64,000 bases of DNA from positions 34,775-98,774 of the IMG/VR virus record IMGVR_UViG_3300037883_000122. One strand, 5' to 3'. Under the pieces are notes generated by a model, which had not been told where the DNA came from, ran no database searches, and was given only the letters and a program-made list of their open reading frames with translations. This stretch comes from a virus. Of the stretch, positions 1 to 64,000 are shown one piece after another (position 1 is the first letter of the stretch; every line of letters begins with the position of its first letter). A program made the translations under genes and the position numbers.

Positions 1-685
1 CATTCGGCCACTGGTTCACTTCCAGATCGCGCGGCGACATCGTGGTGATGTCTTGCGTGTACTGCTTCAGGCCTGCGTATTCCGGTGCCACGAAGCCACG
101 GCCTTGACCGAACACGGTCGGCGAGAGGAACTTCGCGAAGATCGAACCCGTGCCGAAGAAGTGACCGAAGTAGTCGACATCGCTCGGGGCGGCGAGCGGA
201 GCACCAGCAGCCGGAGCCGCACCTTCCACGGTCGGCTTGTTGCGTTGCACACCTGCGTGGATGCCCGAAGCCGACACCGGTGCTTGCGGACGGCTTGCCG
301 AGACGGCGGCCGTGTGCGACTTCATTTCTTCGAGCAACGGCAGCACTGCCGCGCTGGCGGCAGCAGCAGCTTGTTCGATCGGCGAGATCCGCTTTGCGGG
401 CAGATTCGCTTGACCCACGTCAGCCACCTTAGCGATGGTCGGTGCCGTGCGTGCCGGAGCACTCGCGTGCGATGCAGCCTGACGTTCGACAGGCAGATGC
501 GCTTCGATCGCTTCGATGATCGACAGCGAGTACGAGATGTCGGCCATCACGGCCGACACCAGATTCTGCGTGAGGTTCAGCAGGTTGTGCAGGGCCGCTT
601 GTTGCTTGCCCAGACGATGCTTGAGCAGATCCAGCGGATTGAGCGTGGCTTCAGCCGGATCGACTTGTGCGTGTTCGTGACTCAT
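1..685 (-). CDS. Hypothetical protein, 3' end runs off the window (MSHEHAQVDPAEATLNPLDLLKHRL...)
   Basis: Not in the ORF track. ATG at 685-683 with AAGGA SD, directly downstream of sbcC, open to the window edge. The + ORF 53..721 is its antisense shadow. Confidence 0.8.
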   Translation of the reverse strand, partial: MSHEHAQVDPAEATLNPLDLLKHRLGKQQAALHNLLNLTQNLVSAVMADISYSLSIIEAIEAHLPVERQAASHASAPARTAPTIAKVADVGQANLPAKRISPIEQAAAAASAAVLPLLEEMKSHTAAVSASRPQAPVSASGIHAGVQRNKPTVEGAAPAAGAPLAAPSDVDYFGHFFGTGSIFAKFLSPTVFGQGRGFVAPEYAGLKQYTQDITTMSPRDLEVNQWPN

Positions 686-707
686 AGTCCTTCTTTCCTT
701 TCAGGCG

Positions 708-3194
708 TTAATGAATGGTAACGTGTTCGTTGTACTTCGCCGGAACAGTGATGTTCTTGGCATCCAGCACGCAAGTCTGCGCATTCGTAAATGAGCCGTA
801 ACCACTTTCGTAGTGCGAGATCATGTACAACTGCGAAAAGCTCTGCGTATCCATCAGGTTCTTGATACAGTTCGATGCCGCGGTGCGGTGCTCCAGGTCA
901 AAGCTCGCGCCAAACTCATCCAGGAGCAATGGTGCTTCACCTAAACCCAGATACTTCATGGCGACGACCTTGAAGGCCAGATCCACCACCTCTTGCATCC
1001 CACTGCTGCCGTTCTTGACGTCATCCACAATGTTCGCACGGGACTGCACCATGAGCGGGAACTTGTAGTCCAGCTCTGCCCCACGGTCCGTTGCAACGCC
1101 ACACGGTTGAATCTCCAGCGGGTACGTCCAGATCTTCTTGATGAGCAGGTTCATCTGCTTGACAAAGCGACGAATGAAACCCAACAAGCCTTCTGCGATC
1201 AGTCCATCGGTCGGTGACATTTCCTTGACCATCAACTTCAAGGTCTGTTCCCGCAATGCATACTGACGGATCGTATTTTCTAGCTCGGCGATGATGCCCT
1301 TCTGAAGCTTCATTTCCTGCAAGGCTTCACTCTTACGAGCGAGGCTCAGCTGCAACGCATTGATGCAGTTCTGGATCGCCTCACGCCGAATCATCTCCAC
1401 CAGTTCTTTGGTACAGTCTTCGGCTTTGTCGATCAGCGCTTCGATCTTCTTACCGGTTTCCTGCACATCCGACATCTGACGTCGATACGCGCTTTTAGAA
1501 TTGAGGTAGGTGTTCAACCGCTGCAACTTAACGGTCAGGTCTTCCACTGTCTTGGTGGTTTCCACCAGCCGCTCGGTCACTTCGTTCAGGTTCGCATCAC
1601 CCAGCTGTTCAGCCTGCTTGATGAGTTCCTTGATCTCCGTGATCTCGCCCTCGTACTTGTGGGCTTCAAGCTCCAGCATCAGGTCTTTCTTCAGCTGGTC
1701 CAGTTTCATCAAAGCGATCCGCGGTGCACGCACCACCATCTCTTCGTCGAGCAGGTAATCCCAGAACGGTTGCAGCGCAGGCCAGTTCTTCACACAGCGA
1801 CTGAAGTCCATGTAGAGGTTCACGTACTGGGTGAAGGTCTCCACTTCGTCTTCGAGCAGCTTGATCGCTTCCTGCACTTTGGTGATCTCATCAGTACGTT
1901 CCGTAATCGCTGTCTCGTACTTCTTGATCACTTCCGGATCGTAACCAATCTTCCACAGGTGGTGACAGTTCGGACACTCGACATTACCGTCGTCCTTGTG
2001 CGATTCCATGTGCTGCTTCTTGCCACTGAAGAAGTTGATCTCCTTTTGCTTCTGGAGGATCACATCCTTCTGCTGCAGGATCTTGGCCTTGGTCTCGTTG
2101 TTCCTCGCCTGACTAAAGCGTCGGTCCTCATTCTGCGGGATGGCGGAGAACGTTGCGAAGAGCAATTCAAAGATCGACTCCAGCGCATTGTTGGCATTGA
2201 CTGGATGAAAGCCTTCCAGACCCAAGGTGCGTTGGCCCAAGACCTGATTGCGTTTCTCCTGAGCCAGATGCAAACGACGCAACAGTGCATCGACACCTTG
2301 CGCACCGGTTTTCTTCAGGAGCTCATGCTTCTCAGTGAGCTTGCCGTGTTCTTCCGCAGACTTGGCCAAGAGCGCCTGCGTGGCCGCAATCTCCTGCTTG
2401 GTCTGATCGATGTCTTCGCTGATCTGTTCGACCGAGTCATAGCCCTTCCAGCCAAAGAAGGCCGAGCGATGACGCAACAGGTTGTTAGAGATCGTGTAGA
2501 GCTCGTCCAGGACCTCTTCTTGCTCGGTCATGAAGGTAGATACCGGACGAGGCAAAGGCGCCCGCTGGCGCTGCAACTGCTCGATCTCTACGTACAGTTG
2601 CTCCACTTCCTTGCCGAGTTTCTTTTCCTCTTCCTCGGTCGTGAGCTTACCCATCTCGGACACCAGCTTATTCTTCGCCAACTTCAAAGCGTGCGTCGAA
2701 CCGCTGGCCGCTTCCTTCAGGCGCATGTAGAGCCCGATCGCGTAGGTGAAGTCCGAGTCCGACAGCATCGTGAGCCACTTGCGACGATCCGTTGGTCCCA
2801 TCGAGTGGAACTTCACCAGATTGCGCAGCAGCTCATGAATGTCGTCAGTAATGCCAAATTCGGTTTGGACCAGCTTGCGCTGAACCGTGATGGTGTGACC
2901 ATCATTGAGTTCGGTACCGTTCTTGATGAAGCTGTGCTTGTTGCCTTCGCTGAACCAGCTTTTCAGAACGTAGGTGCTGCCACGGTGTGTAATCGTTATG
3001 GTTTTCGAGCCATCTTTACTGTATTCTTTCGGCTCAGCAGGAAGAGGCGTCAATTCCTTCATCATCGAGGATTTGCCGCTACCATTCGTGCCGAGGATGA
3101 GTTGGATGCGTTCGGCGGGTCGGATGACAAAGCGCGTATGGCCGTTCAAGGCGATGCGCTTGTACCCAATCAGCTCAAGTGAAGTTATTAGCAT
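708..3194 (-). CDS. sbcC: SbcC/Rad50-like SMC ATPase (phiKZ gp165-like)
   Basis: Walker A GTNGSGKS, long coiled coils, CPNC zinc hook, signature GSSGMQ, Walker B LLLDE, H-loop ISH. Confidence 0.93.
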   Translation of the reverse strand: MLITSLELIGYKRIALNGHTRFVIRPAERIQLILGTNGSGKSSMMKELTPLPAEPKEYSKDGSKTITITHRGSTYVLKSWFSEGNKHSFIKNGTELNDGHTITVQRKLVQTEFGITDDIHELLRNLVKFHSMGPTDRRKWLTMLSDSDFTYAIGLYMRLKEAASGSTHALKLAKNKLVSEMGKLTTEEEEKKLGKEVEQLYVEIEQLQRQRAPLPRPVSTFMTEQEEVLDELYTISNNLLRHRSAFFGWKGYDSVEQISEDIDQTKQEIAATQALLAKSAEEHGKLTEKHELLKKTGAQGVDALLRRLHLAQEKRNQVLGQRTLGLEGFHPVNANNALESIFELLFATFSAIPQNEDRRFSQARNNETKAKILQQKDVILQKQKEINFFSGKKQHMESHKDDGNVECPNCHHLWKIGYDPEVIKKYETAITERTDEITKVQEAIKLLEDEVETFTQYVNLYMDFSRCVKNWPALQPFWDYLLDEEMVVRAPRIALMKLDQLKKDLMLELEAHKYEGEITEIKELIKQAEQLGDANLNEVTERLVETTKTVEDLTVKLQRLNTYLNSKSAYRRQMSDVQETGKKIEALIDKAEDCTKELVEMIRREAIQNCINALQLSLARKSEALQEMKLQKGIIAELENTIRQYALREQTLKLMVKEMSPTDGLIAEGLLGFIRRFVKQMNLLIKKIWTYPLEIQPCGVATDRGAELDYKFPLMVQSRANIVDDVKNGSSGMQEVVDLAFKVVAMKYLGLGEAPLLLDEFGASFDLEHRTAASNCIKNLMDTQSFSQLYMISHYESGYGSFTNAQTCVLDAKNITVPAKYNEHVTIH

Positions 3195-3268
3195 TTCTAC
3201 TCGTTTTCCACAGCGTGATTCTGTCGTCAGACGATGGAATGGCTGTGTGATTTTTACCAGGACTGAAA

Positions 3269-4291
3269 ATGGAAGAACTTGTCAAAGCTCTCCAGGGGCA
3301 TGGCTCGCCTGAAGCGAGCATGAGTAAGCTGCAAGTTTACACGTACGGGACAGCGGCAGAGAACTTGGCGCTTAATTCATACGAGCTGGAAATCACCCCG
3401 CTTGAACACACGCCGATGGCGGACGGGGAACTGACCACCAACGCTCAGACTTCCACGACGCAAGGTATCGATCTCACAGGGGTCCAGTATCAGACCCAGA
3501 TGACGTCCTCAGGTACGATTCGAGCCACTTGGTTACCGTTGGGTCAACCTAACCGCATGACGCCGCCTAACGTGCGTCGGGGTGAAGAAGTGGTGGTGTA
3601 TCGCTTCGGGGATGTGGATAAGTTCTACTGGAATACGGCGCGCAATGACCTGATGTTCCGGCGACTGGAAACCGTGGTGTGGGCAATCAGTGGCGAAGTC
3701 ATCGAAGGCAAGAAGGTCGATCAGACCAACTCGTACTTTGTGGAATTCAGCTCGCACAAGAAAACCATCACGATTTCGACCAGTACGGGTAAAGCCAACG
3801 GTGAGAAGGTCTCGTACCAGGTCCTGCTTGATCCGGGTAATGGGATCTTCTCGATCAAGGACGATCTGGATAACTCGATGTTCTTGGACTCTACTCAGAA
3901 CCAGTGGCATATCCAGAACGGCGATGGGTCGTTTCTCGACATCACCAAGAAAGCCATGTCAGGGATGGCGGCGGATTCGATCAGCTGGAAGACCAAAGCC
4001 TGGTCGATCGATGCGTCCGACACCATCAGCGAGCAGACCACTGCACGCACGATGAAGGCGACCACGGAAACCGTGACGGCCACCACTACCCACAACGGGG
4101 ACACGATCCACGAAGGCAACATCGGCCTGAATGGTGACCTGACCACCGCACCGGGTAATGATGGTTCGGGTAAGATCAGCATCAAGGGTGAAGCCGAACT
4201 GCTGGGCGATCTGGACGTCAAGGGCAATCTCACTGCAGTGACGATTGAGGCCACTGAGTCGATCACGGCGCCGAACCTGCAGTACAACTAA
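3269..4291 (+). CDS. Baseplate central spike protein (phiKZ gp164-like; start may be 3320)
   Basis: OB-like N-terminus (ATWLPLGQPNRMTPPNVRRGEEVVVYRFGD) followed by beta-helix-like repeats (HNGDTIHEGNIGLNGDL, GDLDVKGNL). Divergent from sbcC as recalled for phiKZ-like phages. Confidence 0.75.
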   Translation: MEELVKALQGHGSPEASMSKLQVYTYGTAAENLALNSYELEITPLEHTPMADGELTTNAQTSTTQGIDLTGVQYQTQMTSSGTIRATWLPLGQPNRMTPPNVRRGEEVVVYRFGDVDKFYWNTARNDLMFRRLETVVWAISGEVIEGKKVDQTNSYFVEFSSHKKTITISTSTGKANGEKVSYQVLLDPGNGIFSIKDDLDNSMFLDSTQNQWHIQNGDGSFLDITKKAMSGMAADSISWKTKAWSIDASDTISEQTTARTMKATTETVTATTTHNGDTIHEGNIGLNGDLTTAPGNDGSGKISIKGEAELLGDLDVKGNLTAVTIEATESITAPNLQYN

Positions 4292-4300
4292 AAAAGTAGG

Positions 4301-4335
4301 GACATAGTGGGGAGGCCTGAGCCTCCCCTTATGCC
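4301..4335. terminator. Bidirectional hairpin GACATAG-stem-TTATGCC
   Basis: Stem ggggaggc/gcctcccc between convergent genes, no U-tract. Confidence 0.7.
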
Positions 4336-4341
4336 CTCGAT

Positions 4342-5622
4342 TTACGAGGCCGTGTTCCACGGATTGAAGCCCGACGGAATAGCATTGACCCACGCGGTAG
4401 CACCAGCGTTGATTGTCAACTCATCGGTGACCGCATCCAGCGAGACGCCCAGATAGACTGCTTGTGCTACGCCTGCAGCGACGGCCAGCAACGACAGCGT
4501 AATGCCGCCTACACCCGTTGCCGGATTCTGGTTGGCTACCACATCCCCGTTCCATTGCTGGGTGACAGGATTGTAGAACCAAGCCAGCTTCGCATTCAGA
4601 TCGATCGCGACCCCAACGGTCTGGCCTGCTGCCGGTGAGACACCCAGGTCCTGTGCAATCGCACCGTTGTAGCGTACCCCCGCATCCGCCCCACTAGGCA
4701 AGGCTTGGATCGAGATGCCATTGGTGTCACCACCCAACTCACTGGAGGTAAGTTGATTGGCGTTGCAGACACCGAAAGCGACCGAACCAACCAGCGTGTT
4801 GATGGTGGCTTCTGCATAGTACTTACCTGAGGTGTGCTCCACCGTACCACGAACCGATTCCCAACCTGCTGCCGTACTGGTGGCCGTGAGGTTAGCGTTC
4901 GACAGCGTGATGCCTGCCGGAACCAAGCTGGCGTCCAGTTGATCCGTCGGATTGGCCGGAGGCGTGGTACCGCTCAGCTTGTCGATATTGTCCTGCACGA
5001 ACTGCTCGAGCGTTGCGTAGGCTTGCTGCACACTTTGCAATTGCTTGGTGAGCGCAATGACCTGTGCTTCGGGTGTCACCGTATTGGTGATATTCGCCTT
5101 ACGGGCCGCCTCAGCAAGATTGTGATCCGACTGAGACACATTCGTCGTCGGGGACACAATCACCGTCGTGATCGCCACTTGCGTGAGACCAACCGTCGTC
5201 TTCACGAGGTTAGCCAGCTGCTGTTTCAGGAACGTGAGGTCCACGTACTCGGGCAACACCCCGATGTCGATCGCCAGCATCAGTGCCTGATACGGGATAC
5301 CGCCTGAAGCCGGAAAGCTGGCAATGAAGGTGGTCGGTACATAGACCACCGCGCCAGAGCTTGACTGCAGCGTGACGATACAGACACCCGCACCCAGGTC
5401 AGCTGTGTACTGATCTTTGAGCGAGCCCGCGTTCTGGCCTTCTTGCGGCACGTAGTACAGGGAGTAAGGATCACCCCCTGCTGCGATAATGCCCTGCAAC
5501 TGACGGACTTCCAAACACTTGTACGACGCGGTCGCGGAGATCAACGCATCGTACGGTGCTGTCAGGCTCCAGACACCGGTGGTACCGACATCTGGAACCA
5601 GGCTAGTTGTAATAACAGCCAT
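4342..5622 (-). CDS. Putative virion protein with C-terminal SPRY/B30.2-like domain
   Basis: C-terminus ITLSNANLTA...SGKYYAE...GQTVGVAIDL...IPSGFNPW fits the SPRY pattern. Cotranscribed with the upstream structural gene. Confidence 0.65.
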   Translation of the reverse strand: MAVITTSLVPDVGTTGVWSLTAPYDALISATASYKCLEVRQLQGIIAAGGDPYSLYYVPQEGQNAGSLKDQYTADLGAGVCIVTLQSSSGAVVYVPTTFIASFPASGGIPYQALMLAIDIGVLPEYVDLTFLKQQLANLVKTTVGLTQVAITTVIVSPTTNVSQSDHNLAEAARKANITNTVTPEAQVIALTKQLQSVQQAYATLEQFVQDNIDKLSGTTPPANPTDQLDASLVPAGITLSNANLTATSTAAGWESVRGTVEHTSGKYYAEATINTLVGSVAFGVCNANQLTSSELGGDTNGISIQALPSGADAGVRYNGAIAQDLGVSPAAGQTVGVAIDLNAKLAWFYNPVTQQWNGDVVANQNPATGVGGITLSLLAVAAGVAQAVYLGVSLDAVTDELTINAGATAWVNAIPSGFNPWNTAS

Positions 5623-5634
5623 GAGGTGCTCCTA

Positions 5635-6948
5635 TTACGACCCGAACTGCGTGTTCGACTTGGCAGCGACCAGGTAGTCGATCGTGTTGTAGTTGTAGAC
5701 GATGTACAGGATGCCATTACGCAGGAGCTTGGTGTAGCCCAACGGAATGCTCGAGTACTGTGTCATCGTCTCAGCCACCTGGATCATCACAGCCAGCGCT
5801 TGCAAGAACGTCTGCGTAGCCTGACTCATGCGGGCGAAGTCCGTCGAGGTCGACGACACGGCGATCAAATCCGGGAAGATCTGTTGCAGTTCAAACAGGT
5901 TGTTGCGGTTCTGATCCGAGCAGATCACACCAATTTGCAACGACTTATACGGGTGAGCCATCACCGTGCCGTGAGCATTGATATGAGCAGAAGGATAACT
6001 AGCGAACTGGGGAAGCAGCGCAAGCGTTGCCGACAGGTTCGCAATGGGGCTGTATACCGCCGACGCATCGCTGGAGCCACTAGCCCGGCCCGCAATGGCG
6101 ACGTTCTGCCACAAAGGGACCATCGTGACCTCCGAACGCTTGAAGATGTCCGGGAAGATCGCGACCCACTCATCACGGGTGTGCGAGCTGTTGGCCAGAA
6201 TGTAGGCTTCCAGCGCGTCACTGATCGAGTCGACGTTATCGCCCGCCATCCCGTAGAGGATGATGGTCCAGTTCGTCGGGATCAGATTAGCAGCATTGTT
6301 CGGATCGTTCCAGTCGTACACCATCGTGATGATGTCCGACTCGGGATGACCTGCCTTGGCCGTGTTGACGTTCACCATCAACTGCGGCACCGTCACAGCG
6401 TTGACTTCAGCGAGCACCGACGAAGCAGCCTTAAAGAAATCGTCGAGCGGGGTAATCGGCGGCACGATGACGATCGTGAACTCGTCGTACTGGGACTGGA
6501 AACTGCCATCTGCCAACCAGATGCGGATGAAGGAACCCGGCGTGGCGAGATCCGTCCAGCTCACCCATTCGGGCACCCAGTGTGTCCCGTCAGTCACCAT
6601 GGCGCCCGACTGGAACGTGTTGGCAATCGTCTGGAACTGGGTCAGTGCACCAGCAAGCAACTGATCCGCGTACAGCTGGCCAGCGTTTTGCAGGGTCTGG
6701 TTGTAGAACCAGGCACAGATCTTCAGTACACGAGTCGCTAGATCGGAATCGACCACTTGGGCCGTTCCATCCGTGGCGCTCAAAAATGAGAGCAGCGTCA
6801 GATTCGGCGCGTTGGTTTGGTCAACGTATTCCCCGACGTCCTGGGAGTACGTGCGCGAGATCGTCGAGATTTCACCAATCGCATTGGTGGTGCCCGGCGT
6901 ATTGTTTGCGAACAGGCCATGCGTCGCAAAACCTTTCAGAGTGTACAT
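5635..6948 (-). CDS. Putative virion structural protein (phiKZ-like)
   Basis: 437-aa ORF with good SD (GGAGA) and phage codon usage, in a structural-gene context. Confidence 0.6.
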   Translation of the reverse strand: MYTLKGFATHGLFANNTPGTTNAIGEISTISRTYSQDVGEYVDQTNAPNLTLLSFLSATDGTAQVVDSDLATRVLKICAWFYNQTLQNAGQLYADQLLAGALTQFQTIANTFQSGAMVTDGTHWVPEWVSWTDLATPGSFIRIWLADGSFQSQYDEFTIVIVPPITPLDDFFKAASSVLAEVNAVTVPQLMVNVNTAKAGHPESDIITMVYDWNDPNNAANLIPTNWTIILYGMAGDNVDSISDALEAYILANSSHTRDEWVAIFPDIFKRSEVTMVPLWQNVAIAGRASGSSDASAVYSPIANLSATLALLPQFASYPSAHINAHGTVMAHPYKSLQIGVICSDQNRNNLFELQQIFPDLIAVSSTSTDFARMSQATQTFLQALAVMIQVAETMTQYSSIPLGYTKLLRNGILYIVYNYNTIDYLVAAKSNTQFGS

Positions 6949-7052
6949 CGAGGTCTCTCCAGCAAATCACAGGTCGTTGACACAGTGCGTGACAATGTGT
7001 CGGAAATCGATTAGAATAAAACTAAGCATAAAATGAAGCAATAGGGGTTATC

Positions 7053-7490
7053 ATGCTGGCATGGAAAACTGTTACCCTCTTGTGGCCGTTTCTAAAGGAG
7101 CTTTTTCTGGGGAAGAAGACGCTCCGGGAAGCCCTCAAGACAAACAAAGGGCGAGTCTTTGTGATCCTTGGGATCATTGGCTCGGTGATCTTGAACGTTT
7201 GGCTGGTCCCCAACATTGTCCGCATCTCCGCAGACTACGTAGACCTGAAGCACAGATACGATGACTTGAAGAAGTCTGACGATACTAAGCAGCCTGCGCC
7301 GCCAACGCCTCCGACCAAGGTGAAGACGGACATCGCCGCTGCCAAAGTTACTGACTCACTGCCCGCTGGCTATCGCTCTCCGGCAAGTGCGCCGGAAGTT
7401 CCCACGGCGACGGTGCAGCAGTGGTCCAGTTACGACGACACGCTGTCGCGGTTTAGTGCGATTGCTCAGCGTGAGCGGCATCAACGGTAG
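7053..7490 (+). CDS. Putative inner-membrane spanin (i-spanin)
   Basis: Single N-terminal TM segment (VFVILGIIGSVILNVWLV), short coiled coil, Pro-rich linker. Lies directly upstream of a lipoprotein. Confidence 0.6.
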   Translation: MLAWKTVTLLWPFLKELFLGKKTLREALKTNKGRVFVILGIIGSVILNVWLVPNIVRISADYVDLKHRYDDLKKSDDTKQPAPPTPPTKVKTDIAAAKVTDSLPAGYRSPASAPEVPTATVQQWSSYDDTLSRFSAIAQRERHQR

Positions 7491-7500
7491 GTAGAAGAAC

Positions 7501-7956
7501 ATGAGATTTCTCAAATACGCTGTAGTGCTGGCCATCGGCCTTACGGGGTGCAATAGCTTTAACACGTACGATCAGGCCGCTCAACACCAGGGGCAGGTGA
7601 AGAGCACTAAGGATGACAAGGGCTTCTGGAATAAGATCTTCGGCAGCGATGAGGCTGCCAGCGATCCGACCGTGGTCGAAACTGTCAACCCCAACCCCCT
7701 GGTCGCTACACGGGATGAGCGGGGGCAAACGCTGTGTCCGACGGCTAAGCTGGCAGCAGTCCCTGGGCTGCCGCCTTTGCCAGACGATCAGCTGAAGCAA
7801 CTCAGCCCGAAAGACAAGGATGCGATCATCGCACTGCTGACCAATCACATCGACGAGCTGCGTTCTTACGCCAGCAAAATCCGTGATCAGAAGAACGGTG
7901 AACGTGCCCGCTACATGGCTGATTGCCGCCGCTGGATCATGCAGCATCAGCAGTAA
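7501..7956 (+). CDS. Lipoprotein, putative outer-membrane spanin (o-spanin)
   Basis: Signal peptide II with lipobox LTG-C, Pro-rich stretch (VPGLPPLP), two further Cys. Confidence 0.65.
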   Translation: MRFLKYAVVLAIGLTGCNSFNTYDQAAQHQGQVKSTKDDKGFWNKIFGSDEAASDPTVVETVNPNPLVATRDERGQTLCPTAKLAAVPGLPPLPDDQLKQLSPKDKDAIIALLTNHIDELRSYASKIRDQKNGERARYMADCRRWIMQHQQ

Positions 7957-8013
7957 AAAAATGCTTTTTTGACGGGGTAGGGTCATGTTCTGCGACAGAC
8001 CCGCCCCTTAAAC

Positions 8014-10158
8014 ATGACGACTTCTACCATTCAAGATTGGCTTCAATCCAATCTATCGCTTTATGTCCATGGGGATTTACGCAAGCGTATTCCTTTGCCG
8101 GGTGTGTATGCGATTTATTTCCCTTTGACTGATGAAGTCTTCTTCGGGCAGACCAAGCACCTGTACCGAGGTCGTCTTAAACACCTACGTGCTTTGAAAC
8201 GGGGTGTAGCCGAAAACAAGGGTTTGCAACGAGCATTTAAGGAAGGTAAGCGAGCCTTTGATTTCTACTACATCAACCTCCCTCAGCAGGTCTCGAAGGA
8301 GGTAGCGCAGGACTACATTGGCCTGCACCACGATCAACCTTACCTACTGAATGAGGCGAGGGCCGAACGGACTCACAAAGTACATTCTACTGCGCTGGCG
8401 GATAGTCTGACGAGTCCGAACAAGTCTGATTCGGTAAGATTAGAAAAGAAAGGATTACAGCGTATGGCTAGTATCGTTACAGCACAACCGGAAGTTATTC
8501 CGGTGATCATCCCCGCGGTCTCAGACGAAGAAGCCCCCACGGCTAAAGTCATCAAACAGACACAGATGCTCACGGATGCGCCGTTGGGTGTCGTGTACCA
8601 CACGGATGGTGGTGCGCGTCCCAATCCGGGTCCTGGAGGCTGGGGCATCCACGGCTATCTGTACCGTGCCGTGAAACCGAAGAAGGGTTCGGGTAATCCG
8701 GACCATGTGTTGACCGTCGACGGGTATCACGCCAAGGCGGATTACAACAAGCAGAAGGAACTCGACTGGGGTCCGGAAGATTTCCAATACTGGCTCGACA
8801 ATCCGTTGGGTCGCAAGAAGTATCTGGAAGTCATGCCGGTCAACTACGTGGATGGTTACGGCTGGTTTGCCGAACCGGTCACGAACAACATCGCGGAACT
8901 GGTCGCTGCGACTGCAGCACTGGAACACGCGGCGCAGTTCGACGTAAAGGTGGTCCAGATTCGAGCGGACAGCCAATACGTCTGCAAGGGCTTGGCTGAG
9001 TATGTCCCGGCTTGGATTCGTAACAACTGGATCAAGGTCGATGGCTTTCCGGTCAAGAACAGCGAGTACTGGAAGAAGCTGGTAAGTGCTCGTGATGTGC
9101 TGGTGAATCGGGGCGTGGTAGTTCGTGTCGACTGGATCAAAGGTCACAATGACCATCTCGGCAACGAGTTGGCCGATCAGGCAGCAACGATCGGTGTGAT
9201 GAAGGCCCAGCAGTTGCTCTTTGGTAAGCCGTGGCAGTTCAATCCCGATGGTCCCGCAGTCGTGGCCTATTCGGATCTCACCACGGACGAAGCCGAGGGC
9301 TATTGGAAGTACGACACGGAGAAACATCCGTTCATTTCCATGCCGCGGATGTATTTCAACACCTGTGAGGAGTATTGTCTTCCGGGTGTGTACTATCTCG
9401 GCAATGGCAAGGAAGAAGAACATCCGGGTAAGCGAATCTCTGACGGTGCATTCGCTGTGATTAAACTCGCGGAACCGGACAGAGTGCTCGAACTGGTTCG
9501 CCGGTATCAGAGCAAACTGGCCGATAACGTTATGGCTCTCGCCCAAGCGCGTCTGGACTTTATCTATCGTCCGGACATCCACAAGAAGCTGATCGATCAT
9601 GGTCCGCTCGTGATGGTTCAAAACGACCCGTCGCGACTGGATACCTACGATCTACACAGCCTCGACAAGGACAAGCAGAAGGAGCCGATCACTCGTGAGT
9701 TGAGACCGCCGCACTTGGCCATGCGCGCGGTAGAGAACGTTGAGCTGCTCACACAGAAGCTCAATCAGTATCTGTCGAAGGACCCGGACGTCGTTGTCAC
9801 GGATCTCACTGACATACTTTATGAGAAGAGTCAAAAAGTCGTCAAGAAAGAGACGGTCGACATCTGCACGCTAAATCCGAAATACAACGTCGGGTTTGCG
9901 GCACTCGAAGTCAATGCCAATTATAAGACGGACGAGGGTATTTCGTCTGCGCCAGTGATCCTGACACTTGGCATTGACCTCATCGATCGGAACGCTCTGA
10001 AGCGGCTCGAGACGTCTCATCCGAAAGTCAGCCTTATCAGCTGGCTGGAGGCCCCGCACATTTTCCGTTACGCTTCGGTCATTGAGATCGACGGTTGTGT
10101 CGGTATCTGGGCGGGACTGTATTCCAACGTGCGAATTGTGACACCGCAATCCCGCTAA
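8014..10158 (+). CDS. rnhA: RNase HI with in-frame N-terminal degenerate GIY-YIG domain (probable second start at 8464)
   Basis: RNase H motifs HTDGGARPNPGPGGWG, TNNIAEL, ADSQYV, WIKGH, NELAD. N-terminus GVYAIY...FFGQT...R..H...LQRAF...LLN. Confidence 0.88.
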   Translation: MTTSTIQDWLQSNLSLYVHGDLRKRIPLPGVYAIYFPLTDEVFFGQTKHLYRGRLKHLRALKRGVAENKGLQRAFKEGKRAFDFYYINLPQQVSKEVAQDYIGLHHDQPYLLNEARAERTHKVHSTALADSLTSPNKSDSVRLEKKGLQRMASIVTAQPEVIPVIIPAVSDEEAPTAKVIKQTQMLTDAPLGVVYHTDGGARPNPGPGGWGIHGYLYRAVKPKKGSGNPDHVLTVDGYHAKADYNKQKELDWGPEDFQYWLDNPLGRKKYLEVMPVNYVDGYGWFAEPVTNNIAELVAATAALEHAAQFDVKVVQIRADSQYVCKGLAEYVPAWIRNNWIKVDGFPVKNSEYWKKLVSARDVLVNRGVVVRVDWIKGHNDHLGNELADQAATIGVMKAQQLLFGKPWQFNPDGPAVVAYSDLTTDEAEGYWKYDTEKHPFISMPRMYFNTCEEYCLPGVYYLGNGKEEEHPGKRISDGAFAVIKLAEPDRVLELVRRYQSKLADNVMALAQARLDFIYRPDIHKKLIDHGPLVMVQNDPSRLDTYDLHSLDKDKQKEPITRELRPPHLAMRAVENVELLTQKLNQYLSKDPDVVVTDLTDILYEKSQKVVKKETVDICTLNPKYNVGFAALEVNANYKTDEGISSAPVILTLGIDLIDRNALKRLETSHPKVSLISWLEAPHIFRYASVIEIDGCVGIWAGLYSNVRIVTPQSR

Positions 10159-10214
10159 CCTATGAGGGCTGCATCTTTTTACCGTCAAGTGTAGCTCTAT
10201 TGGAGTTCTGCCCT

Positions 10215-10628
10215 ATGCAACGGTTAACTGCACGTCTGAAGTCCGGCGTCGCAAGTCTCCTGGAATCGTCACTGCCTGGTCGTACCAAGCGACTGATCCT
10301 GTTCACGTCGCTCGCGGCGCGGGCCAAGGAGACTCAAGACCTGGACGTCACGACACTTCGCAAGCTCAACAGTCTTATGGATCTGGCGGGCTCGGAGGAT
10401 GCGATGAAGTGGCCAGCATCGCTTTCTCGCGCGATTTGGGACGGCAAGCGCTCGGTCGACGCCATTGAAATGCTTGGCAAGGGGGGTCCGCTCCCTGAAG
10501 CCACGATCAGAGATCTTGTCCAACAGATCAAAGCCTGCATTCCTCGCTGTTTGCGTTACGGCCGAGAAGGTGATCTGGATGCAGATCTCGAGAAGTTCGT
10601 GCATCACAAGTCGGAAGTGCTGGGTTAA
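10215..10628 (+). CDS. Hypothetical protein
   Basis: GGAG SD before ATG 10215. Ends at a hairpin element. Confidence 0.6.
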   Translation: MQRLTARLKSGVASLLESSLPGRTKRLILFTSLAARAKETQDLDVTTLRKLNSLMDLAGSEDAMKWPASLSRAIWDGKRSVDAIEMLGKGGPLPEATIRDLVQQIKACIPRCLRYGREGDLDADLEKFVHHKSEVLG

Positions 10629-10647
10629 TCCTGGCATCGCGAAGAAG

Positions 10648-10700
10648 GTCATAACCCACTAGCCCGCCCGAACGATTGGGAGAGCTAGTGGGTTTATGCC
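10648..10700. terminator. Bidirectional hairpin GTCATAA-stem-TTTATGCC
   Basis: Stem cccactagc/gctagtggg at a convergent junction. Confidence 0.7.
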
Positions 10701-10701
10701 G

Positions 10702-11526
10702 TTACTTCAGGATCTCGGTGATCTTGTCGACACTGGCGTTCACTGCCGTAGCGTAGGCGAGTACACGGTAGTAGATGACGGAGAAGAACTCGAGCTCGCT
10801 GGCGATCTGGAACGCACCTTCGGCGAGTTCCTGGGCGACTTCGGGTGCGCTCGATTCCAGCTTGCCATCCTTGAGCAGGCTGATGACCTTGTCCATCAAC
10901 TGACCGGCTTCCTTGACCTTGTGGTTCAGGGCCGTACGGTCAACGGAGTTCATCTGCTTGGACAGTGCGTCGACTTCGCCGAAGACGATTTCCCAGTCCT
11001 TGTTGCGCGAGACGACGTCGCCGTACTTGCGCTTGGTCTCGTGGCTGCCAGGTTTGAAGAGCGCGCCCATTTCCTTCAGGATCTGGTCACGTTCCGTTTG
11101 CATGCCCTGGTACACCTGGACGCTGTTCTTCGTCTCGAAGCGCTGGAACTCATTGGTGATGAGCATGGCCAGATACGTGGTGTACGTATTCAGGAGGTCG
11201 CGCACCTTCAGCGCATGGTCAGCGGCTTGATGCAGCACGTTGCCGAGTACGACGAAGTCAGCGTCGAAGCCTTCGGGCACCACCACGGCGAGCGGGCTGA
11301 TGTCGACGAAGTTGTGTTTCTCGACAAGCTTGATGAAGTTGCGTTGATCGCGCGAGAGCGGGATCGGTTTGTCGTTGGCCGAGAAGCGCGCCACGAAGTT
11401 GCTGAAATGCGATTTGATGTCCGGCATGACCTTCTTGAGCATGCTGGTGACATCGAGAGTCTGGACGCTGAAAGTCTCCAGCGCCACGACGTCACGATGG
11501 TGACGCAGAGTTTGAAGCGAGTCCAT
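10702..11526 (-). CDS. Putative head protein with short propeptide
   Basis: AAGGA SD. VALE site near the N-terminus matches the A-x-E prohead protease motif. Confidence 0.6.
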   Translation of the reverse strand: MDSLQTLRHHRDVVALETFSVQTLDVTSMLKKVMPDIKSHFSNFVARFSANDKPIPLSRDQRNFIKLVEKHNFVDISPLAVVVPEGFDADFVVLGNVLHQAADHALKVRDLLNTYTTYLAMLITNEFQRFETKNSVQVYQGMQTERDQILKEMGALFKPGSHETKRKYGDVVSRNKDWEIVFGEVDALSKQMNSVDRTALNHKVKEAGQLMDKVISLLKDGKLESSAPEVAQELAEGAFQIASELEFFSVIYYRVLAYATAVNASVDKITEILK

Positions 11527-11662
11527 AGGTGTCCTTCAGTGTGAAAGAGAACGTGTTTGCCATAACATGCGCGCACGACTTACGCGAGAGTAGTAAATTT
11601 CACCGTCAAACGCCATCATTTGTAAGGCTCTGTTTCCCGTCTCTCTAACAAAAGTCAACGCA

Positions 11663-13093
11663 ATGGAATTTCTCCAACCTAAAATTACTGCTGCGCCGCC
11701 GGTCAAGCTGATGATCAACATCGGGGCGTTGATGGACATCCCGACCGGGACGTATATCGAAGGCCGTCGGGGTGAGCACATCCTGAATGGCGGTCTGGCA
11801 ACGCTCACGGGGGTCGTGGGTATCGGTAACAACTTCAAGTCGACGGTGATGCACTACCAGATGCTCACGGCGATGTCACGCTTCGAACGGGGTTCGGCCA
11901 GCACGTACGACACCGAAGTCAACATTCAGGAATGGCACTTGGCGGAAATGATCCGTCGCGTCGAAGGCCTGCACGAAGAAGACGTGCTGCAAACCGGTCG
12001 CTGGATTATCACCGACAAGACGATGCACACCGGCGATGACTGGTACGCCAAGCAACGCGAGTTCCTGGAAGACAAAGCCAAGAACGCCGCGAAGTGGTCG
12101 GTCGATACGCCGTTCTGGAATCGCGATCGTTCGGGACCACTCAAGATGATCATCCCGACGTTCAACGAGATCGACTCCTTCACGGAATTCGAAACCTCGG
12201 ACGTGATGGACATGCAGGACAAGAACGATCTGGGCGAGTCGGGTGGTAACACCATCCACATGCGTCAAGGTCTGGCCAAGCTGCGCCTGCTGATGGAAGC
12301 ACCGCGCTTGAATGGCCAAGCGAACAACTACTCGCTGATGACGGCGCACATCGGCAAGGAATCGACGATGCAGAATGCGGGCCCAGCAGGCTCGGTTCCG
12401 ATCGTCAAGCTCAAGCACTTGAAGAACGGCGACAAGATCAAGGGCACCACCGACAAGTTCACCTTCATCACGCACAACTGCTGGCATGCGTACAACGCCA
12501 GTCCGTTGATCGCCGCAGACAAGAACGGTCCGGAATACCCGCGTGACTCGGACGACAAGATGAAGCTCGACACGGACTTGAACACGGTCCAGTTGCGCAA
12601 CCTGCGTTCGAAGTCGGGTCCCTCTGGCATGGCGATCACCCTGATCGTCTCGCAGACCGAAGGCGTGTTGCCGTCATTGACCGAATTCCATCACATCCGT
12701 GAACAGGACTACTACGGTCTGGTCGGCAGCAAGATCAACTACGCACTCGCTATCTACCCGGACGTCAAGCTGGGTCGGACCACGGTACGTTCGAAGATCG
12801 ACGAAGATCCGAAGCTGCGTCGTGCGTTGAACATCACATCGGAACTGTGCCAGATGTCGTACATGTGGCATCACCTCGACGACCTGATGTGCACGCCGGA
12901 AGAACTATACAACGACCTGAAGGCGAAGGGTTACGACTGGGACACGCTGCTCAATACGCGCGGCTGGTGGACCACGGATGAAAACCATCCGCTGCCGTTC
13001 CTCTCGACCATGGATCTCTTGCGCATGCGCAAGGGTCTGTACCATCCGTACTGGTACCCGGTCGCCGTAGATGCACTGAAGGCTGCTGCGTAA
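11663..13093 (+). CDS. uvsX: UvsX/RecA-like recombinase
   Basis: Variant Walker A GIGNNFKST, YDTE, Walker B IDSF, LRSKSGPSG, matching the phiKZ-type RecA family. Confidence 0.85.
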   Translation: MEFLQPKITAAPPVKLMINIGALMDIPTGTYIEGRRGEHILNGGLATLTGVVGIGNNFKSTVMHYQMLTAMSRFERGSASTYDTEVNIQEWHLAEMIRRVEGLHEEDVLQTGRWIITDKTMHTGDDWYAKQREFLEDKAKNAAKWSVDTPFWNRDRSGPLKMIIPTFNEIDSFTEFETSDVMDMQDKNDLGESGGNTIHMRQGLAKLRLLMEAPRLNGQANNYSLMTAHIGKESTMQNAGPAGSVPIVKLKHLKNGDKIKGTTDKFTFITHNCWHAYNASPLIAADKNGPEYPRDSDDKMKLDTDLNTVQLRNLRSKSGPSGMAITLIVSQTEGVLPSLTEFHHIREQDYYGLVGSKINYALAIYPDVKLGRTTVRSKIDEDPKLRRALNITSELCQMSYMWHHLDDLMCTPEELYNDLKAKGYDWDTLLNTRGWWTTDENHPLPFLSTMDLLRMRKGLYHPYWYPVAVDALKAAA

Positions 13094-13260
13094 TGGCACG
13101 CCTGACGCGCTGGATCAAAGAAGCGCTTTGCAAGCACTCGAAACGCACGATGGTGAAGACCGATCTGGTTCTCGCTCAGCACGTGTGTGACGAGTGCGGC
13201 AAGCGGATCGTCGAACCTTACAATGGCTTCAAAGCCCTGGGTCAGTATGAGCGAAAATAA
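13093..13260 (+). CDS. 55-aa putative zinc-ribbon microprotein
   Basis: TAATG coupling to uvsX. MARLTRWIKEALCKH...HVCDECGKR. Below the ORF-track cutoff. Confidence 0.65.
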   Translation: MARLTRWIKEALCKHSKRTMVKTDLVLAQHVCDECGKRIVEPYNGFKALGQYERK

Positions 13261-13534
13261 GCAAGAAATTCCTGTGGTGTCGCCGGTCAAGTTCATGATC
13301 AATGACGTGGTCGAGCACATCAAGTCTGGCGGCATCTACGTGGTCGCTGGATTGCCGACGGAATACGTGATCGAGGCGACCCGTGAACCGGCCTACGCCT
13401 ACCGCATGAAAGACGGTCGCGTCTGTATTCGCTGTCAGAGCGAGTTCGAAGACGGCCGTTTCGAATATCGTGGCCGGGCCGACGGCTCGACCTATCCCAG
13501 AGAAATCATCCGCGGGATTCATCCCCGCGTGTAG
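13247..13534 (+). CDS. DUF1653-like small protein
   Basis: Pattern HIKSGGIYVV...YAY...GRVCIR...EFEDGRF. Confidence 0.55.
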   Translation: MSENKQEIPVVSPVKFMINDVVEHIKSGGIYVVAGLPTEYVIEATREPAYAYRMKDGRVCIRCQSEFEDGRFEYRGRADGSTYPREIIRGIHPRV

Positions 13535-13544
13535 GAGCACCAAC

Positions 13545-13913
13545 ATGAATACCGGCATTGCCCTGAATCCCGAACAAGCTGCACAAGAAGCACAAGCACC
13601 TGCAGCGCCCACGCTCGAAGCCAACCTGGTCGATTACGTTACCAACCGTCTGAGCGAGAGCGGTCACCCGAATCCGAGCTACTGGCAAGGCGGCCTGCAT
13701 CCCGATGCGTTTACGACGCACGAGTTTGGCATTCACCGCTTTCTCGTGAACCGTCAACTGCGTCTGGTCCTGGGCAACCTCCAAGCCAACACGACCCAGG
13801 AGCGTTTCTGCCTGGTCGACGGCGGTACGGCCGATGACTGGAAGCGCCTCTTCGAGGACAAGATCCTGCCGTGCCTGATCAAAAACGCACCCCAATCGGC
13901 TGCCGCGAACTAA
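13545..13913 (+). CDS. Hypothetical protein
   Basis: AGGAG SD, ATG 13545, strong codon bias. Confidence 0.75.
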   Translation: MNTGIALNPEQAAQEAQAPAAPTLEANLVDYVTNRLSESGHPNPSYWQGGLHPDAFTTHEFGIHRFLVNRQLRLVLGNLQANTTQERFCLVDGGTADDWKRLFEDKILPCLIKNAPQSAAAN

Positions 13914-13947
13914 GGCATCCGCGACTGACGTACGACGGCAGTGCTGG

Positions 13948-14422
13948 ATGGCAGATTAGTCGAGAGTCCTGCACCACTGACATCTACGATGCGATCATCA
14001 TCGTAACCGGCAGCTGGAACTTTAACGATTACGATTTGTTCTGTGATTGTTTAGAGCGACGGCTGCTCCGAGATGATCTCGTCGACCTGCCTCTGATTTG
14101 TTTTGTGTCCTGTAAGGCCAGCAAGGGCGCTGATGATATGATTATCCGCTGGTGCCAAGAGAACGGCTTCCCGTGGGCAGAGTTTCCTGCCGACCGGAAT
14201 CAAGGCCGTAGCGCAGAGTTTGCGTGTAATGCTCAAACGGCACAAGTGGGAACCCATCTCATCGCCTACTGGGACGGAGTGTCACCTGTAACTCGCCATA
14301 TGTTCAAGCTCTGTGAAAGTCAGGGCTTAGCTGTGAGCGTGAACCTGGTGGACCCGGACCTGGACTGGCAAGAAAGGACCACGACATCATGGCAGGCAAC
14401 CGCAAGGCCGCAGAGGCTGTAA
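13948..14422 (+). pseudogene. Degenerate SLOG/DUF2493-like protein lacking a clean in-frame start
   Basis: IIVTGS..FNDY, KGADD, FPAD, LIAYWDGVSPVTRHM match the SLOG pattern, but conserved Gly/Arg positions are substituted. The nearest ATG (13948) is out of frame by one base. Confidence 0.5.
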
Positions 14423-15057
14423 TTCTCGAATGGATCGAGAAATTGATCCCGGACTCGGGTAACCGAGATCTGTACGCGAACCTCTTCGCGGGAATGGATG
14501 ACGCAGCGTTTGCTGTGTGGATGGAAAAGCTCGAGCGACAGGAGATTCGGCTGGCAGTGGTTGCGCCGAACCTGGCGAAGTCGTCGCTGGACATCGATCG
14601 GAACCTGAAGCTGGCTGACGAACTGGGCCATAACTTCTTCGAACGGATTCTGATCGACAATGGCAACGATATTCCGCCGTATCTCTCACCGGTTCGCTAC
14701 TTGGTGGTTGATCTCCCCCTGCGCCGTCAAGCGCAGCTCCTGGTCAAGAAGATCTCGATTCCTGAGGACACTAAGTCCGTGGATGACTTTACCGGCCAGC
14801 CGACCGGCAAGTCCAAGGGCTCGAAGATCTCCTATCCAGAGACCCAGATCATGGCTGCACTTAATCTGGATGCCAACCTCACCGAGATGCTTAAGTATCG
14901 CGGCGGCGACGAGAAGGGCTTTGACGCCCTCAACTCCTCCATCAGTAAAACTGGTGGTGTGTCGCTGCAATCGATCGAGAAGCTCGGCACCCAAGTGAAG
15001 TCGACGCAGACTCTGTCCATCATCCTCACTTGCATGCACCTTGAGAACACGTTGTGA
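14389..15057 (+). CDS. Virion RNA polymerase beta subunit, C-terminal part (phiKZ gp149-like)
   Basis: RRQAQLLVKK...TGQPTGKSKGSKISYPE...EMLKYRGGD corresponds to the RpoB C-terminal QQP-GG/E/SDD region. Confidence 0.85.
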   Translation: MAGNRKAAEAVILEWIEKLIPDSGNRDLYANLFAGMDDAAFAVWMEKLERQEIRLAVVAPNLAKSSLDIDRNLKLADELGHNFFERILIDNGNDIPPYLSPVRYLVVDLPLRRQAQLLVKKISIPEDTKSVDDFTGQPTGKSKGSKISYPETQIMAALNLDANLTEMLKYRGGDEKGFDALNSSISKTGGVSLQSIEKLGTQVKSTQTLSIILTCMHLENTL

Positions 15058-15173
15058 TGGAAGAAGATCCGAACTCTCCGTGGTATGAGGATTCATGCGA
15101 CCGGGATGATCTGTTTCTCGTCTGTCTGATCCTCGAGGTCATTCTCATCGGGCTACTGAAAGCCTGGTCTTAG
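15057..15173 (+). CDS. 38-aa single-TM peptide
   Basis: TGATG coupling. Acidic N-terminus followed by LFLVCLILEVILIGLL. Confidence 0.45.
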   Translation: MEEDPNSPWYEDSCDRDDLFLVCLILEVILIGLLKAWS

Positions 15174-15181
15174 GAGCAAAG

Positions 15182-15283
15182 ATGTCCGAAGTTCATAAAC
15201 GCGTGATGGCACAGATCCGTGCATGGAAACTCATGTACGACTCCCAGCCCTGTCGCGTCATCGTTACACCGAAACAGCAATGA
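15182..15283 (+). CDS. 33-aa peptide
   Basis: AGGAG SD, ATGA overlap with the next gene. Confidence 0.45.
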   Translation: MSEVHKRVMAQIRAWKLMYDSQPCRVIVTPKQQ

Positions 15284-15663
15284 ACATCAATGTCGCGTTT
15301 GTCGACAAATGGATCACGCTCGAACTGGCCGCAGTGCTCTCAGCAGAGCCTGCGCCAGTTCAGCCTCTTGATCCACCCAGGAAGGAAATGGGTTTTTATG
15401 CCCTGCATTTTCCGGAACATGATTACGTGTACTTTGGCGAGGCTGGTGACTTGGCTTTTGCTAAAGCGAATCACCTGTACAAGCTCAGATGCAATAAACA
15501 TGATCAGCCGGAACTACAACAGGCTTATAACGACGATCCGCAGGGCAAGGTCCTCTTCTTCACGATTCCTACGCAAACTCGTGAAACAGGACGGCGGATT
15601 CTCGAGCAATTTCTGAAAGCCTACGAAGGGCAAGAGAAGCTTTTGAATGGGGGTATGAAGTGA
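15280..15663 (+). CDS. Degenerate stand-alone GIY-YIG-like protein
   Basis: GFYALHF...YVYFGE...H...LQQAYN...LEQ...LLN. ATGA-coupled at both ends. Confidence 0.65.
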   Translation: MNINVAFVDKWITLELAAVLSAEPAPVQPLDPPRKEMGFYALHFPEHDYVYFGEAGDLAFAKANHLYKLRCNKHDQPELQQAYNDDPQGKVLFFTIPTQTRETGRRILEQFLKAYEGQEKLLNGGMK

Positions 15664-16232
15664 ATGGATTAGCACGTAGTCAACGTGAGCAACCGGTGGA
15701 CCCGACGGTGTTCGTCAATGACGACATGGAAACCGTAGCAGGGGCTTTCCAGGAAGCATTCAAGACAGTACTGGCACAGTACCTGAATGAGGAGCAGCTA
15801 GTCGCTGTCAAGACCTTTGTGACTAAGGTCGTGGTGGAAGAGAAGCCCTGGATGTGGTCTTCTCCGGAAGGCGTAGAACACTTGCTGGACCTGGTGATGG
15901 TCGACGAGCTGATCCGCGACTTTGTGATGACCTTGGCCTTCACGTTTTTCGCACGCTGGGGCGAGGCAAGTGTTAAATTTACTGGGTTGACTGATGCATT
16001 GAGCTGGGGTACGTCAGCAGACAATGACAACGGTGATGATCGACAGCTGGTTCTCATGCCAGACGTCATCAATTCTCGTTTGACCCAGCAAGCTGATGTG
16101 AAAAAATACCTAGCCGCTAATAAGTGGGTAGTGACTCTTCTGTTGATCAAGTTGTTCGTCATACCACCAGGACCGGACGAACCGCCTGCTCGCAAGAAAC
16201 AGCCAACCATAACAGGTTTTCAACAACAGTAA
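15660..16232 (+). CDS. Hypothetical protein
   Basis: ORF coupled to the upstream gene. Confidence 0.7.
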   Translation: MNGLARSQREQPVDPTVFVNDDMETVAGAFQEAFKTVLAQYLNEEQLVAVKTFVTKVVVEEKPWMWSSPEGVEHLLDLVMVDELIRDFVMTLAFTFFARWGEASVKFTGLTDALSWGTSADNDNGDDRQLVLMPDVINSRLTQQADVKKYLAANKWVVTLLLIKLFVIPPGPDEPPARKKQPTITGFQQQ

Positions 16233-16273
16233 CCGGGGGTCCAGCCGAATCCGCTAATGGCTGGGCTTGATGA

Positions 16274-17014
16274 ATGAGTCAGAAAGCAGTTGCCGTAGTC
16301 TACGCCGAGCTAGACGCTTTGCTAGACACGCGTGCAGGAACACTGGCTCGCTTGAGCCAGGAAGTAGCAGCTGAAGTCTTACGCGGTAACTACCACAAAC
16401 GTGAATCCGACCAATTCGCGGGTGTGGACATGAAGGCCTACCGGGTCCTTTATGCGAAACGGGATGTCGAAACGCTTAAAGCGTCACGTCCTACCAAGGC
16501 GCTGCTCCTCATGAGCGCACTTGTCCGGTATTTGAAGGAACAGGCGACTGTACGTCCGTACCATGAGACTACGAAAGTCGTCGTCAACACGTTCCCGTAC
16601 AAGCTGGACAGAGATGAAGAAGCTGAGTTGGGCACGGTCATTGCGACCTGGATTTCAGGGCTCGCGCCGGTTGAGCTCGTACATATGCGCCCACATGAGC
16701 TTACTCCTCTGTACATCAAACAGCAGTCGTATTCGAGTATGTTGATGTACGAGTACGATGAATGGATGAGTCTGCATTACGCAGCCGACAATAAGCACGC
16801 AAAGCCTATCCAAGATGTTGCTATATTCGCACCAGCGATATACTTCGCGGAAAAGCCCAGCGATGAAGAAGTTCAGCAAGCGATCGACATTGCAGCCCAT
16901 CCACTGCAAGCTGTTGAAATCTTGGCGAGATCCCTCGTGGGTCTCAACTTGATTGATGTCGAATACTTCAGCATCATTCGACCTTCCGGACCGACACAAG
17001 GCCCCGTACACTAG
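16274..17014 (+). CDS. Hypothetical protein, possibly inactive HAD-fold
   Basis: N-terminal VYAELDALLDTR resembles a degenerate DxDxxL motif. Confidence 0.55.
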   Translation: MSQKAVAVVYAELDALLDTRAGTLARLSQEVAAEVLRGNYHKRESDQFAGVDMKAYRVLYAKRDVETLKASRPTKALLLMSALVRYLKEQATVRPYHETTKVVVNTFPYKLDRDEEAELGTVIATWISGLAPVELVHMRPHELTPLYIKQQSYSSMLMYEYDEWMSLHYAADNKHAKPIQDVAIFAPAIYFAEKPSDEEVQQAIDIAAHPLQAVEILARSLVGLNLIDVEYFSIIRPSGPTQGPVH

Positions 17015-17071
17015 ACCCCACTTGTGAGCGGTCTAGTGTATGGAGCACCGTATAGGTCAACGGATCGGGTT

Positions 17072-17521
17072 TCAGCTGGTTGCGTTCTCTTCGGGAGCGA
17101 ACTGAGCGTGGAACGAATCGAAGTCTTGCTGAGCGGGGTTGGTAGCAACCTCGCCTTCGACGAGTACAGGATCAGGCACATCGCTTCCAAGCGCAGGTAC
17201 CTCCCTCGGGACAGGTACAGGAGCTTGGAAGGTATTGCCGCCAGAGCCCATTTGACGCAGGAGCTCGGCGATGTTCGCCGCCATGCCTTCCTGGTTTTGA
17301 GTCTGTTGTTCTTCCACGCGGATCTTCATCTTGCCCAAGGCCTGACGATCCATGCCGTCGAGCGTTTGGTTCAGCGTGTTGATGACCTTCGGGTCCTGCA
17401 GATTCTCCAGATCCTTTACCAGCGAAGTGACGATCTGTTTACGAATCCCTTGGGTGTAGTCGAGGACGGCTTCGTCAGCATCCTGACGCCCGACCACTTC
17501 GACTTCTGTTTGTTGAGACAT
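17072..17521 (-). CDS. Hypothetical acidic protein
   Basis: GAGGA SD before ATG at 17521. Confidence 0.7.
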   Translation of the reverse strand: MSQQTEVEVVGRQDADEAVLDYTQGIRKQIVTSLVKDLENLQDPKVINTLNQTLDGMDRQALGKMKIRVEEQQTQNQEGMAANIAELLRQMGSGGNTFQAPVPVPREVPALGSDVPDPVLVEGEVATNPAQQDFDSFHAQFAPEENATS

Positions 17522-17544
17522 GATCGAGTCCTCAGAATAAAAAT

Positions 17545-17557
17545 AGACATATATTAC
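17545..17557 (+). promoter_or_regulatory. phiKZ-type early promoter AGACATATATTAC
   Basis: TATTAC core in an AT-rich intergenic region. The same motif occurs at 39589, 58427 and 63037. Confidence 0.7.
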
Positions 17558-17671
17558 CAACTAAGAAGAATGGTAAATCTGTCCTTATCAGATGCCCCAC
17601 AAAACGGGGGCGGTGTCATAGTATCCGGTAAGAATCCACGCACATACGACGTTTTACAACAAGAGGAAACC

Positions 17672-18217
17672 ATGAAGTTGCTCGATTGGTTGTTGGCGCT
17701 CTTTGAAGAGAAGGGCGTACTTGGTCCAAAAGAACACTACGCTGCACTGCAGCTGAAGTATCAGGACCAATCCGTGTTCAAGCCTAACCGCAAGCAATGC
17801 GCGGAATTGCTAGGGTTGCTTGATCCACAACAGTATCTGAATTACGATCCGCATTACGGGCGTTCGATCACGCTCAGTGCGGAGACCCCTAATCTCGAAG
17901 CCTTCACCAAGAAGCTTCAAGATGCCTCGGCGATGGTGATCCGTGAATACCGGATTCCCAATGACTGGGTGCGCACGGATGAAGTCGTCGTACCGTTTGA
18001 CAAGCTGTTCATCGGCGTGGATGGTTGTTACATCACCGACTTCACACAGGCTGTCGCGAAGTTCAAGACAGCAGCCTCTCGACTGTGTGATTTGATGGAA
18101 GCCTCGGACGATGCAACGCACGGCATCCACGAGCACAACCTGCGCATGCTTTCTCGACTCTTTGTCCAGATGCGCGACTTGACGACCTCGATGTTGGAGG
18201 TCTCTTTACAACAGTAG
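17672..18217 (+). CDS. Hypothetical protein (true start 17672, not 17024)
   Basis: GAGGA SD. The upstream extension in the track overlaps a minus-strand gene. Confidence 0.7.
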   Translation: MKLLDWLLALFEEKGVLGPKEHYAALQLKYQDQSVFKPNRKQCAELLGLLDPQQYLNYDPHYGRSITLSAETPNLEAFTKKLQDASAMVIREYRIPNDWVRTDEVVVPFDKLFIGVDGCYITDFTQAVAKFKTAASRLCDLMEASDDATHGIHEHNLRMLSRLFVQMRDLTTSMLEVSLQQ

Positions 18218-18257
18218 TTTACAACTAGCAGTTACAACAGTTACAAGCGAGGCTACA

Positions 18258-18689
18258 ATGGCTAAAAACCAGATGGCGAATATTCTCGCCAAGACAGACA
18301 AGGACATTGGCAACACGTCCATGGCGAACGGGGTCCTCTCGCGTCTGTTCCGTAAGATGCTGATGACGATGAATGTCAACGAGAATCGTTGGAACCTGCT
18401 GATGCATGCGTTCCTCAACGATGCGCGTAACGGTATTCCTCAGACTCGCAAGGATCAGACTAGCATGCGAGGTAACCTCACCAAGGAGTTTGCGCGGCCG
18501 CAGATGACTTGGAAGGTATTTTGCAAGGCCATGATGTTCATGCAGTTTACGCGATTCGAGGTGTGTATCATTGCCCGCACTGCTTCTGGTAAAGAAGTGG
18601 CGTTCAGCACTGAGGTGAACCTCGGCGACCGGAGCAGCGGCAACCTTCAATCCCTGGCCGAGCCCGAGAAAGGAGACAAGGACGAGTGA
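18258..18689 (+). CDS. Hypothetical protein
   Basis: GAGG SD, codon bias. Confidence 0.75.
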   Translation: MAKNQMANILAKTDKDIGNTSMANGVLSRLFRKMLMTMNVNENRWNLLMHAFLNDARNGIPQTRKDQTSMRGNLTKEFARPQMTWKVFCKAMMFMQFTRFEVCIIARTASGKEVAFSTEVNLGDRSSGNLQSLAEPEKGDKDE

Positions 18690-18899
18690 ATACTTGACCG
18701 GCTCCTTATTTCCCGAGCTGCTGGACTCGGGTGACTAATTTATCGCGAGGAAAGCGAGATGTTGAATGATCGCGAAAAGAAGTTGCGCACGCGTCGCCGC
18801 ATGGTTAGTGAACAGCACCAGCTGGACATTGAGCACGCCCATCCGCGCGAACGCACGAACACTACAACAAAGTCGGGCGCGAAGCCCGCGGAGAAATCC

Positions 18900-19478
18900 A
18901 TGAATGCAGTGATTGAGACCAAAGACCAGCTTGTGCATGCCCCGACTCACCCCTTGGTCCTGGAAGACGGTGTCAAGCACATTAACATCGACACCTACGC
19001 CAAGACGGAACTAGGGAAGATGTTGGTCCATAAGTACCCGGCACGTTTTGAGCATCCCAAGTTCGGCCGCTTCCGTTCGGTCGAAGGTTTCTGGGGCTTT
19101 ATTCGTACGGGGGCCCGTGAAGATCGTTGGCGTTATCTGTCCGGCATGCCTGCCAAGCGCGAAACTCGCAACTTGGACAAGCGCTGGATCAAGAATTTTC
19201 ACCAGATCATTATGGAGGCCAACTTCCACAAGGTGAGTCAGAACGAAGAGATCAAGAAGTTGATGTTGGCTTCAGCGCTCCCGTTTGATCACTACTACAT
19301 CTTCCGCAGTGAGCAGATGAAACCGGATGACCCCGGCCTACCGACCCGTCCGCAGATCGCGAGCTGGCTGTGTGAAGGTTTCGAGGAAATCCGTCGCCTG
19401 CTGCGCGAAGGTAAGCAACCCGTAGTCCCTGACTACGAGGATGTGTACCTGGGCGATAACGAAGTCATTAATCGCTAA
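18900..19478 (+). CDS. NADAR-like (T4 gp30.3-like) protein
   Basis: HINI...TELGKML...F.HP.FGRFRSVEGFW...AK...KVSQNEEIKKLM. GGAGA SD before ATG 18900. Confidence 0.55.
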   Translation: MNAVIETKDQLVHAPTHPLVLEDGVKHINIDTYAKTELGKMLVHKYPARFEHPKFGRFRSVEGFWGFIRTGAREDRWRYLSGMPAKRETRNLDKRWIKNFHQIIMEANFHKVSQNEEIKKLMLASALPFDHYYIFRSEQMKPDDPGLPTRPQIASWLCEGFEEIRRLLREGKQPVVPDYEDVYLGDNEVINR

Positions 19479-19494
19479 ACGATGTAGTGCGACG

Positions 19495-19539
19495 CGGGGG
19501 GCCTTCGGGCTCCCCGTATGCTCTCTTCTCTTTTTTTTT
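19495..19539 (+). terminator. UUCG hairpin followed by TATGC and a T-tract
   Basis: cgggggGCC-TTCG-GGCtccccg, then TATGC and a T9 run. Confidence 0.75.
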
Positions 19540-19554
19540 GCTTTCGAGGTCGAT

Positions 19555-21012
19555 ATGCCGTCAATTACCGATGCTGTACAGAGCGCGACGAACGCAGCGG
19601 CCGCCGCATCCAGCGCGGCGTTGACTGGTGTCAGCGGGTCCGTACAGGCTGCACAAGCCGCTCTCGCACCTAACGTGTGGGTTGGTGCCGCTGATAACAA
19701 ACTGGCCACTGCAGACCCGTATAACCCCCCTAATGCGCCGTCTGTTATCACGGATGTCCAGAACCTATTTCAGAAGTTCGACTTCACGATCACGGACGTG
19801 CTGCGCGGTGGTAAGTACATCGCTGCCCAGGCGATCGGGATTGCGCGTGATGTGAAGATGCTCACCTCGGGTGACATCACTGCACGTATTCTGGGCGCAT
19901 CGCTCTTAACCAAGAGTGCACTCAATGCGCTGGGTGCGGTAGGACTTGGCAATGTGGTGGATTCCGTCAATAGCGGTATCTCGATGGCCGAGGGAGCGAT
20001 TGGCGATGCAGTCGGAACAGTCGCGAGTGAGGTCTACGCTGATCTGAATGGCGTGGTCCAGCAGGTTTCGTCTGCAGCTGCTCAAGGTCTCTCGGCAGTG
20101 GGAGCCTGTATCAATGAGCTCGGCGTGAATGCGTCGTTCTCCATTGCAGACAGTGGAGCGAAGATCGGTCTGTTCGCAGGATTGATTCAGTCGTCGTGTG
20201 GTTACGGCATGCAGGGTTCGTTCGGTAGCCTGATGGCCAGTGTGACAGATCGCAACATTCTGGGTGCCGTGACGATGCGGGTGATTCCGTCGATCGTGCA
20301 AGGCTCCGATGTGAAGAGCCTGCTGCAGATTGGTCTGACGTTGGGTTCGCGACAAGCCTACGCCTATTCACCGAATATCCTGGCGAACTTCAGCTCGCAG
20401 TATTCAACCCCGCTCGGTACCGGTGCCTCGGGTAACGTGGATTACTCGGGTGCGTTCCAGGACACCATGGCTGCATACAGCGCAGTTGATCCGGACTGGG
20501 CCACGTTGAATCGTCAGACGACGATCACGGACGAGAATGGCAATGACCTTACGCAAACCGATGCGGCGTTCAATCTGAATGCTGTTGCGAATGGTTCGCA
20601 AGACTTCCAGACCATGGTTCAGCAAGGTGCCATGGCGTCGACCGATCCGAATGACAAGCTGATGTTGCTGGCGAACCAGGTACAGCAGACCACCGTGGCG
20701 AGCAAGCTGGCCAGTCAGTTCCCGAAGACGGTGTTTGACGGTAATAGCCAGATTACGTCGGACACGCAAGATCCGCAAGTCATCGCACTGGGCACCACGA
20801 CCCCGACTGCACCGTCGGGTTACTCGAAGGTGGCACCGAACAACAACCAGCCGGTGAACTACGATATCCAGGCCGACGGTATCCACGACATCAAGGACGC
20901 CAAGCTGGAGAATGGCATCTATGTGTGGCCGGACGGTTACTTCCAGGTTGGGGCAACTCACCAGGGTTCCGACGGCGGAGGTTACGTCTCGAAGGGCATC
21001 ACGTTCAACTAA
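19555..21012 (+). CDS. Putative virion (tail/baseplate) protein
   Basis: GAGG SD before ATG 19555. Ala/Gly/Ser/Thr-rich composition typical of structural proteins. Confidence 0.55.
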   Translation: MPSITDAVQSATNAAAAASSAALTGVSGSVQAAQAALAPNVWVGAADNKLATADPYNPPNAPSVITDVQNLFQKFDFTITDVLRGGKYIAAQAIGIARDVKMLTSGDITARILGASLLTKSALNALGAVGLGNVVDSVNSGISMAEGAIGDAVGTVASEVYADLNGVVQQVSSAAAQGLSAVGACINELGVNASFSIADSGAKIGLFAGLIQSSCGYGMQGSFGSLMASVTDRNILGAVTMRVIPSIVQGSDVKSLLQIGLTLGSRQAYAYSPNILANFSSQYSTPLGTGASGNVDYSGAFQDTMAAYSAVDPDWATLNRQTTITDENGNDLTQTDAAFNLNAVANGSQDFQTMVQQGAMASTDPNDKLMLLANQVQQTTVASKLASQFPKTVFDGNSQITSDTQDPQVIALGTTTPTAPSGYSKVAPNNNQPVNYDIQADGIHDIKDAKLENGIYVWPDGYFQVGATHQGSDGGGYVSKGITFN

Positions 21013-21025
21013 GGTTTCAACTAAG

Positions 21026-21062
21026 GTCATAGACGCCCAGGGTCACCCCTGGGCGCTATGCC
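21026..21062. terminator. Bidirectional hairpin GTCATAG-stem-CTATGCC
   Basis: Stem cgcccaggg/ccctgggcg at a convergent junction. Confidence 0.7.
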
Positions 21063-21066
21063 GTCA

Positions 21067-23175
21067 TTACTGACGTACGGTACCGCGGAAGATTGCCGAG
21101 ACCACATGGCCTGGCAACGTATCGCCCATGAAGGAAGCGAAGTGTGATGTGCTATACCACGTCTTCCAGGTCGTCATGGCGCGCGTCAAGTTGAGCTTGA
21201 ACTTGTTCGCAGAGTAGATCTGATCCGTTAGACCCATCCCCGAGAGCACCGCCATGTAATCCGTGAACGTGTTGTCATCATCAAACATCGAACCGATGGT
21301 CGCCGCTGCATTGCTCGCAGCATCGGCTACGGAACCCAGCGCACCACCCACTGCGGCACCAGCAGCGGCACCACCGACTGCCGTCACCGGACCACCGCCT
21401 GCGCCCACTACTGCGCCTGCGATACCACCGATCTCGGAACCGGTCGCTGCACCATTGCTGGTAAAGCCTTGGCTAATCGGCATGGCCAACACGGTCGACA
21501 TATCGGCGAACGAGATGCTCACCTCAATGCCCATTGCGTGACCTTCGCGGTTCCAGCCGGTGTTACCCGTGCCACGCGAGATGGAGATCGACTCCACCAT
21601 GGCGAGACGTGACTGACAACGACCCCGGTCAAAGATTTCGCACAGGAACGGACTGGTGTACGACTGCTTACCGGTTGCAATCGGCAAGGACATCGCCAAC
21701 AGCATCGCGAGTGGCACGTACAGGTTCAACAGCTGCGAGACGCGATTGCCATACGGGCTGATCAGGTTGATCGTGTACGTCATGCGCGGCAACGACGCTA
21801 CTGAGTCCTGCCAGTTCCGCGGGATGTCCACAAAAGCCGAACCCCCCAACGCCGCCAGACCCGAGAGCGACACTGAATCCAGCGCACCCTTGACCAGATC
21901 CCCGACTGCTCCGATTGCAGCGCCCAAGGTCTGACCGGCAACACCGCCCAGGATGTTGCCGTTAGCCAGATCGAATTCAGCCGAGCGAGCCTGCGAGGAG
22001 ATGCCGTTGATCTTCTGCTTGATCTCCGAATCCTGGAACGAATTGGAGAAGCTCTCACCGACCTGACCCGTTGCATTGACCCGGAACGACACGAAGGCCG
22101 AACCGTCATCCATCTCTGCGCCGAGGAAGTCAAAGAAGCCCGCGTCGTACGCCTGACTCGGCTGTGTGGTTCCGTTGGAATCGTTGTTCAGGGATTCCGT
22201 GGTGGAGCTACTACCATCCGAACCAGACGCTTGGGTTTTCGATTGCGAAGAGCCCAGCCACTTTTGCAAGTAGTTGGTCCAGCCACCACCGCCCGTATCC
22301 GTCAGCTGTTGGGTATAAGCCCGTTGAATCGCTTGCGAGAGGTTCAGGTTGTCCGAGTTGTAGACCTGTTCCAGATTCGCATGATGCAGACGATTCAAAC
22401 GCTGAGCCCGGTTGGCCATCGCATAGACGTCGATCGAGCCACCCTGGTTGATGATGTCCGGCAACAGCTGATGCAACTGCGTTTGCGCAGCCGAATCAAA
22501 CTGGTAGCCATTGGTCAGGGTCTGGGCCAAGGACGTACCGCCAATCCGAGGCACCACGCCCATGTTCACCGCAATCTGGTTCACGATGGTTTGCACCGCG
22601 TTCCAATAGAGCGGCATGGCGGGCTTCGAGTAGTAGAACTTGCTCGACGGTTTCTGCAGGAAGAAACGCGCGGCATTACCCAGCAGCGTCACAGCCAGCA
22701 GTTTCCACGAGAGGATCGATACCACAAACCCAGCTGCCCGGCCGAGTTCGTAGAATGCCGACGGTGCCCGACCTGTACGCGCCAGTGTCCCTGCACTCGT
22801 GTTGTAGAAACCCGAGAAGAAGGTGGTCAGCGAATTGAAGGACGGTACACCACAACGAATGTTGATGACCTGGGAGTGAGCCTCGATAGCTTCCCCGTAG
22901 TAGCGGCCAATACCCACGTTCCCGGCGCGGTTCTTACCGCCGGTGTCGACCCCGTACGCACTGCGCGGTTTCAGGTCAGCATAGCGGGTGAATTGCGGAG
23001 GCGGGTTAATACAGAGACTACCGCCTGGTGCGGTATCGGTAAAACTAAAACTCACCGGAGTGAAGGTGCGGTTCTCCTGATCGACCGTTTGCAGGTCTTT
23101 TACTTGAACCAGGAAAGACTGTCGCACCCAACTGGAGTCTTTGTTGAGGTTGTTGACATTATTCTGGGAGCTCAC
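21067..23175 (-). CDS. Tail/baseplate structural protein (phiKZ gp182-like)
   Basis: Downstream of the tape-measure/lysin gene. Motifs INPPPQFTRYAD and YTSPFLC. GTG start with AGGAG SD. Confidence 0.65.
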   Translation of the reverse strand: MSSQNNVNNLNKDSSWVRQSFLVQVKDLQTVDQENRTFTPVSFSFTDTAPGGSLCINPPPQFTRYADLKPRSAYGVDTGGKNRAGNVGIGRYYGEAIEAHSQVINIRCGVPSFNSLTTFFSGFYNTSAGTLARTGRAPSAFYELGRAAGFVVSILSWKLLAVTLLGNAARFFLQKPSSKFYYSKPAMPLYWNAVQTIVNQIAVNMGVVPRIGGTSLAQTLTNGYQFDSAAQTQLHQLLPDIINQGGSIDVYAMANRAQRLNRLHHANLEQVYNSDNLNLSQAIQRAYTQQLTDTGGGGWTNYLQKWLGSSQSKTQASGSDGSSSTTESLNNDSNGTTQPSQAYDAGFFDFLGAEMDDGSAFVSFRVNATGQVGESFSNSFQDSEIKQKINGISSQARSAEFDLANGNILGGVAGQTLGAAIGAVGDLVKGALDSVSLSGLAALGGSAFVDIPRNWQDSVASLPRMTYTINLISPYGNRVSQLLNLYVPLAMLLAMSLPIATGKQSYTSPFLCEIFDRGRCQSRLAMVESISISRGTGNTGWNREGHAMGIEVSISFADMSTVLAMPISQGFTSNGAATGSEIGGIAGAVVGAGGGPVTAVGGAAAGAAVGGALGSVADAASNAAATIGSMFDDDNTFTDYMAVLSGMGLTDQIYSANKFKLNLTRAMTTWKTWYSTSHFASFMGDTLPGHVVSAIFRGTVRQ

Positions 23176-23191
23176 GTCTACTCCTGTAGCG

Positions 23192-23217
23192 AAATAAGAA
23201 GGGGACCCGAAGGCCCC
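23192..23217 (-). terminator. UUCG hairpin terminator
   Basis: Minus strand ggggcc-TTCG-ggtcccc followed by ttcttattt. Confidence 0.6.
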
Positions 23218-23223
23218 CTCCAG

Positions 23224-26200
23224 TTAGACCATTTTGCTCATCGACACCGGAGGCGTCGGCATGGACGTCGGGTTCTTGCGTTGCATAGCATCAGGCGAGG
23301 CACTGCCGCCAGTCGGTGCAGGTGTGTTGCTAGGCTTCTGGCCAGATTGGCCGACGCCCATCTTCACGAGCTGCTGCAAGGCTTGAAGCATGCCCTGCTG
23401 GACTGTCAACGATTGCTTCAGCACATCGGTCACCGGACCCAGCGACTTGGCCAGGCTTTCGGCCTGGTAGTCCCCTTGTGCTGCCAGATCCTTGTTGCGA
23501 GTCTGGAAGCCTGTCACGGAAGCCGTTTGCGAGGCAATCGAATCTGGCTGTGCATTCACTGCAGCCGAGGCATCGCTCGAAGCCGAAGGTGTCGGGGTCG
23601 TGCCCTTGGTGGCCGGAGCCGGTCCAGGGGTTTGATCCGCTACCTTCATCATGCCACCACCGCTCGGCGCAGCACCACCAGCTGACGGAGCAGCACCCGG
23701 TGCACCCGTTGCATCAGCTTGCTGCGCAGCATTCGGATCAGGCTTACCACCCAATGCACCGCTGGCTGCCTGGGACAGGTACGTCTGGAATTTAGCTGCC
23801 CGGTCTTGCAAGCCGTTGTAGCCGCCATTGATGGCCTTCGTGACTGCTGCCACGTCACCATTCTTAGCTGCCGCTGAGCTCACTCGACTCTTCCAGTACG
23901 CAATGGCAATCTTGGCCGCATTGACAGGATCACTTGCGAGGTCCGGGTTATTCACCAGGTCCAAGCCAGTCAGCTTGCCAAACTTGATGTAGTTGTCCTT
24001 ACCGGTCAACTGCACCACACCGCGACCACGATACTTCCAACCATCGCCCGGATCTTTGTTCCCCATGCGACCACCGTAAATCCGGTTAGCGATTGCTTCC
24101 GGACCTTCCGAGGCCACCTGTTGAGCATCCTGAGCACCACTGAAGTGTCCCTTGAAGAGACTCATCAGCACCGATGGTCGATAGTTCAGATTTTCCGAGA
24201 GCGACTTGAAGCCACCGCTCTCATGGTCCATCTGCGCCATGAACATGGCCTGCTCCTTCGGGTCACTGATCCCGGCCGTCTTCATCGCAGTGATGAGGGC
24301 GTTCTTGATCGCACCTGCCGAAGCTGAGATCGTTGCACCGATCCGGCCTGCTGCTCCCTTGGCTGCGTTATAGCCCGACTTCAGGGCATCTCCCGCACCC
24401 GACACGACACTCCCCACGGCACTGCCGACTGCCACCCCGGCGTTGACAATCCCGTTGCCGACTGCCGAAGCTGCCGACTTGGTCGCATCCCAAGCTTTGC
24501 CTGCAAACGCCTTCGTAGCATCCCACGCATTGGACACGCCAGACTTCAGCTTATCCAACCAGCTCGGTTGAGCTGCCGGTTGACCATCCTGACTCGTGTT
24601 CTTCGAGTCGTTGGCTGCAGAGGTCTTCTTTTGGAAGGCCGCCTGCTCAGGCAAAGCCGGGGCTTTCTGCGCTTGCTTCAGGCTCGCCATGTTGCCATCA
24701 GTCGACGCCGACTCCTTATTCAACTCGTAGTTTTCCCACGGTGAAGTCGGAATCTGCCAGACCGACGTTGCCATCCCGTACGCAGTCGTCGATGCACTGA
24801 CGACTTGTTTAGCGGCGTTGAGCAGATCGTCCGGTTTGATAGCCTTCATCGCACTGGTCGGATCTTGCTGGTTCGTCACCGAGCACACAGCAGACACGTA
24901 GGTCAGGTAGGTCGGCAAGAAACGCTTATGGAACCAGGCCATCCAATCGTACGCGCGGTTGCTCCGGTTGCCCGAGAAGCCAAACTGCGGTGCAATCTTG
25001 GCGGTCAGATCCGAGACATCGCCACCCCAGTCGGCTTTACCCTTGGAGACTTTGACGTCCTTTTGTACGAGCGTTTCCAGTTGACGCAAGGAATGGACCT
25101 TATCGGTATCCATGTCCTTAAGACCATACGTCTTGAAACGAATGGCCTCCATCGCGCCCACTTGAGCGTTGTTCATCGCCGTGATGGCAGCGCCTACAGA
25201 CGCACCAGCTGCAGCCAATCCACCGCCCCCAACCTTCGGCATCTGCGGCTGATTCGCCGTGGCTTGCTGGTTAAGCGCAGCAACGGCTGCCCCAGCTGCG
25301 GCACCGGCAGCTACCGCCGTACCTGCACCCAACTTGGGACCCGTCGCATCCGCAGCCTTACTCAGTGCATCGGTCGGCTTCTTGTCCTTGTCGTCCTTGG
25401 CATCCTTATCGATCGACTTCTTTGCGTCATCAATCGCTGCCTTGACGTCATCCGGACCGGCTGAGAGCTTACCGCCCGGCACCGGTGAGACCATCACGTT
25501 GTACGGATCAGACGGCATCTGAATACCGCTCAGGTACTTCTGCTTCTCCTGAGCATTCAGCTTGCTATCTACATCCCCCAACGACACGCCTTGCTTGATC
25601 CCGTTCAGGACCGTGAGGTGTGTGATGAACACCGGTTTGAAGCGCTTCAGATACCACGTCGTAAACGCCGCCACCTGGTCCTGGTCGTGCAGATCCACGC
25701 CAAAGCTTTCGACTGCCTTCTTCAGATCCACCTTCTTGGGGTCGATCTGTGCCATGCCGCCTTGGTAGACGACACCCGGCATCAGCGTGCTTTCCAGACC
25801 AAAGACTTTGCTTACGTAGTCGTTATCGTCCGCCTTCCAGCCGTACTGCGCGTAACGGATCTTCGAGAGATCATCCAGCTTGTTACGCGTCAGAAACTTG
25901 TAGCCACCGTACAGAGCCGCAGCCCCTGCTGCCAGACCCAATGCAGGCAGGAGAACAGGTGAAGCAATGATCGCCCCAAGTCCAGAAAGGAGCGCCCCTC
26001 CTGCAGCCCCTGCAAGGCCCAGTGCTCCACCCTCAATACCGAGTAGACCAGCAGCCCCAGAAGCAACAGACCAGCCAGTTGCAGCGTCACCCGCATAATC
26101 CAGCCCCTTGCCAATCGTCGTGTGGCCCGTCGCGTTCGCAAGTGATCCTGCTGCACCGAGTGCCAAACCCGCACCCAGTCCCTTGCCCCACTTCAGACCG

Positions 26201-29200
26201 CCCAGCAACCGGCTCCCAATGCCTCGCTTTGCAGCGCCAGCCACTGCACCTTCTGCAGCTGCGGCACCCCCCTTGCCAAAGAGACGGCCCAGACCAGGTA
26301 TCTTGCGCAGGTACTTACCGCCCGGAATCTTCCCGAGGATGCGTTCCCCAATCGCCTGACCGACACCCGACTCGATGTCGTCCACGATCCCGCCCTTGCC
26401 ATCACCTTCGTCATCCTTCTTTTTCTTCTTGCCAAAGAGACCCGAAAGCAGGCTGAGAATCCCGCCCCGCTTCTTGTCCCCCTGATCACCATCCTTGCTA
26501 CCCTTACGGGCTTCGTCTTCGGCTTCCTTACGCGCCCGATGTTGATCTTCAATCGAGCCCTTACGGATGTTGTGCGGCTTGGGTAGGCGTTCCTTCAGCA
26601 GGTCACGAATCTCACCCACGGTGTCCATCAGCTTCTTGCCACCACCGAAGAAGATTCCGTGACGACCAAACATGCCGGAGAGTCCCGAGAGGAAACCCTT
26701 GCCCAGACCGAAAGCATTGCCGACGCCTTGGTTGATGCCACCCGCCAACCACTTGAGTGCACCCACACCAGCGCCCGCAATCTTGCCCACACCCGACAGC
26801 AGTCGACTCACGCCCGTCTTCAGGGGGTCCCCGTTCTTGCTGTAGAGCCCCATCTTGAATTCGTCATCCGTGAGGACTTCGACACCCTTGTAATTGACAA
26901 CTGCGCCGTCAATGTCCTTGGGGTTCTTGATAGGGTGATCATTCACAGCCGACTTGTAACCACCTGCGCGCATGGTGCGTGCATCGAGTGCTTTGCGAAG
27001 CTTCTTCGGATTGCTGGCGTCATGCACATACACGTCTTGCGGACCGTTCATGTACGAAGTGGCAGCCTTGAGCACCATCCCGCCGACACCGGAGACCATC
27101 TTCCAGCCACGCGGCAACGCATTGAATATACTGCCTCCAATGCCATTACCGATCTTCGCAGCAGTCTTGACGATCGCGCCCATCCCACGCAGAGCCTTCT
27201 TGCCCAAGCCTTCACGCACATAGGCAGTCGCGGCTTGCTCATCCGTCATGACGATGCCGGACTCATCAGCCACGGCGCCCTGAATGTCCTTCCACGTCTT
27301 GATCGGCTTGCCGGTCTTGACATCGAAGTACTCACCCGCTTTCAGGCGTTGACCGTAGAGCAGCACCTTACGACCGGTCCCTTCCGAGTACACGTCCTTA
27401 AAGCCACGCATCTTGTCAGCGGCTCGACCGAGCTGCCCGCCAATCAGACCGGCACCGAAACGTGCGACACCAAACGACGAACGGATACCACCGCCCACGA
27501 GCCAGTTAGCGAATTGGCCGCTCTTACGAGCTGCGCCCCACATCCCGCCACCGATGCCCTTTGCGGCATCCTTGATCGAACGGTTCCACCACCAGCCCTT
27601 ACTCTTCTTGCCGTTGTCAACTGCGGCCGCCGGGATGTTGCCATCTGCGACATTACCGACCACCATCGTCGGCAGACCCTTTTCCATGCGCTCAGCCATC
27701 TCGTTGAGCTTATCCAGCATCTTCGAGAAAACAGACGGCTTTTGCTCCGGCGAGAACATCATGTCGGAGATATGCATGGTGTTGCGGTCGATGTGCATCG
27801 TATCGACGTGGATCGCACCCAGCATCTTTGCATTCAGGCTGTCGCCCACACCACCCTGACCCGACTTGCCACCCATGAACGGTTGCTTAGACGGACGAGC
27901 AGCGCTACGGCGCGGACCGCGACGCTGACGGGAGCCCTTCAGGCCCATCGGCTGGCCAGTGAAGGTGTGATGACCCGGCGCAGCCGGATTACCACCAGGG
28001 TTGTATTCGCTACCGTAGTAATACTCGAAGAACTTCTCGAGATTGACGCCGTCACCCTTCTCGTTCAGAATGCCCGACTCTTGCAGGAAGTCATTCATCC
28101 CCAGGTTGGAGAAGTCCTGCACCGAATCACGCGAAGCCGATGCGTACTGACCCAGTGAGTTGTACGCATTGGCAAAGCTGTGCTTCTTGGACGAGTCGTG
28201 GTCGTTCCTGAAGTAGTCACGGAAGAGTTGCGAGAACTGACCCGCATGCTGCTGAGCATCCCCGTCGTAACGCTGCGTCTTGCCCAACACTTCCACACCA
28301 CCCAGTCGACCCCGTACGTTATTACGCAGGAGCTGCTGACCCAAGATCCGACGCTGATCCGGTGAGAGGGTCTTCTTGCCATCCACCTCATCGAGCAGCT
28401 TCTCAACCTGATCCTTGGTCCACTCTTTCTGGTCCTTATCGACCAGCGAGCCAAAGGCATTCTTCTTCACGTTCGAATGCGTATCGAAACGATTCTTGGT
28501 GAAGTCGTAATGGACCATCTCCGTCTTGTGGTCACCCGTGCGGATGATCTGCAATTCCTGGAGCATCCGAGCCAGATAGCCCGGAATGATTTCGTTGAGA
28601 GTCTTCGCGCTTTGACGGCTGAAGTACGACGGCTCGTTCATGCCCTGAACCGTGTCCTTCATCACGCCGGTTTGCAACTTGGAAGCGGAGCGAACGTTCG
28701 CCTTCAGGAAACGAATCAGTCCATCACTCATACCGCCCGTTTCGTGCTTGTTCGAGCGGGCCCATTGATCCAGGATCTGCGGCAGATTCTCAGCCCCGTA
28801 CTGAAGCTTGTTGCCCGTTTTCTTGATACCGGGGATCTTGTCCAGATGCGGCTTGAGCTTGCCCGCGAGCCAATCCCCCAGTACTGAGGTACCGAGTGCC
28901 CCGCCAATCACGCCACCCGTATGGTACGGGTCGGTCTTCATGCCCATGGCTTCAGCCAAGTCCATGTCGTCCAGACGTGCATTCACATCTTGCAGCGCAC
29001 CGCGACCAAAGCCGACGGTGCTCTTCACACGACCCACAGCCGTCTTCTTCAAATTCCCCATGAGGGTATTGAGAAAATCGTTGGAGCGACCAAAGATCGT
29101 GTTGCCAATCACCGAGCCGATCTGCTTCTTGGCCATGTCCTTAAACGTGTCCGAAGCACGGAGCTTGACTTGCTCCGGCAGGGCCGTGTTGTGGACGATG

Positions 29201-29943
29201 GCTGCAAGCGCCGCCTTCATTTCTGCATTGGCGCGCTTGGATTCCTCCAGCGCGTCTACAGCAACAAAGTAATGGCGGTACTGGAGCTCGAGCGACTTGC
29301 GATGGTAGTTACTGGTAACGTTGGCTTGGTAATCAGCAAGCTGAATAATACCAAGACGCATTTGGTCAAGCTGCTTAAGCTTGTCCCGATGGCGGACTTG
29401 TTCAAGGCCTTCACGGAGTCGATCCTTTTGATCGTTATCTTCGCTTTGCTTTTGTTGCAGCAAAGCAGTGGCTTTCACCATCCCGGCGAGCTGTGCACTG
29501 ATCTCAGCTTCACGCGGGTCGTAATTGGGCGAACTCGGGTTTGCGTCAGCCGTCGCAGTCCAGTCCTTGACCATCTGCGCGACCTTCTTCGGCATCGCCT
29601 CTTCCACTTTCGGAAGCAGACGAGCCGTGGTGCGCTTCAGGTCATTCATGAACGGCCGGATCTCTCGGGCTGTGTCATCGTATAGACTCTTCAGGTTTGA
29701 CGCAGACTTTTCGGTGATGTCATACACCGAACCGAACCCTTTGGGCAACGCCTTCTTGACCATGTCCCGCGCAAAGTCGTTGCTCAGGGCAACGGCTGAG
29801 AAGCCGGTCTTCAAGCCAGACGCCACCTTCATGATCGGTTTGCGGTTGTCCTTGGGTGGCTTGATGTCGAAATCGAAATCAGGCACATCCAGGTTCTTGT
29901 CGAACGAGAAATCGTCCAACGTAAACTTCTGCTGTTTGGCCAT
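23224..29943 (-). CDS. Tape-measure-like tail protein with GH19 peptidoglycan hydrolase domain (phiKZ gp181 position)
   Basis: 2239 aa. FMAQMDHESGGF...ENLNY...YRGRGVVQLTGKDNY...INGGYNGLQDR is a GH19 signature. Also AWDATK repeats and Gly/Ala hydrophobic segments. Confidence 0.85.
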   Translation of the reverse strand: MAKQQKFTLDDFSFDKNLDVPDFDFDIKPPKDNRKPIMKVASGLKTGFSAVALSNDFARDMVKKALPKGFGSVYDITEKSASNLKSLYDDTAREIRPFMNDLKRTTARLLPKVEEAMPKKVAQMVKDWTATADANPSSPNYDPREAEISAQLAGMVKATALLQQKQSEDNDQKDRLREGLEQVRHRDKLKQLDQMRLGIIQLADYQANVTSNYHRKSLELQYRHYFVAVDALEESKRANAEMKAALAAIVHNTALPEQVKLRASDTFKDMAKKQIGSVIGNTIFGRSNDFLNTLMGNLKKTAVGRVKSTVGFGRGALQDVNARLDDMDLAEAMGMKTDPYHTGGVIGGALGTSVLGDWLAGKLKPHLDKIPGIKKTGNKLQYGAENLPQILDQWARSNKHETGGMSDGLIRFLKANVRSASKLQTGVMKDTVQGMNEPSYFSRQSAKTLNEIIPGYLARMLQELQIIRTGDHKTEMVHYDFTKNRFDTHSNVKKNAFGSLVDKDQKEWTKDQVEKLLDEVDGKKTLSPDQRRILGQQLLRNNVRGRLGGVEVLGKTQRYDGDAQQHAGQFSQLFRDYFRNDHDSSKKHSFANAYNSLGQYASASRDSVQDFSNLGMNDFLQESGILNEKGDGVNLEKFFEYYYGSEYNPGGNPAAPGHHTFTGQPMGLKGSRQRRGPRRSAARPSKQPFMGGKSGQGGVGDSLNAKMLGAIHVDTMHIDRNTMHISDMMFSPEQKPSVFSKMLDKLNEMAERMEKGLPTMVVGNVADGNIPAAAVDNGKKSKGWWWNRSIKDAAKGIGGGMWGAARKSGQFANWLVGGGIRSSFGVARFGAGLIGGQLGRAADKMRGFKDVYSEGTGRKVLLYGQRLKAGEYFDVKTGKPIKTWKDIQGAVADESGIVMTDEQAATAYVREGLGKKALRGMGAIVKTAAKIGNGIGGSIFNALPRGWKMVSGVGGMVLKAATSYMNGPQDVYVHDASNPKKLRKALDARTMRAGGYKSAVNDHPIKNPKDIDGAVVNYKGVEVLTDDEFKMGLYSKNGDPLKTGVSRLLSGVGKIAGAGVGALKWLAGGINQGVGNAFGLGKGFLSGLSGMFGRHGIFFGGGKKLMDTVGEIRDLLKERLPKPHNIRKGSIEDQHRARKEAEDEARKGSKDGDQGDKKRGGILSLLSGLFGKKKKKDDEGDGKGGIVDDIESGVGQAIGERILGKIPGGKYLRKIPGLGRLFGKGGAAAAEGAVAGAAKRGIGSRLLGGLKWGKGLGAGLALGAAGSLANATGHTTIGKGLDYAGDAATGWSVASGAAGLLGIEGGALGLAGAAGGALLSGLGAIIASPVLLPALGLAAGAAALYGGYKFLTRNKLDDLSKIRYAQYGWKADDNDYVSKVFGLESTLMPGVVYQGGMAQIDPKKVDLKKAVESFGVDLHDQDQVAAFTTWYLKRFKPVFITHLTVLNGIKQGVSLGDVDSKLNAQEKQKYLSGIQMPSDPYNVMVSPVPGGKLSAGPDDVKAAIDDAKKSIDKDAKDDKDKKPTDALSKAADATGPKLGAGTAVAAGAAAGAAVAALNQQATANQPQMPKVGGGGLAAAGASVGAAITAMNNAQVGAMEAIRFKTYGLKDMDTDKVHSLRQLETLVQKDVKVSKGKADWGGDVSDLTAKIAPQFGFSGNRSNRAYDWMAWFHKRFLPTYLTYVSAVCSVTNQQDPTSAMKAIKPDDLLNAAKQVVSASTTAYGMATSVWQIPTSPWENYELNKESASTDGNMASLKQAQKAPALPEQAAFQKKTSAANDSKNTSQDGQPAAQPSWLDKLKSGVSNAWDATKAFAGKAWDATKSAASAVGNGIVNAGVAVGSAVGSVVSGAGDALKSGYNAAKGAAGRIGATISASAGAIKNALITAMKTAGISDPKEQAMFMAQMDHESGGFKSLSENLNYRPSVLMSLFKGHFSGAQDAQQVASEGPEAIANRIYGGRMGNKDPGDGWKYRGRGVVQLTGKDNYIKFGKLTGLDLVNNPDLASDPVNAAKIAIAYWKSRVSSAAAKNGDVAAVTKAINGGYNGLQDRAAKFQTYLSQAASGALGGKPDPNAAQQADATGAPGAAPSAGGAAPSGGGMMKVADQTPGPAPATKGTTPTPSASSDASAAVNAQPDSIASQTASVTGFQTRNKDLAAQGDYQAESLAKSLGPVTDVLKQSLTVQQGMLQALQQLVKMGVGQSGQKPSNTPAPTGGSASPDAMQRKNPTSMPTPPVSMSKMV

Positions 29944-30017
29944 AAATCACAGGCTCCAGTTATTCGGGCGTCTTGTACTCCCTCATAATTTCAGTCTAAA
30001 AATCCGCAGGATAAGAT

Positions 30018-31646
30018 ATGCCTCAAAAATCCGACGTGCCATTTAACGTAAGCATCTTACAGCTTACGGAGAAAAAGCTCGTAGGGGTGAAGCCTGTTAC
30101 CAAGCAGGACATCTTCGATGGCGCGACGCGCAACTTCGATGAGAGCGGTCTTTTCTCTGTTTCCATCTTCGGCAAAGTCGGGGATGAGAAACGTTCCCGA
30201 CGCTTTTCTTTCATCGACATCAAGGCCCCGATCTTTCACCCAGTGATCTATCGCGCACTGGTGGCCATGAAGCGCCTTTATGCCGGTATCATGGCGGGTA
30301 GCGAATACGCCATCTGGAATCCGGAAATCAAGGACTTCGAACGTTCCAACGCTGTGGTCGGACGCACGGGCTTTGCGTTCTTCCTCGAGTACTGGAAGTT
30401 CATCGAGTACGGTGAGACCAAATCGGTCACCCGCGACCAGAACCAGCAACTGATTAAGAAGTTCGCTGACGTGGCGATCACCAGCAAAGTGATCGTGATG
30501 CCTGCCGGGATGCGTGACGTGGAACTCGACGGTGGTCGGGTGCAGATGGACGAGATCAATGGCTTCTATCGGAAGCTGCTCGCCATTGCCAACACCATTC
30601 CCGAGAGCGCGGTGAAGTCCTCGCCGGAAGTGATCAATACAGCACGCTTTAATCTGCAGCTCTCCTTCAATCAGCTCTACGAGCTGTTGGAGAACATGGT
30701 GCAGGGTAAGAAGAAGCTGCTGCTTGGTAAGTGGGCCTCGCGTCGGATTCAGGACGGTACGCGAAACGTGATTACGGCGATGGATACGTCCAACCCGTAT
30801 CTCGGCGCACCGGATGCCGTGGGCTTTAACAACACCGTGATCGGTTTGTACCAGCTGCTCAAAGCCGCGCGACCGATTGCGATGTACCACATCCGCAATG
30901 GCTTTCTCTCGAAGGTGTTCTTCGAAGTGGGTCGACCGGTCAAGCTCATCGACAAGAAGACGCTGCGCCCGGTGGAAGTGACGCTTAAGCCCCAGTCGTA
31001 CGATCGCTGGATGACCAACGAAGGGATTGAAAAGGTCATCACCAGCTTTAGCGACGAGAACATGCGCCACAAGCCGCTGGAGATCGAAGGCTACTATCTG
31101 GGTCTGATGTATAAGGGCCCGGACGGTACGTACAAGATCTTCCAGGACATCGGCGATGTGCCCATTGATCGCAGTCGCAAGGACGTCACACCGCTCACCT
31201 TCGTCGAGCTGCTCTATTTGTCTACGTTCCCCTACATCAACAACCTGCCGCTCTTTGTGACGCGGTACCCGGTGACCGGTGTGGGCTCGATCTATCCGTC
31301 GATGTCGTATGTGAAGACGACCATCATTGCGGAAGTGCGTAAGGAACTCAATGATAACTGGCAGCTCGGTTCCGAGTCTAAGATTGCGTACCAGTTCCCG
31401 ATTGCGGGAGGTGCGTTCATCAACTCGCTCGTGCCCCACTCGGCCAAGCTCGGTAAGCTCGGCGCTGACTTCGATGGCGACACGGCCTCGGCTAACGTGA
31501 CGTATTCGGACGAGTCGATTCAAGAGGTGAAGACTCACCTTACGAAGAAACGCGCCTACGTCGGTACCGACGGTTCGTTCATCTCCAGTATCGATGTCGC
31601 GACCGTGGCACTGGTCATGCACAATCTGACAGGTTACGATTCATGA
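30018..31646 (+). CDS. Virion RNA polymerase beta' subunit, N-terminal/catalytic part (phiKZ gp180-like)
   Basis: Catalytic ADFDGD, GLFSVSIFG, VMPAGMRD, TRYP. Confidence 0.93.
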   Translation: MPQKSDVPFNVSILQLTEKKLVGVKPVTKQDIFDGATRNFDESGLFSVSIFGKVGDEKRSRRFSFIDIKAPIFHPVIYRALVAMKRLYAGIMAGSEYAIWNPEIKDFERSNAVVGRTGFAFFLEYWKFIEYGETKSVTRDQNQQLIKKFADVAITSKVIVMPAGMRDVELDGGRVQMDEINGFYRKLLAIANTIPESAVKSSPEVINTARFNLQLSFNQLYELLENMVQGKKKLLLGKWASRRIQDGTRNVITAMDTSNPYLGAPDAVGFNNTVIGLYQLLKAARPIAMYHIRNGFLSKVFFEVGRPVKLIDKKTLRPVEVTLKPQSYDRWMTNEGIEKVITSFSDENMRHKPLEIEGYYLGLMYKGPDGTYKIFQDIGDVPIDRSRKDVTPLTFVELLYLSTFPYINNLPLFVTRYPVTGVGSIYPSMSYVKTTIIAEVRKELNDNWQLGSESKIAYQFPIAGGAFINSLVPHSAKLGKLGADFDGDTASANVTYSDESIQEVKTHLTKKRAYVGTDGSFISSIDVATVALVMHNLTGYDS

Positions 31647-34600
31647 TTTTCTTTAACAACTTCTTTCGGAGTTTTGGTGTCCGCACGGCGGGACAGCTGA
31701 CCAATCCCCCGATGCCGAAAGTTGACAAGCTGGAACTCCCACGTAACTCGATGTACCACTACGTGAGCGAATCCGCGGTTGACATCGGTCCTCGGTCGGA
31801 TGAGTTTCTGTTCCGTCATGTGGCACGCCCGATTCCGATGTCGCACGTGATCGAGTTGCTCTCCGACAAAGGCATGCCCCGTCGAGTCGCGCATCCGATC
31901 GAAACCGAGATCCGGAAGTACCATCAGCATCACCGCCGTTATCGGCGTCAGCTGAATCTGCAAGCAGGCCTGCGGGACCAGAATGTTCCGTTCGTGATGA
32001 ACTACGGCTTTCTCACTGGCCTGTACCGATATCAGCGCTCGATGTTCACCGAGTACAACCGCTGGTACAACATCGCCTCGACGGTGTGGCAGAACATCGG
32101 TAAGCTCGCGGCACAAACGGATCGTCATCAGTTCATTCAGATCCGCTTGCCGCGGGTGTTGCCGGGTCTGACGGATCTGCGCATTGCCTCGGAATCGCTG
32201 GTGGACGGTGAAGTCCTGAACTACGCGACCGAAGGCATGAAGCTCGCTATCGAGTCAGCGGATGCAGGCTGGCTGCAGTCGATGGACGTCTATCCGAACA
32301 TGGTAGATAACGTCGCGATGGAAGCGATGAATCAGCGTACGCTGCGCGTGTTCCACACGCCGGAAACGCTGATGATGCTTGAGCTGTGGAAGTGGGCTGG
32401 TCCGAACCGTCACGCATCGGTGATCTCTCACGTCGATGACAAGTACCTGGATCGTATCAACCTGCTCTTCGTAGAGTCGGGTCGGTGGTTCGTGGTGAAC
32501 CTGGGTGTGATCAACCGTTGGCGCATCGCAACGGAAGAAGAACTCGCCGCGAACCCGCAAGCGAACACCAAGGGTCTCGAGCCGGTGCAGCTGCAACGTC
32601 GCTTGCTGCGTATGTCGATGTCGCTCTTCCAGGTGCGTACCGACGTGGGTCCGGAAGTCCAGCTGGCAACCAATGCTGAAGAGCCGGTGCAAAATGCCGA
32701 TCAACAGGTGGAGCAAAGCGAGCAGGAAGAAGGCCACCCGAATACGCCGGATTCTATTTACGAGGAAGGTGATCCGGGCGAGCAGTTTGACGCTCAGAAG
32801 GGCGATGAGGAAGAGGAGCACAACGGCGTCGTCATGCTGCCTGCGACGAATCCGAAGGTCGATCCCAAAACGGGTGAGACGCTGCTCAAGCCTGATACCA
32901 TCAAGTCGTACGACGAAACGTTCGACGATGGCAAGGCGTTGGTGGAAACGGAACTCGCCGAAGACTTCAAGTTCGACCCGAACGAAGACGCACAGATTGA
33001 AAAGGATCTGGCGGAACTCGATCGCCTGTCGCGCCATGTGCACGATCAGCAGGAGAAGGTCGAGACGACGGACATCAACGACATTGCACAGCCCGAAGAC
33101 GGCGTGATTGCGATGCTCAACCGCCTGGCTGATGAAGGCATGGTGTCCGCGGCGGAATACCGGCGTCTGTCGCAACTGGCGCAAGCCCCGAAGTCGATCA
33201 CGTCACCGGACAACAAGACTAACCTGGCGGACTTCGTGGTCATCCAGCCGCACCAAACGGTGATCACTGAATCGAAGTCGATCAAGGACATCCCGACGGT
33301 GCTGGATAAGACGATGCTGAAGTCATCGCTCCTGGAGTTCGATCAGCGTTACATCGAAGAGCTGCTGGAGAAGGACGTAGCAGCGATGGTGCTGGCGTTG
33401 CAAAACGCTGGGATCTGCGTGACGGCTTATGACCGGGAAGAAGTACACGACGTGATGGGTTCGTACGTTATGTACCACATCCGTGTCGTACCTGTCCAGG
33501 GCACTGCGTCGACGCTGCACTTTAAGTTGCCGCTGCTGTCCGAGGATGGCACCTACATGGCTAACGGTACGCGTTATCGCATCCGTAAGCAAAAGGGTGA
33601 CATGCCGATCCGCAAGATCGCACCGGACCGTGTGGCACTGACCTCTTACTACGGTAAGCTCTTTGTGAGCCGCAGTGAGAAGCGGGTGAACGACAAGGCA
33701 GCGTGGTTGCGTAATGCGATCATGGCCATGGGGCTCGATAACGAGAACACCACGGTCGTGAATCTGCATCCGGGCGACATGTTCGATAACCTCTTCGAAT
33801 GCCCGCGATTGTATTCGACGATGGCGATGGGCTTCCGGGGTTTCACGATTGACTCGGCTCACTTCCCGAAGAAGCTGAACTTCCTCTTCGATCACTCGAA
33901 GCGTGAAGCGCTTTACGGGGATGCCGTCATCAAGCGCCTGGAGCACAACGGTAGCATCATCTGCGGTCAGGCCGAAGGTGGTGAGTACATCGTGATGGAC
34001 AAGAACGGCACGATGGCACTCGTGACGCCGCGTGACGACGGTCAGGTCAACAATGGCGACATTGTGCCGGACTTCGAGAAGCTGCTCGATCTGGAGATGA
34101 AGAAAGCCCCGGTCGAGTTCTGTGAGCTGAAGGTGCTGGGTCGGACCATTCCGCTGGGGGTGATCCTCGGGTACCAACTGGGCTTGGAAAAGCTCATGAA
34201 GGCCCTGAAGGTGACCGCTCGTCGGGTGCATGCTGGTCAGCGCCTGAATCTGGAAGACTTCGAGTACGCGATTCAGTTCGCGGACGAAACGCTGATCTTC
34301 GATCGTCGGGACACGTTCGCCTCGATGATCCTCGCAGGCTTCAATGAGTATCACCGCGGCATCCGGAACTACAGCGTCTACGAGTTTGACCGTCGGGGTG
34401 TGTATCTGAACATCCTCGAAGCAGGTGGTCGCAGTGAGCGGTACCTGCGTGAGATCGACTTGATGTACCAGATGTTTGTCGATCCGATCACGAAGGAACT
34501 CTTGCTGTCGATGCACGAGCCGGTCAAGTTCCAAGGTCTGCTGTTGCGCTCGGTGCAGATGCTGCTCTCGGATCACCATCCGGATGAACTCGATTCGAAG

Positions 34601-36187
34601 TACATGCGGATCAAGGGCTACGAGCGGATGGCAGGTGCCGTGTACGCTGAACTGATTCGCTCGATCCGGATTCACAACGGTCGTCCGGGGAAGAACAAGC
34701 ATCCGATCGATCTGAACCCGTACGCAGTCTGGACGGCGATTCAGACCGACCCGGCCAAGAACCAGGTGTCAGACATCAACCCGGTGGAAAACCTGAAAGA
34801 CGTGGAAGCTGTCACGTTCTCGGGCACTGGGGGTCGGGGTTCACGCTCGATGACCAAACGGACGCGTGTGTACCATCGCAACGACATGGGGACGATCTCC
34901 GAGTCGACGAAGGACAGCTCGGACGTGGCCATCAATACGTATCTGTCGGCTGACCCGCAATTCGATTCACTGCGCGGGACCAGTAAGGGCTATGTGGTAG
35001 GGGAAACGGGGGCGACGGCACTTCTGTCTACTGCGGCACTTCTGTCACCGGCCTCGGACAAGGACGATGCAAAGCGGGTGAACTTCGTGGGGATTCAGCA
35101 CTCGCACGGGATTGCGTGTGAAGGCTACACCCAGGCACCGGTACGCACAGGCTACGAGCAGATTCTGGCTCACCGTACGTCAGATCTCTACGCCTTCACG
35201 GCGAAGAAGGACGGCAAGGTGATCAGCGTCACGGACACGGGCATGGTCGTGGAATACGCGGATGGTACGCGTAAGGGGATTGACCTGGGTCGTCGCTACG
35301 GTAACGCAGCAGGACTCACGGTTGCTCACATGGTCGTGGCGGATGTTACGGAAGGGCAAGAGTTCAAGGCAGGAGATTTGCTCTGCCACAACACTGGGTT
35401 CTTCGAGCGGGATACGTTGAATCCGAATGGCGTGGTGTGGAAAGCAGGGGCGATCGTTAAGACCGTTCTGATGGAGTCAACTGACACACTGGAAGACTCC
35501 TCGGCGATTAGCAAGCGGGTCTCGGGGCTGCTCATGACGAAGACCACCAAGGTTCGCAAGATCGTGGTGAACTTCGAGCAGTCGGTTCGGCGGCTGGTAA
35601 AGCTGGGCCAAACCGTGGCAAGCGAGGACATCTTATGCATAATCGAGGACGCGGTCACCGCGAACAACAACCTCTTCGATGAAGAGTCGCTGGACACTCT
35701 GCGTTTGTTGTCTGCGCAGGCTCCGCAATCAAAGTCGAAGGGTGTGGTTGAGCGCATCGAAGTCTTCTATCATGGCGACAAAGAAGACATGTCGGAATCG
35801 CTTCGACAACTGGCAAATACGTCGGATCGTGAATTGGCTAAACGTCACCGTTCTGCGGGACGCAAGAGCTTTACGGGGAGCACCGATGAGGGCTTCCGGG
35901 TAGATGGGGAACCCTTGGCGTTGGATACCATGGCCATCCAGATCTACATCACGACGGACGTCGGAGCCGGTGTGGGCGATAAGGGCGTGTTTGCCAACCA
36001 GCTGAAGACGGTGTTCGGCAAGGTGATGGAGCGTGAACTGAAGACGGAGTCCGGTGTGACCATCGACTGTATCTTCGGTTACAAGAGTGTCTACGATCGC
36101 ATTGTGAATAGCCCTGTGATCATCGGCACCACCACCACCCTGCTGGATGTGATTGCGAAGCGAGCAGTCGCTGCCTACAAGAGCTAA
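31643..36187 (+). CDS. Virion RNA polymerase beta subunit, large N-terminal part (phiKZ gp178-like)
   Basis: GTISESTKDSSDVA, DDAKRVNF..IQ, EDSSAIS, GDKGVFANQLK are RpoB motifs. ATGA-coupled to beta'. Confidence 0.92.
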   Translation: MIFFNNFFRSFGVRTAGQLTNPPMPKVDKLELPRNSMYHYVSESAVDIGPRSDEFLFRHVARPIPMSHVIELLSDKGMPRRVAHPIETEIRKYHQHHRRYRRQLNLQAGLRDQNVPFVMNYGFLTGLYRYQRSMFTEYNRWYNIASTVWQNIGKLAAQTDRHQFIQIRLPRVLPGLTDLRIASESLVDGEVLNYATEGMKLAIESADAGWLQSMDVYPNMVDNVAMEAMNQRTLRVFHTPETLMMLELWKWAGPNRHASVISHVDDKYLDRINLLFVESGRWFVVNLGVINRWRIATEEELAANPQANTKGLEPVQLQRRLLRMSMSLFQVRTDVGPEVQLATNAEEPVQNADQQVEQSEQEEGHPNTPDSIYEEGDPGEQFDAQKGDEEEEHNGVVMLPATNPKVDPKTGETLLKPDTIKSYDETFDDGKALVETELAEDFKFDPNEDAQIEKDLAELDRLSRHVHDQQEKVETTDINDIAQPEDGVIAMLNRLADEGMVSAAEYRRLSQLAQAPKSITSPDNKTNLADFVVIQPHQTVITESKSIKDIPTVLDKTMLKSSLLEFDQRYIEELLEKDVAAMVLALQNAGICVTAYDREEVHDVMGSYVMYHIRVVPVQGTASTLHFKLPLLSEDGTYMANGTRYRIRKQKGDMPIRKIAPDRVALTSYYGKLFVSRSEKRVNDKAAWLRNAIMAMGLDNENTTVVNLHPGDMFDNLFECPRLYSTMAMGFRGFTIDSAHFPKKLNFLFDHSKREALYGDAVIKRLEHNGSIICGQAEGGEYIVMDKNGTMALVTPRDDGQVNNGDIVPDFEKLLDLEMKKAPVEFCELKVLGRTIPLGVILGYQLGLEKLMKALKVTARRVHAGQRLNLEDFEYAIQFADETLIFDRRDTFASMILAGFNEYHRGIRNYSVYEFDRRGVYLNILEAGGRSERYLREIDLMYQMFVDPITKELLLSMHEPVKFQGLLLRSVQMLLSDHHPDELDSKYMRIKGYERMAGAVYAELIRSIRIHNGRPGKNKHPIDLNPYAVWTAIQTDPAKNQVSDINPVENLKDVEAVTFSGTGGRGSRSMTKRTRVYHRNDMGTISESTKDSSDVAINTYLSADPQFDSLRGTSKGYVVGETGATALLSTAALLSPASDKDDAKRVNFVGIQHSHGIACEGYTQAPVRTGYEQILAHRTSDLYAFTAKKDGKVISVTDTGMVVEYADGTRKGIDLGRRYGNAAGLTVAHMVVADVTEGQEFKAGDLLCHNTGFFERDTLNPNGVVWKAGAIVKTVLMESTDTLEDSSAISKRVSGLLMTKTTKVRKIVVNFEQSVRRLVKLGQTVASEDILCIIEDAVTANNNLFDEESLDTLRLLSAQAPQSKSKGVVERIEVFYHGDKEDMSESLRQLANTSDRELAKRHRSAGRKSFTGSTDEGFRVDGEPLALDTMAIQIYITTDVGAGVGDKGVFANQLKTVFGKVMERELKTESGVTIDCIFGYKSVYDRIVNSPVIIGTTTTLLDVIAKRAVAAYKS

Positions 36188-36276
36188 CGAAAGCGGGCTG
36201 CTGGGGTGAATGCCCCAGCGGTCTACTTTGCCTTTATTCACGTCCTTTCAATTCCGTCCACTAGATAGGAAAAATC

Positions 36277-36474
36277 ATGCAATTGCAAGATTCGCATCGG
36301 ACTGTCTGCACCTTCGGCAACGGTGCCGAACTGGTAGCGGCCATTGTCCTGGGAGTCGTCGGCAACGACGTAGCGGACACCATCAACGGCTCGCCTCTCA
36401 CGCGCAGCACCATTTACAATCTCGCGCAGCTGAAGTTCCAGGAAGCTGCGGGCAAGTACCTCGGGGGCGAATAA
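36277..36474 (+). CDS. Small hypothetical protein
   Basis: AGGA SD, abuts the next gene. Confidence 0.6.
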   Translation: MQLQDSHRTVCTFGNGAELVAAIVLGVVGNDVADTINGSPLTRSTIYNLAQLKFQEAAGKYLGGE

Positions 36475-36475
36475 C

Positions 36476-37963
36476 ATGTTGACGATCGAAGCACTCCAAA
36501 GCGCACTGCCGCTGGCCGAGCGTCTGGACCAGCGCGGCTTCGTCGCACTGCCCCGTCCGGATACCCCGCTCGAAATGCTGTGCGCTCGTACGCGTAGCGG
36601 CGAAGAAGTCGTGTCGGCCACCGATGGCGTGACTATCAAGGTCGACGTGCAGCAAATGGCACTGTCCGCAGCCGCCAAGGACCCCGTGTTCGGTGAGAGC
36701 CAGCACGACCAGGCACTGGACGACATCGCTGGGGTTTGCATTCCGGCGGTGCAAGGCCACATCAAGCACGCACGTGAAGTCGTGGCCCCTGCGGTCGACG
36801 AACTCGTCACTCGCACCACGGAACTGCTCTCGCACCAGACCACGGCCAAGCTGCTCGGCATGGAAGTCACGGTCGAGGAAGTCCCGGCGCCGCTGACCAA
36901 TTCGTCGTTCGACACGATGGTCCGCAAGTACGAAGAGACGCCGCTCAATAGCCCGGCTCTCACGTTCGACCTGCCGGATCAAACCGGCGCGGAAATCGTC
37001 GAACTGATGAAGACTGGCTCGGGTTCGCTCGATAGCGAAATCGAACAGTTTGCCTCGACCTTGGGTGATGGTTGCCTGATGGGTATCTGGCGTGATCTGT
37101 TCCAGCAATCGCAAGCCGACATCGTCGACACGCGCGCCAAGCGCTTCATCGACTATCTGCAAGATTCGGAATGCGGTCTGGACAACGCGCTGGTGATCTT
37201 CCTGCTCGCGCGCAAGCTCGTGGACAACCCGCTCGACGGGATCACGATGAGCCTGCAGTCGTACGAAACGCTGATGGCCGACTTCCGTGACCAGGCAGCA
37301 GCACATCTGTGCCGCGAACTGGATGCGATCGACCAGGCTGAGCGTAACGGCGCGCTGGTGGTCAAGTTCACGAACAACAACATCGTCGTGAACGATGCGC
37401 TGTATCGCAAGTGGCTGGAAGACGGCGGCGATAACGACGTGCTGTTCGGCAACCTGCTGCAAAGCAATCCGTACGTGATGCTCGCGGACATCGAAGAGAA
37501 CGCTCAGCAGCTCAAGCGTGCCTGGGCGAATCATTCGGCGCTGGTCGGTACGGTCGAGCAGAACAAGCGCTTTGCCCGGACCAAGGAAGCCCTCGCGTCG
37601 GTGTTCCGTACGCAGATGCGCGACATGGCTGACGATGAGCGCGCCAACATCGACGTCGAGAAAGCGATCAACCGTTTCGACGTGTTGCTCGACGACGTGG
37701 TGGAGTCGGAACTGGACTGCCTGTACACGATCGCGTTGCGTCTGGTGTGCCGTTCACGTTTCATTCGCACCGAAGCCGAACGTATCCTCGGCGGCATCGA
37801 CCGGATCAAGAAGAAGAATCCGGAACTCGACATCCGTGAAGCAGCTGAAATCTCGGTGATCGAGTACGTGGCCTGGTGGGTGGCCACGCAGGTGTACGTC
37901 GTCGACGCGAAGACCATGAAAATGAAGGAGCAGCAAAGCGCTCCTGTAGTGGTCGCTGGCTAA
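36476..37963 (+). CDS. Conserved hypothetical protein (phiKZ gp177 position)
   Basis: 495-aa ORF with strong codon bias, between RNAP beta and the protease. Confidence 0.7.
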   Translation: MLTIEALQSALPLAERLDQRGFVALPRPDTPLEMLCARTRSGEEVVSATDGVTIKVDVQQMALSAAAKDPVFGESQHDQALDDIAGVCIPAVQGHIKHAREVVAPAVDELVTRTTELLSHQTTAKLLGMEVTVEEVPAPLTNSSFDTMVRKYEETPLNSPALTFDLPDQTGAEIVELMKTGSGSLDSEIEQFASTLGDGCLMGIWRDLFQQSQADIVDTRAKRFIDYLQDSECGLDNALVIFLLARKLVDNPLDGITMSLQSYETLMADFRDQAAAHLCRELDAIDQAERNGALVVKFTNNNIVVNDALYRKWLEDGGDNDVLFGNLLQSNPYVMLADIEENAQQLKRAWANHSALVGTVEQNKRFARTKEALASVFRTQMRDMADDERANIDVEKAINRFDVLLDDVVESELDCLYTIALRLVCRSRFIRTEAERILGGIDRIKKKNPELDIREAAEISVIEYVAWWVATQVYVVDAKTMKMKEQQSAPVVVAG

Positions 37964-37977
37964 GCCGGAGGTAAGTC

Positions 37978-38703
37978 ATGGACGTCAGTAAACTGATTCG
38001 CGATCCCAAGCGTGTCCAGGCTTACCTCGAAGAACTTCCCGATGGGAGCCTCGTTTGTAAGAAGCCGGTGAAGATTTATATCCCCGCCCGCTTTGAAGAA
38101 CGAGCGCTCGCGCAGATTGGCATCGACACCTACATTGTGGGTGTTTATGCCATCGTCGTAGAGGACACGTATTATGGCGTTTCGCTGGTGAACGCCATGT
38201 TGCCGATCGAACCGACTTCGACCCTGAAGATTCAGATTGAAGGCGACGATTACTACGAGTTCAGTTTTGATGCCGGTAGCGTGGTTTGTCCCAGTGTGGA
38301 TCTGGTGAAGAACGACGTGCTGGTGTACAAAATCTACGACGAGATCATCTCGAAGGGCCGAGTGCCTTGGTACCTTGGTTACCTCGAACTCGCGAAAATC
38401 TTCGACACGGCCAAGTACCACGCCGGTGCGAATATCGGTGCGAACCAGGAAGTCACGGAGCTGATCATTTCGATGATCGCGCGAGATGAGAAGGATCGGA
38501 ATAAGAACTACCGAACGACGATCACGGCCCTGGATCAACTCCAGACCAATCGTCCGGCCTTTATCCCGCTGCGCTCCGTCCAGTTTGCAGCGACCAATAC
38601 GACCAACAAGCTCGCCGGGTCGTACTTCAGTGATGCGTTGGTCAGTGCGCTGGTGAACCCAAGTGATCGGGTCGAGCGGATTGAATCACTGTTGAGAGCG
38701 TGA
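37978..38703 (+). CDS. Probable virion RNAP beta' C-terminal subunit (phiKZ gp176/SPN3US gp244-like)
   Basis: Immediately upstream of the protease. C-terminus PLRSVQFAATNTTNKLAGSYFSDALVSAL resembles the RpoC C-terminal region. Confidence 0.65.
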   Translation: MDVSKLIRDPKRVQAYLEELPDGSLVCKKPVKIYIPARFEERALAQIGIDTYIVGVYAIVVEDTYYGVSLVNAMLPIEPTSTLKIQIEGDDYYEFSFDAGSVVCPSVDLVKNDVLVYKIYDEIISKGRVPWYLGYLELAKIFDTAKYHAGANIGANQEVTELIISMIARDEKDRNKNYRTTITALDQLQTNRPAFIPLRSVQFAATNTTNKLAGSYFSDALVSALVNPSDRVERIESLLRA

Positions 38704-38728
38704 GCAGGACCAACGAACGAGAACCAGT

Positions 38729-39517
38729 ATGAGCAATCAAATTCGATTCGCGTGTACGTCGCTCGCTGCATCGAACAAAGCAGGAGTCTTGAAGAAGGAC
38801 GACGCTGGCTACTACGAAATGGTGGTCGGGGCGTTGAACATCTTCAACTCGGTCGGCCAGTACTATGTGTACGAGCAGGCCCGCGATCTGTTCGAGAGCT
38901 CGAGCACTTTCATGCGACGTGTGAAGCGCGGCGTGCTGCGCGGTGAGTTGGGTCACCCCAAGCCACTGCCTGGCATGAGCGAGGAGCAGTTCGCCCAGCG
39001 CGTGATGTCGATCTACGAAGACAACGTGTGCTGCCACCACAAGGAAGTCTACCTGGACTTCGATCGAGTGAAGGATGAACACGGCCAGCCCGTGATCGCC
39101 ATCATCTCGAAGGTGTACCCGTCGGGTCCCCATGGTGAGCAGCTCAAGCGTTCGTTGGAGAATCCGAATGAGAACGTCTGTTTCTCGATTCGGGCCTTCA
39201 CCGATGACTTCATGGATCGTGGAACGTGCAAGCGGATTCTGCGCACGATCGTGACGTGGGATCAGGTGCTGGAACCCGGTCTGGCGGTGGCTGAGAAGTT
39301 CAAGGCCCCGGCACTGGAAAGCAATCCGATCATGGCTCCGGTAGGCGATTACGATCACCTCTTTAGCCGTGGCACGCTGGAGCGCTCCATGCGTCAGAGT
39401 TCGCGCTTTGCGATGGAGTCTGCGGCCGTGCTCACCGGTCAAGAACTGTTCCAGTCGATGGGCTGGGATCTGTCCGAGACCAAGGGCATGAAGAAGCCTG
39501 CCTTCCTCGAGTGGTAA
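38729..39517 (+). CDS. Prohead maturation protease (phiKZ gp175-like, T4 gp21 family)
   Basis: GELGHP, catalytic H, FSIR serine motif, TWDQVLEPG. C-terminal ALE and AME putative self-cleavage sites. Confidence 0.88.
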   Translation: MSNQIRFACTSLAASNKAGVLKKDDAGYYEMVVGALNIFNSVGQYYVYEQARDLFESSSTFMRRVKRGVLRGELGHPKPLPGMSEEQFAQRVMSIYEDNVCCHHKEVYLDFDRVKDEHGQPVIAIISKVYPSGPHGEQLKRSLENPNENVCFSIRAFTDDFMDRGTCKRILRTIVTWDQVLEPGLAVAEKFKAPALESNPIMAPVGDYDHLFSRGTLERSMRQSSRFAMESAAVLTGQELFQSMGWDLSETKGMKKPAFLEW

Positions 39518-39524
39518 ACCACTT

Positions 39525-39560
39525 GCGTAGCCCCAGGGGGAAACCTCTGGGGTCTATGCC
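39525..39560 (+). terminator. Hairpin followed by CTATGCC
   Basis: ccccagggg/cctctgggg stem after the protease stop codon. Confidence 0.65.
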
Positions 39561-39588
39561 CGAAATTCGCACGATTCAAAGATTTGAT

Positions 39589-39601
39589 AGACATATATCA
39601 C
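39589..39601 (+). promoter_or_regulatory. Early promoter AGACATATATCAC
   Basis: Matches the 17545 motif at 12/13 positions. Heads a non-structural gene island. Confidence 0.65.
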
Positions 39602-39712
39602 TAACCAGAGCTGAATACAAAACCGGGTCAAACACGTAAAATAATTACGTGCGTACCTACTGCTATGCGATAGCTATATCGCGCTTTTAAACGAGGAAAC
39701 TTTCGAGGCAAC

Positions 39713-40225
39713 ATGGAAAACATCATCCTGACATTCAAGGATCAGCAGTACCCGCTCGCTAAGGTGGCAGCCAAAGGCAAGTCGGGTCCTCCCGTGGAAG
39801 TCAAGTTGTCGGAGCTTAAAGACTTCAACGATGCGCTGTTTGACCTGGTCAAGTTGTCCAAGGATTCGCCGGAGTACGACAACGGCGCGATCATCTTCTT
39901 CAAGCACGAAGGCAAGTACATTCTCTTTGGTGGTAAAGAGAATGCGCTGAGCCAACTCGCCAAGGGCAAGGTCGTGCTCAAGGGTCACCTGCTCACCAGC
40001 TTTGCGCTCAAGAGCGTGCGGATCGAAAAGCCGATTGCGGAATCGGTGAAGGTCCAGGCAGTCGAGCAGTTGGCCAACAAGTTTAACTCGTCGCCGCGCC
40101 CGGCTCCCCGGACGTACGACAACAAGACGCCGCGGACTTACGGAAGCAATGACCGTAGTGCTCCGCGACAAGCTTCGGGAAACACGCTGCATGCCCGAAG
40201 TGGTGGTAACCGCAGCGGTTCTTGA
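39713..40225 (+). CDS. Hypothetical basic protein
   Basis: GAGG SD, Arg/Ser-rich disordered tail. Confidence 0.7.
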   Translation: MENIILTFKDQQYPLAKVAAKGKSGPPVEVKLSELKDFNDALFDLVKLSKDSPEYDNGAIIFFKHEGKYILFGGKENALSQLAKGKVVLKGHLLTSFALKSVRIEKPIAESVKVQAVEQLANKFNSSPRPAPRTYDNKTPRTYGSNDRSAPRQASGNTLHARSGGNRSGS

Positions 40226-40295
40226 GCTCAAGGACTTTTGTAGCAAACCTCACGCAGTACAAGCCATTCTCTAAACTGATAAACAAGGAAGCATC

Positions 40296-40757
40296 ATGAG
40301 CGACATCAAGCAAGCAACGACCGACCTGGCAGCCAAGATCAAGAAAGAAATCAAGATCGACGCGAAGACCGGCCAGGCAACCGTGCCCGACGAACTGTAC
40401 GTGACCCTGCTGCCGGAAGGCGTGACGAAGGAAGTCGTGCAAGCCATCGACGATCACAACACGCTGTTCGGCGCGGCGGCCTTCCTGGCCCTGGGCGAAG
40501 CAGCCCTGCCGCAGATCAAGAAGCACAAAGATCTGAACGAAGTCAACATCTCGATCCCGACAGTCGGCAAGTCGGCGTTCAAGGGCGTGTTCGAACGCTC
40601 GTCGCAAGTGCGCGCACCGGGTGCGACCGAATCGACCACGAAGTACGGCACGGGCGCGATGAAGCTGGACTTCTACGGCGGCGCTCAGCACCGCGGCGAA
40701 TTCAAGAAGGTGCGCGATCACCTGACCGACCAAGCTGCATCGCTGCTGGCTGACTAA
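40296..40757 (+). CDS. Hypothetical protein, likely highly expressed
   Basis: AAGGA SD, extreme C/G-ending codon bias, followed by a terminator. Confidence 0.8.
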   Translation: MSDIKQATTDLAAKIKKEIKIDAKTGQATVPDELYVTLLPEGVTKEVVQAIDDHNTLFGAAAFLALGEAALPQIKKHKDLNEVNISIPTVGKSAFKGVFERSSQVRAPGATESTTKYGTGAMKLDFYGGAQHRGEFKKVRDHLTDQAASLLAD

Positions 40758-40790
40758 ACGTTCGGCCGCTGGCTGAAGGCAGTTGAAGCA

Positions 40791-40833
40791 CTCCTGGGGC
40801 CTTCGGGTCCCAGGAGGTTATATTCCTTTTTTT
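40791..40833 (+). terminator. UUCG hairpin terminator
   Basis: ctcctggggcc-TTCG-ggtcccaggag, then a T7 run. Confidence 0.75.
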
Positions 40834-40854
40834 CCGTCGTTACAGAGAACAGCC

Positions 40855-41631
40855 GTGGAAACTCGTAAAGAAAACGTACAGTTGATCGTCACTTTGAATC
40901 AGAAGGGCCAGCCGGTTTACGTAAATGGTGCTCCGGCGCTTTTAGAGGCCTCTCTACGCCGTTTGCGGAACATCCTGAAGGGTCAGGTGCTCCATTGCGA
41001 GGACGAGGCGTATAGCCTCTGTAAATCGTTCCATGCTGCGCCGCACCTGCTCGACATGAATGGCAGCCACATCGACGACATCTCGAAGCTCTATCGTGAA
41101 GACAACTGGAGCTACATGCACGACGAAGGTGGTCTGGAGATCGGGCACTTCATGGTCGACTACGCAGGCAGCATCATCAACCTGTACGGCATGAAGTCGA
41201 TGTTCATCGCCCGTGGTTTCGTGAGCCGGATTCACATCGCTCAGTACCATGACGAGAAGGCACCGCCGACACAAGCCGAACTGTCGGAACATACGCCGCC
41301 TGACAGCGTGCCGCTCACCCCGGTGTTCCTGGAACATAACGGCTACAAGCTCGAATCATCCGACTGGGAAACCTTGCCTCATCGTGCTGGAGGACCGACC
41401 TGTGCAAAAATCCGACACACTGTCTGGCGACACAAATCCGCCGGAACGCCCGTTCCACTTTTTCTTGTGGACAATACAACTTGGCCAGTGGCGTCTGCTA
41501 AACGCGACATCGCTCGACGCGGACAAGAACTCAACATCCCCCAACCCAAACCCGCCGCTGAACCCAAGCGAGGCAGCAGCACAGAACAGCTCGACGAAAT
41601 CACCGGCTACCGCCGACCCGTCTGGGGCTGA
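40855..41631 (+). CDS. Degenerate DHFR-fold protein
   Basis: Secondary-structure pattern colinear with DHFR (VQLIVTL...VSRIHIAQY...HTVWRHK), but the catalytic motifs are lost. GTG start inferred. Confidence 0.45.
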   Translation: METRKENVQLIVTLNQKGQPVYVNGAPALLEASLRRLRNILKGQVLHCEDEAYSLCKSFHAAPHLLDMNGSHIDDISKLYREDNWSYMHDEGGLEIGHFMVDYAGSIINLYGMKSMFIARGFVSRIHIAQYHDEKAPPTQAELSEHTPPDSVPLTPVFLEHNGYKLESSDWETLPHRAGGPTCAKIRHTVWRHKSAGTPVPLFLVDNTTWPVASAKRDIARRGQELNIPQPKPAAEPKRGSSTEQLDEITGYRRPVWG

Positions 41632-41989
41632 TCGTCTGGCAGGTCGGGACGTCGATCACATCAAGCTGATCGATACCACGGCAAAGTCTGGGGTGGCTGC
41701 GTTTGCACCGGACTGGGAGAACGTGAAGGCGTACAAGGAAGGACGGCTCAATGAGCAGTCTTATACCGAACTGTACGAAGACAAGATGGTGGAGTCACGT
41801 GACATGCATCGCGCAGTGTGGGATCGGCTCTCGATCTATCCCTACTCGGCGTATGCGTGTTACTGTGCTGCGGGTGTCTTTTGCCACCGACATCTTTTCG
41901 TGCAGCATGCCAAGACGCATCTGGAATCCATGGGCTGGCGGGTCCGACTCATGGGTGAGATCACCAAAGACCACTTCGAAAAACCTTAG
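41465..41989 (+). CDS. DUF488-like protein overlapping the upstream gene (start uncertain)
   Basis: IDTTAKSG..AFAPDW...Y...Y...ACYC....FCHRHL. N-terminal WTIQLGQWR lies in the overlap. Confidence 0.65.
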   Translation: MWTIQLGQWRLLNATSLDADKNSTSPNPNPPLNPSEAAAQNSSTKSPATADPSGADRLAGRDVDHIKLIDTTAKSGVAAFAPDWENVKAYKEGRLNEQSYTELYEDKMVESRDMHRAVWDRLSIYPYSAYACYCAAGVFCHRHLFVQHAKTHLESMGWRVRLMGEITKDHFEKP

Positions 41990-41998
41990 AGAAAAACA

Positions 41999-43396
41999 AT
42001 GCCGTTCGTAAAAGAAGAAACGCGGGCACTGGCCCGGATCGTGACCATCGACGAAATCAAGCCGATCAAGAAAGCCGACCGCCTCGAGATTGCTGTCGTG
42101 GGTGGTTGGGAATGTGTGGTCGCCAAAGACTTGTACAGGGTTGGTGATCTCGCTGTCTACTTCGAGATCGATGCAGCTGTTCCGCTTGATAGTCCGGTCT
42201 GGGGTGACTTCGATAAGAAGTACCTGCTGGTGAAGAAGGACATGGAAAACGGCGAGAAGGAATACGCCGTGATCAAGACACTCAAGCTGCGCTCAACGCT
42301 CTCGCAGGGTCTGCTTATGCAGATCAAGAACCTGGACTACCTGGGTAGCAAGATGGCGGCGCTTTCGCCCGACATGGATATCACGCGCGATCTCGACGTC
42401 ATGAAGTACGTGAATCCGGTCGAGTACAAGCAATACCTGCGTCGACTCGCTGAAGAGTCGGGTGCCAACGGTGGTCGCAACACCAACAGCTGGTGGTGGA
42501 AGCTGCGCATGCGTTTGATCAAGGGTATCCTGGTCGACGGTCTGCAAGACTTCCCGCGCGGTCACGTGAAGTCCGATGAAGAGCGTGTGCAGAACCTGAA
42601 CAAGGAATACGCACGGCTGGTGGAAGAAGGTGACGACTGGGAAGGTTCGGTCAAGCTCGATGGCGAGTCGGCGATGGCCTATCAGGATCTGGACAACGGC
42701 TCCATCGGTCTGGCTCAGCGCAACTTCTCGCTGCGTACGGAATCCGTGCCTTACACGCGCAAGGAATCGTTCCGCGTCTACCTGTCAGACTGGATGCGTT
42801 TCGTACCGCGTCGTCTGCGTGGTGGTGCCTGTCCGGTGCCGACCTGGAAGACCGAGTACGATCCGAAGTGTGTGCCGCTCGTGCGCTGGATGATCAACAA
42901 CGACATCCCCATCAAGCTGAAGGCGCTCAACAAAGCGCTGATGATGGACGTGTCGGTTGCCAAGGGTATCGGGTTGGAATTCGCCCATGGCAAGATCGTC
43001 GCAATCCAAGGCGAAATGGTTGGTCCGAGCTTTAACGGTGACGCAGAGGGTTTTCCGGTCAATCAGTTCTTTGTGTACCGCGCCTACGGCAATGGTACCT
43101 ACCGGTTCACGCCGGATGAAACCAAAGCGATTGCCAAGTACCTGGAGCTAACCTACATCCCGGTTGATCCGAAGCTCGAACGCGTGAAGTTGCCTGCGGA
43201 GATGAAGGAACTGCTGAAGTGGGCGGATGGTCCGACAGCACTCTGGGCGAACCCTGCCAAGGATGCGCCGGGCAAACTGCGCGAGGGTCTGGTGATGAAG
43301 AACCACGTCACCGGTCAGTCGTTTAAGGTCATCTCCAATAAGTGGCTGGAAAACCAGCCGCTGGAAGAAGACGAAGCCGAAGTCGAAACAACCTAA
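41999..43396 (+). CDS. RNA ligase, DRB0094/Rnl5-like
   Basis: N-terminal OB domain (ADRLEIAVVGGWECVV...VYFEID), motif I KLDG, QGEMVG, REGLV, SFKVISNKWL. Confidence 0.88.
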   Translation: MPFVKEETRALARIVTIDEIKPIKKADRLEIAVVGGWECVVAKDLYRVGDLAVYFEIDAAVPLDSPVWGDFDKKYLLVKKDMENGEKEYAVIKTLKLRSTLSQGLLMQIKNLDYLGSKMAALSPDMDITRDLDVMKYVNPVEYKQYLRRLAEESGANGGRNTNSWWWKLRMRLIKGILVDGLQDFPRGHVKSDEERVQNLNKEYARLVEEGDDWEGSVKLDGESAMAYQDLDNGSIGLAQRNFSLRTESVPYTRKESFRVYLSDWMRFVPRRLRGGACPVPTWKTEYDPKCVPLVRWMINNDIPIKLKALNKALMMDVSVAKGIGLEFAHGKIVAIQGEMVGPSFNGDAEGFPVNQFFVYRAYGNGTYRFTPDETKAIAKYLELTYIPVDPKLERVKLPAEMKELLKWADGPTALWANPAKDAPGKLREGLVMKNHVTGQSFKVISNKWLENQPLEEDEAEVETT

Positions 43397-43410
43397 TACA
43401 ACTGGAGTCA

Positions 43411-43590
43411 ATGATGCGATTGAGCGTAGTGAGCGATGTAGTCAAGCTGTATCCCGGTTTGGCTGATACCAACGGAAGTAAGCGTTGGCTGGTGTTTCAC
43501 ATTGAGCTGCACAAGAAGTACCGGCTCGGCTGGGCCACCTTGACTGACATGCGCTTCATGGCTGAATGCATAATTGGCGCTGGGATGTAG
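43411..43590 (+). CDS. Small hypothetical protein
   Basis: GGAG SD before ATG 43411. Confidence 0.5.
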   Translation: MMRLSVVSDVVKLYPGLADTNGSKRWLVFHIELHKKYRLGWATLTDMRFMAECIIGAGM

Positions 43591-43603
43591 TCGTTGAATC
43601 GAC

Positions 43604-43640
43604 GGCATAAGACGGGGACCTTCGGGTCCCCGTCTATGAC
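43604..43640. terminator. Bidirectional hairpin GGCATAA-stem(UUCG)-TATGAC
   Basis: 10-bp perfect stem gacggggacc/ggtccccgtc at a convergent junction. Confidence 0.75.
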
Positions 43641-43668
43641 GTTCTTTCTTTTTTGGCCTAAATCAGGC

Positions 43669-44586
43669 TTAGAACGTAACGGTCGCGGTGAGCGTGTCCG
43701 AACCGGTCAGACCGGAACGAACCAGATCAGCACCAGCAGCCGTGTCCAGCACGTTCTGGTTGTAGCTTGCGCCAGCAGCCTGAACGTCAGCCGCGATCTG
43801 GTCAACGAACGGAGCACGTTCGTACGGATTCGCGCCCGTGATGTTGATGCCGTTGAGCAGCATCTGGCAGAATGCGTCGACACCCAGACCGAACTGGGCG
43901 ATACCGGCGAATTCCACGTCGTAGGCCACGATTTCGCCACCGGCGTTCAGGTCGCGCTGACCCGTCACTTCGCCCGAGCTCTTCGGGAACATGTTCGTCA
44001 CCAACCAGGACTTGTTGATCTTGGTGTGGGTCGGATCGGGTTCCAGGAACGCGACGGTCATCGTGTAACGGTCCGGCAGCATGTCCGTCACGTTGTTGCC
44101 CGCGATCGTGTTGATCGAGGCGACCTTCGAGTTCGGGTCCATGATACAGTACTGAATCCAACCGCGCAGGAAGCGGTTGATCGGCATACCGTACTTTTCG
44201 TTCCAGCGGAACTGCGGCTGGGAACGGCTTTCCTTCACGTCCGTGAATTCTTCCTGGACTTGACCACCACCGCCGACGGGGTTGCCGTCGACCGTGTCCA
44301 CCGTGAGGGTGGATTGCAGGCCGGTGATCGAGAGCGGGTGCAGCTCGACCAAGGCGCGCAGCGTACCGACCCAGTAATCCGGGTTCGGCAGATCCGAGAA
44401 AGCGGTCGGTGCTTCGACCAGCAGCGCGATCAGGTTGCGGCGAACGTACGCTTGGTTACCGACCCATTCGGTCAGGTCCGGTGCGTAACCCATCTGACCC
44501 GAGAACTGCAAGTCAGCGATGGGAATGTTCACGCCTTGCCCGAACGCATAGCCATCGGGCATCAGCGTTTGTGCGATACGGCTCAT
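43669..44586 (-). CDS. Tail tube protein (phiKZ gp30-like)
   Basis: Directly downstream of the sheath gene. WNEKYG and FLEPDP...WLVTNMFP motifs. Confidence 0.82.
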   Translation of the reverse strand: MSRIAQTLMPDGYAFGQGVNIPIADLQFSGQMGYAPDLTEWVGNQAYVRRNLIALLVEAPTAFSDLPNPDYWVGTLRALVELHPLSITGLQSTLTVDTVDGNPVGGGGQVQEEFTDVKESRSQPQFRWNEKYGMPINRFLRGWIQYCIMDPNSKVASINTIAGNNVTDMLPDRYTMTVAFLEPDPTHTKINKSWLVTNMFPKSSGEVTGQRDLNAGGEIVAYDVEFAGIAQFGLGVDAFCQMLLNGINITGANPYERAPFVDQIAADVQAAGASYNQNVLDTAAGADLVRSGLTGSDTLTATVTF

Positions 44587-44667
44587 GTAAAACTCCTGTT
44601 CTTAAAGGCTAACAGCTGAATGGATTGTGACTGCGCAGGAGGTGTGAGCCCCCTGCGCCTTATGCCG

Positions 44668-46806
44668 TTAGGCCGCCACTTGCTGACCCGGCGTGGTGGT
44701 GAGATCCGTCGCGCGGTTAGCCTGGATGATGAGCGTCTGCACCGTCGGCATGTTGTTCGCGTAGATCTGCAGCATCAGCGTCCAGCTGTAGCCACGGGCC
44801 TGGTCCGCATCCGTGTAGTACGTCTTCGGGATGATGGTGAACCGGCTGTCGAAACGCTGGTTGGTCTGGTTAATCGCTTCCTTGTTCACGCGGTCGACCA
44901 GCTGGCTCTGGGTGAGCTTGCTGTTACCCGAGAACTTCTTGCGGATGCGTTCGCCGACCTTTTCCAACTCCACACAACCCATGGCTGTGAAGAAGCTGGT
45001 GAGCACCGACGTGTCGTTGTTGTACACCGTCTTGAACGCCGGGAAGTAGTACGAACGACGACCGTACGCTTCCACCCAGACGAGGCCGTTGTCCCAGTCC
45101 TGGTTGCGAACCGTAGCAGGCGTGAACACAACGTTGATGTCGGTCATCAGCGTCACTTGGTTCAGCGGGTCTTGGTCGAACGAATTCGCCGACTTCCACA
45201 CACCGTCACCCGAACCCATGTAAGCCGCGGCCTTCGCTGCGAACTCGATGGTCATCGGCAGACGCTGGTTGTACGTGCTCGAGATGAGCGTACCCGAACG
45301 ACCGATGATCATGCCGCGCATCGTAGCCGTACCGAAGTAGTCCGACTCCGGATACATCTGCAAGCGCGTACGCAGTGCGATCGCCAGTGCCGACTCTTGT
45401 GCTGCCGTGAGCGGCGTGATGGCGTTGGCCACCGTATCGTGCGTGGCGAGCACGACGAACGTGTCCTTGCGCACCGAGATGAACTGGCACAGATCGTACT
45501 TCGTCTGCAACGGGAAGCCCGTGTCGTACATGATCGACTCGGGATACGTCGCCATGTCCTGCAGATACGAGTTCGGATCGGCGTAGCCAGCCACTGCAGC
45601 CGACACCAGCGTCGCGAACGACAGGTCGCTCATCGTACCGTCGCCACCGCCCGATGCGTACACCGTGGTGTTCTCGGTGAAGCGCGTTGCGTTACCAGCG
45701 GACGTGATCACCTGGAAGGTGTGGTACGGCACGTTCTGCGAGCTCACGCCCGACAGGAAGTTGAACAGCCACTGTTCGTTGGCAGCGCCCGTGAAGTCAC
45801 TGAACGAATCTGCGTGCGGGAATTCCGCCGCGTAGAACTGTTGCAACAGCGTGGCGATGTTCGCGTCGTAGACACGCAGCACACCAAACGGACCCCAGGT
45901 CGGCGGGTTGCCGCCTTGTGGGTTCAGGTTCTGGTAAGCCTGGATCAGACGGTCGCCGATGTACAGCTGTTGCGTCGTGTTCTTGTCGATGGTCTTCGGC
46001 TTGAACGTCAGGTCGTAGTACTGCGAACCGTCGTTGCCTGCGACCACTGCTGCCGTGCCGCTGTCCGAAGGCTTCTGCGCGAACGCGAAGCGGAACGGAT
46101 AGACACCTTCGTCCGTGATGTACGAGTCGTTGATCGGCGTGCTCGAAGCCGACGTCGGAGCCCACATACGGAAGCCGTTCCAGTTGCCTGCTGCGCCGAC
46201 GTGCGACACTTGCAGGTCCATGATCGGGTAACGCGTCGATTGGCCACCTTGCCCGTCGGTGAGATCACCCACGACTTGCGTACCAGCGCCGACCAACGAG
46301 TTGCCGTCTTCATCCGGCTGGATGTACTGCGTGACCCACTTGACTTGGAAGCCAGCGAGGGTTGCACCCTGGCCAGTTACCGGCACGGGGTCGCCGTTCG
46401 TGTCGAGCTTGATCGAGCCGTCGGCATTACGAACGTAGTCCGTAACTTGCGTGCCCAGCACGTCCAGATACACGCGCAGGTTTGCACGCGGCGCGGCATC
46501 CGCCGGGATCACGCGCTCCACCATGTACTGGTTCGCGGCCGGGTTCAGCGCGTTGACCACCAGAGCCGTCTGGTGGTTGAAGTACGGCTTGAGCGGATCG
46601 AACGTGTCAGCGCCGAACATTTGCGTCGCCGAATCACCTACGACCAGTTGCGGCTGGTTCGGGCCAGGGCCAGTCTGTGCGTACAGATAGACCTTCGCCA
46701 GGTGAGTCGGAAGGGATTCCGGAGTCGGAACCAACGCTCGGGTGCTGTTATCTTGCACACCGAGGAAGTTCGTCATCGGAGCGGCGTTGATAATTGCATT
46801 CGCCAT
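44668..46806 (-). CDS. Tail sheath protein (phiKZ gp29-like)
   Basis: 712 aa. INAAP...G.QD.S, YDTGF, YPESDYFGT, PAFKTVY motifs. Strong codon bias. Confidence 0.87.
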   Translation of the reverse strand: MANAIINAAPMTNFLGVQDNSTRALVPTPESLPTHLAKVYLYAQTGPGPNQPQLVVGDSATQMFGADTFDPLKPYFNHQTALVVNALNPAANQYMVERVIPADAAPRANLRVYLDVLGTQVTDYVRNADGSIKLDTNGDPVPVTGQGATLAGFQVKWVTQYIQPDEDGNSLVGAGTQVVGDLTDGQGGQSTRYPIMDLQVSHVGAAGNWNGFRMWAPTSASSTPINDSYITDEGVYPFRFAFAQKPSDSGTAAVVAGNDGSQYYDLTFKPKTIDKNTTQQLYIGDRLIQAYQNLNPQGGNPPTWGPFGVLRVYDANIATLLQQFYAAEFPHADSFSDFTGAANEQWLFNFLSGVSSQNVPYHTFQVITSAGNATRFTENTTVYASGGGDGTMSDLSFATLVSAAVAGYADPNSYLQDMATYPESIMYDTGFPLQTKYDLCQFISVRKDTFVVLATHDTVANAITPLTAAQESALAIALRTRLQMYPESDYFGTATMRGMIIGRSGTLISSTYNQRLPMTIEFAAKAAAYMGSGDGVWKSANSFDQDPLNQVTLMTDINVVFTPATVRNQDWDNGLVWVEAYGRRSYYFPAFKTVYNNDTSVLTSFFTAMGCVELEKVGERIRKKFSGNSKLTQSQLVDRVNKEAINQTNQRFDSRFTIIPKTYYTDADQARGYSWTLMLQIYANNMPTVQTLIIQANRATDLTTTPGQQVAA

Positions 46807-47102
46807 TTCGCGATTCCTTAGTTGAATGGTATGGTTTCGAAGACGATGCTAAACATCCTGGCGTCCTCTGGTGAGGCTGACCCTATCCCTCCATTCAGTT
46901 GGTCAAAACACCAGCCTGCAGGAAAATGTCAGTCATAAGTATTTAAAATTTATTGCGCCGAGGGTTGCTACGCGAGGTCAACAAGAGCGCTGAGAAACAG
47001 CATGTAGCTGCTCGAGTAAAAATCGCCATAGGATGGCGGTAAGTTTTCACACGAATCACACACAATCTTCCGGTCTTAGGACCCAACTACCTGGGATGAA
47101 CC

Positions 47103-48035
47103 ATGAGTATTTTCCGTTCGGCCTACGATACCAAGGCCTGCGAGGGCTTTGCAGTCGACAAGCTTCTCAGTGAAATCAAGAAGTCGATGACCTTGGGCTG
47201 GCTGAGCCCGGTGCCGGATACGTCGATTTTGCGCATCGACGGCAGCGATACGCTCTCTTCGAGCATCCCGTCGTTCATGCATCCGATCGTGATCGAGACC
47301 CAGTACGAAGGCGGTCAATCATCCTTCATACAGCTCGCGATCGACGCACGTCCCTACGGTAAGTGGGACCAACACCAACGTCAGTTCGCAGTGCGTAATG
47401 GCATCGAGTACGACCTGCTGGTGTTCCGGGCGAAGCTCAATTCGATCTGGATCAGTCATCCGGCTCAGATCCTGCGTGATGTTTCGCCGCTGCCGATGAG
47501 CGTGTTCTGCTCGTGGATCAGCGAGAACGTAGCACGTCGGTTTGCGCTCGATCCGGCTGAACAGATGAAGCTGGCGATCCTGTCGGGCTTGCTGTATCAG
47601 TCGAACTTCACCGACATGCAGGACCTGGTCGAGCGCGACAAGCTGCGCATGGTCCAGTCGATCGTGAAGGCAACGCGTGCCAATGCACAAGACGTGCTCG
47701 ATGTGCTGGATCAGTTCACGGCACCGTTGTCCGGCATCAAGGAGTTCTGCACACGCGCTCAGGAAGTCACGGGCTCAGTGCGTTTGAATGACCTGAACGT
47801 CGGCGTGCTGATCGGCATTCTCGGCAAGACGTGGTACAGCGCCAGCGCGGCTGAGCTGCTCTTCGTGGCGCTGGAACATCCGCCGACCTGGCTCGCGATC
47901 ATGATGGCAGCTGCCCAGGAGCGGACTTTCAAGAACTCGCAAATCACGAAGATCGCTGAGCGTCAATCCACGGCTGCCAACAAGCAATTCGCGACGGCCC
48001 TGGTGAACCTGGTCAATGTGACGTCGGGCAAGTAA
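47103..48035 (+). CDS. Conserved structural/assembly protein (phiKZ gp28 position)
   Basis: Divergent from the sheath gene, first gene of an operon. Confidence 0.6.
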   Translation: MSIFRSAYDTKACEGFAVDKLLSEIKKSMTLGWLSPVPDTSILRIDGSDTLSSSIPSFMHPIVIETQYEGGQSSFIQLAIDARPYGKWDQHQRQFAVRNGIEYDLLVFRAKLNSIWISHPAQILRDVSPLPMSVFCSWISENVARRFALDPAEQMKLAILSGLLYQSNFTDMQDLVERDKLRMVQSIVKATRANAQDVLDVLDQFTAPLSGIKEFCTRAQEVTGSVRLNDLNVGVLIGILGKTWYSASAAELLFVALEHPPTWLAIMMAAAQERTFKNSQITKIAERQSTAANKQFATALVNLVNVTSGK

Positions 48036-48075
48036 GAACTATCGCCCCACACGGGGCGAGCCACCTGAGGCAGAT

Positions 48076-50646
48076 ATGGCTTACGATTTTCTCGAAGCTT
48101 ATGCCCTGTCAAACATCTGGTGCGCTCCCTACCAAGACCGACAAGCGATCCTAGAACTGGCTCGCATGACGCCTGCGGGGGGAGCGTTCAACTACTTCAA
48201 GGTTCAAAACAACACGGTCAATCTGCCGCTGACGAAGACACGCATGCATGTGTATTCGATCGGTCAGGTTGATCCGCTGCTGTTGGGGATCGTACCGAAG
48301 TGGACCTGGAACACGTTTGCAGACGCATGCAACAAGAAGAACTTCATTTGTGACCTGTATGCGAATAGCGGCTTGCAAATGCCGCGCACGCAAAGCTGGT
48401 ACATGGTCACGGAGAATCACAACCTGATCGTGGCAGTGCCGCAGTTGTCACGGATCAACATCAACCTCGACACCGATCCGCTGTTCTTGCGGGTGTACAG
48501 CAATGCGTACTACCGCTCGGAAGCAGCGACGACCAATAGTTCGATCGTGTACGTCGAGGGTCGCACGCCGCTGAACTCGGACCAGATCATCGCCTTGCAG
48601 CAGGACCTGATTAACTACCAGGCCAAGCCGGGCGTAGCCTACGCTTTTGTGAATGGCTACAAGGTGAGCCAGATCGATCCCTACACGGTCAACGTGGGGG
48701 ACGTGGTCGAGTTCGTCTACGATGCGTCAATCTACAAGGTCGTCGACTTCAAGATGACGGACCTGCGTTCGTTCACCTCGATCCTGGACACCAAGGCGAA
48801 GTACCTGCTGCACTATGCGGGTAATGTGAACGAGATCGATTACGAGGATGACATCGATGTCTTCGTGATGAATCCGACGGGTACGGGTCGCTGGACGGGC
48901 GTGTACTATCACCGCAATGCGGGCGACAGTCTGCGCAATGTGACGCACAAGGACTACTCGGTGGTTCCGGCGTACATCAATGCGTTCTGCCAGGATCAAG
49001 GCTGGGACCCGATGGCGTGCTCGTTGCGCCTGCACATCCGCAATGGTGGCTGGGAGCGCAGTCTGGTGTTCGAGAACAATCGGATTCACGAGCTGTACAA
49101 GCTCTCGGATGCGAACATTCTCGGTGCGATGCTGGGAGTGAATTCGAACCTGTCGAACTTCCGGGCCGACACGCTCGAGAACGCAGCCTACACGGCGATC
49201 ATGGGTGCGCAAGTGCCGGTGCTCGATAAGGCCACGGTAGAAAGCGCGCTGGGTTACAACGCGATCAGCAAGGTGTTGGGCGATACGCCTGCGCCGACGT
49301 TCATGTCGTCGAACCAGCTGGTGGCCAATACCCCGTACGGGCTGCAAGCAAAGTCCACCGGTTACGAGTACGATGCCAATGGCTATCTGCTCGGCTACGC
49401 GTCGCACCAGGTTGGCTCAACCTACGTCTGCTCCCAAACCGGTGCGACGATGGTGGAGATGATCTCGGGCATTGCGAACAACACGCTCGATGAAGTGTAC
49501 GGCGCGAAGGTGACGACGCTGGACCCGGCAGTAGATTACCGCATGTACGTCTGCCCGATCGTGAATGGTCAACCCACGAACGTCTGGTCGGATGTGACGG
49601 GGAGCGCTCAGTACGCGGTACAGAACAACGTACTGACGTGGCTGATCGATCGCACCCAGTTCTACACGTTAGTGCGCGGTGACCGTTACTTCCTGGGCTA
49701 TTCCCTGGATTTGACGACCACTGATGGGTTGCTGGAGTTCAGTCTCTCGCATCTGCAAACGCGCAATGGCGTGACGTCGAACTGGATCATGCAAGTCCCG
49801 ATGGGCGAGCTCGATCTGTGGCTGAACAACAAGTCGCTGGTGGAAGGGGTCGATTACTTCGTCAACTTCCCGCAGGTGATGATCGTCAACAAGGCGTTCC
49901 TGAACGCGGGCTCACCGACGCAACACGTGGTGATTCGCTTCACGGGGTTCTGCAACAGTGACCTCAGCCGGACACCGCAGGATGACAAGGGTTTCGTGCA
50001 GTGGGGGACTCTTTCGAACAATAACCGGTTCGACATCCGGGACGACAAGGTGCTGCGTATTCAGGTGAATGGTAAAACCCTTCCCCGAAGCGCCCTAACG
50101 TTCCAGGAAGGCACGGCGGGAGTGAGTGTACCCAATGCCCTGAACGGCACGCCCTACCTCGTACGCGACATCGTAGTGCCTTTGCGAGGCCTTACTGCGA
50201 CTGACACGTACACGTTGCGCGCAGCGTCGATCGTAATCGACAATGCCGTAGCGGCGTACATGACGCAGTACTTCGACATGCCAGGCAATGACGGGGATGA
50301 TCAGATCGAGCAGTTGTATCAGATCTTCAGTCCGTTTTGCTGCAAGATGATCTACGACTTGAATGCTGGGACGTTGGACGATCCGCGGATGTATCAGCAG
50401 TACAACGACACGGTCGTGCGTTCGCTGTGTGCGCCGTACGAGTACTTGCTGAAGGTGGACCCGTCGCAACCTGCGTGTGCTGTCGACCCGAACTTCGTCG
50501 TCATCCAGCCGCATAACCTGAACACGGTGATCCCGATGTCGATCTACCATTACCGGTTCTTGCAGCGTGCGGTCAACCTTTATTTGAACGGCCTGGTGAA
50601 TCTCTCCGGAGCCGTGTCGATTGAAACTTACACGGGTGGAACCTGA
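48076..50646 (+). CDS. Baseplate/virion structural protein (phiKZ gp27 position)
   Basis: 856 aa, NIWCAPYQDRQ N-terminus, synteny. Confidence 0.65.
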   Translation: MAYDFLEAYALSNIWCAPYQDRQAILELARMTPAGGAFNYFKVQNNTVNLPLTKTRMHVYSIGQVDPLLLGIVPKWTWNTFADACNKKNFICDLYANSGLQMPRTQSWYMVTENHNLIVAVPQLSRININLDTDPLFLRVYSNAYYRSEAATTNSSIVYVEGRTPLNSDQIIALQQDLINYQAKPGVAYAFVNGYKVSQIDPYTVNVGDVVEFVYDASIYKVVDFKMTDLRSFTSILDTKAKYLLHYAGNVNEIDYEDDIDVFVMNPTGTGRWTGVYYHRNAGDSLRNVTHKDYSVVPAYINAFCQDQGWDPMACSLRLHIRNGGWERSLVFENNRIHELYKLSDANILGAMLGVNSNLSNFRADTLENAAYTAIMGAQVPVLDKATVESALGYNAISKVLGDTPAPTFMSSNQLVANTPYGLQAKSTGYEYDANGYLLGYASHQVGSTYVCSQTGATMVEMISGIANNTLDEVYGAKVTTLDPAVDYRMYVCPIVNGQPTNVWSDVTGSAQYAVQNNVLTWLIDRTQFYTLVRGDRYFLGYSLDLTTTDGLLEFSLSHLQTRNGVTSNWIMQVPMGELDLWLNNKSLVEGVDYFVNFPQVMIVNKAFLNAGSPTQHVVIRFTGFCNSDLSRTPQDDKGFVQWGTLSNNNRFDIRDDKVLRIQVNGKTLPRSALTFQEGTAGVSVPNALNGTPYLVRDIVVPLRGLTATDTYTLRAASIVIDNAVAAYMTQYFDMPGNDGDDQIEQLYQIFSPFCCKMIYDLNAGTLDDPRMYQQYNDTVVRSLCAPYEYLLKVDPSQPACAVDPNFVVIQPHNLNTVIPMSIYHYRFLQRAVNLYLNGLVNLSGAVSIETYTGGT

Positions 50647-52337
50647 TGTCAACAGCACAAGTAACGGGGACCGATGGCGTCGTGCCGATTTACAATCCGG
50701 ACGGTCGGTTCCAGATCTACGCATTGCCGGAGATCTTCACAGGGGGTCCGGGTACGAACATGTACGTGCCCAACCCGAACGACTACGTGGTCAATCCTGC
50801 CACGAACGAGTGGTATCGTGTCGCATCGGTCGATCAGACCACCCTGCTCAGCACGCTCGTCCCGCTGGCCACCACGGCGGTCGGTGCGTTTAACCCGTCC
50901 GATCTCCTGATGGGTGTCGGTCCGGGCACGCAGTCCGATACCTACCGTGCTTATCTGGACCAAAGCGTCATGCCGTATCGCATGGCGGTGGACGTCCGTC
51001 TGCAAGTCGCGGGTACCATGGCTTCGTACGCCAAGGTGTTCCGTGGCGCGATCCTGGGCACTACCGGTCAGGTGATCTCGGCGTTCTACGATCAGTCGGG
51101 CAATCTGCTGGGCGAGAACGTGCCGCTGGAGCTGGTCGCGACCGATAACGTGACGAACGTCTCGATCAAGGTCGTGAAGCCGTTCTACACCAAGGTGGCG
51201 ATGGTTGACGGTGAGATCATCACCGTGGTCATTTACGCAGCGGACGGGACGGTGCTCTCCAAGCGTCAGTTGCTGGTCGAGAACACCGCGTTCATTCGCA
51301 CGACCGATGCGTCCGAGAAGTACATCACGGGCATCTCGATGACTTCGCCGTTCCTGTCCTCGAGCGATCCGAGCACGCTTCTGTATCCGATCAACGTACC
51401 GAAGAGCGGCCTGAACCTGATGGGTCTGGTCGAGTACAGCGACGGTACCACGGCACAGATGCCGGTGGATGGCACGAAGTTCAGTCTCATGGGGCTGGAC
51501 AACTACGTGGCCACGATCGTCGGTCAGAAGTTCCCGCTGGTGCTCAAGTACAGTCTCTCGCCGAACGAGATTGTCTACGGCGCGTCGGCGAATACCGATG
51601 GCTCGGGTGGTGCAGCCTTCATCACCGAATCGTACAAGGGTACGACCGATAACATGGATGGCGCGTACACGGTGAAGCTCTTCTGTGTGCCGGTGTTCAT
51701 CGACTCGGTCAACGGCTGGCGTCTGGATTGGTACCTCTTCAATCTGGATCGCAACACCGCTCAACTGGTCACGCCGTACGTGAAGTTCGCAAACAACTCT
51801 CCGGCGTTCCTGCCGAAGGGTTACGGGGTGAACCAGCAGATCCAGGTGCAGATCACGCTCTCGGACGTCAACCCGTCCTTCAAGAATGTGCAGTTCACCG
51901 AAACGCTCGGCATCATTCTGTATCGTGACGGCACGGACCACACGGGAACCAACTGGACGGTATCCTACGATCCGGGTCAAACGCCTGCCTACGGTTTGAA
52001 CACGCACGCCTCGACGACGTTCGTGAATCAGAACCTGATGCAAGTGAAGATCGATCAGGGTCTGACGGATCAGGAAGCCTGGCTGGATCAGGTGTACTAC
52101 CCGGCTAAGCCGCTCACCGATCCGACTCAGGAAACGGTGCCGCCGGTGCCGAACATGTTTGCGTTCGTATTGCCTTCGGGTGACGTTGAGTTCCCGATCT
52201 CGCAATGGAATAGCCAACTGGCGCTGTCCACAGTCGTGCCGAACGGCGGGACGCTGCTCGTGAAGTTCTTCTTCCGCACCTCGGAGAATGACCTCGAGTT
52301 GGCGCTCTGCCCGATGACGGTCTGGCAAACCAACTAA
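50646..52337 (+). CDS. Baseplate/virion structural protein (phiKZ gp26 position)
   Basis: TGATG coupling, beta-rich sequence, convergent with the terminase gene. Confidence 0.65.
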   Translation: MSTAQVTGTDGVVPIYNPDGRFQIYALPEIFTGGPGTNMYVPNPNDYVVNPATNEWYRVASVDQTTLLSTLVPLATTAVGAFNPSDLLMGVGPGTQSDTYRAYLDQSVMPYRMAVDVRLQVAGTMASYAKVFRGAILGTTGQVISAFYDQSGNLLGENVPLELVATDNVTNVSIKVVKPFYTKVAMVDGEIITVVIYAADGTVLSKRQLLVENTAFIRTTDASEKYITGISMTSPFLSSSDPSTLLYPINVPKSGLNLMGLVEYSDGTTAQMPVDGTKFSLMGLDNYVATIVGQKFPLVLKYSLSPNEIVYGASANTDGSGGAAFITESYKGTTDNMDGAYTVKLFCVPVFIDSVNGWRLDWYLFNLDRNTAQLVTPYVKFANNSPAFLPKGYGVNQQIQVQITLSDVNPSFKNVQFTETLGIILYRDGTDHTGTNWTVSYDPGQTPAYGLNTHASTTFVNQNLMQVKIDQGLTDQEAWLDQVYYPAKPLTDPTQETVPPVPNMFAFVLPSGDVEFPISQWNSQLALSTVVPNGGTLLVKFFFRTSENDLELALCPMTVWQTN

Positions 52338-52346
52338 CGCTTTGGC

Positions 52347-52385
52347 GTCATAGAGCCGCAGGGTTTCCCCTGCGGCTCCTATGCC
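52347..52385. terminator. Bidirectional hairpin GTCATAG-stem-CTATGCC
   Basis: Stem agccgcaggg/ccctgcggct at a convergent junction. Confidence 0.72.
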
Positions 52386-52388
52386 GTT

Positions 52389-54659
52389 TTATCGCCAGGG
52401 GCGATTAGCAGCGGTCGCGTACACACCGTAACCACTCGGTGCGCCAAACACGTCACGGTGCGTAACTGGCACATCACTCGTCGTGAGCATGCCGGTGTTA
52501 TGCCCCAGGAACGTGTTGTTCTGCTGCTGTTGATACAGATTCGAATGACGAACCTTATTCTTCTTGGTTTCCCGCGCTGAGCGAATCAGTTCGTCCACCG
52601 AGTAGATCTCGTCCTGTTCCAGAATAATCTTCCGGTCCAGCAAACGCAGCTCTTGTTCCAAACGTTGGGAGACAAAGTCATCATGTTCTCCCGTGAGCTC
52701 GTTGTAGATCTCTTCGATGCGACTACGGAAGGCTTGCTGCTCCATCCGGCGGTAGAAGTCACTAGCCGACTCCTGCTGCGGCGTCTTGACCGCACACATG
52801 ACCTGGCGCGGATCGATGCCGTAGTGTTGCAGGTTCTTGCCGTGCATGAGGAACCAGTGGCACAGCAGCCAGCCGATCACCAAGTCGTCGTGTTCGCCGT
52901 CTTCGTGGTCGATGCGACCATTCTTGTACACGAGACCGAGGATCTGACCTGCCAACATCTTGTCGTGCACCTTCATGCCAGCGCGTTGTGCGGCAGCTTG
53001 CAGCACCTGACCATACAACGCATTGCGGCTGTTGGCACCCGAACCCGAAGTCGCATAACCGAAGGTCGTCTTGTAGCGCACGAAGATGTCGGTCGGACGA
53101 CGACCCATCGGCACCTTGATTTCCTTGTAGCGATCCGGATACTCGTCGTAATCCTGCACCACCTTGTTGAAGATACGCTTGAACGGATCTTCCCCGTAGT
53201 TCGGCATCATCAGCAACAGGTAATCCAGCAGCATCGCCCCAGTGGAACGACGCTCAATCACGGCGGTGATATTCTGGTAACGCACCAGCGTATCGCAGAC
53301 CCACTTCGAGAACGTAATCAGGTTCGTCTCATTGTAGGAACCCGCTGCCACCACATCGAGTGTTTCCACATCCATCAAGACAAGTGAGATGTCATCGCCG
53401 CCTCCTGCTTCGGAGGTGTCCATGCCCAGTACAAACTTGCCTGTGGCCATGCGCTCTTCGATCTCTTCCTGCGGAATGTACCAACGCGTGATGTAGCCAT
53501 CCGGATCGCTGATCGAGGTGTACATCTCGTCCAGACGGGAGGCTGCAATCATCTCGGCAGTACCGGTCGAGAGCGGGGAGCTTTCCGTACCCGAAGTCCA
53601 CAGGTTGAAGTAATCTCGATTCGCATCGTCGCCCGTTTGCAGCGATTCTTCGATCTTCTGGCGCAGCCATTCGTCGCTCTTGCCCAACTGACGGTGGCTG
53701 AACGTACCGTTGATACGGAACTTGCCCGCACGGTTGTTCTGACGCACCATCTTGTCGAGCTCGGCCCAGTTGCGGCAGTCGAAGAACTTCTCGGTCCAGG
53801 TCGAGGACTCTTCGATGAGCTTGTAGATGAAACGCCCGTCCTTGTCGTCCTTCTTGCCTGCAGTCGTCGTCAGGATGGTACCGTACGGGGCGCCTGCGGC
53901 CTTCGCACGCTCCACTGCAGCACCAGTAGCAGCCAGGGCTGCCGGAAGCGCAATGGCGATGTTCGGCTGGAACGGCGGCTCGTCGATGTGGAAGATCGCG
54001 GTCGTCAAACCCCGACCCATGTTGTACGCACGCTTCGGGCTCGATTGCGGCACGTGCGTGTTGTACGAATTACCCAGCGCCTTCACGGTCACTTCTTCAC
54101 CGTTCTGCGCATCGTCCTTCGTACGTTGACTCAGGTACGGCGGGAGTTCCGCCATGATTTCCTTGATCCGCTCGATGTTCTTGCGGCGCAGGTTATCGTC
54201 CTTCGTCAACAGGTTGATAGACGTGTCGGTACAGACCAGGTTCATCAGGTAATTCATCAGCGTATCGGTCGAGAACGATTTACCGGTCTGACGAGGCTGA
54301 ATCAACGTGAAGAACACGTGGTTAAAGAACGACCAGAACAACGCGATGTTGGCCCGGTTGGCTTCCAGTGGTACGGCATCACTACCGGAGTTGCCAGGTG
54401 CTCGGGCAATCTCTCGGAAGAAGTACCACGGGTTCACCTTACACTCGGCGGCGATCATGTACATCTGGTCAGCCGTCAAATGCTTACTGAATGGGTCGAC
54501 TCCCTGCAGCTTCGGATTAACGAGCGCAAGGAGGAAAGCGTGATTCTTGATACCCATGCTGCGATACACCGCGGCCAGACGAATCCAGGACTTATTAGTC
54601 GTCTGCGTGTCGATGATTGCAGTGGGATATCGAAACCAATCTTCCTCAAACAGGATCAT
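52389..54659 (-). CDS. terL: Terminase large subunit
   Basis: Walker A PRQTGKS, Walker B HIDE, coupling motif TTT, nuclease GMDTS and HDD motifs. Confidence 0.92.
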   Translation of the reverse strand: MILFEEDWFRYPTAIIDTQTTNKSWIRLAAVYRSMGIKNHAFLLALVNPKLQGVDPFSKHLTADQMYMIAAECKVNPWYFFREIARAPGNSGSDAVPLEANRANIALFWSFFNHVFFTLIQPRQTGKSFSTDTLMNYLMNLVCTDTSINLLTKDDNLRRKNIERIKEIMAELPPYLSQRTKDDAQNGEEVTVKALGNSYNTHVPQSSPKRAYNMGRGLTTAIFHIDEPPFQPNIAIALPAALAATGAAVERAKAAGAPYGTILTTTAGKKDDKDGRFIYKLIEESSTWTEKFFDCRNWAELDKMVRQNNRAGKFRINGTFSHRQLGKSDEWLRQKIEESLQTGDDANRDYFNLWTSGTESSPLSTGTAEMIAASRLDEMYTSISDPDGYITRWYIPQEEIEERMATGKFVLGMDTSEAGGGDDISLVLMDVETLDVVAAGSYNETNLITFSKWVCDTLVRYQNITAVIERRSTGAMLLDYLLLMMPNYGEDPFKRIFNKVVQDYDEYPDRYKEIKVPMGRRPTDIFVRYKTTFGYATSGSGANSRNALYGQVLQAAAQRAGMKVHDKMLAGQILGLVYKNGRIDHEDGEHDDLVIGWLLCHWFLMHGKNLQHYGIDPRQVMCAVKTPQQESASDFYRRMEQQAFRSRIEEIYNELTGEHDDFVSQRLEQELRLLDRKIILEQDEIYSVDELIRSARETKKNKVRHSNLYQQQQNNTFLGHNTGMLTTSDVPVTHRDVFGAPSGYGVYATAANRPWR

Positions 54660-54755
54660 GGTTTATCCCCTACGTGTGGTTGGACAATGGTCTAAGATCA
54701 TAAAACCGGAAGTGACTCCGTACTTAAACCGCATTATACGTGTCATAACAAGTAG

Positions 54756-54798
54756 GGCATAAACCCCCAGCAATCCCGTGGAATCGCTGGGGGTATGC
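54756..54798 (-). terminator. Hairpin followed on the minus strand by TTTATGCC
   Basis: cccccagc/gctggggg stem flanked by GGCATAA and TATGC. Confidence 0.6.
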
Positions 54799-54808
54799 AG
54801 TAGGAGCT

Positions 54809-55216
54809 TTACACCAGTTCCTCTTTGAGCACCAGTAATTTGTCCGTGAGCAGGTCCACGTACGCGTCAATAGCGGCTCGTTTATGGATCTCTTCGTCGG
54901 CGAACTCAGGGATCAAAGGCGGGAAAGTCACTTCCAGTCGACATGCCTGCTTCATGAGTTCAGGGGCGTCGAAGGTGGCACGTGAGAAGACGTAGTAGAC
55001 CGTGTAGGTCCGCGTCGGCATGCCCTTCCACTCGTACTCCTTCAGGAACTCTTTGCGCTGGCAGTAGATGGTGATGTCGTAACCAGATTGGTGAATCACG
55101 CGTAACATATTCGCACGCTCGGTCTGGATCACGACAGCCTGGCTGACCTTCTTGGGGCCTTTAACGCGCTCGATCCACAAGTACCCTCGAGTGAGTAAAC
55201 GCTTTAAGACAGACAT
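54809..55216 (-). CDS. Hypothetical protein
   Basis: ORF between codirectional genes. Confidence 0.6.
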   Translation of the reverse strand: MSVLKRLLTRGYLWIERVKGPKKVSQAVVIQTERANMLRVIHQSGYDITIYCQRKEFLKEYEWKGMPTRTYTVYYVFSRATFDAPELMKQACRLEVTFPPLIPEFADEEIHKRAAIDAYVDLLTDKLLVLKEELV

Positions 55217-55243
55217 CGCTGAACCTGGTCGTAGTGACCAAGC

Positions 55244-56503
55244 CTATGCCGCGAGTTTCGTCGGGTATCCTACGGCACTCTGAGCGTAGTAGCGCATGGA
55301 GTACGCACGTGCAATCAGGTACAACAGAATCCCAGTCCGAACCGCAGCAATCACACTGGTGTTCTTATTGTTCGTCGCGAGCTTCACGATCTTTTCTGCT
55401 TTCTCACGCAGCGAGAAGAGCGCGGGATCGGTAGAACGCGAGCTCATGTAAACGCCACGCAGTCGTGTGAGTAGGCTGGCCAAATCCGTGGAATTCCTCA
55501 CCAAGCTCCGATTCTCTGCCAGATAGTCGAAACTGTGGATAAGGGTCTCGTTCAACAACTCTTCAATCATCGAGGCCCCTGACTGACGATAATTGTCCGA
55601 CATCCATTCCAGGGAACGACGGAATAGAATCGGCGGCATCGTCTTCATTTGCTTTTCGATGACGGTCACGAGCTCCTCGCGAATGAACGAGTTGCGGTCC
55701 GTGATAATCGAGTTGATGTAACGCGTGTATGCCAAGAGGTTCTTGGACTTGTCCTTCAAGATCTCGACGCCGTCGTGCTCGACCATGCTGCTGGTCGAAC
55801 TGATCTTGATGCCCTGACGATGCACCTGCAAGAAGACGTCGTAAATGTTCTTCAACATGTCACGAATCCGGCCCTGCGTGTCATTGAGCAGATAGACGAC
55901 CGAGCTATCGGGGTTCATCGTCTCAATGGCGAGGTGGTGTAGGCCTGTGGGAGAGATGATCTCCTCAGCACGCGCGTTGAGCACCCCGGCCCAACTACCG
56001 TACTGTTTGATGGCATACTTGTACGTCAGCTGCGCGTAGGTGGCTTCTGCCGTTGCACGATCCGCCGGATATTTGAAATGCCGATACAGGCGGGATGTGA
56101 GAAACTTGTACTGCAGTACCAGAGCCACATCCATCATGGCTTCGTGGCGTTGGTGGTCGCTCAGCTTCTTGGAGATGAGCAATGCGTGCATGAGCCAGGC
56201 GCACGAGAGGTTCATCGTGTCCGACGAGACGTTGAAGTCTGCGTTCACGGTCGGCAGTGCCAACAGCCGCTCTTCGAGTGCACCTTCGTCAGCGTGGAGA
56301 ATCTCGTGAAACCATTGGTCCCGATCAGCATCGGTAAAACGCACCACCTGCACACCGGTCAGGTTCCCGCCAAAGAACTCGATGTGGTCCTGGTTTTTGT
56401 GGGCGAAACCAACGGTATACAAATGGAGGCGTTTGGCCAGTTGCGCATCGATGGCGAGATCGGCACACTCGTCCTCAAATACGCCCTTGATAGAAACGTC
56501 CAT
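55244..56503 (-). CDS. Conserved hypothetical/virion protein of phiKZ-like phages
   Basis: 419-aa ORF with GAGGA SD. Confidence 0.65.
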   Translation of the reverse strand: MDVSIKGVFEDECADLAIDAQLAKRLHLYTVGFAHKNQDHIEFFGGNLTGVQVVRFTDADRDQWFHEILHADEGALEERLLALPTVNADFNVSSDTMNLSCAWLMHALLISKKLSDHQRHEAMMDVALVLQYKFLTSRLYRHFKYPADRATAEATYAQLTYKYAIKQYGSWAGVLNARAEEIISPTGLHHLAIETMNPDSSVVYLLNDTQGRIRDMLKNIYDVFLQVHRQGIKISSTSSMVEHDGVEILKDKSKNLLAYTRYINSIITDRNSFIREELVTVIEKQMKTMPPILFRRSLEWMSDNYRQSGASMIEELLNETLIHSFDYLAENRSLVRNSTDLASLLTRLRGVYMSSRSTDPALFSLREKAEKIVKLATNNKNTSVIAAVRTGILLYLIARAYSMRYYAQSAVGYPTKLAA

Positions 56504-56545
56504 TTAGGGTCCTCTGTGGGCTACGGATACACAGAATGTGGCAAC

Positions 56546-56575
56546 GGCATAGAGGCGGAGCCGCAGCCCCGCCTC
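56546..56575 (-). terminator. Hairpin followed on the minus strand by CTATGCC
   Basis: gaggcgg/ccgcctc stem preceded on + by GGCATAG. Confidence 0.55.
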
Positions 56576-56609
56576 CGTACCGAACGACTAATCCGTTCCT
56601 GGATTGGTC

Positions 56610-57788
56610 TTACTTGTGGATACGCACACGTTGACGCGGCGCAATGGTCACCACGCGAACGCGGTAGCTTTCCATTGCAGCGTCACTGTTAGCGATCGGA
56701 GCAGTCGGGTCACCGCCGGTGGAATCCGCCGGGTTGATCTGACCGTCCTTCTTCGGCAGCGGAACCTTGTCGTCCCCTGCACCGATGGCCGCCTGTGCTT
56801 CAGGGCTCATCGCACCCGGATCGTTGGGCAGTGCCTGGACAGGCTGAACGACCGGTTGACCCGTGTCGCTATTGCCTTCTTGGTCTTCCGTTGCCACACC
56901 CGGACGAACCGGCTTAGGCAACGGACCACGCGTCGAACCGCCTTCCAGTGCCGGAGCCACGCCAGTGTTGTCACCATCCGGTGCTTGGCCGTCGGTCGCA
57001 GCACCTGCATCGACCGGCGTTGCCGCTTCTTCACGGGCGATCTTCGCGATGTTCACGACAGCAGCCGTGATCGACGGATCTTTCGGGCAGGGCTCGGTTG
57101 CCGGGTCACCCTTCGAACCTTCACCGCCTTGTTGATCCTTCACATCGCCGAGCGTACCGACGCCGTCAGCACCCGGATTGCCGCCGTTGCCCAGATCGGT
57201 TTCCGGATTCACGCGAGCTTCGACGAATTCTTCGAACGAACGATAGAACTTGCCACCCAGACGCTTGGTCAGGGCTTCCATCGCTTCGGACAGATATTCG
57301 ACTTCTTCTTGCGGAGCCGAACCAGCACCGTTGGCACCCGGCAGGGTCGAATCAACGACCACCACGAATTCCTTCGGCTTGGTTTCTTCGTCTTCGTTCA
57401 TCAGCGCGTCAGCGACATCGACGACATCCGAATCCTGGATGTCTTGCTTGGCTACGCCATAGACTTGCAGGTCAGCACCGGAGCCAGGGAACGAAGCACC
57501 CATCTCGGCACCACCTTCGACCGTGCTCGACGTAATCGGTTGGGCGGTTTGTTCTGCGTTGTTGTTGATGGACTCGACGATCTTCTGCATGATCGTGACG
57601 TCCTGCGCTTGGGATTCGGTAGCGACCACGCGTTCGCCTTCGGACGGGGCCTTAGCATACGCGACGTCCAGGGCCTTGGTGAAGATCTCGGACAGCGGAC
57701 CACTCATGACAATGGTCGGCTCGTTCGGACGACGGCTCGTCTCGATCTGCTCGCCCTCCAAGGCCATACGGAACATGCTCTTGCTCAT
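56610..57788 (-). CDS. Acidic low-complexity head protein with many A-x-E sites
   Basis: GAGGA SD before ATG 57788. Sites ALE, ATE, AME, ALE, ATE, AME. Confidence 0.65.
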   Translation of the reverse strand: MSKSMFRMALEGEQIETSRRPNEPTIVMSGPLSEIFTKALDVAYAKAPSEGERVVATESQAQDVTIMQKIVESINNNAEQTAQPITSSTVEGGAEMGASFPGSGADLQVYGVAKQDIQDSDVVDVADALMNEDEETKPKEFVVVVDSTLPGANGAGSAPQEEVEYLSEAMEALTKRLGGKFYRSFEEFVEARVNPETDLGNGGNPGADGVGTLGDVKDQQGGEGSKGDPATEPCPKDPSITAAVVNIAKIAREEAATPVDAGAATDGQAPDGDNTGVAPALEGGSTRGPLPKPVRPGVATEDQEGNSDTGQPVVQPVQALPNDPGAMSPEAQAAIGAGDDKVPLPKKDGQINPADSTGGDPTAPIANSDAAMESYRVRVVTIAPRQRVRIHK

Positions 57789-58426
57789 GGGTTCTTCCTC
57801 TAGGGTGTAGGAACGGAAAAAGGTGCTCACAATATTTGAGCCTACAGGATAAAAGATCACCAGCGTAGGCGGGTCCTAACAGGATAGAAGAGCACGATAA
57901 ATTCCCGCCGCCCGCCGCGCCCCCAAGAAAGGTTTGCAACGCTGGACGGGTTTTCGGCCATGCGGTGTCATTCATGTACTATCTAAACTAATGCCTGTCC
58001 AAACAATCTCTGTCGCTATCGCTCTGGTCTTTTCCTTCCCCTCGCGCCAGCGCTCGATCTTCCTTTGCGACAGCCCTGCCAAACTTTTTAAAAAAGGGGG
58101 AGGGGGACAAGCCCTCCCCCGGCTAGTGACAGACAAGTTTGCTAAGTACTTGATTACAAAGACTATTTCTCTATTCTAGTAAAAAAATACTGCATAGCTT
58201 ATCACTTATGTGTCAAGGAGCAGAGCGACGCGGAGCGAAGCGGAGTAGGGAATAATAGCGTAGAGGGGGCGGGAGCCCCCTCTTTATTATACTCCCAGAG
58301 AGGATAGCGCTTGGAATCATAATCTGTAAGAATAAGATATTTTCTTACCAGAAGTAGAACTCGTGAAAATCGGGCCGGGCACACGCCTGGCTCTTATGAC
58401 GTCAAAGCTTGATCCTAGAATATTTC

Positions 58427-58439
58427 AAACCTATATTCT
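58427..58439 (+). promoter_or_regulatory. Early promoter variant AAACCTATATTCT
   Basis: Similar to the 63037 motif. Heads a cluster of small genes. Confidence 0.5.
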
Positions 58440-58510
58440 ACGGGTGAGCTAGAGCAAGTAGAAAGTTCTAAGCTTGGTTAATTCCTTCCTCTCAAGCAAT
58501 TGGAGAACAC

Positions 58511-58900
58511 ATGAACACCATCGCCACGCAACGTAAGCCCATCCGTATCAGCTTTGTCGAACGCATGGTTCGCTACTATCCGAACTACGTGCACGCGCAG
58601 TCTTACCTGAAGGTGTTCCTGCGGGACAATCCGAATCAGGAAGGCATGGTGACGACCGTCGGTGATGACTGGACGGACGTGTCGCGCTGGATGGATAATA
58701 ACCCGAACCATCCGGAAGTGGATGAAGTCCGGGTGTTGGTGTTGCGCTGGAAACCGTTTCAACAAGACGTCACGGTGATCAAGAATAATACCGTGATCAC
58801 GTTGGATAGCCTGATGGTGACGCATGACCATCAGTCGAATGAATGGCAAGCCCATGAGTTCCGTGATCAATACGCTGATCGCTATCCGCAGCACTGCTAA
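58511..58900 (+). CDS. Hypothetical early protein
   Basis: GGAGA SD. Confidence 0.75.
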   Translation: MNTIATQRKPIRISFVERMVRYYPNYVHAQSYLKVFLRDNPNQEGMVTTVGDDWTDVSRWMDNNPNHPEVDEVRVLVLRWKPFQQDVTVIKNNTVITLDSLMVTHDHQSNEWQAHEFRDQYADRYPQHC

Positions 58901-58984
58901 GTAATTCTGGGCTGGGGAATTTTCCCCAGCCTTCTTTCGTCTATGAGCATCACCCTTTACATTACCCAATACTAGGAGAGTACC

Positions 58985-59473
58985 ATGTTTGACAATTTCG
59001 AATTCAGCATCGGCGGTCAACGCGAAACCGTTTCGGCACGTGTGGAACGTGAACGCCGTGAACGCGCGCAATCGCGCTCGGAAGACTTGCTGCGCACGCT
59101 CTTTGGTGGCATGCCCAAGCAAGTGCCGGTGACGATCCGCACCACGGTCGAAGAGGACGGCGTGTTCGGTAAGGAAACACAAGAGCGTACCCGCACGGCA
59201 ACCATCGCCCTGACGCCGGGCTTGAAGCTTGCCAAGTCGGAAATCGAACCGACGGTGTTTGGTACGAAGGTGACGACGGTGGTGATTGAGAACCTGGATC
59301 ACCTCGATCTGGCTGTCACCACCAAGACCGTCGAGCGGGACACGGTGTTCGGCAAGCATGTGATCACGGAAGTGTTCATCGCGACCGAAGCCGAGCAACA
59401 AGCTACCATCAAGCCGACGATTCGCGAGCGCGTCACTGTCAAGGTGAGCAGCGCACGTCGTCCGCGCTGGTAA
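58985..59473 (+). CDS. Hypothetical protein with three ExxVFG repeats
   Basis: AGGAG SD, internal repeats. Confidence 0.75.
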   Translation: MFDNFEFSIGGQRETVSARVERERRERAQSRSEDLLRTLFGGMPKQVPVTIRTTVEEDGVFGKETQERTRTATIALTPGLKLAKSEIEPTVFGTKVTTVVIENLDHLDLAVTTKTVERDTVFGKHVITEVFIATEAEQQATIKPTIRERVTVKVSSARRPRW

Positions 59474-59487
59474 TTCGACGACCTAGC

Positions 59488-59517
59488 GGCTAGGGGGCAA
59501 CCCTTAGCCAGTATGCC
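59488..59517 (+). terminator. Hairpin followed by TATGCC
   Basis: ggctaggg/cccttagcc stem with a GCAA loop. Confidence 0.6.
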
Positions 59518-59560
59518 GTCTTTTCCATTCTTTCCAATTCTGATTCCGGAGCCTAACATC

Positions 59561-59731
59561 ATGAACGACTTTGCTACCAAGAACTACCACTCGGGTAAAT
59601 CCTCGCTGATGACTAAACTGAAAGCACTCGGCTTCGTCCTGCTTTGTTTTGGTGTGCTCGCTGGCCTCACTGCTACGGCAGCAGAAGTCGGCCATGCCAT
59701 GCAAGTGGAGCGCATCGCCGCTGGTGATTGA
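59561..59731 (+). CDS. Small single-TM protein
   Basis: GGAG SD, hydrophobic LGFVLLCFGVLAGLTATAA. Confidence 0.65.
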   Translation: MNDFATKNYHSGKSSLMTKLKALGFVLLCFGVLAGLTATAAEVGHAMQVERIAAGD

Positions 59732-59756
59732 CACGCAGTAGAATGAGCTGTAGAAT
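59728..59756 (+). promoter_or_regulatory. sigma70-like promoter TTGACA-N17-TAGAAT
   Basis: Exact -35, 17-bp spacer, 5/6 match at -10, about 65 nt upstream of a gene with a TAAGGAG SD. Confidence 0.55.
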
Positions 59757-59820
59757 CCGTTTCATGCAGTAGCCGCCGTCTGTCGGATACAGACTACAAC
59801 TTTGCAATAAGGAGCCAATA

Positions 59821-60342
59821 ATGGCCACGCAACAAAACACCGCCCCCGTCGAGAACGCTGCTGAGAAGAAGACGCTCAGCCCTTTCGAACTCGACCGTGA
59901 GATCGGCAAGAAGTTCAAGTTCTTCATCGGTACGGCGATGAACCTGGATAAGACGATCTGGCCGGGTGCGGTGCGCGATGCACTCCAGGCAGTTGTGGAC
60001 CTGGTGTCGCTCTCGAAGAAAGCAGGCATCAAGCCCGCTGAACTGCGTCGCATGAAGATCTACATGATCGCGACGGATCGCCTACGTAGTCTGTTCGAGG
60101 AGACGATCATGCTGCGCCTGGGTGAGGAGTTTGACTTCGCCTTTGCGCTGGAGCGTGGGTTCGAGGACCTGTTGCAGCGTGAGTGCAACATCATCCACGA
60201 GCGCGGTGAAGCACGCTGCAAGATCCGCTTCGTGAAAGCGAAGATCGAGACGGGCGACTACGCAGTGTACGAACGCGTATGCATTCGCTTCGATGGTCAG
60301 TACGACATCCAGTTCATCGATCGTTCGCGCTACGGTCTCTGA
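59821..60342 (+). CDS. Hypothetical protein
   Basis: TAAGGAG SD. Confidence 0.8.
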   Translation: MATQQNTAPVENAAEKKTLSPFELDREIGKKFKFFIGTAMNLDKTIWPGAVRDALQAVVDLVSLSKKAGIKPAELRRMKIYMIATDRLRSLFEETIMLRLGEEFDFAFALERGFEDLLQRECNIIHERGEARCKIRFVKAKIETGDYAVYERVCIRFDGQYDIQFIDRSRYGL

Positions 60343-60351
60343 GGAGGGATC

Positions 60352-60552
60352 ATGGCTCGTAACAAAAAGATGCTCATGAAGGAGATCACGAGCGGACTGG
60401 AACAAGCGCAGCATATCCTCGGCACGTTGGACGCAAATCCGACGTATCAGGAAATCATGACTGCCGCCAGTTCCGCAAGTCAAGCAGCTAATCAGTTGTA
60501 TCGACTGGCTGGCATGCTTGACGTCGAAGCCGATCTGCCTCAGCAAAACTAA
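60352..60552 (+). CDS. Small helical hypothetical protein
   Basis: GGAGG SD. Confidence 0.7.
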   Translation: MARNKKMLMKEITSGLEQAQHILGTLDANPTYQEIMTAASSASQAANQLYRLAGMLDVEADLPQQN

Positions 60553-60585
60553 AACTCCCTTGCCCCTCTCCCGAGGGGTGAGTTC

Positions 60586-60614
60586 AAGAGGGCCTTCGGG
60601 TCCTCTTTTTTTTT
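60586..60614 (+). terminator. Canonical intrinsic terminator (UUCG loop, T9)
   Basis: aagagggcc-TTCG-ggtcctctt followed by a T-run. Confidence 0.8.
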
Positions 60615-60632
60615 GTCTATTTGGAGCCCCTT

Positions 60633-60842
60633 GTGGCCAAAGAAAAGTTGATTCCCCTGGTCCACCTCCCGCACGGGGAAGTGGGTGCGTTCTTTAGCCC
60701 GAACTGCTTCTACAATCTGAGCGCCATCAACCCGGCGATGCCCAAGATGGACGCTCAGGGTCCGCAAGATCCGGTGGCTTGGCCAGGCATGCAGCTGTCG
60801 TATAAGGCGAATGTTATCGCTGGCGCTAATCGAATGTCCTGA
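60633..60842 (+). CDS. Small hypothetical protein
   Basis: GGAG SD before GTG 60633. Confidence 0.45.
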   Translation: MAKEKLIPLVHLPHGEVGAFFSPNCFYNLSAINPAMPKMDAQGPQDPVAWPGMQLSYKANVIAGANRMS

Positions 60843-60910
60843 TACCAAATTACATGAGAGGGGAGCGAGACCTCTCTTATTTCCGTTAACTTACCCGCGT
60901 GAGAACTAGC

Positions 60911-61195
60911 ATGCCGACCGCGCGCTTTACCGAAGAACAGCTTCAGGACATCCTGTCAAAGCTGAAAGTCACCCTGTTTGGAAAGATCCAGGAGTGTAAG
61001 CACCAGACCTCGAACGTGGGTCAGCGTATTGTGCTTGCAGGCATGGAGAAGGCCTTGAAGTATCCCGATACCGTCGTCGGTGGCGATACCGTGCATAAGC
61101 TCAACACGTACCAAGGGATGTTGAACGAAGTGAATGGTTATTTGACGGCACTCGAAGAGGCACAACTGACAGGAAGATCCAGAATGGCAGCTTAG
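60911..61195 (+). CDS. Hypothetical protein
   Basis: ATG 60911 after GAGAA. Confidence 0.65.
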   Translation: MPTARFTEEQLQDILSKLKVTLFGKIQECKHQTSNVGQRIVLAGMEKALKYPDTVVGGDTVHKLNTYQGMLNEVNGYLTALEEAQLTGRSRMAA

Positions 61196-61205
61196 GAGTA
61201 CTATC

Positions 61206-61466
61206 ATGCATTCGATCGCACTGACTCGTTACAATCTGTCGCGCTTTCAAAAGGCAGATCGTCAACGGTGTCAGGATACCTACGTGCTCGTTAAACGCGA
61301 GCAGGAGCGTCTCGAGACCCGTGGCAAGGGTTTGATGGTGAGTAACGATGTGCTGCGCTTAGCAGCCACGCACTTTCGGGCTGGGATCATCTTGCAGAAG
61401 TACAACCTGTTCGGCATTGCTGCAGACCAATTCGATCGCGCACTACAGCTACTTGCTTTGTTCTAA
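61206..61466 (+). CDS. Hypothetical protein
   Basis: AGGAG SD. Confidence 0.7.
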   Translation: MHSIALTRYNLSRFQKADRQRCQDTYVLVKREQERLETRGKGLMVSNDVLRLAATHFRAGIILQKYNLFGIAADQFDRALQLLALF

Positions 61467-61514
61467 CAAAGGGTGACTGCGAATCACCTTGCAATTCAGA
61501 CCACTGAGTCTTAC

Positions 61515-62129
61515 ATGAACCAGAAACCGCTTTCTTTCTTCTTCTCCAATTACGACTTCAAGAACTTCGAGGCAGTGAACGCCGACCAGGGCTTTGTCGA
61601 GAACCACATCAACACCCAGTACGAGGCCGACGAACGCCCCATCTTGCGACTGGTGCGGCGCTTTGTGCGCGAGCTCTCGGGTCATCCGACCGTGCATACG
61701 GACTTCTTCTTTGATGCCGGTGCGCACGAAGGCATGTGGCGCCGCAAGGAAGCCTATCGTGTCAACGTCGACGGCCTGGCGGTGTTGAAGATCAACATCG
61801 AGATGGGAGAAGATGCAGGGACCTACGACATGGCTCCGGCTACGTACGCGCGCCTCGCCTCCGTGTCGGAAAACTTCCACGGCAAGCACTTCGGTGATAC
61901 TAAGGAAGCAGGTCTGGACTACATGTACTGCTTTAGCCAGATCCGCAATCTGGTGAGCCAGCTGTCGAACAACTGCGTGTACAAGGTCGACGAAGACCAC
62001 TCGGGCTTTGCGCTGACGATCATGCCGTTGACCGAGGGTCTGGCCAAGTACCAGGCTGAGGCAGCAGCTGGTAAGGAACCGGAATCCACCGGCACCTTCA
62101 TCAAGATCCAGTTGCGCAATCCGCTGTAA
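61515..62129 (+). CDS. Hypothetical protein
   Basis: ATG 61515, strong codon bias. Confidence 0.7.
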   Translation: MNQKPLSFFFSNYDFKNFEAVNADQGFVENHINTQYEADERPILRLVRRFVRELSGHPTVHTDFFFDAGAHEGMWRRKEAYRVNVDGLAVLKINIEMGEDAGTYDMAPATYARLASVSENFHGKHFGDTKEAGLDYMYCFSQIRNLVSQLSNNCVYKVDEDHSGFALTIMPLTEGLAKYQAEAAAGKEPESTGTFIKIQLRNPL

Positions 62130-62138
62130 GCCCACAAG

Positions 62139-62174
62139 GGCATAAGAGGCGAGCCTCGGGCTCGCCTCTATGAC
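62139..62174. terminator. Bidirectional hairpin GGCATAA-stem-TATGAC
   Basis: 10-bp stem gaggcgagcc/ggctcgcctc at a convergent junction. Confidence 0.75.
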
Positions 62175-62175
62175 G

Positions 62176-62979
62176 TTAGCGGTATCCGCCAACCATCGAA
62201 CGAATGAAGCGCGTAAACGTTTCGTTGTCGTTCATGTAGGCTACCTTCTGCCAGGTGTTCATCAGAAACTCCTGGTACTGCGTCTCGGACTCTGCGTAGC
62301 TGTCGACGATTTCCTTGAACTTACCGATCTCCTGACCACCGGTGATCTTACCGATGTCCAGCTCAACGATCTGGTCGTTGTAGATGTACGACTTGACCGC
62401 CAGTTCAACCAGGGTGCAGAAAGCCTGATAGCTTCGCATCTGGATGTGCGACATGTTCTCGTCGTTAGCGAGGATACAACGCAGGTACACGTCCGGAGGC
62501 AACACGATGGTATCGCGCACCATGATCGTATTTTCACCGATCAATTGCACGCGGTGCGTCGAGGTCACTGGCAGCGCACCATAGGCGTCCATCACGGCTT
62601 GGCCTGCTTGGAGTAGCGTAGTGTTTTGAGCACCAGCAGCCACACCATAGCTCGATACCTTGGTCGGATCGGCAAAGGTGATGTTCAACACCGACAGGAT
62701 AGAGCGACCCTGGGTCTTGGTCTTGGGAATCCGGTAGACCGACGTGTAGTCGTTCATGCGCTCGTAGGGGATGTCGTCCAGGTAGATGAACGCTTCTGTA
62801 CCACCTACCAGGTTACAGTCCACGAGCACACGAGGACGCACGACTTGTTCGAGGATGCATTCGTCGATCGATTTAGGGGCTTGACGCCACCGGGCCGAAC
62901 GCTCTACGAATACCTCTTCGAGGATGCGCCGGGGGATGCGGAACTTGATCATGTCCACAGCGCGAGTGATGGCGTTCAC
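62176..62979 (-). CDS. Conserved hypothetical (probably virion) protein
   Basis: GTG start with AGGAGG SD, 267 aa. Confidence 0.65.
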   Translation of the reverse strand: MNAITRAVDMIKFRIPRRILEEVFVERSARWRQAPKSIDECILEQVVRPRVLVDCNLVGGTEAFIYLDDIPYERMNDYTSVYRIPKTKTQGRSILSVLNITFADPTKVSSYGVAAGAQNTTLLQAGQAVMDAYGALPVTSTHRVQLIGENTIMVRDTIVLPPDVYLRCILANDENMSHIQMRSYQAFCTLVELAVKSYIYNDQIVELDIGKITGGQEIGKFKEIVDSYAESETQYQEFLMNTWQKVAYMNDNETFTRFIRSMVGGYR

Positions 62980-63036
62980 TATGGTCCTCCTGTTAAAATA
63001 AGATTCTACATAGGATCGTCGATTCTATTTACTTTC

Positions 63037-63049
63037 AGACCTATATTAC
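63037..63049 (+). promoter_or_regulatory. Early promoter AGACCTATATTAC
   Basis: TATTAC core, same motif as 17545. Confidence 0.7.
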
Positions 63050-63109
63050 GTACTTGAACTGAAGCAGAAAGCTTCTACCTTTATCCCTAGAACACTCCAA
63101 GGAGTTATC

Positions 63110-63502
63110 ATGAAGAACGTCGCAAACATCAAGGCCTTCGCTGCTAACCTCTCGGCAGTGGTCTATGTGAACAAGCATCACAACCCGCTGGTCCGTCGTG
63201 ACGGTGCCGCGATTCTGTATCGTGTGCACTCGCTCGAAAACGGCGATTTCGCTGTCGAAGGCTTCCGTGCTTCGATGGCTGATGGCGAGTACAAGACGTA
63301 TGAAGGCGAACTCGCTCAAGGCAATCTGTGGGTTGGTGCCAAGAGCGTCGTGTTCGATTACGTGAAGTCGGATGACAGCGCGCTCACCCCGCTCGTGATG
63401 CCGTTCATGGATTCGAAGTACGAAGAGTTCTTTATCGCCGAAGCCAAGCCGGTCCTCACGTTCATCGTGAAGGCAGCTGAGCTCGAAGCAGTTGCAGCAT
63501 AA
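63110..63502 (+). CDS. Hypothetical early protein
   Basis: AAGGAG SD, followed by a hairpin and T-tract (63503-63529). Confidence 0.75.
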   Translation: MKNVANIKAFAANLSAVVYVNKHHNPLVRRDGAAILYRVHSLENGDFAVEGFRASMADGEYKTYEGELAQGNLWVGAKSVVFDYVKSDDSALTPLVMPFMDSKYEEFFIAEAKPVLTFIVKAAELEAVAA

Positions 63503-63587
63503 GTGCCCGGCTCACGCTGGGCATTTTTTACCCGAGCATAGCCTACTATGTAGGAGTGATGCTCCGTTCAAAAACAAGGAAAGAAAC

Positions 63588-64000
63588 ATGTCCGCAAACA
63601 TCGAGAAAGTGAAAGGCTCGTTGCAAGTGTACGCAGCGGGCGGCGGTGGTATCAACATCGCCAGCCGTCTCGAGCAGTTCCGCAGTCGTCGTGATCCCGG
63701 TTACGCGCTGGTGTCGGTGTCGTACATCGATTCGTCGAAGTCGAACCTGCACAAGGAACTGCCCGCCGATTCGATCTACCTGATCGAAGGCAAGGATGGC
63801 GCAGGCCAAGTTCGTCGCGAGATCGCGCCGGAAGTCAAGCCGCGTCTGCCGGAAATCCTGCATGCGCACAAGCCGGGCAACCTCAGCGTCGTGATTCACA
63901 CGGCCGGTGGTGGTTCGGGTTCGGCCATCGGCCCGTTGCTGGTGGAAGAACTGATCCTGCGCGACACGCCGGTGATCGCCATCGTGGTCGGCGATGCTTC
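63588..64000 (+). CDS. phuZ: PhuZ tubulin-like spindle protein (5' part)
   Basis: Not in the ORF track. MSANIEKVKGSLQVYAAGGGGINIA...YIDSSKSN...DGAG...HTAGGGSGS carries tubulin/FtsZ signatures. AAGGA SD. Confidence 0.92.
   Translation, partial: MSANIEKVKGSLQVYAAGGGGINIASRLEQFRSRRDPGYALVSVSYIDSSKSNLHKELPADSIYLIEGKDGAGQVRREIAPEVKPRLPEILHAHKPGNLSVVIHTAGGGSGSAIGPLLVEELILRDTPVIAIVVGDA

Follow-up and report, generated by a model that had tools for sequence, protein, structure and literature searches.

Hairpin-box units in the window

The window, meaning here the whole stretch of 64,000 nt that was analysed, is included in a viral contig of 98.8 kb, which showed 88% identity and collinearity with the Burkholderia jumbo phage FLC9; a literature search on phage FLC9 found no paper. 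The window codes for phiKZ-type multisubunit RNA polymerase beta-like subunits in two + strand genes at 30018..36187 (542 aa and 1514 aa; phrog_2986 and phrog_3148), and homologs of the 542-aa subunit are common to 313 jumbo phages. Judged from the sequence of these two genes, the phage belongs to the phiKZ-like group, whose polymerases read the terminator signal considered below. The GC content was 56% for this genome versus 38% for the phiKZ stretch examined, and no tRNA or Rfam family was found within the window.

Sequence analyses revealed 13 hairpin loci with 20 strand-specific boxes in the window. The box starts 0-2 nt past a GC-rich hairpin of free sequence, the stems being unrelated between loci, and has the consensus Y-TATG-(C/A)-C-(G/C)-T-Y (Y-TATG-M-C-S-T-Y), which is longer than first described. 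With the T of TATG as position 0, the logo showed Y at -1, C or A at +4, C at +5 (about 90%), G or C at +6 and T at +7. A preliminary description of this DNA had listed 11 sites with a GC-rich stem-loop followed by TATG(C/A/T)C, and all 11 were recovered on the strands given there; two further loci, absent from that description, were found at 44633-44658 (box 44661, +) and 58372-58393 (box 58395, +). The loci occupied six of the seven convergent junctions, six of the 38 codirectional and one of the eight divergent junctions, as assigned from our own gene calls, and the seventh convergent junction (17001-17046) had a different hairpin. As had been reported for most copies, a U-tract was generally absent: a T run of at least four within 16 nt accompanied only 5 of the 20 window boxes, and in FLC9 such a run lay within 12 nt of 13/84 boxes. 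A canonical U-tract directly after the hairpin is not a feature of the element.

At the six convergent junctions (listed earlier as 4301, 10648, 21026, 43604, 52347, and 62139), the left arm indeed reads G(K/A)CATA and the right arm TATG(M)C, because one hairpin serves both strands, and these loci are putative two-way terminators. In the locus at 4298..4337, hairpin 4309-4328 is flanked by TATGCCCT (+, T at 4330) and TATGTCCC (-, T at 4306), and the FLC9 ortholog has a changed stem. The locus at 10644..10702 has a long two-tier hairpin with TATGCCGT (+, 10695) and TATGACCT (-, 10653), while at 21022..21066 hairpin 21034-21055 lies between TATGCCGTC (+, 21057) and TATGACCT (-, 21031). At 43598..43655, hairpin 43610-43635 is accompanied by TATGACGTT (+, 43635), with a T-rich run after it, and by TATGCCGTC (-, 43609). 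The locus at 52341..52390, between a virion-protein gene (+) and the terminase gene (-), carries hairpin 52353-52378 with TATGCCGTT (+, 52380) and TATGACGCC (-, 52352), and showed a loop flip and compensatory stem changes across seven relatives. Finally, at 62132..62180, hairpin 62145-62169 carries TATGACGTT (+, 62169) and TATGCCCTT (-, 62144); in FLC9 its flanks are kept and the inner stem is replaced. The two arms are imperfectly complementary, as first described, with the mismatch at the position adjoining CATA/TATG. The CATA..TATG arrangement is an imperfect palindrome, interrupted in every case by a single mismatch and a single bulge, and a search for perfect palindromes through CATA/TATG gave nothing special, the flanks being bulge-offset from the stem. 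At 14 of 17 two-way sites, one strand had C after TATG and the other had A, and C on both strands never occurred.

At the one-way sites only the transcribed strand carries a box, which has no need to pair with the 5' flank. Putative one-way terminators on the + strand are located after the gene ending at 19478 (19490..19540; hairpin 19495-19516, TATGCTCT at 19517, then a T-rich run) and between + strand genes at 39522..39562 (hairpin 39530-39553, TATGCCCG at 39555) and 59484..59522 (hairpin 59488-59509, TATGCCGTC at 59512). Those of the - strand lie between - strand genes at 54752..54802 (TATGCCCT on the - strand, 54761), where a + strand TATG at 54794 showed no conservation in FLC9, and at 56541..56586 (hairpin 56552-56575, TATGCCGTT on the - strand, 56551). 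The two newly found loci have a + strand box. In the locus at 44625..44670, hairpin 44633-44658 is followed by TATGCCGTT (44661), + strand only and antisense to both - strand neighbours (the tail sheath gene and the next gene); in FLC9 the box is kept and the stem has diverged. A + strand open reading frame at 43594-44619 would turn the 44661 box into a gene-end terminator, but codon-position GC content spoke against this frame and it was rejected. The locus at 58366..58404 (hairpin 58372-58393, TATGACGTC at 58395) lies in a 650-bp non-coding AT-rich stretch at a divergent junction.

Enrichment, position and conservation

The motif-plus-hairpin scan proposed in the preliminary description was carried out on the contig and on FLC9. 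Prediction with Lfold (70-nt window) yielded over 1,000 hairpins on each strand, the DNA being GC-rich, and was dropped as useless, and a lax threshold of dG <= -9 gave a 45% background; a compact hairpin criterion (dG <= -14, within 3 nt of the box) was used instead. By this criterion 27 of the 214 TATGs of the contig and 84 of the 782 of FLC9 had a compact hairpin, compared to a mean of 1.05% for 12 control tetramers (contig TATG, binomial p = 7e-21), and the hairpins corresponded to 20 loci in the contig and 67 in FLC9. TATG was also the top-enriched tetramer directly after perfect GC stems (21 vs 2.3 expected in the contig; 70 vs 7.7 in FLC9). Within genes TATG was strongly avoided on both strands, with 374 occurrences on the sense strand against 759+-21 after synonymous-codon shuffling, which is expected if TATG is a potent signal.

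The boxes lie predominantly downstream of genes: a same-strand gene stood upstream of 23/27 boxes in the contig and 66/84 in FLC9, with two-way copies at the convergent junctions. An opposite-strand gene was upstream of 10/84 boxes in FLC9 (about 12%), and the boxes at 44661 and 58395 are examples in the window; a role confined to gene ends leaves these copies unexplained.

Comparison with FLC9 and six IMG/VR relatives revealed compensatory stem differences and one flipped loop, with GTCATA and TATGCC fixed, demonstrating that the box stays constant while stems covary between relatives and pairing is preserved. The hairpin-TATG motif was weak in RSL2, and no enrichment was detected in the 40-kb stretch examined of SEGD1 (SPN3US-like), indicating that the motif is not universal among phiKZ-like phages.

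Correspondence with mapped phiKZ and 201phi2-1 terminators

The preliminary description had implied that the element is novel, yet it has already been described for phiKZ-like phages. A consensus of hairpin-BYTTATKYYGT was derived from 61 mapped terminators of phiKZ (Putzeys et al. 2024, microLife, PMC10914365), and comparison of the 3' box with BY-TTATK-YYGT and with phiKZ DNA revealed a near letter-for-letter match. A hairpin followed by TATG(Y)(Y)GT was seen directly in phiKZ DNA, including two-way CATA..TATG arrangements at gp125/126 and gp129/130. When published phiKZ RNA 3' ends (Table S4, bioRxiv 10.1101/2023.10.13.562163) were located on this DNA, they fell, counting from the T of TATG, at +2, +4, +4, +5, +5, and +5, positions obtained by ONT-cappable-seq, which does not discriminate between true termination and trimming back to a hairpin. 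Both elements have a GC hairpin followed by (Y)TATG-YY-GT, stand after genes, are two-way at convergent junctions and occur with phiKZ-type multisubunit RNA polymerases. Unlike the phiKZ terminator, the box described here mostly lacks the T-rich lead-in (TT before ATG), has C or A at +4 where phiKZ has C or T, and is known from sequence, whereas the phiKZ copies are RNA-mapped. The stems here are GC-rich and of free sequence, largely without the CCYCCCC ... GGGRRGG composition of phiKZ, and few have pyrimidine/purine polarity; that composition is a consensus drawn from phiKZ and not something on which function depends. For 201phi2-1, 132 termination sites were mapped, 15 of them two-way, and motif A was reported by its authors to resemble the phiKZ motif strongly (PMC11512511); it is by this published description that motif A is likened to the present box. 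Canonical Rho-independent terminators also have a GC-rich hairpin a few nt before the RNA 3' end and two-way versions with complementary flanks at convergent genes, but differ in that a fixed heteropolymeric box occurs here and the U-tract is absent in 15/20 window copies.

The hairpin-TATG signal is real and far beyond chance, and it is largely ordinary, being a version of the mapped phiKZ / 201phi2-1 stop signal; since the motif is already published, the discovery is modest.

Probable transcription termination and alternative explanations

These data make it very probable that the hairpin-box units serve an FLC9-like Burkholderia jumbo phage as intrinsic transcription terminators of the phiKZ type. 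A fixed box would replace the usual U-tract behind a free-sequence GC hairpin, acting as a polymerase-specific pause or release signal, and the phage's own multisubunit RNA polymerases would stop within or just past it. At convergent pairs a single hairpin with a box on each strand would stop both transcripts. By homology with phiKZ, RNA ends are expected at the boxes of this phage; a search for RNA runs containing this DNA found none.

Three readings had been offered in the preliminary description, and the phage-polymerase terminator is the one that stood, through its match to the phiKZ/201phi2-1 consensus, its gene-end position and the phiKZ 3' ends in the box. The late-promoter reading did not. 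According to it, the non-virion polymerase (nvRNAP) starts at the post-hairpin TATG (G = +1) and either restarts the next gene or, where genes converge, launches antisense RNA. The late promoters of phiKZ have TATG as their consensus, with the G at +1, and nvRNAP transcription depends on it (Yakunina 2015, PMC4666361), and the mapped phiKZ start P075 (145659), at a TATG 10 nt past terminator T064, indicates in the entries consulted that terminator-promoter cassettes exist. However, the six two-way sites account for 12 boxes, about half of those in the window, and each of these points into a convergent gene, with nothing there for a promoter to drive, so that a position upstream of a drivable gene is not characteristic of the element. 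The box also keeps a +4..+8 tail (MCSTY), whereas phiKZ late promoters (PMC4666361; nvRNAP-promoter structure, PMC12809450) share the tetranucleotide and have neither an upstream hairpin nor a conserved downstream tail. Furthermore, hairpin-less intergenic TATGs form a separate class with other flanks, T-rich at -3..-1 and without the CGT tail. Members of this class precede genes, among them the tail-sheath gene and the 2239-aa tail gene, and at several codirectional junctions the terminator box is followed 14-30 nt later by a second, promoter-like TATG of this kind. Among the entries listed for six hairpin+TATG terminators of phiKZ there were TTS and transcription-unit entries and no start-site entry. 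The late-promoter reading is accordingly highly improbable, and use of the box as a restart promoter is unlikely.

RNA processing, in which read-through transcripts are cut or trimmed, the hairpin guards the new 3' end and the box is a nuclease or protein recognition site, would fit the mapped 3' ends as well as termination does, given the limit of the method, and would agree with a box conserved as sequence and with the dispensable 5'-flank pairing at one-way sites. We consider it quite unlikely, because the phiKZ 3' ends lie 5-7 nt past the stem, within the box and not at the stem base, and because the same box occurs on both strands at convergent junctions, where the obvious need is to stop polymerase collisions. 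A spacing of 5-7 nt past the stem is typical for intrinsic termination. The imperfect CATA..TATG palindrome, with its constant mismatch and bulge, could also reflect constraints on the DNA, as in a cruciform, a palindromic site bound by a protein, or a mobile repeat, acting independently of transcription. Such an element is extremely improbable: the unrelated stem sequences indicate that the loci are not mobile-repeat copies, and the mobile-repeat reading was rejected on this ground; only the transcribed strand has a box at one-way sites, stems covary with pairing preserved, and in phiKZ the equivalent elements lie where RNA ends have been mapped.

Within the terminator reading, one tentative and rather doubtful extension is that a shared pocket under the polymerase beta-lobe reads the TATG of both the terminator box and the late promoter. 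The pocket binds the non-template-strand TATG at initiation and, on this view, would grip it again during elongation, causing a pause 5-7 nt past the hairpin that would stand in for the U-tract. A shared pocket would explain why the box persists unchanged in a GC-rich genome from which the T-run is gone, why the RNAs of phiKZ end 1-2 nt beyond the G, and why genes avoid TATG. A literature search found no statement linking the terminator-box TATG to the promoter-reading pocket and, to our knowledge, the termination mechanism of non-canonical phage polymerases is unstudied.

The results extend the terminator signal mapped in phiKZ to a lineage of Burkholderia jumbo phages that is distant, GC-rich and soil-borne, and define the conserved core of the signal as TATG-M-C-G-T, with the T-run excluded. 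The C/A rule at two-way sites and the avoidance of TATG within genes are small points that are new. The signal may be used to annotate transcription units in uncultured jumbo phages and to design in vitro termination assays for non-canonical phage polymerases.

Phage relatives and gene content

The window spans bases 34775-98774 of an IMG/VR viral contig of 98,774 bp. Comparison with the Burkholderia jumbo phage FLC9 (LC667451.1, 321,833 bp, host B. glumae) revealed 88% DNA identity to the window and a collinear arrangement. Every gene in the FLC9 annotation is labeled "hypothetical." PHROG profiles identified two adjacent plus-strand genes (30018-31646 and 31643-36187) encoding phiKZ-type RNA polymerase beta-like subunits, and further matches were to a tail sheath, a terminase, an SbcC-like nuclease subunit and a tail/lysozyme protein of 2239 aa. 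For the 542-aa polymerase subunit, homologs occur in 313 jumbo phages; next after FLC9, among the matches listed, come those of Ralstonia phage RSL2 and Burkholderia phage SURPRISE13 (~48% identity). On this evidence the phage belongs to the phiKZ-like group as a distant, GC-rich (56%) member. The SbcC-like gene (708-3194, minus strand) would encode a subunit of a palindrome-specific nuclease, and the terminators of the same genome are all imperfect palindromes.

Hairpin-linked TATG boxes

On inspection, all sites listed in the preliminary description looked as described. Genes were predicted from codon usage, and their stop codons matched those annotated in FLC9; on this basis the window contains 13 loci with 20 strand-specific boxes, at 6 of 7 convergent, 6 of 38 codirectional and 1 of 8 divergent junctions; two of the loci (44633 and 58372) were absent from the earlier list. 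The proposed hairpin and motif scan revealed enrichment of TATG after GC stems in the contig and FLC9. In the six positions that surround the 3' terminus of a perfect GC-rich stem, TATG was the most enriched of all 256 tetramers (contig, 21 observed vs. 2.3 expected; FLC9, 70 vs. 7.7). A compact hairpin (dG <= -14, at most three unpaired stem bases) lay within 3 nt of 27 of the 214 TATGs in the contig (p = 7e-21) and of 84 of the 782 in FLC9 (p = 1e-55), the mean for 12 control tetramers being 1.05%. Most copies do lack a U-tract, as first noted, with a T run of at least four nearby in only 5 of the 20 window boxes.

Aligned on the first T of TATG (position 0), the box consists of a pyrimidine at -1, TATG at 0 to +3, C (62%) or A (27%) at +4, C (~90%) at +5, G or C at +6, T at +7 and a pyrimidine at +8, and it begins 0-2 nt after the hairpin. 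At one-way sites, which carry the box on one strand, TATG showed no consistent pairing with the 5' flank, which marks the box as a sequence signal and not a stem extension. The left CATA of a two-way site is the opposite strand's box. Of 17 two-way FLC9 loci, 14 combine a C at +4 of one strand with an A at +4 of the other and none has C at both, while C occupied 74% of +4 positions at one-way sites (p between 5e-5 and 1e-8); the window loci tied to this pattern are 10648, 21026, 43604, 52347, and 62139. In most cases, too, the spacer between stem and box is one base longer on one side than on the other. As a result, one mismatch and one bulge invariably interrupt the long palindrome, and they fall where the motif is degenerate, at its only two such points. 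The reason may be that a long perfect palindrome is avoided, or that the box has to stay unpaired.

FLC9 and six IMG/VR contigs all retain GGCGTCATA and TATGCC at the junction that follows the virion-protein gene (52347), and their stems vary in both sequence and length, with compensating changes. The loop of this hairpin (52353-52378 in the window) is GAAA instead of TTTC in one IMG/VR relative, with the stem arms kept, which looks like a loop inversion within the palindrome. Among 23 contig/FLC9 orthologous sites, the diverged ones (44645, 52365, 56563, 58382, 62157, -28025, and -19306) had rebuilt stems and retained the box of the transcribed strand; the plus-strand TATG at 54794, on the non-transcribed strand, was lost in FLC9.

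The sole convergent window junction without the standard element (17001-17046) has an 11-bp stem of mixed composition (TACACTAGACC) with TATG within its 3' arm. Two adjacent hairpins occur at 60559-60607, the second of which (AAGAGGGCC..GGTCCTCTT) is followed by T8 and is a canonical U-tract terminator, unlike the TATG-box type elsewhere. The divergent junction at 57861-58510 is a 650-bp AT-rich non-coding stretch with several strong hairpins (58096-58120, with a T-run on the minus strand; 58262-58283; and 58372-58393, with the TATG box); it gave no tRNA and no Rfam match, and could house early promoters or small RNAs. Two ORFs, 43594-44619 (plus) and 43669-44586 (minus), are nearly coextensive on opposite strands. 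Codon-position GC content favored the latter over the former, so that the plus-strand box at 44661 is antisense to both neighbors.

Probable role in termination and its alternatives

In the Pseudomonas phage phiKZ, ONT-cappable-seq mapped 133 termination sites, with 61 intrinsic terminators sharing a common hairpin followed by BYTTATKYYGT, and six two-way terminators between convergent genes (Putzeys et al., 2024, PMC10914365). In 201phi2-1, motif A is closely similar to the phiKZ motif and 15 two-way sites are reported (PMC11512511). The box of the window and FLC9 fits the phiKZ consensus nearly letter for letter. In phiKZ DNA (100-150 kb), TATG followed GC stems 23 times vs. 1.9 expected, the tail there being YYGT; the CATA..TATG arrangement of two-way sites is seen at gp125/126 and gp129/130. 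Enrichment was weaker in RSL2 (6 vs. 0.9) and Erwinia phage Simmy50 (5 vs. 0.8, spelled TATGCCG), and none was found in the 40-kb stretch scanned of SEGD1, an SPN3US-like phage. Published termination coordinates (Table S4, bioRxiv 10.1101/2023.10.13.562163) were placed on phiKZ DNA; at six hairpin and TATG terminators (100-150 kb) the RNA 3' ends lie at +2, +4, +4, +5, +5, and +5 from the T of TATG. The mapping of RNA ends proposed as a check thus places phiKZ 3' ends at the box, and this, with the consensus fit, supports the sequence-specific terminator for phage RNAP initially suggested. The element is very probably an intrinsic terminator for the phage polymerases that depends on the hairpin and has a fixed box where a U-tract would otherwise stand. 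End-mapping alone does not separate termination from RNA processing at the hairpin and box, a reading we consider unlikely.

The preliminary description had also proposed a terminator-coupled late promoter, and TATG, with G as +1, is indeed the phiKZ late-promoter core, necessary but not sufficient and with no conserved downstream sequence (Yakunina, 2015, PMC4666361). However, the promoter-like intergenic TATGs of this phage form a separate class with different flanks, lacking both hairpin and CGT tail and T-rich at -3 to -1. They face genes downstream; at divergent junctions these include the tail-sheath gene and the gene for the 2239-aa tail protein. In phiKZ, too, the mapped start P075 has its own TATG, located 10 nt past terminator T064. 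The hairpin-linked box is therefore very probably a stop signal, and its service as a late promoter is very unlikely. Several codirectional junctions have, 14-30 nt past the terminator box, a second TATG that lacks a hairpin and precedes the next gene by 15-90 nt; these are candidate terminator-then-late-promoter cassettes (second TATG at window 54747, minus strand, and FLC9 187784, 236346, 258792, 264297, and 147316); restart, where present, seems to use this second TATG.

Implications for phage polymerases

TATG was strongly depleted in FLC9 genes, to about half of the number expected from synonymous-codon shuffling, on both the sense (374 vs. 759 ± 21) and antisense (166 vs. 306 ± 14) strands, and its Markov-2 ratios (0.66 and 0.54, respectively) were among the five lowest of 256 tetramers. 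This avoidance fits a tetranucleotide acted on by phage polymerases anywhere. The promoter-reading pocket would also grip non-template TATG during elongation, so that the enzyme pauses; that the pocket doubles as a pause element in this way is put forward tentatively, and the link between promoter TATG and terminator box was not stated in the phiKZ-like structural and transcriptome literature examined. The box is also present in a long one-direction gene block of FLC9 (120-200 kb), which presumably consists of early genes transcribed by the virion polymerase; in that case a pocket model would need to apply to both enzymes. The hairpin and TATG family is well supported here and useful for annotation, as an element of an already known kind.
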